Origin: Stramenopiles sp. TOSAG23-2
Taxonomy: Eukaryota
DNA length: 38,077 nt
NCBI GenBank assembly: GCA_900128395.1
Contig: LT649320.1
Span: 1 to 38,077, forward strand
Reading direction: 5' to 3'
This document shows, piece by piece, positions 1-38,077 of the stretch (position 1 is the stretch's first letter; each line of letters begins with the position of its first letter). Made by a program: the position numbers and the translations under genes. Under the pieces are notes generated by a model. The model had not been told where the DNA came from. It saw nothing but the letters and a program-made list of their open reading frames with translations, and made no database searches.

Positions 1-223
1 AAGACCTTCGTCTACACCCACCATAGGAAAACAGAACAGCAAAAGAAGAAATTCTAAATTTGTTGATCTTTCAAAATATAGTGGACCATTAAGTGTGAAA
101 GATTTTAACGTTTGTCAATATTATTTTAAGGAAAGATATTCTAACAACAAAGCATAAAGATAGATATTTTATTGAATAATTCTTTTTCTTTTTTTAATTC
201 AAGTATACATATCGAAATAAACT

Positions 224-2272
224 ATGGCAACTTTATATGCCAGACAATTGCTTGGGTTGGATGGTAAAGAGAGTGGGGATAATGATTCTAATATGCCAAC
301 GCAAAGCAGATTTCGTAGTGTTTCTAAATCAACACGTCATCGACCAAATTTATTTAATCCAAGTTATGAATACGATGAAGATGCAGCTACTACATATTAT
401 CCTAAATCCTTAGGAACGAAGCGCCTTTTGGAACATGCGCTAAGCGAGCATTATTTGTTTTCACAACTTGCAAAACGTGATTTATCGGAAGTTGTTAATG
501 CTATGAAAAAGAAACTAGCACATACAAACGATACAATTATTACTCAAGGAACAGAAGGTGATCTTTTTTACATATTGGAGGAAGGTGCTTGTGAAGCATA
601 TGTAAATGGAAAATCTGTGAAAAAATATGCTAGTGGTGAAAGTTTTGGTGAACTTGCACTTTTACATAGCTGTCCACGTGCTGCATCCGTTGTTGCTACA
701 TCCCATGGGACTTTATGGACATTAAATCGCGCTACATTTAAACGGACTTTACAAAATTCCAAAGTAAAAGAAAACATTAAACGTTGTGAATTTTTAAAAA
801 AAGTGCCAAATTTTAAGACATTGACAAATCAAGAAATTGGTAGCATTGCTGGTGTGATTGAAATGGAAATGTATGACAAAGGCAATAATATTGTTCGTGA
901 AGGTGAAAGGGGTGATAAATTTTACATTATACAAGATGGCGAATGCAATGCATTGAAAAAAGCAGATGGGGAAATTGTTACAATTGGTACTTTGCAAGCA
1001 GGTGATTTTTTTGGTGAAACTGCAATTATTACCCATGAACCACGAAATGCAACTGTGCAAGTTACGTCGGATACAGCAATTGTTTTATCATTATCAAAAT
1101 ATGATTTTGAAACGGTCCTTGGGCCATTGAAACACTTAATGGACGATGTACGGCGGAAACGCAGGAATGATACGGCAAGCGCATTGAAAAGGCATAGCCA
1201 ATCTTCTGGCAGGGGAAGTGATACAGAAGGTAAAAAAGGAGGTAAAAGTGAACCAGCAACTGCAGATTTATCTATTTTATGGGAAGATTTGAAATTTTAT
1301 GTTACGCTAGGAACTGGTACATTTGGTAGGGTCAAATTAGTAGAACACGTGCCTACAAATCGCGCGATGGCATTGAAAGCGATGCAAAAAGCACAAGTAG
1401 TAAGGGCACACCAAGCAAAAAATGTTTGTAGCGAGAAAGATTCAATGTTAATGTGCAACCACCCTTTTGTTATTAAATTGTATCGTACATTCCAAGATAA
1501 AAATTCAATTTACATGTTATTGGAGTTGGTGCAAGGCGGTGAATTATGGAGTTTACTATATCAAAGCAAAGCATTACCACGGACTCGTATTGGTATTGGT
1601 GGCTTTGAATCTAATGCATGTAAATTTTATGCGGCTTGTGTAGTCAGCGCGTTTGAACACATCCATGGATTTGGTATCGCATATCGTGATTTAAAACCTG
1701 AAAATTTATTATTAGCAGCAAATGGCTATTTAAAAGTCGTTGATTTTGGTTTTGCTAAGAAATTGCCATATCGTAAAAAGGGCAAATTGTTGCATCAAAC
1801 GTTTACTTTATGCGGAACGCCAGAATATTTGTCACCGGAATTAGTGAAACAAACAGGTCATAATCGTGGTGTAGATTGGTGGGCATGTGGTATATTGATA
1901 CATGAATTGTTACATGGGGAAACCCCATTTTGCGATGATAATCAACATCAAATGTTTAAAATGATTATGCAATCAAAAAAATATTTAAAAATCGATGAAC
2001 GTGTTGAAGGAAGCGGTAATGATATTATAAATAAATTGCTTGAGAAAGATTCGGCAAGGCGATTTGGTACTGTCCGTGGTGGCGTAGAAGATGTGAAAAA
2101 CCATCCATGGTTTAGTACAATCAATTGGGATAAATTGGTCAATCAGGATATAGCAGCACCTTTTGTGCCAAGTTTGAAAAATGCATTAGATACATCAATG
2201 TTTGACCCATATGAAGAGAGTGATCATGTACAATCATATCATGGGGATAATAGTGCTTTTGAAACATTTTAA
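224..2272 (+). CDS. Cyclic-nucleotide-dependent protein kinase (PKG-like: two CNB domains fused to an AGC kinase domain)
   Basis: 682-aa ORF. Two phosphate-binding cassettes (FGELALLHSCPRAASV; FGETAIITHEPRNATV), then GTGTFGRV, AYRDLKPEN, DFGFAK, TLCGTPEYLSPE and an AGC tail ending FETF. Confidence 0.93.
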   Translation: MATLYARQLLGLDGKESGDNDSNMPTQSRFRSVSKSTRHRPNLFNPSYEYDEDAATTYYPKSLGTKRLLEHALSEHYLFSQLAKRDLSEVVNAMKKKLAHTNDTIITQGTEGDLFYILEEGACEAYVNGKSVKKYASGESFGELALLHSCPRAASVVATSHGTLWTLNRATFKRTLQNSKVKENIKRCEFLKKVPNFKTLTNQEIGSIAGVIEMEMYDKGNNIVREGERGDKFYIIQDGECNALKKADGEIVTIGTLQAGDFFGETAIITHEPRNATVQVTSDTAIVLSLSKYDFETVLGPLKHLMDDVRRKRRNDTASALKRHSQSSGRGSDTEGKKGGKSEPATADLSILWEDLKFYVTLGTGTFGRVKLVEHVPTNRAMALKAMQKAQVVRAHQAKNVCSEKDSMLMCNHPFVIKLYRTFQDKNSIYMLLELVQGGELWSLLYQSKALPRTRIGIGGFESNACKFYAACVVSAFEHIHGFGIAYRDLKPENLLLAANGYLKVVDFGFAKKLPYRKKGKLLHQTFTLCGTPEYLSPELVKQTGHNRGVDWWACGILIHELLHGETPFCDDNQHQMFKMIMQSKKYLKIDERVEGSGNDIINKLLEKDSARRFGTVRGGVEDVKNHPWFSTINWDKLVNQDIAAPFVPSLKNALDTSMFDPYEESDHVQSYHGDNSAFETF

Positions 2273-2514
2273 ATGCGTTTACATTTTAAAAAATGTACGG
2301 AATTAAGATTTTATTTTGTAGTTTGTTTTTAACTGTGTTTTTTTTTGATTTCTGTGGATAGAGGCTAGAGGCCGTTGATTTGGTACACTCCTTTTTATCA
2401 TATTTTTACTCTTCACAAATAGATCTCACGAATATATTTATTTAAATATATGTGTTTTTCTCTTACTCATATGTTAATAAATATATACGACGTATAATTA
2501 TATATATGCACATA

Positions 2515-3645
2515 TTAATGCTTCCATTCACCTGTATCATCACAAAATAATGGCCTAGCAGTTGGATAACATTCAGGTGTTTCACAGGTGAAATGCAATT
2601 GTCTACATGCTTTGCCTTTTTTACCCCATGGTGCATGTTCATCCGTGAAGCATCGTGCGGATGAACCAAAATTTGTATGCAAACCATTTTTTCGCTCATT
2701 TACTGTAGGTGTTATATAACATGTTTGTTTATTTACTTCTTTATTTTCTTGTCTCCAATCTTTTGAACAACCGGTCCTTTCTCCGGTATATTCATCAATG
2801 GTACATTTAGGACAATTATCTTGTATATCCGTACATGCAGAAGGACATGGTTTGATCCCTACGCCATTATTACTTTCATCGCATTTATAAAATAATTGAT
2901 AACACCATGCTTGTGTCAATGCATCCATGCAATCGTTTGATTGCCCTGAACCAATTAATGGGGTTTGTTCTAAATGGCGCCATTCCACACTTAAGGTTTG
3001 ATAATTTACATATTTGCCACATATATGCAAGTCGCCATAGTTTGGTTGTTTACAAGCATTCATTCCAGTAACTGGATGCAATGAATATTTAATCGATTTA
3101 ACGCTCGTAGTACTACTATTATTATTATTATTATTCCCTTCATCAGGTTTAAAATTTACACGTACATACCACCATCCTTCTTGAACTAAATGTGGTGCAT
3201 TGACACCAACAGCAAAATAACCACCATTAATTTCATCTTTTCCACCAGATTTATATAATTTTTCTTTACTTTCTTCAAAGATTGTAGAATGTTTTGTATA
3301 TGCAGTTGATACATCAGAAATACCAATATTATTAGTAGCATCACATCCATGTCTTAAATATAATGATAATGCATCTGCATTTTCATCATGGTCAGTAAAT
3401 AATGATACTTTTAATGCAGCTGGTTTGGATAAATATATTTTATAATATGCACTTTTTCCCATGTTAGTTAATAAATTAACTTCATCGTAATTTTGATCTG
3501 GTTGGATTTCTTTAGCTGATATACATTTATCATATTCCGTCATCGTAGATGTTGTTGATGAAGAAGTTACTATATCAAACATATGGGACATACATAGTAT
3601 TATTATTATTTTAATAAAAAATAATAATTGAATCTGGTTATACAT
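2515..3645 (-). CDS. Secreted cysteine-rich protein with a PPC-like beta domain and a Frizzled-like CRD
   Basis: Hydrophobic N-terminus. YYKIYL..LKVSL..LSLYLRHG..GWWYVRV resembles the pre-peptidase C-terminal (PPC) domain. CMDALTQAWCYQLFYKC..KPCPSACTDIQDNC matches Fz-CRD cysteine spacing. Confidence 0.65.
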   Translation of the reverse strand: MYNQIQLLFFIKIIIILCMSHMFDIVTSSSTTSTMTEYDKCISAKEIQPDQNYDEVNLLTNMGKSAYYKIYLSKPAALKVSLFTDHDENADALSLYLRHGCDATNNIGISDVSTAYTKHSTIFEESKEKLYKSGGKDEINGGYFAVGVNAPHLVQEGWWYVRVNFKPDEGNNNNNNSSTTSVKSIKYSLHPVTGMNACKQPNYGDLHICGKYVNYQTLSVEWRHLEQTPLIGSGQSNDCMDALTQAWCYQLFYKCDESNNGVGIKPCPSACTDIQDNCPKCTIDEYTGERTGCSKDWRQENKEVNKQTCYITPTVNERKNGLHTNFGSSARCFTDEHAPWGKKGKACRQLHFTCETPECYPTARPLFCDDTGEWKH

Positions 3646-4442
3646 TTCTTTAACTTAATAACAACAATACTACTGCTAATTATTAATATATTAATATATT
3701 CTAATATGATATATTCTTTCGTTAAGAATTATTATTATTATTATATTATTCTTGATTACATATATATATATATACATACGAATGTAAATCTGTGTGACGA
3801 TGACTAATTTCTTACAAATTTTATATAAAAATGTGTTCATCAAAATCCACAAAAGGTGCAAACAAAGTGCCAAAAAAAAAAAACAACAAATTTGGTTAAA
3901 AACCTTAAAATACCACTCCAAGGATTTGCGGCGCCTCCTACATACAATACTATTCGTTGTACTTAAATTTCAAACAAATCCTATCATTTTCCACCCACGT
4001 TTTAGGTGAAATATTTGCAGAACCACCCAAGTTAGCTCGACGTAGCGTTATGTCTATGTTCACCATGCCTTAGCATAGTAGACGAAAAGATTTGATCGAA
4101 TTAGAGACTAATAGCCACATAACTTTCATGATTTTCACCATTTCCATCGCTCTAATACTAACTCCATGCTTTGACGACATCAAAAACCGCTGCATGAATA
4201 TTCGTACTTGTTACTATACAAATACATCATATTAAACAAACAAAACAGTATAAAATATATACATATATTTATAAAATTGGATTACGTAAGAAATATATAT
4301 AGATGTCAAGAGAGAGAAGTGATACAAGTAGATTCATTTTGAAATAGTAATCTATATTATTATACTTTTATTTTAGTAGATAAAGAATATAATTAAAACG
4401 TATATACATACATACATACATATATATATATATAAATAAAAC

Positions 4443-5083
4443 ATGTTGAGAACATCTGTTTTGAAGGTAAGGCAAGTACGTAAACGTGCTGTTGATTGGT
4501 TAGCATTATCAGGAAAAGTGAGTACTGATGGTGCAAGGACTGACGTCAACCGTTTACGTGATTTATATGATGAAATCAATGCTGCTGCTAAAATGTATGA
4601 AGGTGAAGTAGCTGCAATTGATTTTGCAGGATACCGTAAAGATATCAGTGCACCTGGTATTGTTGATGAGTTTGAAGTACGTAATACACATATATCTATC
4701 GAACACTATTATCTATACACAAAGATAAAACGTTTCCTTCCTATATCTTATATAATATATTTAAAAACATATTTTACTAACAGAATACTTATGTATATAA
4801 ACAGGCCGCATACAATTCCATAGTTTACCCAGAAATCAAATTAAGTGAAAGTACAGTTGCTGATATGAATGCTAAAATGGATCAAATCTTAGCAGATGCA
4901 TCAACAATGCGTGAAGAATCCGTTTCTCGTTTAGCAGAATTGGAAAGTATGATTGCTGAAGCCGAAGCAAACAAAACAACACGTGACACAACTATTGATG
5001 AAGTATTAGCAAGATATCCACATATTGCTGAAGAGATTGATGATGAAATTGAAAATCATCAATGGTGGAAAGATGTTAATTAA
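4443..5083 (+). CDS. ATP5PD: Mitochondrial ATP synthase subunit d (exons 4443-4676 and 4805-5083)
   Basis: AVDW..., IDFAGYRKDISAPGIVDEFE and TIDEVLARYPHI..EIENHQW are typical of subunit d. A phase-0 GT-AG intron joins the two ORF-track fragments in frame (..DEFE|AAYNSIVYP..). Confidence 0.88.
4677..4804 (+). other. Spliceosomal intron (128 nt)
   Basis: GTACGT donor at 4677, TACTAAC branch site at 4775-4781, ACAG acceptor ending at 4804. Removal restores the reading frame. Confidence 0.88.
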
Positions 5084-5847
5084 ACTTGTTTTTGTTCATA
5101 TATATAATTATAAAAAAGAAATATATATATATGCATTGTATATATGTAATTTATGATGTAGTTGGATGTATCATTAGAACAGGAGATTTGGAATTTAACA
5201 TACATTTTTTTTCTCGTTTTAGTTTTTTTATAATTCCGACGAGACACATTTTAATTCGTGACACATACACACATACAATGTGTGTTATCACATTTTAAAA
5301 TTGTTTCTTGATAGTTGTTTTGAAAATGAAAAGAGGGAAAAAATGGTGTAATAATCTAGTCGATATAATAATAATCTATTTTAAATCAAGAAATGAAGAG
5401 ATTTTGATATGAAGAGAGAAGAGAGAGAGAGAAATTGTTGTGTCGTCGTACATTTAAAATTAAAAAATTATATATGCTGTGTTTGTATTTTTTGATGTCG
5501 AATTTTTTATGATTCGAGAATATTGTACAGTGTTTGACGACTAGGGCTTAATGCATGTGCGTGCGTTTACATCTCCCCCCTTGTTAAGTATTTTGAAAAA
5601 ATATATTAGTGTTTTTATAGAAACAATATCTTTTAATATATATTACATACTCCTCACATTTTGCAAGTCACACGCACACATGTTTTCTCATATCTCTCTT
5701 TCAACTCTCACGTTTGTGGTATATAAATATATTAGATTTACATTCTGGTGTTTCAAATATTTTTTCAAATCAAAAATTATTACAAATTTATATCAGTATC
5801 AATGCAGTATGTTTACACACACATATATATATAAAAGCGTAATACCT

Positions 5848-6612
5848 TTATGCCTCTTTCATTTCGACATCATCCGTTGACACTGTCGCATCGCCAAATG
5901 CAGTATTTAAATAATTTTTCAATTCATCGACACTTAACATTTTAACATCTTGATCTTTACCAACTATTGCAATGCCAACACTTTCAGCTGTTAAATCTTT
6001 ATCACCAGCTGCACCTTCTAAAGATTTCAAAGCATGTATTACTAATTCATCAACAGATAAGTCTGGGAATGTTTCAAATACTTTTTCCAAATATGTCCTA
6101 GCACTTTGTGATCTGGAGCCAATGGCTTGCGCTTTATGTTCGTAATAATGTGCGGTTGGGCTTGTTTCATATATATGTGGTCCAGTCTTATCATATCCAG
6201 CAACCAATAAACCAACACCAAATGGACGACCACGTTCATATGTCATATCTTGTGTACATCTTTGATGCATATCAGAAATGTGGGAAACTAAACGTCCAAC
6301 TTGTAAACTTGCACCGTATACGAACCTATGGTTTAAGCATTCCATTCGCATATGATCGCTCAAATATCGCGCATCTGCGGTTAAACCAGAGATTGAAATG
6401 ACTAAATGTGAATCCATTTTAAATAACTTTTCTTGGTATGATGCTAATTCGTCTGGTGACCTTTTCAATACCCCTAAAACTGCATGTGTTTTGCTTTTAA
6501 TTCCAACACAACATGAACCTTGTTTCACTGCTTCAGCAGCATATTCAACTTGAAACAATCGTCCTTGCGGGGAAAATGTGGTTGGATCTGTATCGTATTG
6601 ATTTCTAAACAT
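5848..6612 (-). CDS. PSMA1: 20S proteasome subunit alpha type 1 (alpha-6)
   Basis: MFRNQYDTDPTTFSPQGRLFQVEYAAEAVKQGS, RPFGVGLLVAGYD, AIGSRSQSARTYLE. Confidence 0.97.
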   Translation of the reverse strand: MFRNQYDTDPTTFSPQGRLFQVEYAAEAVKQGSCCVGIKSKTHAVLGVLKRSPDELASYQEKLFKMDSHLVISISGLTADARYLSDHMRMECLNHRFVYGASLQVGRLVSHISDMHQRCTQDMTYERGRPFGVGLLVAGYDKTGPHIYETSPTAHYYEHKAQAIGSRSQSARTYLEKVFETFPDLSVDELVIHALKSLEGAAGDKDLTAESVGIAIVGKDQDVKMLSVDELKNYLNTAFGDATVSTDDVEMKEA

Positions 6613-6949
6613 GATGATGTCTGTATAATATATATATATCTTGTTCCGGTCCCAGTTGTCTATATAGTACTCTTTTAAAGATATATAAACAATATTGTTT
6701 TTTATATTATATTATTTTTGAACTAAGAAGAAGAAAATATTGAATATTATTCATTATTATACTATTTATTGTACTTGAATGTTACCTATCAAACTAGGTC
6801 AATTCGTCAATTCAATTTTTTTTAAAGCACAAAGTTGCTAAACCACAGTTGCTAAACCAGTAAACATATAAAAAAATAATGGCAAAAAGTTTTGATCAAG
6901 AATAAGTTAGCTCCCAGAGCTCTAGTATAGGAGTAGCATGATGATACAG

Positions 6950-7345
6950 CCTGCTAAAACCTTGCTTTTCTCCCCTGCGGGCTAAACACCTGCTAAACAC
7001 CTGCTAAACACCTGCTAAACACCTGCTAAAACCTTGCTTTTCTCCCCTGCGGGCTAAACACCTGCTAAACACCTGCTAAACACCTGCTAAACACCTGCTA
7101 AAACCTTGCTTTTCTCCCCTGCGGGCTAAACACCTGCTAAACACCTGCATTCCACACCTGCTAAAACCTTGCTTTTCTCCCCTACCTGCTAAACACCTGC
7201 TAAACACCTGCTAAAACCTTGCTTTTCTCCCCTGCCTGCTAAACACCTGCTAAACACCTGCTAAAACCTTGCTTTTCTCCCCTGCCTGCTAAACACCTGC
7301 TAAAACCCTGCTAAACACCTGCAGGGGCTGCTAAAACCCGCATTT
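6950..7345. repeat. Higher-order minisatellite: 11-bp CCTGCTAAACA monomers punctuated by six AAAACCTTGCTTTTCTCCCCT cores
   Basis: Blocks start at about 6950, 7022, 7094, 7157, 7208 and 7258. The first two are exact 72-bp copies. Confidence 0.95.
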
Positions 7346-7741
7346 CTCCATTTCTACACAATAGCACCGACACAGCATTAACGAGGAGTGTGAAAAGAAG
7401 TGATTTTGAGGTGAAATAAAAAAAGAGGGCGGTGGTCAAGCCAATAAAACCTTCAAGGAAATACTCAATATTCCAATACTAAATAGTTATATATTTTTAG
7501 ATGGAAACACACTCGTTAAACAAGAACAGAATGTAGATAGATGTACAGATTAGATATAATTACAGATAGTATTATTATCAGATATATATATATATATAGA
7601 TAGATATATAATATTATTTTATTAAATTACAAAAGAACTTAGATATCAAAAAGTAGTTTTGTAAGATAAAAAGAACATATACAACCTGTAACGAAAGCGT
7701 GAGAGATTATTTTATATTTACAAATTTATTCATTATAAACC

Positions 7742-9142
7742 ATGTTACGTTCCGCTATTGTATTATTATGTATGGTAGCATTAGTTAATGCCGGTAGTTT
7801 AAGAGCACCGGATGCAGCACCAGCAAATGCTCCAGAATCTGAAGTATTAAACAAAGCATCTGAAGTTGCAAACTCTGCAGCAAGAGTACCATTGCCACAA
7901 GGAGGTCCACATGGTATGAACAGAGGAAGCGGTTATGTACCAAAATGGTCACATGACGTATTAAATAATAATGTTAAAGCAATTAAAGACAACTGGGCAA
8001 ACCAAGAAGGTAAACTTGGATATTACAATGGACATTTTGGTTACAACCCAAGTGTACACCCAGATTTACAAGGAAACGTTGTTAACCCAGCACAATTTGG
8101 TTTGAGTGGCATTCCAGCTGCAACACCAGGTTACATGCAACCTATGTTCAAAGCATCTGCATACAAAGGTAACCAACCATCAGTTGGTATGCCACCAGTG
8201 GTTCCAGGTATGCCATATCTTGGACAACCAAGTGAAAAGTTAGATGCTATGAGGCAAATCAACGAGGCAACTGCTGCTGCAAAGCAAGGTGTTGCTGCAG
8301 TGCAAAACATGGTACCAGTTACATTGGCAAATGGTATTCGAATGAACGTTCCACAAGGTGAAGCAAATGCATTAGGTATTCCAGGTATGCCAGTGCAACC
8401 AAACGGCAAACTAGCTGTTGATGCAAATAAATTGTTAGGTTCACCTATCACTTTACCAGGTACACCAGAACATTACAAAGATGTTACCACCCGTATCTTG
8501 AACGAGCAAGCTTCTGTAGGAGCACAAATCGCAAATGTACAAGCAGTTGAGACCCAGCACGCACAAAGAGCTGCATATTTAGGCGCTATGATGCATCAAT
8601 TGCAACAACAATATTTACAAGCACAACATTTGGATCACTTACAAAAAACATACATGGAAAAAATGGCACGTCGTAATGCTGCACTTGGTATTGACCGTCA
8701 TCGTGTACAAAACGAATATTCATTAGGTGGTTTATTGAACCAATACAACTCTGTAAAAGCATACGAGCAACATGTACGTAGTGTAGTTTCTCAAATCGAT
8801 GTCGTTAAACAAAACTTGATGAAAGAAATCATGACCTTCAGACAAAGTATTCGTAAAGATACCAATGCCATCAAAGAATTATTAGATGGTAAAATGCCAT
8901 CTGCATCAGCAAGTGGCCCAGAAGGTAAATTGGAAAAAGAAGAACAAGCAGCATTATCCTTAGGCGAAAAAGCAGCTGATCAGCAAAAGAAAGCAGATAC
9001 AGACGCAGTTAAAGCAAATGATGAATTCATCAACCATGTTGAATCCGCATTGAACAAAGGACCAGGTGGTGATTCTAGTGGTTCTAGTGGTGCTGCTGCT
9101 CCAGCAGCATCTGGAGCAGAGGGACGTGCACCTAAATTGTAA
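7742..9142 (+). CDS. Secreted Pro/Gly/Ala-rich and coiled-coil protein of unknown function
   Basis: 466-aa ORF with signal peptide MLRSAIVLLCMVALVNA and visibly strong codon bias (CCA/GGT/GCA). Helical Gln/Leu-rich C-terminal half. Confidence 0.85.
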   Translation: MLRSAIVLLCMVALVNAGSLRAPDAAPANAPESEVLNKASEVANSAARVPLPQGGPHGMNRGSGYVPKWSHDVLNNNVKAIKDNWANQEGKLGYYNGHFGYNPSVHPDLQGNVVNPAQFGLSGIPAATPGYMQPMFKASAYKGNQPSVGMPPVVPGMPYLGQPSEKLDAMRQINEATAAAKQGVAAVQNMVPVTLANGIRMNVPQGEANALGIPGMPVQPNGKLAVDANKLLGSPITLPGTPEHYKDVTTRILNEQASVGAQIANVQAVETQHAQRAAYLGAMMHQLQQQYLQAQHLDHLQKTYMEKMARRNAALGIDRHRVQNEYSLGGLLNQYNSVKAYEQHVRSVVSQIDVVKQNLMKEIMTFRQSIRKDTNAIKELLDGKMPSASASGPEGKLEKEEQAALSLGEKAADQQKKADTDAVKANDEFINHVESALNKGPGGDSSGSSGAAAPAASGAEGRAPKL

Positions 9143-9573
9143 TGGTTGAAGATATAAAAATATAAAAATAGGCGGGGAGTGACGGACAGAATATGATATA
9201 CTTTTAGAGATGGTTTTGCAGGCAATTATGTATAGTATATTTTATTTAAATATCATTATAATCAATACGTGAGACTCAAACTTAAAAATATTAAATGTAA
9301 CTTTTAATACACGTATTTTATTTTTTATTTTATTAATTATATATATTAATATATTTACGAGTATGTAATAAAAATGTATGATACGAAGTAATGTTTTGTA
9401 TTTTTCTACTTTTAAAAAAATGATATCATAATAATGACAATTCCTATCATACTTCAAAATCTAAAAATATTGAAAAAAATATATACCAAACGCAAAAATA
9501 ATAAAATAAAAGAATATCTTATTATCTGCGTGTAAATAATAATATTATACGCGACGTGTACGTATATTTTTCT

Positions 9574-10425
9574 CTATTTCAACCATCCTTGTTTCTTTGC
9601 TTGTTCAAACATATCAATAATATGAATTTTCTCATCTTCAACAATCTCTGGATGCCATATATCAAATAATAATAAAATTCGTTCTGTTGTTCCATTATGG
9701 TATACGTAATGTTCATAACTATCATCAAATATCATCAATTCACCTTCTTTCCATTCTTTTGCCTCACCGCCAACAACAATCCCACAATTATCTGGTACAA
9801 CTAACGGCAAATGGCATCGTAAACGTAAATTGGTGGGTCCATAATGTGCATCAATATCTGAATAAGGCATTAACGAACTGAAAAAACTATATGCAAATGG
9901 AATTTGTGTTTGTAAAAGATCAATGGAATTTAAAAATTTTGTTGTAGATGGGCAATGCTTTTCGAAAATAGGCTGTTTCTCCCCTTTTAATATGTATGAA
10001 TGCCATTCCCATTTACCACCATGCAACGTATGTTCTGTCTCATTTATTTCATAATCGGACTTGCATTCTTTACGCATGTTCAAACATTCCTCTCGGATCT
10101 TAGATACAACCTCGGGAGTAATTAAATTTGTAATATCTTTTTTCAAATTGAATTCATTACCTGAATAAAAAGGCTTTGACGTCAAACCAGGTAACGTGAA
10201 AACACTTGGATTCGGCCTTGCAATTGGTGGGTCTTTAAATTTTAATATTCTGGATGGATATATATTACATTGCAAAGGATCTTCGTTGGCATTATTATTA
10301 CTATTATTATTTTGATTCGTTAGTCTCGTCGTGGTATAACATTTATTATTATTATTATTAGATTGAAAATGTAATCTAATTTCTTTTGTTTGATTTTTTA
10401 ATTGTAACAAAAATCGTTTCATCAT
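9574..10425 (-). CDS. Aspartyl/asparaginyl beta-hydroxylase-domain (Fe/2OG dioxygenase) protein
   Basis: FSSL.P..IDAHYGPTNLRLRCHLPL, WKEGELMIFDDSYEHYVYH, RILLLFDIWHP. Confidence 0.9.
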   Translation of the reverse strand: MMKRFLLQLKNQTKEIRLHFQSNNNNNKCYTTTRLTNQNNNSNNNANEDPLQCNIYPSRILKFKDPPIARPNPSVFTLPGLTSKPFYSGNEFNLKKDITNLITPEVVSKIREECLNMRKECKSDYEINETEHTLHGGKWEWHSYILKGEKQPIFEKHCPSTTKFLNSIDLLQTQIPFAYSFFSSLMPYSDIDAHYGPTNLRLRCHLPLVVPDNCGIVVGGEAKEWKEGELMIFDDSYEHYVYHNGTTERILLLFDIWHPEIVEDEKIHIIDMFEQAKKQGWLK

Positions 10426-10803
10426 TTAACAATGTTTTAATAATGAAATTTTCTCATATCTTTTGAATATTATATTATACAAGGAACATTTAAAATGAAA
10501 TATGCAGACAGATAAAAATATTTTTCATTATAATTTTATTAAAAACCCAAGTATATATATAGTCTTGCAACTATAGTATTATATTTTTAATATTATTATT
10601 ATTATTATCAACAATATATAATACATAATACAATGATGGTTATTACTATAGAATAATATTAATACATATTTCAAACAATGGCAACAACATAAAATAATGT
10701 ATCTTTTAAAATAGGAATATATATATATATATGTATATTTATCCATACCAGTAGGATAATTTTAAATATAATATACAAAGTAACAGAATAGAAAATACAT
10801 ACC

Positions 10804-12426
10804 ATGGGGTTTGACGGATTTGAGATGTTTCGTGCAAAATGCCAAGGAATTGGATATTGGACACATTTTTTTTGTGGTGCAATAGTTGCAATCCTTCAGT
10901 TAAAATCATATAATATGTTGGCAAATGCAGTAGCTTTTTTATTAATTGCATATCAATTGACAGATTACATGTATGGGATTGAAGATATGTACGTCACTAA
11001 TGAATTTGGGTTGTTTAGAGATTTAATAGAATACTTAATTGGATACATATTTGTTATCTGTGGAGCATACTTGGAACGAAAAAGAAGAAAAGAATCATCA
11101 AATCACAATAATGAGATGAAAGTATCATCTTCAACATCATTATCTCCGATTGCTGTTACAACTATTGTTTTTGGATCAATGACATTTGAATTAAGCCGTG
11201 TCACCATACAAGTTATATTGCCAATTATTTTTAAATATGCATTAGGATTGTCAAGAGATCAAAAAACAACATTGCAATCACTGAATTTCTTTGGTGCATT
11301 CCTTGGAATGTTTGCTGCTGCACCACTAACTGGATTATTAGGTTCACAAAAATTGACAAGTTTAAGTTTATTGATGTTAGGTTTATTAGTCATCCTGCTA
11401 TCATCCGATTTCGGATCAATAGCATTTCTTAATTTAGAAATTATTGTTTTTGTTATGGGTACAATATTATCAATTGTATCTGTCGGTCTAAATACAACCG
11501 TACAAATAGTTTCTAGTGGTAAAAATCGCACAAGCGCAAATTTACTATATCGTGCAAGTGGATTATTATCAGTAATTATTGGTCCACAAATTACATGGTT
11601 AATGGAAAATAGTAATAGCTCAAGTGATGATGCAGATCATAATACGAAATTATCAATGGCATATCTTGTATTGCATATATTAGCTGGCTTTGAAATTCTG
11701 GGGGCAATTGTTTTATTTTATTGCAACTATGTTGTCACTAAAGCTAATGTGAAAATAATTGAAAATTTAGATAAGAAAACTGCAAAGAAAAAAAACTTAT
11801 CGTTTCGTAAGATAGCAAATATTTTTGTAACAATATATGCATATCAACCTTTATTTTATTTTTGTGTTGTATTATCATGTATTGCCAGTATAGAACCCGT
11901 TATGAAAGGATTTTTACCTGATTATGTTGGTGGCAGCCCATCATTTCAAAGCTCAATGCACTCCCTTGCTGCAACGGTTAGCCTATTATTGGTAGGCACA
12001 CAATTTTTAAAAGGTAAAGATTGTAGATCAGCGTTATTTACATTTTCATGTCTACATTCTACTGGTATGATTGGTCTATCGTTTTTTAAGCATCCAATTG
12101 GTAAAGCATCCTCGTACATTTTAGTAAAAGTTGTGACTGATTTGGCAAAGATACCAACAGGTATATGGACAACGAAATGTGCAGAAGGTTATATGAAACA
12201 TAAAAATGAAACGACGAAAAATAATGATTTAACCGTGGCAATTATTGTAGCCTCTGGATTAGGCATGCAAAAATTATTAGGGTCGTTGTTAAAAGCATTT
12301 ATTAGCGCTGGCGTCAGAGCAGCAGGTGAAGATAATATTAGTTTGGACCATGTTTTTATATTTTTAATGTGCGGTGCATTCACCGCTACATATTTTATTG
12401 GCAAATTGCCAAATTACATGATGTAA
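10804..12426 (+). CDS. MFS-like multi-pass transporter with an extra N-terminal membrane domain
   Basis: 540 aa with many TM segments. Motif-A-like APLTGLLGSQK after TM2 of the core and RTSANLLY in the TM4-5 loop. Confidence 0.7.
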   Translation: MGFDGFEMFRAKCQGIGYWTHFFCGAIVAILQLKSYNMLANAVAFLLIAYQLTDYMYGIEDMYVTNEFGLFRDLIEYLIGYIFVICGAYLERKRRKESSNHNNEMKVSSSTSLSPIAVTTIVFGSMTFELSRVTIQVILPIIFKYALGLSRDQKTTLQSLNFFGAFLGMFAAAPLTGLLGSQKLTSLSLLMLGLLVILLSSDFGSIAFLNLEIIVFVMGTILSIVSVGLNTTVQIVSSGKNRTSANLLYRASGLLSVIIGPQITWLMENSNSSSDDADHNTKLSMAYLVLHILAGFEILGAIVLFYCNYVVTKANVKIIENLDKKTAKKKNLSFRKIANIFVTIYAYQPLFYFCVVLSCIASIEPVMKGFLPDYVGGSPSFQSSMHSLAATVSLLLVGTQFLKGKDCRSALFTFSCLHSTGMIGLSFFKHPIGKASSYILVKVVTDLAKIPTGIWTTKCAEGYMKHKNETTKNNDLTVAIIVASGLGMQKLLGSLLKAFISAGVRAAGEDNISLDHVFIFLMCGAFTATYFIGKLPNYMM

Positions 12427-12570
12427 AAAACCAGTGTAAGGACAGGTTATTATAGTGTATTTTATGTGTTTATAAGATTAAACCATGGCATGATAATCAC
12501 GGAGAAGGATATTTAAAATAATATTATAACACTTAGATTTTGTAAAAATAATAAAATAAATAAATTACTA

Positions 12571-12829
12571 TTTACCTCCACCAATATTTTTGTATCTTGA
12601 AAAATATTGGCACACTCTGTGGATTTCAATGAACTCTATCGCAATGTTACGATTNNNNNNNNNNNNNNNNNNNNNNNNNNNNNNNNNNNNNNNNNNNNNN
12701 NNNNNNNNNNNNNNNNNNNNNNNNNNNNNNNNNNNNNNNNNNNNNNNNNATCTTTCAGTTTAGTGAGATAGATTTGTCTCAGTTATTGTATTCTTTCTGG
12801 AGAGTAGGAATTATCATGAGTAAATTAAA
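12571..12829. repeat. Dispersed repeat family, copy A (spans the N gap)
   Basis: Both gap flanks, reverse-complemented, align colinearly with 20204-20378. 12788-12829 is nearly identical (reverse complement) to 35368-35410. Confidence 0.8.
12655..12749. other. Assembly gap (95 N)
   Basis: Run of N. Confidence 1.
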
Positions 12830-12946
12830 AAATAAATTAATGCATTAATTAAAATATATAATAAAAATTAATATAAATGATACTCTCTCTCTTTAGATTT
12901 TAACCATCATTTTATAAAATATAAAAAATAAAAAAAAATTTTATTT

Positions 12947-13996
12947 TTATGTTGCAATTGGCGAAATAGGTCTACTCCCAGGACTCTCGACAGTCTTGCC
13001 ATCTTTTGTTTGCTCGGACTCTATACGTTTTCCTTGATCTACCACATTCATTTTATCGTTATTATGTGCTTTTGCTACATCAATTCCAGAATCTGCGTCA
13101 GGTGGCATAAATGGTTTTTTCAACTCATCTTCCTGTTCTGGCGAACGAATAACTTCTTCCTCCTTTCGAACGTCTCGATCGTCCCCTGGTCCAATACCAC
13201 CACCACTTCGCTTAAGTCGTTTTTTATCTGCAAGGACGTATTTCTTCTTCGTTCTTTTCTTTATTGGTTTTGGTGGGGGAGGAGGAGGAGCTTTTTTAAG
13301 CGGTGGAGGTGCAATTTTCCGTTGTTTTTTATTTTGAATTTTCTTCTTCTTCTTCTTCTTCACAGGAGGTGGAATAACAACTTTTGTTGTATTTTTTGTA
13401 ATATTTTTTGTAGTATTTGTAATATTCATACTTAGTACTTTTTTTCTTGGAGGTACATAGATGAAATCATCCTTTGGGCACCCGGCAGGTAAAGGCATAC
13501 CGTTGTGTGCAGCTATTTCGCATTCAGTTAAAGTATTAGGCATTTCTTTAACGCGTCTCTCATATCTAGCTGTTCTCGAATGATCTAGAGCAATTGATGA
13601 AACTTTGTTGCATTGGACAAAAGTATTTCTACAAGTTTCTAAACAAAAACGTATATACTCTGTATCTTCACACTTAACCATTAGTTCCCTATTTTGTTTC
13701 GACTCACACATACCTTGTTCATTACAATTTGGCGGAACTTCAAAGCCAGAATTGCTACGCGAATATTTAGCATTTTGTTGTTCTGCTATGGATAAAAACG
13801 ACAACATTCGTTGATTTTCTAATTTCAACTTTTCATTTTCTTCTATTATTTGCTGTTCTATTGTTTTATCTAATGGTAGTTTATTCCAATTATTTTCAGC
13901 GTTATCATCAATATTACTATTGGAAGATTTAACAAAATATACAACTTGGACAAGAATCAACAATATGAGTATGGTATATACAGTAATGATATGCAT
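12947..13996 (-). CDS. Signal-anchored or secreted protein with coiled coil, Cys-rich segment and Pro/Lys-rich tail
   Basis: 349-aa ORF with hydrophobic N-terminus, clustered Cys (CNEQGMC..CEDTEYIRFCLETC), repeated N-x-T sequons and PPPP/KKKK tracts. Confidence 0.8.
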   Translation of the reverse strand: MHIITVYTILILLILVQVVYFVKSSNSNIDDNAENNWNKLPLDKTIEQQIIEENEKLKLENQRMLSFLSIAEQQNAKYSRSNSGFEVPPNCNEQGMCESKQNRELMVKCEDTEYIRFCLETCRNTFVQCNKVSSIALDHSRTARYERRVKEMPNTLTECEIAAHNGMPLPAGCPKDDFIYVPPRKKVLSMNITNTTKNITKNTTKVVIPPPVKKKKKKKIQNKKQRKIAPPPLKKAPPPPPPKPIKKRTKKKYVLADKKRLKRSGGGIGPGDDRDVRKEEEVIRSPEQEDELKKPFMPPDADSGIDVAKAHNNDKMNVVDQGKRIESEQTKDGKTVESPGSRPISPIAT

Positions 13997-14848
13997 GGTG
14001 AAATATCATATAACGACAAGCTAATAATCTCTATTAATCTTTTGAATCAATATTTTCCACAGACTAATATCTCCATACTATATATTACTGTCTATATTGC
14101 ATTTTTAGCATTGTATTATTATTCACTTCCCCTTATTGTGTATGCTGGTATGTATTATGGTGTTAGTTTAAGTTTCGATTCTCCCCTCTTCTCCTCCTCC
14201 TTATATCCTCTTCTTTTTTTTTTTCTCAAAGCACCAAAGCACCAAAAGGCCTGGAAAAAAGCCTGGAAAGATAAAACTGGAAAGTAAAAGCCGGAAAGCT
14301 GGAAACGCCAGTTGGTATTATAGTTTATAGTCTACTCGTACTCGCCAGTATACAGTATAATATAAAAAACTCTACCGCTTTTTGCGAAAACCGAAAACCT
14401 CGTGATTTTGGTACCATATTAGGCATTGTGTGAAAAGCTAGATAAAGAAACCTAACGTACAACGCTACAGGACAGACGCCTTGCATACAGCATATACAGC
14501 ATACAGCATACAGCATACACAGCAGCATTAGACTATATGTAAGTTATATAGGCAAGAGGCAAGGTATGTAAGAAAAATAATAATGGCGTACGTTATAATA
14601 CCACAGTACCTGATGAAGGTATAGTAGTAGTAAGTAACAAAAGCAATGCTAAAAAAAACACAGCTATTATTATTAATAACAAAGCAAACAAAAAAAACAC
14701 TATTATTATTTTAATTATAAATACTCCTCTGTATTTTACTTTTAAATACGAACTGTACGATAATTAAAATAATTACAATTTAATGTATATACAAATAGGA
14801 AGATCCATATTGCATCACGGATGCAACAGAAAACATTGTACATAAATA

Positions 14849-15727
14849 ATGCCGAAAAAAGAGCAGAAAACTGACTCGGAAAGCGCATCAGAGGATGGCG
14901 AATTTGCAGTTAAATCTTATGTGAAAGCAGATACGAAAAAATATGCACCTAAATGTGATATAGCTTTATCAAAGGAATTACAGCTACAGTATAGGGACGA
15001 AATATTAATGGAATATAAAGAAAGTCAAATTGTAGTCCGTAAGCGTTTTGATTGTCGTGGTTTCATCCATAAATTGTTAAAAAAAAATCCAAATTCCAAA
15101 AAGCGTAAAAAAAGGTTTTTTGATGCGTGTTTAATGAATGATGCCGGTACAGCTGAAAAATTATTAATCGATGGTTTATATCCAACGTTAGAGGACGAAA
15201 GAGGACAAAATGGGGTGTATTATGCTTGTATCGAAGGAAGTTTTGATGCATTGCGGACGATACTGGCAAATCAAGTAAGCATAGAAACAAAAAACGAAAA
15301 AGACTTATCAACACCGCTACATTTGGCATGTCGGGGTGGACACAGTGGATATGAACGTTGTATAGAAGTATTACTAGAAAATAATGTGGATGTAGATGCA
15401 CGCGATATTAGGGGACAAACGCCAGCAATGTGGGCAGCACAAAGAGGTTTTTATAGAGCATTCTCTTTATTATCTGAATATGGTGCTGATTTAGATGCAC
15501 AGGATAAAGAAGGTTGGACTTGCTTACATTTTGCCAGTTATAAAGGAGATAGGAAGGTTGTAGCAGAATTATTGGAAGAAGGTGCAGCATATAGTGAAAA
15601 GGATAAACTTGGTCAAACACCTTGGGATTGGGCTATGAAAAGAAAATTTGATGGTATAGCAGCACAATTAGATGAACATGCTAGACGTATTCGGAAGTTT
15701 AAAGAAAAATATGGATATAGTCCGTGA
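14849..15727 (+). CDS. Ankyrin-repeat protein
   Basis: TPLHLACRGGH, GQTPAMWAAQRG, GWTCLHFASYKG, GQTPWDWA: 4-5 ANK repeats. Confidence 0.93.
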   Translation: MPKKEQKTDSESASEDGEFAVKSYVKADTKKYAPKCDIALSKELQLQYRDEILMEYKESQIVVRKRFDCRGFIHKLLKKNPNSKKRKKRFFDACLMNDAGTAEKLLIDGLYPTLEDERGQNGVYYACIEGSFDALRTILANQVSIETKNEKDLSTPLHLACRGGHSGYERCIEVLLENNVDVDARDIRGQTPAMWAAQRGFYRAFSLLSEYGADLDAQDKEGWTCLHFASYKGDRKVVAELLEEGAAYSEKDKLGQTPWDWAMKRKFDGIAAQLDEHARRIRKFKEKYGYSP

Positions 15728-15970
15728 ATTACAAAATCGACGGTACGAATTTCGTACGTAACTACAACTTGAGCTTCCACTTGAGCTATTCTTGAGGTTA
15801 TACTTGATGTAAATAACTAGAAAACTGAATAGATAATTAATTATTATAAAAATGATAGTAGATTTTTTTACGAAAAAAAAATAACAAAACCAAATAAAAT
15901 TTGTACATGATAAATGAAATTATTATCTCTCCAACTCATCGAATATGAAAAGGTATTGTAAAGAAAATTA

Positions 15971-17905
15971 CTAATAATACTTTTTCTTCTCTTTCTTCTT
16001 TCTTCTACCGGTTGGCTTAGCAAAAGTTCCAGTGCTATTTACATCATTACCTTTGTCATCATTATTATTGCTACCTTGCTGAACGTCTTCAACTTTTCGT
16101 GTTTCCTCAGTTTTACTATTATTTTTCTCAGCTTTTCTAGCATCACTTTTTTTTTGTAGCTCACTTTCATACATTAGTTGCTCCTCCATTGCGTTCATTC
16201 TTTTCTTTGCTTCCAGACGTACCTGCGTCTCTTTACGATCTTTGTAACCGCGATATCGACTTTGCAATTTAGTTGCCGCCTCATTATTTTCCTTAACTTC
16301 TTTTTGTTTCCTCCGAGATTGAAATCCTCTGTATCCAGCTTGCAATTTAGTCGCAGCACCGTGAGTTTGTGGATCATCAATATCAATACCTAATCGATCA
16401 TTTAATGTATCGTCTTTCTCCTTTTCTTCTTGCTCTTCTTGTTGTACTTCTAACAGCGCATCGTCTTCCGTTAAAATGGTGCCTTTTGTGGATGGCTTCA
16501 TTGAAGCTAATACCATGTCTGTATTATCATTCATACGGCTTGATACAAGTGGAGATGGATCATTAGTCCTATTGCTTCGTGATGCATTATTCCTAGGGCG
16601 TGATGGTTGAAATGTTGGACGTTGAGTTGGAAGAGAGATTGGCTCATCCTGTAATACAATATCTTTCAATTGTTTTTTCACTTTTTTAACTTGTAACACT
16701 TGTAGACGAACTTGCTTTTCCTTTAAACTTAATTCTGCTTTCAATCTATCATTTTCCGCCTGCGCTTCTTGCAATGTTTTCTCTTTGAGCCGCATTTCAC
16801 GCTTATGCTGTTGTTGATTAGTACGATCCATTTTTTCCAATAAAAACATTTTCCGTTTCATTTTTTCTTTTTCTTCTTCCCATTTCTCTTTATTTTCTTT
16901 CTTTTGTTTCATAGCAGCTTCCTCTTTTCTTTTTGCCTCTGGCATAATCGCATTTTCCAATTGTTGTTTTAATTTCTCATTGCTTTGCCTCAATACTTCA
17001 ATTTCGCGTTCTTGTTTCTTCCTAGTCGCAGCAAATTTAATATCACGTGTTCTGACTTTACGTAATTTTTCTTTGTAAACACGTATATCATTTTCTAATG
17101 ATGTAATTCGATGTGGCCATGCTAGTTTAAGCTCCTCCTTTGCATTAATTTCCTTTTCTTGTTTACGTTGAATCGATAATAACATTTTATTATCTTTTTT
17201 CAAAACTTGAATGGCATTTTCTTTCTCTTTCACTTGATTCTCTAACAACAAGACTCGATCATGCGAACGTGCATCTTTAAGCTGTCTATTAAGCTCTTTA
17301 TTTGTTTTTTTATATATTTCAATTTTTTGTTTCATATTTTTTAACATTTTCTCTTTTACTGCCAAAGATTTATTAGATGGTTCAAGACCTTGTGTTGCTG
17401 CATTGTTATTGTTTTTAATCGAAGCATCTAACGCCCGTGCAAATTCTTTTAATTGATTCCTTAATGCCGCATTAGCGAGTCTTAATTTTTCTATTGTCGG
17501 TTGTTGATTGTTACTGTTATTCCTGCTATTTTTATTATTGTTACTGTTTTTCGTTATAGGTTTTTTCGTTACACTTTTATTATTATTATTGGTACTACTA
17601 ACATTTGTATTACTATTAGTCGTAGTCTTGTTTTTCTTTTTCTTTGTGGCATCACTACTACCATAATTGTTACTGGTCACGCGGTTTTTTGAAGGTGAAG
17701 ATTGGAAATTAGTCTTTTTTACAGTTTTGTTCTTCGTTTGTTCCTGCCGTTGAGGTTGTGGCTTTGGATCATTTTTACTTTCCTTTGTTTCAAGCGATTT
17801 ATTATTAATAATGGGTGTTTTTGAGTCTTCCACGCTATCATCTTCAAAATCATCAAAATAATCTTCTTCCTCCTCCGACCCATCCATACTATATCCAGAA
17901 CTCAT
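15971..17905 (-). CDS. Lebercilin-like coiled-coil protein with two IQ motifs
   Basis: Start taken at the ATG of MSSGYS (17905). The central coiled coil (LKKDNKMLLSIQRKQEKEI..LENDIRVYKEKLRK) resembles the lebercilin domain. IQ motifs AATKLQAGYRGFQSRR and AATKLQSRYRGYKDRK. Confidence 0.75.
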   Translation of the reverse strand: MSSGYSMDGSEEEEDYFDDFEDDSVEDSKTPIINNKSLETKESKNDPKPQPQRQEQTKNKTVKKTNFQSSPSKNRVTSNNYGSSDATKKKKNKTTTNSNTNVSSTNNNNKSVTKKPITKNSNNNKNSRNNSNNQQPTIEKLRLANAALRNQLKEFARALDASIKNNNNAATQGLEPSNKSLAVKEKMLKNMKQKIEIYKKTNKELNRQLKDARSHDRVLLLENQVKEKENAIQVLKKDNKMLLSIQRKQEKEINAKEELKLAWPHRITSLENDIRVYKEKLRKVRTRDIKFAATRKKQEREIEVLRQSNEKLKQQLENAIMPEAKRKEEAAMKQKKENKEKWEEEKEKMKRKMFLLEKMDRTNQQQHKREMRLKEKTLQEAQAENDRLKAELSLKEKQVRLQVLQVKKVKKQLKDIVLQDEPISLPTQRPTFQPSRPRNNASRSNRTNDPSPLVSSRMNDNTDMVLASMKPSTKGTILTEDDALLEVQQEEQEEKEKDDTLNDRLGIDIDDPQTHGAATKLQAGYRGFQSRRKQKEVKENNEAATKLQSRYRGYKDRKETQVRLEAKKRMNAMEEQLMYESELQKKSDARKAEKNNSKTEETRKVEDVQQGSNNNDDKGNDVNSTGTFAKPTGRRKKKEKKKYY

Positions 17906-18340
17906 CTTTATATATGTATATATATATGTATGTATATATATATATATAAATACTATGTTCAAATTATATTAATATATTTCCAATTTCTCTCTATTTCCTT
18001 TATTTGTATCTCTCTCTCTATACCTACTGTATATTTCATATTAATAATTAGAATAATATTGCAATAAGTGTGATGAGAAATGGTGTTAAAACTGAAGAAG
18101 AAGCAGAAGAATGATGAAACGTTTTCTTGTCACGCGTTCAGATCAAGCTAGCTACTTAATAGTAGTCTAAGTACTATGTATGTACATAGGGCATAGGGAC
18201 TATCTGGCGTAAAAATACCTTATTTTAAATTTGGCGTACTCCTATCGATACATCGATACTGTACTCGATCGCACAATCCCTATATATCAACGCTGTCCTT
18301 TGTGCTCTGTGCTCTGTGCTCTGTGTACTAACTAGACGAC

Positions 18341-18510
18341 GACTAGCACACTACATGCAGGCCGCAGGCTGGGCAGGGTATTAGACTAATAAGCTAATAA
18401 TAGTATGTTATACTGTTGTACCTGTTATTACCTGTTTCTGTTGTCTGTTGTACTGTTGTACTGTTGTTATTGTACTTGTAAAAGTTTTAGTTTAAGACTA
18501 GCACACTACA
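18341..18510. repeat. 15-bp direct repeats (GACTAGCACACTACA) enclosing TACTGTTG-type microrepeats
   Basis: Exact copies at 18341-18355 and 18496-18510. Confidence 0.85.
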
Positions 18511-19038
18511 GACTTTTTACTTTTGAATACTTCAATAATTCATACCATTGAATGACAAAAAGATAGCGACCCCATGTATCATTTATAACATTAATATAAA
18601 TGGATAAACAATATAATATGGGTTGTTTATATCAACAAAAAAAAATCGGAAAGCCAGGAAAGGTGGAAAGAAAAATCAGAAAGAATCTCTTTGGAAAAAT
18701 AGAAAAAAATCCAAAAAAATACACACAGATGGACAGACGAAATCCTGGGAAAAAAGTTGTTATTTTGATGATGATGCATAATGCAATGGTATTCACATAC
18801 TATATCACGCTTTTTTTAGTCTGTATAATGCATGTAGTAAGTATAATAAGTAATAATCATATAGTAATGGCATGTTAATATTATTACAAAAATAGATATA
18901 AAGGCATATGCATATATGTTACAACAATATATTCAAATTATTTGTATCACATTATAAAAATACAACGAAATGCAACATAATAATTTCAATTTAGCATAAC
19001 TAGCATTTTAATTGAATATATAATACATATATATAAAT

Positions 19039-19518
19039 ATGGGTGCATGTGGCGGGAAGGATGAACGCAATTCGGAAGAAGGAGACGATGACTTGTCTAA
19101 TAGTTTACTTGAATCTAGTACAACAACACCAATGATAGTACTAGCGGATGTTAGTACTTTAGACCCAATAGCTACAACTCCACCACCTACTACTAAGCGG
19201 AAGAAACGAGGGAAAAAATACAAAAAGAACCTATCACGAACCCAACCAGAATTTGGCGTTGTAACGCCTAGAAGCAGTTCTATGTCTTTTGATGAGTTCC
19301 CAGTCGAAGATATAGATAATAAAACAAATAGCGATACAACAGTTGAAGACTTAGATGAGGAAAATAATATGGAAGATGATAAAGATAACATAGAGGTGAA
19401 TAAAGATAACATAGAAGAAAAGAAAGATAGTATAGATAAAATTGAAATCGATGAAATAGCAATAACAAAATCGACGGAGGCTCTAGAAGTTAAAACAAAT
19501 GAAGAAGTAACTGCATAA
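19039..19518 (+). CDS. Small acidic protein with predicted N-myristoylation/palmitoylation (MGACGGK)
   Basis: 159-aa ORF with coding-like composition, Gly2/Cys4, a basic cluster KRKKRGKKYKK and KDNIE repeats. Confidence 0.7.
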   Translation: MGACGGKDERNSEEGDDDLSNSLLESSTTTPMIVLADVSTLDPIATTPPPTTKRKKRGKKYKKNLSRTQPEFGVVTPRSSSMSFDEFPVEDIDNKTNSDTTVEDLDEENNMEDDKDNIEVNKDNIEEKKDSIDKIEIDEIAITKSTEALEVKTNEEVTA

Positions 19519-20203
19519 TACTATATACATATTACACATGTACTATATATTTATTTTTGGAAAGTTAAGAGGCTCCATGTACCTCTTATTTGTAGTCCAT
19601 TATAATTTTATATTATAATAATATATGGGAGACAAAAGAAATTTACGCAAAAAAAATCCAAAACATTTGTACACATGTATATGTATAAATAATATGTATC
19701 AAATATTTAGAAATTCTTTATATCTTTTGGAATGCTGACAATGAATATTATCAATAGTACCCAGTCATCAAAATATTCATATGTGTCCATTAAAGCATCC
19801 AAGTGGCATTTTTTATAAAGAATTATCATTTCATTGAGCAATATAATACCATCTTCAAAAAAAAAATAAAAAAAACATTCCCTCTCTAGCAAAAGAAACT
19901 TGCAAAAAATTTTGATATCAATTTAACATTATTATACATTATATACCAATTAATTAATTACAAAATGTAATGCGTGTAGCGGTTTTCCAGACACATTTTA
20001 AGAAAGTGCTGTGTGCGTCCATTTTTATATTTTTTTATAATATTTATAAAAGAAAAAAAATAATACGAAGCGTTCGTATTTAAAAATTTTATTTTAGTTC
20101 ATGTATTTATGCATAAGATTCTTTAAAATTTAATTTTTATATTACGACGCATAAATTATAAATATTTAACTAAAATGTACGCGTATTTTAATTTTTTATT
20201 TCC

Positions 20204-20378
20204 TACTCATAACAATTCCTACTCTCCAAAGAATACAGTGCTTGAGCCAATATATTTAATTTAAATCTAATCTCACTATCGAAGTCAGATTTGATACATC
20301 GTACTGTTGTAGAGTACATCATTAGTCCGCGAAACGTGCCATTATTTCTAAAATGTAGCAATAAATGAAGGAGGTAAA
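20204..20378. repeat. Dispersed repeat family, copy B
   Basis: TACTCAT..AATTCCTACTCTCCA..AAGAATACA..TCTCACTA..ATCGTA..TAGAGT..GTGCCA..GGAGGTAAA, colinear with the reverse complement of 12571-12822. Confidence 0.8.
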
Positions 20379-20686
20379 CAGATGCGATTAACGTACGCAT
20401 AATTATTATTTTAATAAAAATATTTAATATGATGTGTACAAAAAGTAATTATTTTGAGAGATTTTTTAATAAAATTTTAAATTGTGCGACCCCGTGATGT
20501 TCCCCCCCTCTTTTTCGTGTGCGTCGCAAAAATATTTTTAAAATCTCATCTCTCCGTTGAAGACGAACATCAAAAGAAAACTTCACGAAAATACGCCTCG
20601 TATATAACACATAATACACATATAATACGCGCTTCGTATTAATATACGAACCGTTCGTCGTACCAAATTATACTTATTTTATTGAA

Positions 20687-21427
20687 TCAAGGCCTTGAAA
20701 AACAAATTCTTACTTGTCCTTCCGATTTTCTTGATTGGTTGATGAAAGCACTAATTTCTCTTGAATTTGGAACTTTGGTATGTCCATATATCAAACGCAA
20801 TGGAATGCCATTAATGGATACGATTTTATCTCCTTTTTTTATACCTTGTTTAGCAGCTGCACCTTTTGCATCGACATCACTAATAATACCACCTTCGTTT
20901 TCCAATTGGATTTGTAAACGATCGTCAAAAGTTTCAACAAAAGTATCACCACTTTTTTTACCATCTTCATTGTTCACAACTTCTGTTTCTTTATTTGTAT
21001 CCTTTTTAGTATTTTTTTTTGTGTCCTCGTCATTAATATTATGTTTATTTGCATTTTTTTTGGTATCATCGGTTCCTTCTTCTTCTTCTTCCTCTCCGTT
21101 TTTATCATTAATTTTACCACCAAGTTTTAATATTTGAGCCTTTAATTTTTCATTTTCTTCTTGCAATAATTGTCTTTCATAACATTCTTCCGTATATTTA
21201 ATATCCAATGCAAGATATCGTTCTGTAACATCTTTTAATATTTGTTGCTGTTCTTCAATTTTTTTTTCTTGCATTTCATTTACCTTTAATGATTTTTCTA
21301 ACAACGTGACATGTTTTGGTTTTAATATTTTTTGCGTTACGTACATATTTTGCTCTTGATATCCACGATTACGACTAGGAGGCAATTGGCCACTTACACG
21401 ATATTGTTTGACATAACGTGGTTGCAT
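20687..21427 (-). CDS. Coiled-coil protein with a C-terminal PDZ domain
   Basis: IISDVDAKGAAAKQGIKKGDKIVSINGI is a PDZ signature. Confidence 0.85.
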   Translation of the reverse strand: MQPRYVKQYRVSGQLPPSRNRGYQEQNMYVTQKILKPKHVTLLEKSLKVNEMQEKKIEEQQQILKDVTERYLALDIKYTEECYERQLLQEENEKLKAQILKLGGKINDKNGEEEEEEGTDDTKKNANKHNINDEDTKKNTKKDTNKETEVVNNEDGKKSGDTFVETFDDRLQIQLENEGGIISDVDAKGAAAKQGIKKGDKIVSINGIPLRLIYGHTKVPNSREISAFINQSRKSEGQVRICFSRP

Positions 21428-21955
21428 TTTTATTTGTATATATATAACAATAATATATTAATAATAGTACATTGATGAAGTATAATAAATCTAGACTGTA
21501 CATATAAATTGATATTTACGTACGTATGTTTCTACATGATACATGTATATATATATGTCAAGTATTTTTCATGTCCATCATTCATGTGCTTATTATTTTT
21601 ATAGCATCGTTGTATCGTTGTGCATTATTAAAACTGTAGTCCATGGTAGTCTATCAACAACAACTTTTTTTTATAAAAATATTTTTTTTAGACAGGAGGT
21701 TATGGCACAAGGTGCACAGCAGGAGGTATTATGCCTCATACCTTAAGTAAAATGATGATCCATAAAAACATATGATAAAGCAGAAAAAGTTGCCACGTGC
21801 CATGCAGTCCAACCACAGCCAACCAGCCAACCCACATGCAGGCCAACATTACCAGATAAACATATGCATATGGCCATACATGTTTATACCACACAATTGT
21901 AAACAACATATCCCATCGTCGATAAACAACAAACGAATAATATAATCAATATAGA

Positions 21956-22396
21956 ATGTCTGAATTGGCCAGAACGTATGCAAGTGATCCATGCGATGAG
22001 CCGGTTGCATGGAAAACTAATGTAATTCCACGCGAGGAAGATGATTTAAAACATTTTTTTAAAATAGCAGATATGGTGGTAATTCGTATCGCTAAAAAAT
22101 ATGAGACAATAACATTTAATGAATTTCAAGATGAATGGATTGAATTTGAAAAATATTACTTTCGACAATTGGATCTAATCTATCTTCGTAGTTTGGTGTG
22201 TATAGATAGTCATAAATTAAAAGATAAACAAACAAGAGTAAATTATGCATTTCAAAGGTACCAATACGTCTCGCAATTTCATTCGCGGATCCATCGGTGG
22301 TGCATTTGTTTCACCAGTCCAACAAACCGTTGGGACGTTTTGATTAATTGTCGTCCTAGTGGCATCTACTTCTCGTTGTCTTACTCTACCATTTAA
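21956..22396 (+). CDS. Hypothetical protein (coding-like to about 22260; 3' end uncertain)
   Basis: 146-aa ORF. The first ~100 codons look protein-like; the remainder overlaps the opposite-strand ORF. Confidence 0.5.
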   Translation: MSELARTYASDPCDEPVAWKTNVIPREEDDLKHFFKIADMVVIRIAKKYETITFNEFQDEWIEFEKYYFRQLDLIYLRSLVCIDSHKLKDKQTRVNYAFQRYQYVSQFHSRIHRWCICFTSPTNRWDVLINCRPSGIYFSLSYSTI

Positions 22397-22678
22397 TTTA
22401 CATGATTTTTTATAACGTTGCGCTGCTACAAGCCCTAACCATCGAAAATTTTGTTTACCACGACCTAATGCTATTTCAAACGTTGCTGGTTTATAATGTT
22501 GCGATTTTGTATTGCAATGTACAAATATCTTCATGTTTTTTCGTTTTAAAACACCGTTATCAATGACTCTTTGTTCCATTTGTTCATAGATATTATCCAT
22601 TTCATGATGGATTTGTTCATTATCAACCACTTCTTCTTCTTGATGTTCTTTCTCAATATTTTCTTCTTCTTTCTTCAT
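22217..22678 (-). CDS. Hypothetical protein with an acidic N-terminus and a possible beta-grasp-like domain; 3' end uncertain
   Basis: 153-aa ORF. MKIFVHC..FEIALGRGKQNFRWLGLVAAQRY..MDPRMKLRDVL looks like a globular domain; protein-like character is lost after VL. Confidence 0.6.
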   Translation of the reverse strand: MKKEEENIEKEHQEEEVVDNEQIHHEMDNIYEQMEQRVIDNGVLKRKNMKIFVHCNTKSQHYKPATFEIALGRGKQNFRWLGLVAAQRYKKSCKLNGRVRQREVDATRTTINQNVPTVCWTGETNAPPMDPRMKLRDVLVPLKCIIYSCLFIF

Positions 22679-24166
22679 ATTTATTATATCTATCTATCTA
22701 TAATATGATGGTTAAAATCTATAAGTTATAATAATTTTACTTCCCGTGCTATGTAATATGCTCCTTTTGTTTTACATGTACAATGTATATACAATATATA
22801 CTCTATCTCTCTCTCAAATGTGTTCCAAACTTGATGTGATATGATATATATATATATATGTAGTCTAATTGAAAAATTTTCATGTACGTAAAACGTTACC
22901 AGGCAGGTAAAACGTGCTAACCAGCTAACTGTCAAAATAATAAAAAATAATATATAATTTAGCACATACCGGTACCAATACCCCGCGTGAGTCCCTGCTG
23001 TGTGAGCCCCTGCTGTGAGCCCCTCTAAAACACCTTACTTTCACAGTTCAGTCCGATGATAAAAATACAATCTAAATCTAAATCTGAATCTAAATCATAT
23101 CAAAATAGCTCTACCTAGGCTTAATCTACGTCTTAGACTACAATAAGAGGGGAATATTGTGAGAATGCTTCCAAGATCTAAGAGTTATATGTACCAAGTA
23201 GAGTTGTAGTTGTTGGATAATAAATAATAAATGTGCCAAGCCTTCGCTATCCTTACAGTACCAGCTTATAATGTCATACTAATAAAATACTAGAATGGGA
23301 ATAAGTATGGTGGATCACAAACACCTGTAAAACACCTCGAGTAAAATTTATGATATTATTATGTTCGTATTTCGTAAGTACAATTGAAACAATTTTCCCT
23401 ATCAAAAATTCATTGGTCTGAATGAAAAAAAAAAGAGAGAAAAGGGTGTGTCTCCATGTATCAGGGGAATGAACTCCAAAAAAAAATAGATTTTAGATCA
23501 AGACGTCGAGTTAGCAAGTATAAATATATATAATATATTTACATACTGTGTCATTATAATTTATTAGTATATGGAAATACATGCCTACCAAAAACTCGAA
23601 GCAAAAACACAAAAAATACTCTCCTCACTATACTACATGGAAGTAGTCACTAAAAAGAAGTGATAAATATAAACCAAGTGAGTTACACGACTACCTCTTT
23701 ATATATAGTAGAAAATGATATAAAGACTAATTAAGAAATTGTAAAGTTTGTCTATATATATATATATACATACACACACACATACATCATAGAAAACAAA
23801 TACAAGTGTTTTTCATATCACTTCTTCTATATTTTTTTTATAATATATATAGTTATCTATTTATTCATTTTTAGAATAAATACTAACTTTGAAAAGAAGA
23901 AGGGGGGGAAATATAGTTATAGTGGTTACATTTTACATTATATACATACATACATACATACATACATATTGGTAGATTTACAAAAGTCTGTTAAATAATT
24001 TATATATATATACAAGCATATATATTCCATATAATATTGTATTTTAGAGATAATAAATACAATACCAATTGAGAATAGAAGAGTACATATATATATATAT
24101 CTACATATACATAGTTTTACGCGCGAAGGAACCAAGTAAAACGAAATACGAACACAGAAAACAAAA

Positions 24167-26161
24167 ATGAATACTATCAATTTACCGTCTATCCGCACGA
24201 ATGGTTGTTTACCGTTCTTTTTAATCGCTTTACCAGCATTGACATTACCTGCGTTATTTTTACACCCTGGTGGTTTGACTTGGGTCATGCTGGAATCTGT
24301 TACTTCTTTTTTTAAAAATGCTCTTGGTGGTGCAACCGTTGCATTCGACATTTTACGAGAAGGAAATTTGACCACATATATTTTTATGTTATGGATATTT
24401 TTGGGTATTGCTGCCGTCCATTTTGTAGGCAGTTTAAAGATCAAAGGGAAGGGGCATAAACATTTTGGAACCGACAAGAAACGAAGAGATAAAAGTGGCA
24501 GGAACAGTGCTGATACTGGTTCTGACAAAGATCATTATATCAACAAAAAGAAAGCACGTAATCGAAAAAAACAAAAGAATTCTAAAAATCGAAACACGTC
24601 AAAGTCTGACACGTCTTTAGATGATTTAAAAAAGTTTAACAAACAAAAGAAAAAATCTTTAGACAACAACGACAGCGACGACGAGAATAATGTACCCTCG
24701 TCGCTGAGTGGTACAGATATTGAAGAGAATAACAGTAAACAAAATCGTGATAGTTCTTCGTCTATTTCATCTACAGCATCATCGACTATTTCAAGGAGTG
24801 ATGATGATGGTGTCACTGGCACTGCTGATTTTATTGCAAATAATGACGCAGTGCACATTTCTGAAAGTAAAAGTAAAGACATTGTTGATAAAAACAGTAT
24901 CTCAGATGTGGTCAAAGAAAAATTGATTGTAGAGACTGCAAATGAAAAAAAAGCAAAATTTTCATCAACATCCATTACATCATGGGCTGATGCTGTATCA
25001 AGTGATGAGGAAGATAATACACCGTCAACAAACAACAACATTTCTGGAAAAAGTACAAAATCTGTAAAGAGAAACAACAAATCAAAGAAAAATAAAACTT
25101 CTACGTCATCTTCTTTTGATAAAAGTTCATCAACAAAGGCTGGTAGTAGTAGTAGTAGCAGCAGCAACGACAACTTCCAATCAAAAAAGAAGAAAAGTAT
25201 TGCGAATAAGAAAGAGAGGAAAGAGAAAGGAATTAGAAAATCTAGCGGTACAAATCGTCGAAATGATCAACAAGAAGTTGAAAATCGCTCGTCACATTTT
25301 GAGAAAGGGAGTGGCAACAACAAGTACGACCCTAATTCTGGGATGTCCACGAATGGTTATACGAAAGATAATGGCAGGAACTACAACAAAAATAATCGCC
25401 GTAACAACAATAACAACAGCAATTCTCGTTCTTCTTCACGCAACAATAACAGTGATGCTAATACATTGAATCCGTACGCAAATGATTATGTCTATGAAAA
25501 AAGTAATAACAATTTTTACAATAATGATGGTCAACAATATTCAAATACTGGTAATACAAAGTACATCTATGAAATGTCAGAGCAGGACAAAGCGATGGCA
25601 CAACAAGTACAAATCCAGCAAGAAATATTGCATCAGCAAAAGATTCAACAAGAGAAAATGATGGAAGAGATGCGATTAAGATACCCAGAGCAAATGGCGC
25701 AATACGAGCAACAACAATTTATTATTCAACAACAACATTTTATTGAGCAACAGCAAGCGAGATTAAATATGGCGATACAAAGTCAATTGCAGCAACACCA
25801 GCAACAACAGAATAGTGGGAATATGTCGATTAACAACAATGACCATATGCTACGTGCTGAGGATGCTAATGCAAATGTTAAACAACGCGCAGATATCAAC
25901 AACGTTAATGTCATGCATGATATGACTTCAGCAAATAGTAACAATAATGTGCATGATATAAACTTTGTTGAAAATGTTGTACCGGCTACTGAGCATAATA
26001 ACGTTACAGCAAACAATGTTACAAATGGCAACGTAAATGCATCTATCAAAGCTACGACTACACCAGTGAACAGTAAAACTCGTAGTGGCAAACGCCCTGG
26101 AAGTGTCTTTAAAGCACAAGAATTAGCTTTTGATATGGCAACATCTTTGTTTGATGACTGA
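24167..26161 (+). CDS. Membrane-anchored low-complexity protein with a PAM2-like motif and Q-rich region
   Basis: 664 aa with hydrophobic N-terminal segments, Ser/Lys/Asn-rich disorder, NTLNPYANDYVY (PAM2-like) and a poly-Q helix. Confidence 0.8.
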   Translation: MNTINLPSIRTNGCLPFFLIALPALTLPALFLHPGGLTWVMLESVTSFFKNALGGATVAFDILREGNLTTYIFMLWIFLGIAAVHFVGSLKIKGKGHKHFGTDKKRRDKSGRNSADTGSDKDHYINKKKARNRKKQKNSKNRNTSKSDTSLDDLKKFNKQKKKSLDNNDSDDENNVPSSLSGTDIEENNSKQNRDSSSSISSTASSTISRSDDDGVTGTADFIANNDAVHISESKSKDIVDKNSISDVVKEKLIVETANEKKAKFSSTSITSWADAVSSDEEDNTPSTNNNISGKSTKSVKRNNKSKKNKTSTSSSFDKSSSTKAGSSSSSSSNDNFQSKKKKSIANKKERKEKGIRKSSGTNRRNDQQEVENRSSHFEKGSGNNKYDPNSGMSTNGYTKDNGRNYNKNNRRNNNNNSNSRSSSRNNNSDANTLNPYANDYVYEKSNNNFYNNDGQQYSNTGNTKYIYEMSEQDKAMAQQVQIQQEILHQQKIQQEKMMEEMRLRYPEQMAQYEQQQFIIQQQHFIEQQQARLNMAIQSQLQQHQQQQNSGNMSINNNDHMLRAEDANANVKQRADINNVNVMHDMTSANSNNNVHDINFVENVVPATEHNNVTANNVTNGNVNASIKATTTPVNSKTRSGKRPGSVFKAQELAFDMATSLFDD

Positions 26162-26639
26162 TTGAAGCATCACTCTGATATATACATACTATAATATACA
26201 TACATATAATATATATATATAATAGATGATGGTTATTATATATATCACACAAGAAGTTAGTGTGTTGTGTTTGCTTGCGATTGTTGTGGCAAAGAAATTT
26301 AGCTTTTTGGAAATATATATATATGATACGATTTAGATACATCGAATATATTATATATAGATAGATATTTTATCATAATTTTTATACATATACGGATTCA
26401 TGACTTTTGTGTTTGGTGTCGAATAAACAGAACGTATATATAATATATATACGAGTACTTGAGTATGATATAAAAAATATCATATCATACCATATTTTTT
26501 AATAAATACGAATACGAAGAGAATAAACACACTTTTTATAAAAGATTTTTATATTCTATAAGAAAATATTTTAAAAATACGCGTGTACATTTTATTTTAT
26601 TTTAAATATATATATATTATAAACAAGAGAATTATATTT

Positions 26640-28925
26640 TTATTTATTCTTCCCCCATACATTTTTACTTCCACCCGGATTATTATTACCATTGCCTGAC
26701 ATGGCTCTTCGACTTTTTTTACTTTGATTATTTGTCTTTGCAGCTTCTCCTAAAGTTGGAAAGAAACCCATGGTTTTAGTTATATTTGCAAAACTTTTAT
26801 CTTTTTTCTTCCCAATGTTATTATATGCAGCAGGAAGAGCAGGTTCTTTTAAAACTATTTTAGGTGGTGAACCGACAGAAGGAAAATTCTTTGGTGCCAA
26901 AGATTCTTTACGTTCTTTTTCTATTTTAGCGCTTATCATTTCAGGCGATGGGCAATCACGACTTTTATTGTGTGATTTATTTCCATTTTTATGTTTTTCT
27001 TTCATTTTTTTATCACGATCTCTTTTTCGCTTTTGAAGCTCCTTTTTAAACTTATTCTTTGTCGCTTGTGAAAGAAGATCATTTAAATCAATTTCTATTA
27101 ATTTAATTTCTGCATTGAGATTTAAATGGGATAAATACTTGTAAAATTTCGCCTTATCTTTTGTTAAAGTAACAGTTTCGATATCCAACACGTCACTTGA
27201 CTTTAATTCAGATGGAAAATTATCATATGTTTTAAATTCTTCTTTTAACAGATTGACACAAAACGGATGCAAAAATGTTTTGCTACCATCTTCAAGTTGG
27301 TAAAAGTAGAAACCTGTTTCAGTAGAACCAATTTTATTTAATGCAATTGGCTGTTGTTGTAAATTCGTTGGTGCCACAAGTTTTGGTGGCGAAATAGTTG
27401 TAGTTTTCTCCACCAAATTACTTTCAACAGTTGATTTCTGTAACTTGTCTTTTTTACTATTCGGGCTGGTTCCTCCTCCTCCTCCTAAAGATGGATACTC
27501 TTCCTCATCAAGTATAATTTTATTGTTTTTCGCAGATTTTTCTTCTTTCTTCTTCTTTTCAGATTCAATAATAGTTTCAATTAATTCATGTAATTCCCAC
27601 TTCAATGCCTTCTCAGCAATCATTTGACGTCCAAGACTATCTAATTGCGTTATTGACTCGTTTTCCTTTTGACTATCTTCGTATTTACCAATAATAGCAA
27701 GAAAATTCGCATCTTGTTTTGCCTCTGTAACTACTTTATTTAAATCTTCAATTTCTTTACATAAAATAGATTTTATATATTCTTTTGTGCATCTTAAAAA
27801 TTGTGTAAATTTTAAAAGTTGTTCTTTCTCGTTAAAATAATTATTATTGCCATTTTTTATTATTTTTACAGTAGGCATTTTTTTTTGCATTACATTATTC
27901 CATTCTTCATTTGTGATTGTTGATAAATATGCAAAGGTTGATCGAGTTGATATTTTATTGCGAAACATTAACTTAAAAGTAGCTAAAGCCGTATTACTTT
28001 TATCATTATCTTTTGCTATTGGATTGATATTGCTATTATTATTGTTATTATTGTCATCAATATCATCATTGTCATTACTATTTTCATTCTTCTTCTCGCT
28101 ACTAGTAGTTTTATTATTCTTTTTCTGATGTTGTTTGATACTAATTGTTGGTTTTATAGAAGTAATATAGCGATTTGCTGTTGGTCTTAATTTTTCTTTT
28201 GTAATTGGGTCATTACATATTGCGCATTTCACCCAATTTTTTCGATTCGAATTTTCCAAAAGTCTTAACACACATAACATGCAATATACATGACCACAAC
28301 AATTCATTAATGGCACTTCGGGTTTGCATAAACATATTGGGCAAGAAAAATCGTTATTATCTTCCAGATCAAATAAAACTTGTTCTACATCGTTCCAGTC
28401 AACTTTTTTATTATTATGAATCAACATATATGGATTATTCGTTTCAGATGCAGATGGGCCAGATACAACAAAACGATAAGTTGCTTTTAAAAATGCATTG
28501 CGATCAAATACAGGATGGTGAACTTTATGTTGCGACCGTTTCCCTATTACAGTGGATGGAAAGTAATTAAGACTATCATCCACTTCACGTTCATATTTAA
28601 AGCCTAGGAATGCACTATTTATTTGTTGTTGTGATTTTTTATTATTTTTTTTACTATTATTACCTTTATATATTTTTGCTGTCGTTATATTTTGTTGTTG
28701 CTGCTTTTTATAATGATTGCGTCGTGTTGGATATTTTTTTGTATTATTGTTATTGTAAGCACTTTTGTTTTTCTTGTTATTTTTTTTCTTGTTACTGTAT
28801 TTTTTATTAGTATTGTTATTGTTATTATTATTCTTTGAATTCCCTGATGAAGAATTGTTATTGTTATTATTATTATTATTATTACTTGGTATCCATTCTT
28901 TTGCATTAACTGATAATGCTGACAT
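26640..28925 (-). CDS. RNF10: RING E3 ligase RNF10/Mag2 homologue
   Basis: FLKATYRFVV..VDWNDVEQV, RING CPICL..CGHVYCMLC..WVKCAIC, FYFYQLEDGSKTFLHP, YKYLSHL. Confidence 0.88.
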   Translation of the reverse strand: MSALSVNAKEWIPSNNNNNNNNNNSSSGNSKNNNNNNNTNKKYSNKKKNNKKNKSAYNNNNTKKYPTRRNHYKKQQQQNITTAKIYKGNNSKKNNKKSQQQINSAFLGFKYEREVDDSLNYFPSTVIGKRSQHKVHHPVFDRNAFLKATYRFVVSGPSASETNNPYMLIHNNKKVDWNDVEQVLFDLEDNNDFSCPICLCKPEVPLMNCCGHVYCMLCVLRLLENSNRKNWVKCAICNDPITKEKLRPTANRYITSIKPTISIKQHQKKNNKTTSSEKKNENSNDNDDIDDNNNNNNSNINPIAKDNDKSNTALATFKLMFRNKISTRSTFAYLSTITNEEWNNVMQKKMPTVKIIKNGNNNYFNEKEQLLKFTQFLRCTKEYIKSILCKEIEDLNKVVTEAKQDANFLAIIGKYEDSQKENESITQLDSLGRQMIAEKALKWELHELIETIIESEKKKKEEKSAKNNKIILDEEEYPSLGGGGGTSPNSKKDKLQKSTVESNLVEKTTTISPPKLVAPTNLQQQPIALNKIGSTETGFYFYQLEDGSKTFLHPFCVNLLKEEFKTYDNFPSELKSSDVLDIETVTLTKDKAKFYKYLSHLNLNAEIKLIEIDLNDLLSQATKNKFKKELQKRKRDRDKKMKEKHKNGNKSHNKSRDCPSPEMISAKIEKERKESLAPKNFPSVGSPPKIVLKEPALPAAYNNIGKKKDKSFANITKTMGFFPTLGEAAKTNNQSKKSRRAMSGNGNNNPGGSKNVWGKNK

Positions 28926-29290
28926 ATTCTATTATTTTTTGTAGTGCCTTACAGCCAGAAAAAAATAAATCAAAAATAAAAGATAATATACAATATGATA
29001 TTATATATATATATACACACACATACAAATATATTATCTATCTCTTTATGTTTGTTATATAAATCTATGGATAACCTTTCTATATATATATACAGTAGCT
29101 ATACGCAGACTTTTTTTTACACAAAACATATATACATTGTTTATTTAAGCAAACGGATATTAAACATAAATACAGAAAGCATTTACCTTGGGTATAAAAT
29201 AATCACATTTCATACATACATGTAAAACAATGAACAAATTAGTTGAACTTGAATGTAAATAAAGATAAACAAGTTTATTTATTAACAATT

Positions 29291-31318
29291 ATGCCAGTGA
29301 AACAAATTGCACGTAAATTCCATACTCTTGACTTAGCTTTAAGCACTGGTGGATTGTATGTTGGCGGTCTTATCGATATTGGGTATGGACCACAAAGGCA
29401 TGGAGAAGGAACCAGATATTACAAAGATAGGGAAACTATAGCATATGAGGGTTCCTATAAATATGGTAGATGGGATGGTCATGGGAAACGATTTGCTGCT
29501 GATGGACGCTTAATTTATGAAGGATATTTTTACAACGATTTGTATCATGGTAGAGGTACTTTATATGGAGATAATGGAGAATATTATGAAGGTGAATGGG
29601 TAGACGGATTGAAAGATGGTCCTGGTACATATGTAAAACAAGATGGAGAGAAATACACGGGCAATTGGAAAAAAGGTAAATACCACGGCAAAGGTAAATT
29701 GCATAATAAAGAAGGAACTCTAATTTTCAAAGGAACCCACAAATACGGTATTCGAGTTGGTGAATGTTATTTCCTAGATGAAGACAATGGAGAAGTATTT
29801 GATGGAAATCATATTGATGGAATATTGCATGGTCAAGCGAAATATGTCGATTCGCATGGTAATTCCTATGAAGGATCTTGGAATATGGGTACTCGTGAAG
29901 GGTATGGCAAATCTGTAAATAGAGATGGTAGTAAATATGTCGGTCAATGGAAAAGTGATGAGAAAAATGGAGATGGGGAAGACATTGATAAGGATGGTTA
30001 TAATTTAAAAGGTACCTTTGTAAATGGCTATTTAGAAAATTATGGTATATTGTATTATCCAAATAAAGCAATAGCATATGAAGGTGAGTTTAAAAAAAGC
30101 AAATTTCATGGGCTAGGTGAAATATTCCGAGGAGACGGAATACTTGTGTACTCTGGAACATTTAAAAATGGAAAATACGATGGTTATGGAAATTGCTACA
30201 TGGCAAATAATGGTTATTACTACGGCTACTGGAAAAATGGACTGCGGCATACTGGAAATAGTGAATTAATAACAGTTGAGGAGGAGGAAGAAGAAGGGGA
30301 AGAAGAAGACGATGAAGATAAATTTAAAACTGGTGAATTCCGAGATGAACATGGGTGGGTTTACTCCGGTGAATGGGTTAATGATAAAAGGCACGGTAAA
30401 GGAAAATTGTATGACCAACATGGTGTACTAGTGTACGACGGTGAATTTGTCAATAATATTGTAAATGGCGAAGGGCATCATCATTATACTAGTGTAATGA
30501 TGAGAGGGAGTGACTTCAAAGGTACATTTATTAATGGAAAGAAAGAAGGTGATGGCATATTAACGTATAAAGATGGCACGGTCTTATACAAAGGCACGTA
30601 TGTACACGATACATGGCATGGTGAGGGGGAATGGCAAGATTTATATGGCACGTGGTACAAAGGCACATTTGTTCTTGGGAAACGCACTGGTAGTGGCGAA
30701 GTTCAATTGAGCAATGGTCACTTTTACAAGGGTGATTTTTTGGATGGGAAATATCATGGAAAAGGTGTCTTAGTAAAACGTAAGGTGGTTTGTGATGGTT
30801 ATTTTAAAAATGGGGAATATTTAGAGAGCAATGATGAAAGGGAAGAACGTTTGAAAGTAGAAGAAAAAGAAAGAAAACGCAGGGAATTAAAGAAAAATGC
30901 CATAGCAGAACAAATGCGAAGACGGGATGCTGCATTGAAACGACGAGCAGATGCAAAAGCAAAAGCTATGTCAAAATTGTCCAATTGGGGGGATGATAAT
31001 GATGATATGGAAGATATTAATGAAGCAAATGAACGCATAATGGCAGAGGAACAAGAAAAGCAGCGTTTATTAAAAATAGAAGAAGATAGAAAGAAAAAAG
31101 AGGAGGAAGCTAAAAGAGCAGCTGAAACTCCAGAGGAAGAAATCTTACCATCATTAGCAAAACAAAAACGACTTGATATATTGAATAAACGTGGTTCAAG
31201 AGCATTAAGTAGGAAAAAAATTCCACGTAAACATGGTAAAGGTGTCTCCGAGACCATGGAAATGAAGAAAATTGAACGGAAATCAATGTTACAATTACCA
31301 AAGTTGAATAGTCCATAA
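29291..31318 (+). CDS. MORN-repeat protein with a C-terminal charged coiled coil
   Basis: About 20 YxGx(W/F)xxGxxHGxG repeats. First ATG in the ORF is at 29291. Confidence 0.93.
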   Translation: MPVKQIARKFHTLDLALSTGGLYVGGLIDIGYGPQRHGEGTRYYKDRETIAYEGSYKYGRWDGHGKRFAADGRLIYEGYFYNDLYHGRGTLYGDNGEYYEGEWVDGLKDGPGTYVKQDGEKYTGNWKKGKYHGKGKLHNKEGTLIFKGTHKYGIRVGECYFLDEDNGEVFDGNHIDGILHGQAKYVDSHGNSYEGSWNMGTREGYGKSVNRDGSKYVGQWKSDEKNGDGEDIDKDGYNLKGTFVNGYLENYGILYYPNKAIAYEGEFKKSKFHGLGEIFRGDGILVYSGTFKNGKYDGYGNCYMANNGYYYGYWKNGLRHTGNSELITVEEEEEEGEEEDDEDKFKTGEFRDEHGWVYSGEWVNDKRHGKGKLYDQHGVLVYDGEFVNNIVNGEGHHHYTSVMMRGSDFKGTFINGKKEGDGILTYKDGTVLYKGTYVHDTWHGEGEWQDLYGTWYKGTFVLGKRTGSGEVQLSNGHFYKGDFLDGKYHGKGVLVKRKVVCDGYFKNGEYLESNDEREERLKVEEKERKRRELKKNAIAEQMRRRDAALKRRADAKAKAMSKLSNWGDDNDDMEDINEANERIMAEEQEKQRLLKIEEDRKKKEEEAKRAAETPEEEILPSLAKQKRLDILNKRGSRALSRKKIPRKHGKGVSETMEMKKIERKSMLQLPKLNSP

Positions 31319-31521
31319 AATAAATAAAATAATGTCAAACATAATATCAAAATCTTTTTATCATATTCTCTAATATGCATATACTCTGATGTGTGTGAAT
31401 GGAACGCTGACTCCATATATATTACACATATATAGGTGTATCAACTTAATTCCATTTTATCAAATGATATGATAGTATTGTGCATATTGTGTGCATTAAA
31501 TTTATGATTGGGGTAGTATAT

Positions 31522-33138
31522 TTAATTTAAACTTTGTTTACTAGCATTTAATGTTTCAGCTAATTTCATTTGATAACTACGAATACTTTGTGTTAATGAC
31601 AGATTACCATTTGTTGCTGCTAAAATATCATCATCATTTAAGTTATCGTTGTCCTTTAATGATGGTGCGACAATATTTGTAAATTTAGATAATGAGCCAT
31701 GGGCTTTAGCTGGACCCATATCTGGCATTTTTGGTAAAACAGAACGACGATGCGCAGCTTTATTTTGCCGTTTCCTATCAGAAATCAAAGCAGAATATTG
31801 ATGTACCAAATTTTTCCCTCTTGATTCTAAAATACCTAAAAACAACATGTAATTATCGCTTTTAACTTCCGTGGTTGGATCGCTAACTGTAATAGCTTCC
31901 GGGTTTGATTGTAAAAATTCTATTTGACTGGCATCTTTTCCCGTTATGAATTTATCACAACCAATTTTAAAGAAAGTGGTATGTAATGGCTCAAACAAAG
32001 TCTCTAAATTTTGCAACGCTTCTTCATGCATGTGTTTTCCATTTAAATAGGACTGTTCAGATTTTATATTTTCTTTCTGGCTTTGAGATAAAACTTCTGC
32101 CCTTTCAGCATTACGAGATTCGTTTGCCTCCATAATTGATTTAAATTCATTATTTAACATTTGTACAGTCTTTAATGCTTCCTCATATTCTAGCGTAACC
32201 TCATTTACTTTATTGATCAAATTGAATTCATCCTTTGACATTGTATCAAACGAAGTGGTTACAGCTTGGTATATTTCTTTTCCATTTCCATTAAATTCTA
32301 AACCGACGGCACCACTTAATGCAGCGAATTGCTCTTCTACATGTTCCAATTCTTTCAATTTCCGTTCATATGCCATATCGCTTAAACTTGCCAATGATGA
32401 AGATGAATTTTTTCTACCTTTATTCACTGGCGATAATGCTTTTCCGTGCATCCTTGTTGTGCTAGATCTGCGATGAAGCTTTTGACGCTGCAATTTTTGT
32501 ATTGCAATATCTGTGCGATCGATGATAACGGTCAAATCTTCATAATCTTTTAAAAATTGATGTTTGTCTTGGTCATACATTTTCTTTAAGTCTTGCATAC
32601 GGAGTTGTGCAGCATCTCTATCCGCATATAAATTTTCAATTTCATAGTTCAGCTGCTTTAATTCATGCGCTGTATCTGCAAGGTCATCGATCATGCGTTG
32701 AGAGACACGTTCAAATACGATTTTCTCCCTGCGTGCTAAGTCGATCTCACGTTTAATTTCATTGTTAAAACCAACTGCCTTGTCATTTTTACTTAAGACG
32801 AATTGTTTTCGTTTAGTTAATAGTTCACATTCTTGGCGTATACGCCTTTGACTCACAGCCGGTGCATCAGATGCACCAAGTGGCCGTTCACTAAGTTGCC
32901 TAATATCATCTCCGCGAGTGACCCAAGTAGCATAACTGCCCATTTTTTTTCTTGTACCCCAAAGCTCGTCTTTAATCACATTGACTTGAGGTTCCAAAGC
33001 ATCTATTTGTGTTTGAATTTGTACGATGTCATTCTCTATATCCACTTTTTCTAACTCTAGACCATGTGCTTCACGTACAGCTTTTTGTTGCCATATGGTT
33101 AAAGGCTTTACGTCTGAAACATCGTCTTCATCAGCCAT
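31522..33138 (-). CDS. Outer dynein arm docking complex-like coiled-coil protein (ODAD1/CCDC114/CCDC63 family)
   Basis: NNEIKREIDLARREKIVFE..LYADRDAAQ, DEFNLINKVNE and SDNYMLFLGILESR resemble conserved blocks of the ODA-DC2 family. Confidence 0.72.
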   Translation of the reverse strand: MADEDDVSDVKPLTIWQQKAVREAHGLELEKVDIENDIVQIQTQIDALEPQVNVIKDELWGTRKKMGSYATWVTRGDDIRQLSERPLGASDAPAVSQRRIRQECELLTKRKQFVLSKNDKAVGFNNEIKREIDLARREKIVFERVSQRMIDDLADTAHELKQLNYEIENLYADRDAAQLRMQDLKKMYDQDKHQFLKDYEDLTVIIDRTDIAIQKLQRQKLHRRSSTTRMHGKALSPVNKGRKNSSSSLASLSDMAYERKLKELEHVEEQFAALSGAVGLEFNGNGKEIYQAVTTSFDTMSKDEFNLINKVNEVTLEYEEALKTVQMLNNEFKSIMEANESRNAERAEVLSQSQKENIKSEQSYLNGKHMHEEALQNLETLFEPLHTTFFKIGCDKFITGKDASQIEFLQSNPEAITVSDPTTEVKSDNYMLFLGILESRGKNLVHQYSALISDRKRQNKAAHRRSVLPKMPDMGPAKAHGSLSKFTNIVAPSLKDNDNLNDDDILAATNGNLSLTQSIRSYQMKLAETLNASKQSLN

Positions 33139-34019
33139 CTTTTATGTCCTAGTATATAGGTATGTATTTATATATGCAAATATTGCAACAAAACTAATTT
33201 TCTATTGAAAAATACAAATAATGTGGGGAATACAAATACAAACTTCTATATCTATATCTATATATAATTGATGTTTGTGATGTCGTTGTATTAGTGTATA
33301 TTACGTATTAATAGTCTAGTATGGTATTTATTATTATTATTACAGTTGTTGTTGTTGTTTAGCTGGTTAGTGCTTTATGTGAAATAAATAATACGCAACA
33401 ACACGACTAACGGTATTTTCATCCTATCGATCTGTTTTCTGCTTTGTTCTTACCTGGTATCAGAGAGAGGATAGGTATATTTATATTATACTAATTGGTA
33501 CCAGCTTACTCATGTCTTGTATCTTCTCAGTTCTTAGTGGTTCTAGTCGTAAAAGTATTATACAGTACCACAACAGTACTGCTGGACTGTACAAAAAGGA
33601 TACTGTAATACTATTTTTAAAAAGTTGCAACAGAAAAAAAAAAAAGTCTGTTGTTGTTGCAACCTTAAAAAGATGGGAAAGCCGCCTGGAAAGCAAACAA
33701 TAAAAGGAATGGTTTGCAATCATCATCTGGCATACGAATAGCATAGCGGGGTTTCCTGAGTACTTTCTGGCTAATAAAATCTGGCAATCATCGTGATGGC
33801 AATGCAATGAACACACTTTTTATTACAAACTATAAAGATATCCAAAGATAGATTAGATACCATCGAGTAAAATATACATTGAAGTTATAAACGAATCGCT
33901 GTTGTGTTCTCATTATTTCAGATTTTATTCATATAATCATATATATAGAGAGATAGATTAGAGTTGCGCTTCTAATAAGTTAGAATACTAAATTAATTAA
34001 TTCAATACAGAAGGATAAC

Positions 34020-35120
34020 ATGAGTAACTTGGAAAAAAATAAAGTGACGTCGGCGTTGGTAAGTATTTTCTGTCGACAATATTACCCCTTAATATAGATC
34101 CAATGCTAACAATACTGATTTGAATCAAAATACTAGCCATTATTATCAAGTTTAGCGTATGCTTGTTGCTCTATAGGTATGATATTGTTTAACAAAGCCC
34201 TGGTATCAACATTTCAATATACGCATTTTACGACGTTAATTATGATACAAAATACAATAGGATTAACTTGCTTATTATTACTACGAAATTACATAGATTT
34301 TATAAAGTTTCCTATAAATTTAGATTTGAACTTGGTAAAAGTGTGGATTCCTGCTAATTTATTCTTTGTGTTCATGCTGTATACGGGTTCAGGGAGTTTG
34401 CATGGATTGCCTGTTCAACTTGTTACCGTATTCAAAAACACAACAAATGTTATTATCGCATTTGGCGATTATTTTCTTTTCAATAACGAAACTTCATCTA
34501 TGGGTATCTTTAGTTTTGTATTAACCCTTCTAGCTACGTTATATACTGCGAAAGAAGATTTTGAACATCATCAACGAATCCAAGGTTACATTTACATGAC
34601 TTTGAATTGCTTAACAACCGCAGGTTATGTTTTGTATTTAAGATACGCCATTAAGAAAACTAAATTTACACGTTTTGGTGCGGCATATTATAACAATGTG
34701 CTATCGATTCCAATACTTTTCATATTTTCATGTGTCAATAATGGTAACCCAATTAAGCCCTTTTTGCATGATGCATTTTCAAATTTTTCATTTTGCTTCA
34801 TGCTTCTTTGCACTGGCGCATTAGGTGTTACACTTTCTATATCAGCAATGTGGTGTATTGAATCAACATCTGCAACGACATATTGTGTTGTAGGAGCGGC
34901 AAATAAAGTTGTATTAGCTATACTTGGTGTTGTATTTTTCCACAGCAAGATTACGCAAAAAACTTGGATATTTATAGTTGTAGGTATACTTGCAGGTTTA
35001 TTGTATGGCTTGTCTAAATTACCATCTGCTAAAACAGATGATGATAAAAAAAAAAATGATGATAAAAACAATACGAGGAGTACAATTCCATTGAAAAATA
35101 TTAAAAGTAGTGCTGTATGA
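34020..35120 (+). CDS. Golgi GDP-sugar (GDP-mannose/fucose) transporter, VRG4/GONST-like (exons 34020-34058 and 34137-35120)
   Basis: The spliced N-terminus reads MSNLEKNKVTSAL|PLLSSLAYACCSIGMILFNK. Also TVFKNTTN, YYNNVLS and TSATTYCVVGAANK (GALNK-like motif). Confidence 0.88.
34059..34136 (+). other. Spliceosomal intron (78 nt)
   Basis: GTAAGT donor, TGCTAAC branch at 34104-34110, CTAG acceptor. It contains an in-frame stop, and removal gives the conserved TM1. Confidence 0.88.
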
Positions 35121-35367
35121 GAGAGAAAAATATACGAGTGTGTAATGTGTGGGCTAATGCAAAAGATTTCAAAATATTTTTAAAAAGTACGAATATGATA
35201 CCTGTAAAAATAATTGACATAGATATGATATAATATCATACAAAAGCTCGTACGATTTTTCGTTCTAGTAATTTCTTAATTCCGTCACTTATATCTCCCA
35301 TGTATCATATTATCAAATATTAATATACTCGTAATATTTAGTATAATTAACGCTATATAACTTATTC

Positions 35368-35410
35368 TTTAATTTACTCATGATAATTCCTTACTCTCCA
35401 GAAAAAATAC
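35368..35410. repeat. Dispersed repeat family, copy C (terminal fragment)
   Basis: TTTAATTTACTCATGATAATTCCTTACTCTCCAGAAAAAATAC differs from the reverse complement of 12788-12829 by one indel and one substitution. Confidence 0.85.
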
Positions 35411-35675
35411 GAAGTACGAACCTCGTACAAAATATATTACATCATTTATAAAATTAATTTAATAATTTAAATATTAAAAAAACAAATATACAGAGGTGCG
35501 TGTATGTGAAATTAAATTCATAAAACACGACTAAAGTCATGTGTACAGATATTATAATACGAGAGAGTAATATATACGAGTATATATACGACTCGTATTA
35601 TATATAATTTTTTTCTAAATATTTTTTTTCAAAAATAAAATAACATACCCACACCAAAAACATAAAACATGTGTG

Positions 35676-37922
35676 TTACTGTCCATCACCGAACCAACAC
35701 AATCGTACAATTATTTGATTATTGCCATCTTGAATTGTGCTAATATTATTTGGACAACCAAGGTATTCCCCTGATTCTTGATTAACACTAATTACTGGAA
35801 TATGAATTTCTTTTTCTAGGGGATCGCCAACATTCATCTTTGCACGCACCGGTAAGTCTGCTTTTCCATCTTTTTTTTGACAACAAAATATTAACATCTT
35901 AGCTCCAGCTTGGCAAGCCTCATATGCAATTGTGCCGAAACTAGTTGATTCTGGAAACCCAGCTGCCGGCCTGCTTACCAAAAGTGCTTTCCCCATGCTC
36001 GTTGATGAGTCAATTTTTGGTACGCCGTTTATATCAGTTACACATATAACTGGCAAATGCATTGATGAATAATTAGACTGCTTTCCAAACTTTGCTCGTT
36101 TACAATCCATCATGTTGCAACTTTGTTCTACGTTTAATTTCTCATCAATAATCCTGCCCTCAATTTTTAAACGAGGTCTTTGTACAACGGCAATGGAAAA
36201 CATTGGCGCACTTCCTATCTTCAAAACATATTGACCAGCTAAGTCTGGATATGGATATGCAGGGTTATGGTCAGTTGCGCCTGGTATTCTACCCCATGAA
36301 AATACTTGCCCACTACTAGTCAACGCAGTTGTATGCATTTTACCACACACCACGTCTTTGATATACAATTGTACATTTTCTAAATATTTATTGTTTTCCT
36401 TACTATTTGTACTTCCAATAAGGAAATCATCCCTCAAAACCACTTCAACTGGTTCAGCGATAAACGCACGGGAGGAAGATAAACTGAAAAATATTTTTGA
36501 TAAATTTTCATCAACATCCACATTGTTACTGTTTTCATCGATGCCATTATTTAAACTATTGGACGTTACCTGGCCATACTGATTACGACCCCACATAAAC
36601 AATTTTCCATCATCAAACAATGCAGCAAAATGTCTTCCTCCATTAGCAACTTTAATGCACTTTGCCTTTACCCTTTTTGCACTTTCTGGAAATTTTACCC
36701 GCTTGAAAATTGACTTTGATGCTCCATCATCACTGAACGTAATTTGCGTTGTTCCATCATCATTCCCGCTTGAATAAATTCTACCATCGTTAGTCAAAGC
36801 CAGTATGGATCGTTCGCCACATGCTACTTGTTTCATGTTGTTTATTAATTTATTGTACGAGCTTCTTTCTACAGTATCGTCCCCATCATTGCTTATGTTG
36901 TTGTCAGTATTGTTTGCTGACAATATTGTATACATACTTCCTCTACGTTTCAAGGCAGAAACAGGTTCGGCAATACCATCGCGTACACCACGGTGATTCA
37001 TCACACTATCCTCGTCTTTCTTTTTAAAAGCTAATTCTTGTTTCATTTTGGCACTAAGCTCAACATCATGTACTTCGCCCTCTGCATCATTTTTCCATAA
37101 GTAGACACCCAATTTTCCTTTGTCCTTCGAACTTTTTGATTCATGTGCAATTGCCATATTTCCCTGTCCTTGACAACAAAATAAATCTTTGTCTAACACA
37201 TTTAACAATGGGATAGGATGAAAATATTGGCTACCACCAAAATTATATAACTTATATCTTGTTTTCCGATTTGNNNNNNNCCCACACTCAATATCGTGAA
37301 CAGATATTTTTCTTTTTAAATTTTCTTCCATACTTGGTACTATTGGTATTATTTCACCCTTTGCATCGTCAACACTTTTATATAATGCAGACGTCCCATA
37401 TCCACAAGAATATAATTTATCATCTTTAGTAAATATAATAATTTGAGATTCCCCTCCACATACTTTTTTAATATTTTCTGCTTTCAAATCATTCACATTG
37501 TCAAACGACAATACGAATTGTGCGCTTTCAGCTAGTTGCGATTCGCCTTTTTTATCACTACTTGACATAGCACCACATAAAAATGCTAGTTTTCTAAATC
37601 CAAATTTACCAGTAGCACCCCCTTTTTTTGTACCATCTTCAATATCATTAGTATTCAAAGCAGATACTTCAGAATCATCTGCCATCCTACCCCATATATA
37701 CAAACCACCTTTCTTTTGATAACTAATTGATGGTGGTGGTAGACCTTCCGATGATACATGTGCCGGCAAACCATTGTATTTGCTTTTTGTAATACATTCT
37801 TTTTCAATTAAACCACGTGGTATTGTTAATTTATTATTATAACTCTCATAATTACTATTATTATTGGAAGAAGATATTATTGTAGACGACTTATTATTAT
37901 TAGAAGTAGCGATCGATGCCAT
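35676..37922 (-). CDS. RCC1-repeat protein with a C-terminal PA (protease-associated)-like domain
   Basis: VACGERSILALTNDGRIYSSG, GGRHFAALFDDGKLFMWGRNQYGQ, VVCGKMHTTALTSSGQVFSWG. GKALLVSR..FGTIAYEACQAGAKMLI..IHIPVISVNQESGEYL is PA-like. A 7-N gap at 37274-37280 makes frame continuity uncertain. Confidence 0.8.
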   Translation of the reverse strand: MASIATSNNNKSSTIISSSNNNSNYESYNNKLTIPRGLIEKECITKSKYNGLPAHVSSEGLPPPSISYQKKGGLYIWGRMADDSEVSALNTNDIEDGTKKGGATGKFGFRKLAFLCGAMSSSDKKGESQLAESAQFVLSFDNVNDLKAENIKKVCGGESQIIIFTKDDKLYSCGYGTSALYKSVDDAKGEIIPIVPSMEENLKRKISVHDIECGXXXNRKTRYKLYNFGGSQYFHPIPLLNVLDKDLFCCQGQGNMAIAHESKSSKDKGKLGVYLWKNDAEGEVHDVELSAKMKQELAFKKKDEDSVMNHRGVRDGIAEPVSALKRRGSMYTILSANNTDNNISNDGDDTVERSSYNKLINNMKQVACGERSILALTNDGRIYSSGNDDGTTQITFSDDGASKSIFKRVKFPESAKRVKAKCIKVANGGRHFAALFDDGKLFMWGRNQYGQVTSNSLNNGIDENSNNVDVDENLSKIFFSLSSSRAFIAEPVEVVLRDDFLIGSTNSKENNKYLENVQLYIKDVVCGKMHTTALTSSGQVFSWGRIPGATDHNPAYPYPDLAGQYVLKIGSAPMFSIAVVQRPRLKIEGRIIDEKLNVEQSCNMMDCKRAKFGKQSNYSSMHLPVICVTDINGVPKIDSSTSMGKALLVSRPAAGFPESTSFGTIAYEACQAGAKMLIFCCQKKDGKADLPVRAKMNVGDPLEKEIHIPVISVNQESGEYLGCPNNISTIQDGNNQIIVRLCWFGDGQ

Positions 37923-38077
37923 GTTTTCAATTAAAACATACAGCTACGAAGTTATACAAATTTCTTCAATCTATCTTTACATTTAGTATGAAAAAAAAAT
38001 TTAAAAATATAGATATCGTGTGTTTTCTTTTTTAAATATTTAATTTTGTTGTTTGCCGGTTTGTATTTTTATCTCGT

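Follow-up and report, generated by a model that had tools for sequence, protein, structure and literature searches.

Why do twenty consecutive genes alternate strand without a single exception? The window, which is the whole 38,077-nt stretch analysed here, carries such a run between positions 224 and 37922, and an earlier note proposed from it that the genome may be built of bidirectional-promoter gene pairs with shared termination zones. The preference of neighbouring eukaryotic genes for opposite strands is usually attributed to bidirectional promoters. The genome, that of an uncultured marine protist, was placed near MAST-4 through homologs of the 20S proteasome alpha-6, and we refer to it as a MAST-4-like stramenopile.

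The twenty-gene run

We first list the features of the window; the coordinates and strands of all 20 open reading frames (ORFs) were found to be as the earlier note had given them.

224..2272 (+): cNMP-binding protein kinase, PKG-like, 682 aa (Pfam PF00069, PF00027)
2515..3645 (-): ORF of 376 aa, hydrophobic at its N-terminus, no family (coding score 0.31 per codon, no Pfam)
4443..5083 (+): mitochondrial ATP synthase subunit d (PF05873 on both pieces)
4677-4804 (+): predicted intron of the ATP synthase subunit d gene (HMM exons)
5848..6612 (-): 20S proteasome alpha-6 (PF00227, homologs)
7742..9142 (+): ORF of 466 aa without a convincing family (coding score 0.52 per codon)
9574..10425 (-): Asp/Asn beta-hydroxylase family (PF05118)
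10804..12426 (+): MFS transporter (PF07690)
12568..12877: dispersed-repeat copy of the convergent-spacer type, split by the scaffold gap (94-99% identity to the C623 copy on both gap sides)
12655..12749: 95-N scaffold gap, putative joint 1 (N run in sequence)
12947..13996 (-): 349-aa ORF, no family (coding score 0.26 per codon)
14849..15727 (+): ankyrin-repeat protein (PF12796)
15744..15756: TACGA-N3-TCGTA dyad in a 243-nt convergent spacer (motif scan)
15971..17905 (-): lebercilin-like IQ-motif coiled-coil protein (PF00612, PF15619)
19039..19518 (+): 159-aa lineage-restricted gene, real (homologs 47-68% identity, invariant MGACGGK start)
19519..20686: long convergent spacer, dyads at 20064 and 20645, repeat core near 20212
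20687..21427 (-): PDZ-domain protein (PF00595)
21428..21955: spacer of divergent-type composition (5-mer log-odds negative in 5/5 bins)
21956..22261 (+): 5' part, 102 codons long, of a gene encoding about 153 aa (near-identical relatives)
22258..22261: GTAC common to both gene halves, putative joint 2 (from homolog divergence points)
22259..22678 (-): 5' part, 140 codons long, of a conserved gene with longer homologs (homologs)
22700..22763: short dispersed repeat just upstream of the 22678 ATG (genome matches)
24167..26161 (+): low-complexity ORF of 664 aa without a convincing family (coding score 0.32 per codon)
26640..28925 (-): RING-finger protein, 761 aa (weak Pfam RING match, E 2.6e-4)
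29291..31318 (+): MORN-repeat protein (PF02493)
31522..33138 (-): ODAD1-like coiled-coil protein (PF21773)
34020..35120 (+): EamA-type transporter (PF00892)
34020-34058 (+): putative short first exon of the EamA-type transporter
35121..35675: convergent spacer, dyads at 35408 and 35587, 12 TACGA half-sites
35676..37922 (-): RCC1-repeat and PA-domain protein, 7 N inside (PF13540, PF00415)

A Pfam match fitting a eukaryotic gene was obtained for 13 of the 20 ORFs. The seven without one were 2515(-), 7742(+), 12947(-), 24167(+), 19039(+), 21956(+) and 22678(-), and the support for the first four of these consists entirely of their lengths of 349-664 aa and their coding scores, 0.26-0.52 per codon. 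Coding-score, Pfam, tRNA and Rfam tests revealed no convincing extra gene in the window spacers, where the earlier note had warned that unannotated genes could break the pattern. No ATG ORF of at least 50 aa lying wholly inside a spacer had a coding score above 3, a Pfam search of nine further window ORFs returned no match, and neither a tRNA nor an Rfam match was found in the window.

Two ORFs had been regarded as weak members of the run. 19039(+) proved to be a real gene with start-to-stop homologs, but 21956(+) is only the 5' part of a gene. The relatives of 21956(+) are all near-identical (four matches, 87-97%) and form a single cluster of 18 members, of which all 15 listed continue past the joint with another C-terminus. 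Since these relatives leave the window sequence at 22258-22261, the ORF from 21956 to 22396 would be read-through beyond the joint. The 20 homologs of 22678(-), at 34-74% identity, likewise run on past this point, with lengths up to 636-819 aa. We infer that the 5' parts of the two genes were fused at 22258-22261, either by a deletion or as a chimera; the continuation of neither gene was found in the genome assembly (G000). Splicing of 22678(-) across 21956(+), or its joining to the PDZ gene, was rejected, the next exon being absent from 19501-23400 and from G000. The composition of 21428..21955 is in keeping with a promoter for 21956(+). In a metagenome scan for relatives, 169 pattern matches led to one locus, at which a cNMP kinase lies upstream of the 22678(-) ortholog and in the same direction; as judged from this single locus (n = 1), the 22678(-) junction is not conserved there. 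A viral-contig scan with the proteasome alpha-6 gave no match, and for P0161 and P0209 no atlas match reached a score of 0.9.

The run does cross a scaffold gap, as had been cautioned, and the join passes through a dispersed repeat. In a five-copy alignment, the four other copies of this repeat have 8 nt where the window has 95 N, so the gap probably hides no gene. The alternation thus stands gene by gene, but as 7+6+7 genes whose continuity across the two joints holds only as assembled.

Gene orientation across the genome

In order to place the run in context, we determined neighbour orientation in 930 kb from 24 contigs, the window's contig being excluded. Same-strand neighbours made up 94 of 365 pairs (26%, CI 21-31%), and the other 271, about three in four, lay on opposite strands (p = 5e-21 against 50%, in 2.8% of the assembly). 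The figures were 84/315 same-strand pairs in the 17 discovery contigs and 10/50 in seven contigs held out for replication, from which C1700 (738 nt) was excluded. Hence the idea of a genome-wide property was borne out, at an opposite-strand rate of 74% across the sampled contigs, and a tandem fraction near 50%, named beforehand as the contrary outcome, is excluded in this sample. A genome made strictly of alternating pairs is not what we observed: 26% of junctions are tandem, directons reach five genes, and orientation switches are memoryless (second-order dependence, p = 0.66). Each junction is on opposite strands with a probability of about 0.74, independent of the next junction. Heterogeneity between contigs was not clear (p = 0.10), and two alternating runs of 15 genes occurred in the sampled contigs. 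These results demonstrate that the genome is biased toward opposite strands, not strictly alternating.

The probability of 2^-19 given earlier for the run assumed a same-strand rate of 50%, not the genome's own 26%, under which 19 switches in a row have a probability of about 0.0035. Our gene finder omits 21956(+), and its window calls contain one same-strand pair in 18; the probability of at most one is 7e-5 under 50:50 and 0.03 under the genome's own rate. The run therefore beats chance at 50:50, yet is unremarkable at the genome's own rate. It is the upper tail of a strong genome-wide bias of a known kind, and in itself is of little importance.

Divergent spacers and promoters

If, as in Ectocarpus and yeasts, bidirectional promoters or shared nucleosome-depleted regions kept divergent genes paired, convergent junctions would be a by-product. 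A model protecting divergent junctions alone does reproduce the observed rate, and a minority of divergent pairs looks coupled, namely the functionally matched histone-fold/H3 (C611) and ribosomal S10/S8 (C628) pairs. However, median spacers were 742 nt for divergent, 607 nt for tandem and 353 nt for convergent pairs, measured between coding ends (ATG-to-ATG for divergent pairs) with UTRs counted within. Divergent spacers thus exceed tandem ones (p = 0.001), the reverse of Ectocarpus, for which the accessible text gives 409 nt for divergent and 2293 nt for tandem spacers (bioRxiv 10.1101/2020.03.09.980763). Four promoter-side motifs were additive, their counts in tandem spacers matching one promoter per gene. 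In 250-nt 5' flanks, 0 of 29 words differed between divergent and tandem genes at p < 0.05, whereas many differed in 3' flanks. GC3, a proxy for codon bias, was not significantly correlated in divergent pairs (rho 0.14, n = 100).

Some observations leave room for sharing. An ATG-to-ATG distance spans two 5' UTRs, so that 740 nt could conceal a shared promoter. In divergent pairs, some three quarters of the ATG-to-ATG distances fall below 1 kb (75th percentile 957 nt), and the same holds for tandem spacers. The divergent length is about 1.74 times one promoter side (CI 1.50-2.33, the lower limit being the most favourable to a shared promoter), somewhat less than two promoter sides, and after repeat masking the mean shortfall was -218 nt (CI -448 to -13), so that some sharing takes place at heads or tails. 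The lengths of divergent spacers were better fitted by two components than by one, probably owing to six very short outliers, and we therefore make no use of this bimodality. Taken together, bidirectional promoters were not supported as a general rule. The evidence indirectly favours two promoters over one common region for the bulk of divergent spacers, if not for each pair, and we consider promoter sharing a possible but rather unlikely cause of the bias.

Convergent spacers

TATCATA/TATGATA was present in 86 of 126 convergent spacers and replicated in the held-out contigs (15/19). In tandem spacers it occurred in 41 of 95, compared with an additive expectation of 53.7 (p = 0.006); there the TACGA dyad was seen 4 times against 15.4 expected, and AGATTTTAACC once against 8.1. 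All these spacer motifs were picked on the same data later used to score them. The TACGA dyad, found in 40 of 126 convergent spacers, failed to replicate (1/19 in held-out contigs) and is missing from 104 of 145 overall; downstream of stops, TACGA occurs as often as TCGTA. A composite dyad pattern search yielded two loci.

Cross-contig repeats with at least three partners were concentrated in convergent spacers (35/144, against 5/93 tandem and 8/142 divergent spacers). One repeat core had 587 genomic matches compared with 20 for its control, and the repeat at 22700..22763 recurred at 40 other places among the 40 scored of 381 candidates, mostly in convergent spacers. GC3 was correlated across convergent pairs (rho 0.34, n = 108) and not significantly across tandem pairs (rho 0.13, n = 65). 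The repeats might guide tail-swapping rearrangements, by which alternation would persist with no selection acting on transcription, but tail swapping leaves the counts unchanged and cannot remove tandem junctions, faster tail breakage demands still stronger head protection, and the bulk of the convergent motif excess falls outside repeats, which makes this mutational route improbable.

The shared termination zones of the earlier note thus gained indirect support, in that motifs and repeats of convergent spacers exceed what two independent 3' ends would supply, but lost the TACGA dyad in the held-out contigs. Statistically, the tail-to-tail junction is shown to have a distinctive character, with each gene apparently keeping mostly its own promoter side. 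The tail features may also be passengers of promoter-free DNA.

Sample and gene models

The bias could be inflated by long, gene-dense contigs or by errors in gene models, with the true tandem value near 40-50%. Our sample comprises 24 of 9146 contigs, all of at least 12.9 kb, and gene models and exons were predicted with our own HMM gene finder. When all 72 predicted introns were counted as tandem spacers the tandem fraction rose to 40%, and a model-free longest-ORF count gave 34-40%. However, only 29% was reached when just the introns of at least 150 nt were so counted, and missed genes shift the value toward 50%, not away from it. High-confidence adjacent genes gave 44/185 same-strand pairs (24%), the fraction was stable at 25-28% across gene-prior settings, and the held-out DNA replicated it. 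As a control, randomly oriented gene units returned 49-52%. Paralogs accounted for merely 2 of the 185 high-confidence neighbour pairs; tandem duplication as the origin of same-strand pairs was rejected, with 1/44 only. We therefore give inflation little credence. In the sampled contigs the genome is compact, with 72% coding and one gene per 2.4 kb.

Proposed selection against head-to-tail neighbours

The reading we prefer, at about an even chance of being right, is selection against head-to-tail neighbours together with shared termination zones; on the evidence of the sequence, shared gene ends are favoured over shared promoters. Inversions would reshuffle gene order, and junction types would survive unequally. 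A head-to-tail junction would be selected against through read-through, since it places the termination region of one gene within a few hundred bases of the promoter that follows. At a tail-to-tail junction, two genes would finish in one strand-symmetric zone, costly to split and tolerant of small repeats. If opposite-strand junctions had an eight-fold advantage in total, the observed rate would follow without long-range order. In our model, breakage proportional to spacer length gave 45-46% tandem junctions, and a factor of 0.12 gave 25-26% with no memory; the model requires k_div x k_con / k_tan^2 to be near 0.12 (0.07-0.19). Three settings fitted equally, and orientation counts cannot separate protected heads, protected tails and penalised tandems.

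Comparison with known systems

The REP/BIME elements of bacteria are short, modular, partly palindromic repeats that follow gene ends and are rare between divergent genes. The spacer repeats found here resemble them in all these respects, by analogy only; unlike REP/BIME, they are eukaryotic and AT-rich, with no transposase or common hairpin shown. A bolder proposal, which we hold to be doubtful, is that the gene order of MAST-4 ranks with the most strongly anti-tandem of any eukaryote and is organised by tails. Convergent genes would then end in shared zones made of modular repeats and small palindromes particular to the lineage, equivalent in a eukaryote to REP/BIME, and termination rather than initiation would set gene order.

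The kind of bias is already known from brown algae and yeasts; the case here is stronger and without short divergent spacers. According to the accessible text on Ectocarpales, also stramenopiles with a genome-wide excess of alternating neighbours, more than 60% of neighbours alternate and 61.7% of genes are in divergent pairs (bioRxiv 10.1101/2024.02.19.579948; bioRxiv 10.1101/2020.03.09.980763). In contrast to these brown algae, the bias here is 74%, divergent spacers exceed tandem ones in length instead of being about five times shorter, the genome is intron-poor and compact, and the distinctive sequence sits in convergent spacers. In yeasts, 36 of 45 have less than 50% co-oriented pairs, as far as the consulted parts of the sources state (bioRxiv 10.1101/551689; PMC3128071). 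The spacer length order divergent > tandem > convergent is shared with yeasts and Theileria in the same portions and that of PMC4761415, but same-strand pairs in Theileria amount to 47-54% (computed from a table in PMC4761415), not 26%. Per-species values in brown algae, yeasts or directon-bearing genomes may equal 74%. Bidirectional termination zones of S. cerevisiae, with UAUAUA motifs, have been proposed to stop transcription from both sides, according to the available part of the report (bioRxiv 10.1101/2022.11.02.514956). The putative zones of the present genome, proposed from sequence, similarly have strand-symmetric motifs between gene ends, but these are TACGA/TCGTA and TATCATA/TATGATA, not UAUAUA, and are mixed with dispersed repeat modules.

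Our literature search turned up no earlier description of biased gene orientation in MAST genomes. Two papers on single-cell genomes of marine stramenopiles use neither 'orientation' nor 'strand' in their main text (PMC5778133; bioRxiv 10.64898/2026.04.17.719054), and the accessible text of PMC4739763, PMC11267843, PMC8110479 and PMC4501334 contains no comparable orientation percentages. With a bias larger than the brown-algal one, yet without the short divergent spacers that mark promoter sharing, this genome is therefore a good test bed for causes besides bidirectional promoters, such as read-through and shared termination. Testing is feasible, as there are several MAST-4 species and also poly(A) metatranscriptomes that contain window DNA. 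Parts of the segment 14801-24800 of the window occur in 23 sequencing runs, the best of which matches 31% of its words; we do not take this as evidence of transcription.

Genes were called with our own HMM, which has a single intergenic state and no strand memory and was trained on 17 other contigs of the assembly plus the window; the window was excluded from all pair counts. Tandem (same-strand) neighbours made up 84 of 315 pairs (26.7%) in the 17 training contigs and 10 of 50 in seven further, held-out contigs scored with the HMM fixed. Pooled over this sample, which comprises 2.8% of the assembly and long contigs only, the value is 94/365, or 25.8% (CI 21-31%). The alternation that the earlier note had proposed as a genome-wide property is therefore a real bias, with 74% of neighbours on opposite strands, but strict alternation overstates it, since a quarter of the pairs are tandem. 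Successive switches of strand were independent (p = 0.66), no clear difference between contigs was seen (p = 0.10), and the mean directon was 1.35 genes. Alternating runs of 15 genes occur in two contigs (C613 and C614); the longest run simulated for 17 such contigs had a median of 14. Nineteen switches have a probability of 0.0035 at the genome's own rate, so that a contiguous genome would hold roughly twelve runs of this kind, and the chance of 2^-19 put forward for the window was too extreme. Given the strong bias and this probability, the window run is the tail of that bias.

An ORF check confirmed the strands and coordinates assigned to all twenty window genes. Thirteen have a fitting Pfam match, and another four are supported by the length of the ORF and a normal coding score. 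The doubted gene 19039(+) is real, with homologs 47-68% identical that have start and core in common; its MGACGGK start (19039-19060), invariant among them, we take to resemble an N-myristoylation/palmitoylation signal. As for 21956(+), also doubted, the window holds the initial 102 codons of a gene of ~153 aa, preceded by a spacer of promoter-type composition, but not the complete gene: all 15 listed members of its 18-member cluster match through codon 102 and diverge afterwards. Gene 22678(-) is likewise just an initial part, its homologs extending beyond the same junction point, and neither continuation was found in the assembly. The two halves join on GTAC (22258-22261), which is compatible with the next residues of both genes. 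Judged from these alignments, the junction is a deletion or chimeric join, with a stretch of sequence absent. Three other database proteins fuse the 5' part of the 21956 gene to different sequence at different points, and two of them rejoin window sequence near 22658 and 22690; the locus 21956-22763 seems to be affected by several different deletions or chimeras. The stretch 22259-22678(-) encodes the N-terminal part of a family that is conserved in eukaryotes, carries an FRWLGL-type motif and has paralogs elsewhere in the assembly; a Pfam search of this part gave no match. In a relative's metagenome contig (L072), the ortholog sits tandem behind a multi-cNMP kinase, and no synteny with the window was found on this side of it. 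The N gap of the window falls within a dispersed repeat, of which four other aligned copies carry 8 nt at that place. An honest count of the alternating genes is 7 + 6 + 7 across two unverified joints. No hidden genes were found in the window spacers by ORF coding scores or by Pfam, tRNA and Rfam searches.

Convergent spacers are rich in TACGA/TCGTA, of which TACGA shows no strand preference, and in TATCATA/TATGATA; tandem spacers, with one 3' end each, hold both below the additive expectation. TATCATA/TATGATA replicated in the held-out contigs (15/19 convergent, 5/10 tandem and 5/21 divergent spacers). Two short dispersed repeat cores are similarly placed: one in 18/145 convergent, 2/95 tandem and 0/143 divergent spacers, and the other in 22/145, 1/95 and 2/143 (counts that include the window's own 18 spacers). 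The shared termination zones of the earlier note stand in part: these motifs and repeats would indicate a special tail-to-tail zone, but the dyad TACGA-N1-4-TCGTA, which matches the genome 1644 times (its reversed control 169 times) and is present in 40/126 convergent spacers of the first set, failed in the held-out contigs (1/19). Over the whole sample, CpG observed/expected was highest in convergent spacers (1.57), against 0.97 for tandem and 0.85 for divergent ones. The dispersed repeats form modular families of 60-300 nt, 85-97% alike and almost restricted to convergent spacers on many contigs. One core has 587 matches in the assembly, and no clear terminal repeats were seen in alignments.

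Dispersed-repeat copies in the window
12568-12877, repeat copy
20175-20275, repeat copy
22700-22763, repeat copy

In an inversion model whose junctions break at type-specific rates (k_div, k_con, k_tan), breakage by spacer length alone yields 45-46% tandem and not 26%, so that, within the model, something non-neutral acts on gene order. The observed value requires k_div x k_con / k_tan^2 of ~0.12, which reproduces memoryless switches whichever term is small; in such a model, orientation counts cannot locate the force among junction types. The sequence features speak against promoter sharing as a general arrangement and in favour of a special tail-to-tail zone, and for this reason we give about even chances to selection that would disfavour head-to-tail junctions, with convergent genes sharing termination. 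In general, read-through damages a downstream promoter, and it may do so here.

Shared promoters that keep divergent pairs together are a less probable explanation, which we regard as doubtful. Median spacers, measured between coding ends and not transcription starts, were 742 nt for divergent (n=143), 607 for tandem (n=95) and 353 for convergent pairs (n=144). A divergent spacer thus equals 1.74 promoter sides (CI 1.50-2.33), where sharing predicts a length near one. The 5'-flank motifs ACCTGC (9 of 95 tandem spacers against 11.7 expected), CAGGTA (28 against 22.9), ACAGTAT (26 against 24.6) and AATAGCA (25 against 20.8) are as frequent as predicted from one promoter per gene, the assumption behind these expectations. 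Both results argue, if indirectly, against bidirectional promoters as the general rule once proposed. In favour of sharing, some functionally matched divergent pairs are probably coupled: a histone-fold gene, presumably H4-like, with H3 (locus L022:1114-2668, contig C611), and ribosomal S10 with S8 (L099:5643-7592, C628). A candidate promoter element of divergent and tandem spacers (for example window 22890-22920) is formed by the words ACCTGC/GCAGGT and CAGGTA, which are typical of 5' flanks (33/143 divergent, 0/145 convergent spacers).

Repeat-guided rearrangement is improbable, the motif excess of convergent spacers lying mostly outside the dispersed repeats. A bias inflated by sampling or gene models is equally improbable: the sample is small and of long contigs, tandem pairs would reach 29% if introns of at least 150 nt were really spacers and 40% if all were, and a crude ORF count, which cuts genes at introns, gave 34-40%, but the held-out contigs agree, pairs in which both genes have a Pfam match (found for 47 of 99 short genes tested) or an exon of at least 900 nt were tandem in 44/185 cases, and randomly oriented gene units, built from the HMM's own calls, returned 49-52%.

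A genome-wide opposite-strand bias as such is already known. Plants, fungi and animals are reported to have about 2 genes per directon on average, and tandem pairs in Theileria lie near 50% (PMC4761415). For Ectocarpus, one report describes divergent spacers far shorter than tandem ones, one nucleosome-depleted region for both genes, and uncorrelated expression (bioRxiv 10.1101/2020.03.09.980763). Here, in contrast, divergent spacers exceed tandem ones, and what is distinct is the absence of the short divergent spacers of the best-studied case. Our search of the literature yielded no report of gene-orientation bias in MAST genomes; other species may reach values as high as the 74%.

The assembly comprises 32.8 Mb in 9146 contigs at ~32% GC, the window being contig C696. 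Since the proteasome alpha-6 of the window is 86% identical to a relative that shares its cluster with a protein named Stramenopile-MAST_4, the source was treated as a MAST-4-like marine stramenopile. Gene density is 1 per 2.4 kb, with a coding share of 72%, and introns are scarce (71 predicted across ~330 genes). Contigs C627 and C1812 carry kinase matches at identical coordinates, indicating duplicated contigs in the assembly.
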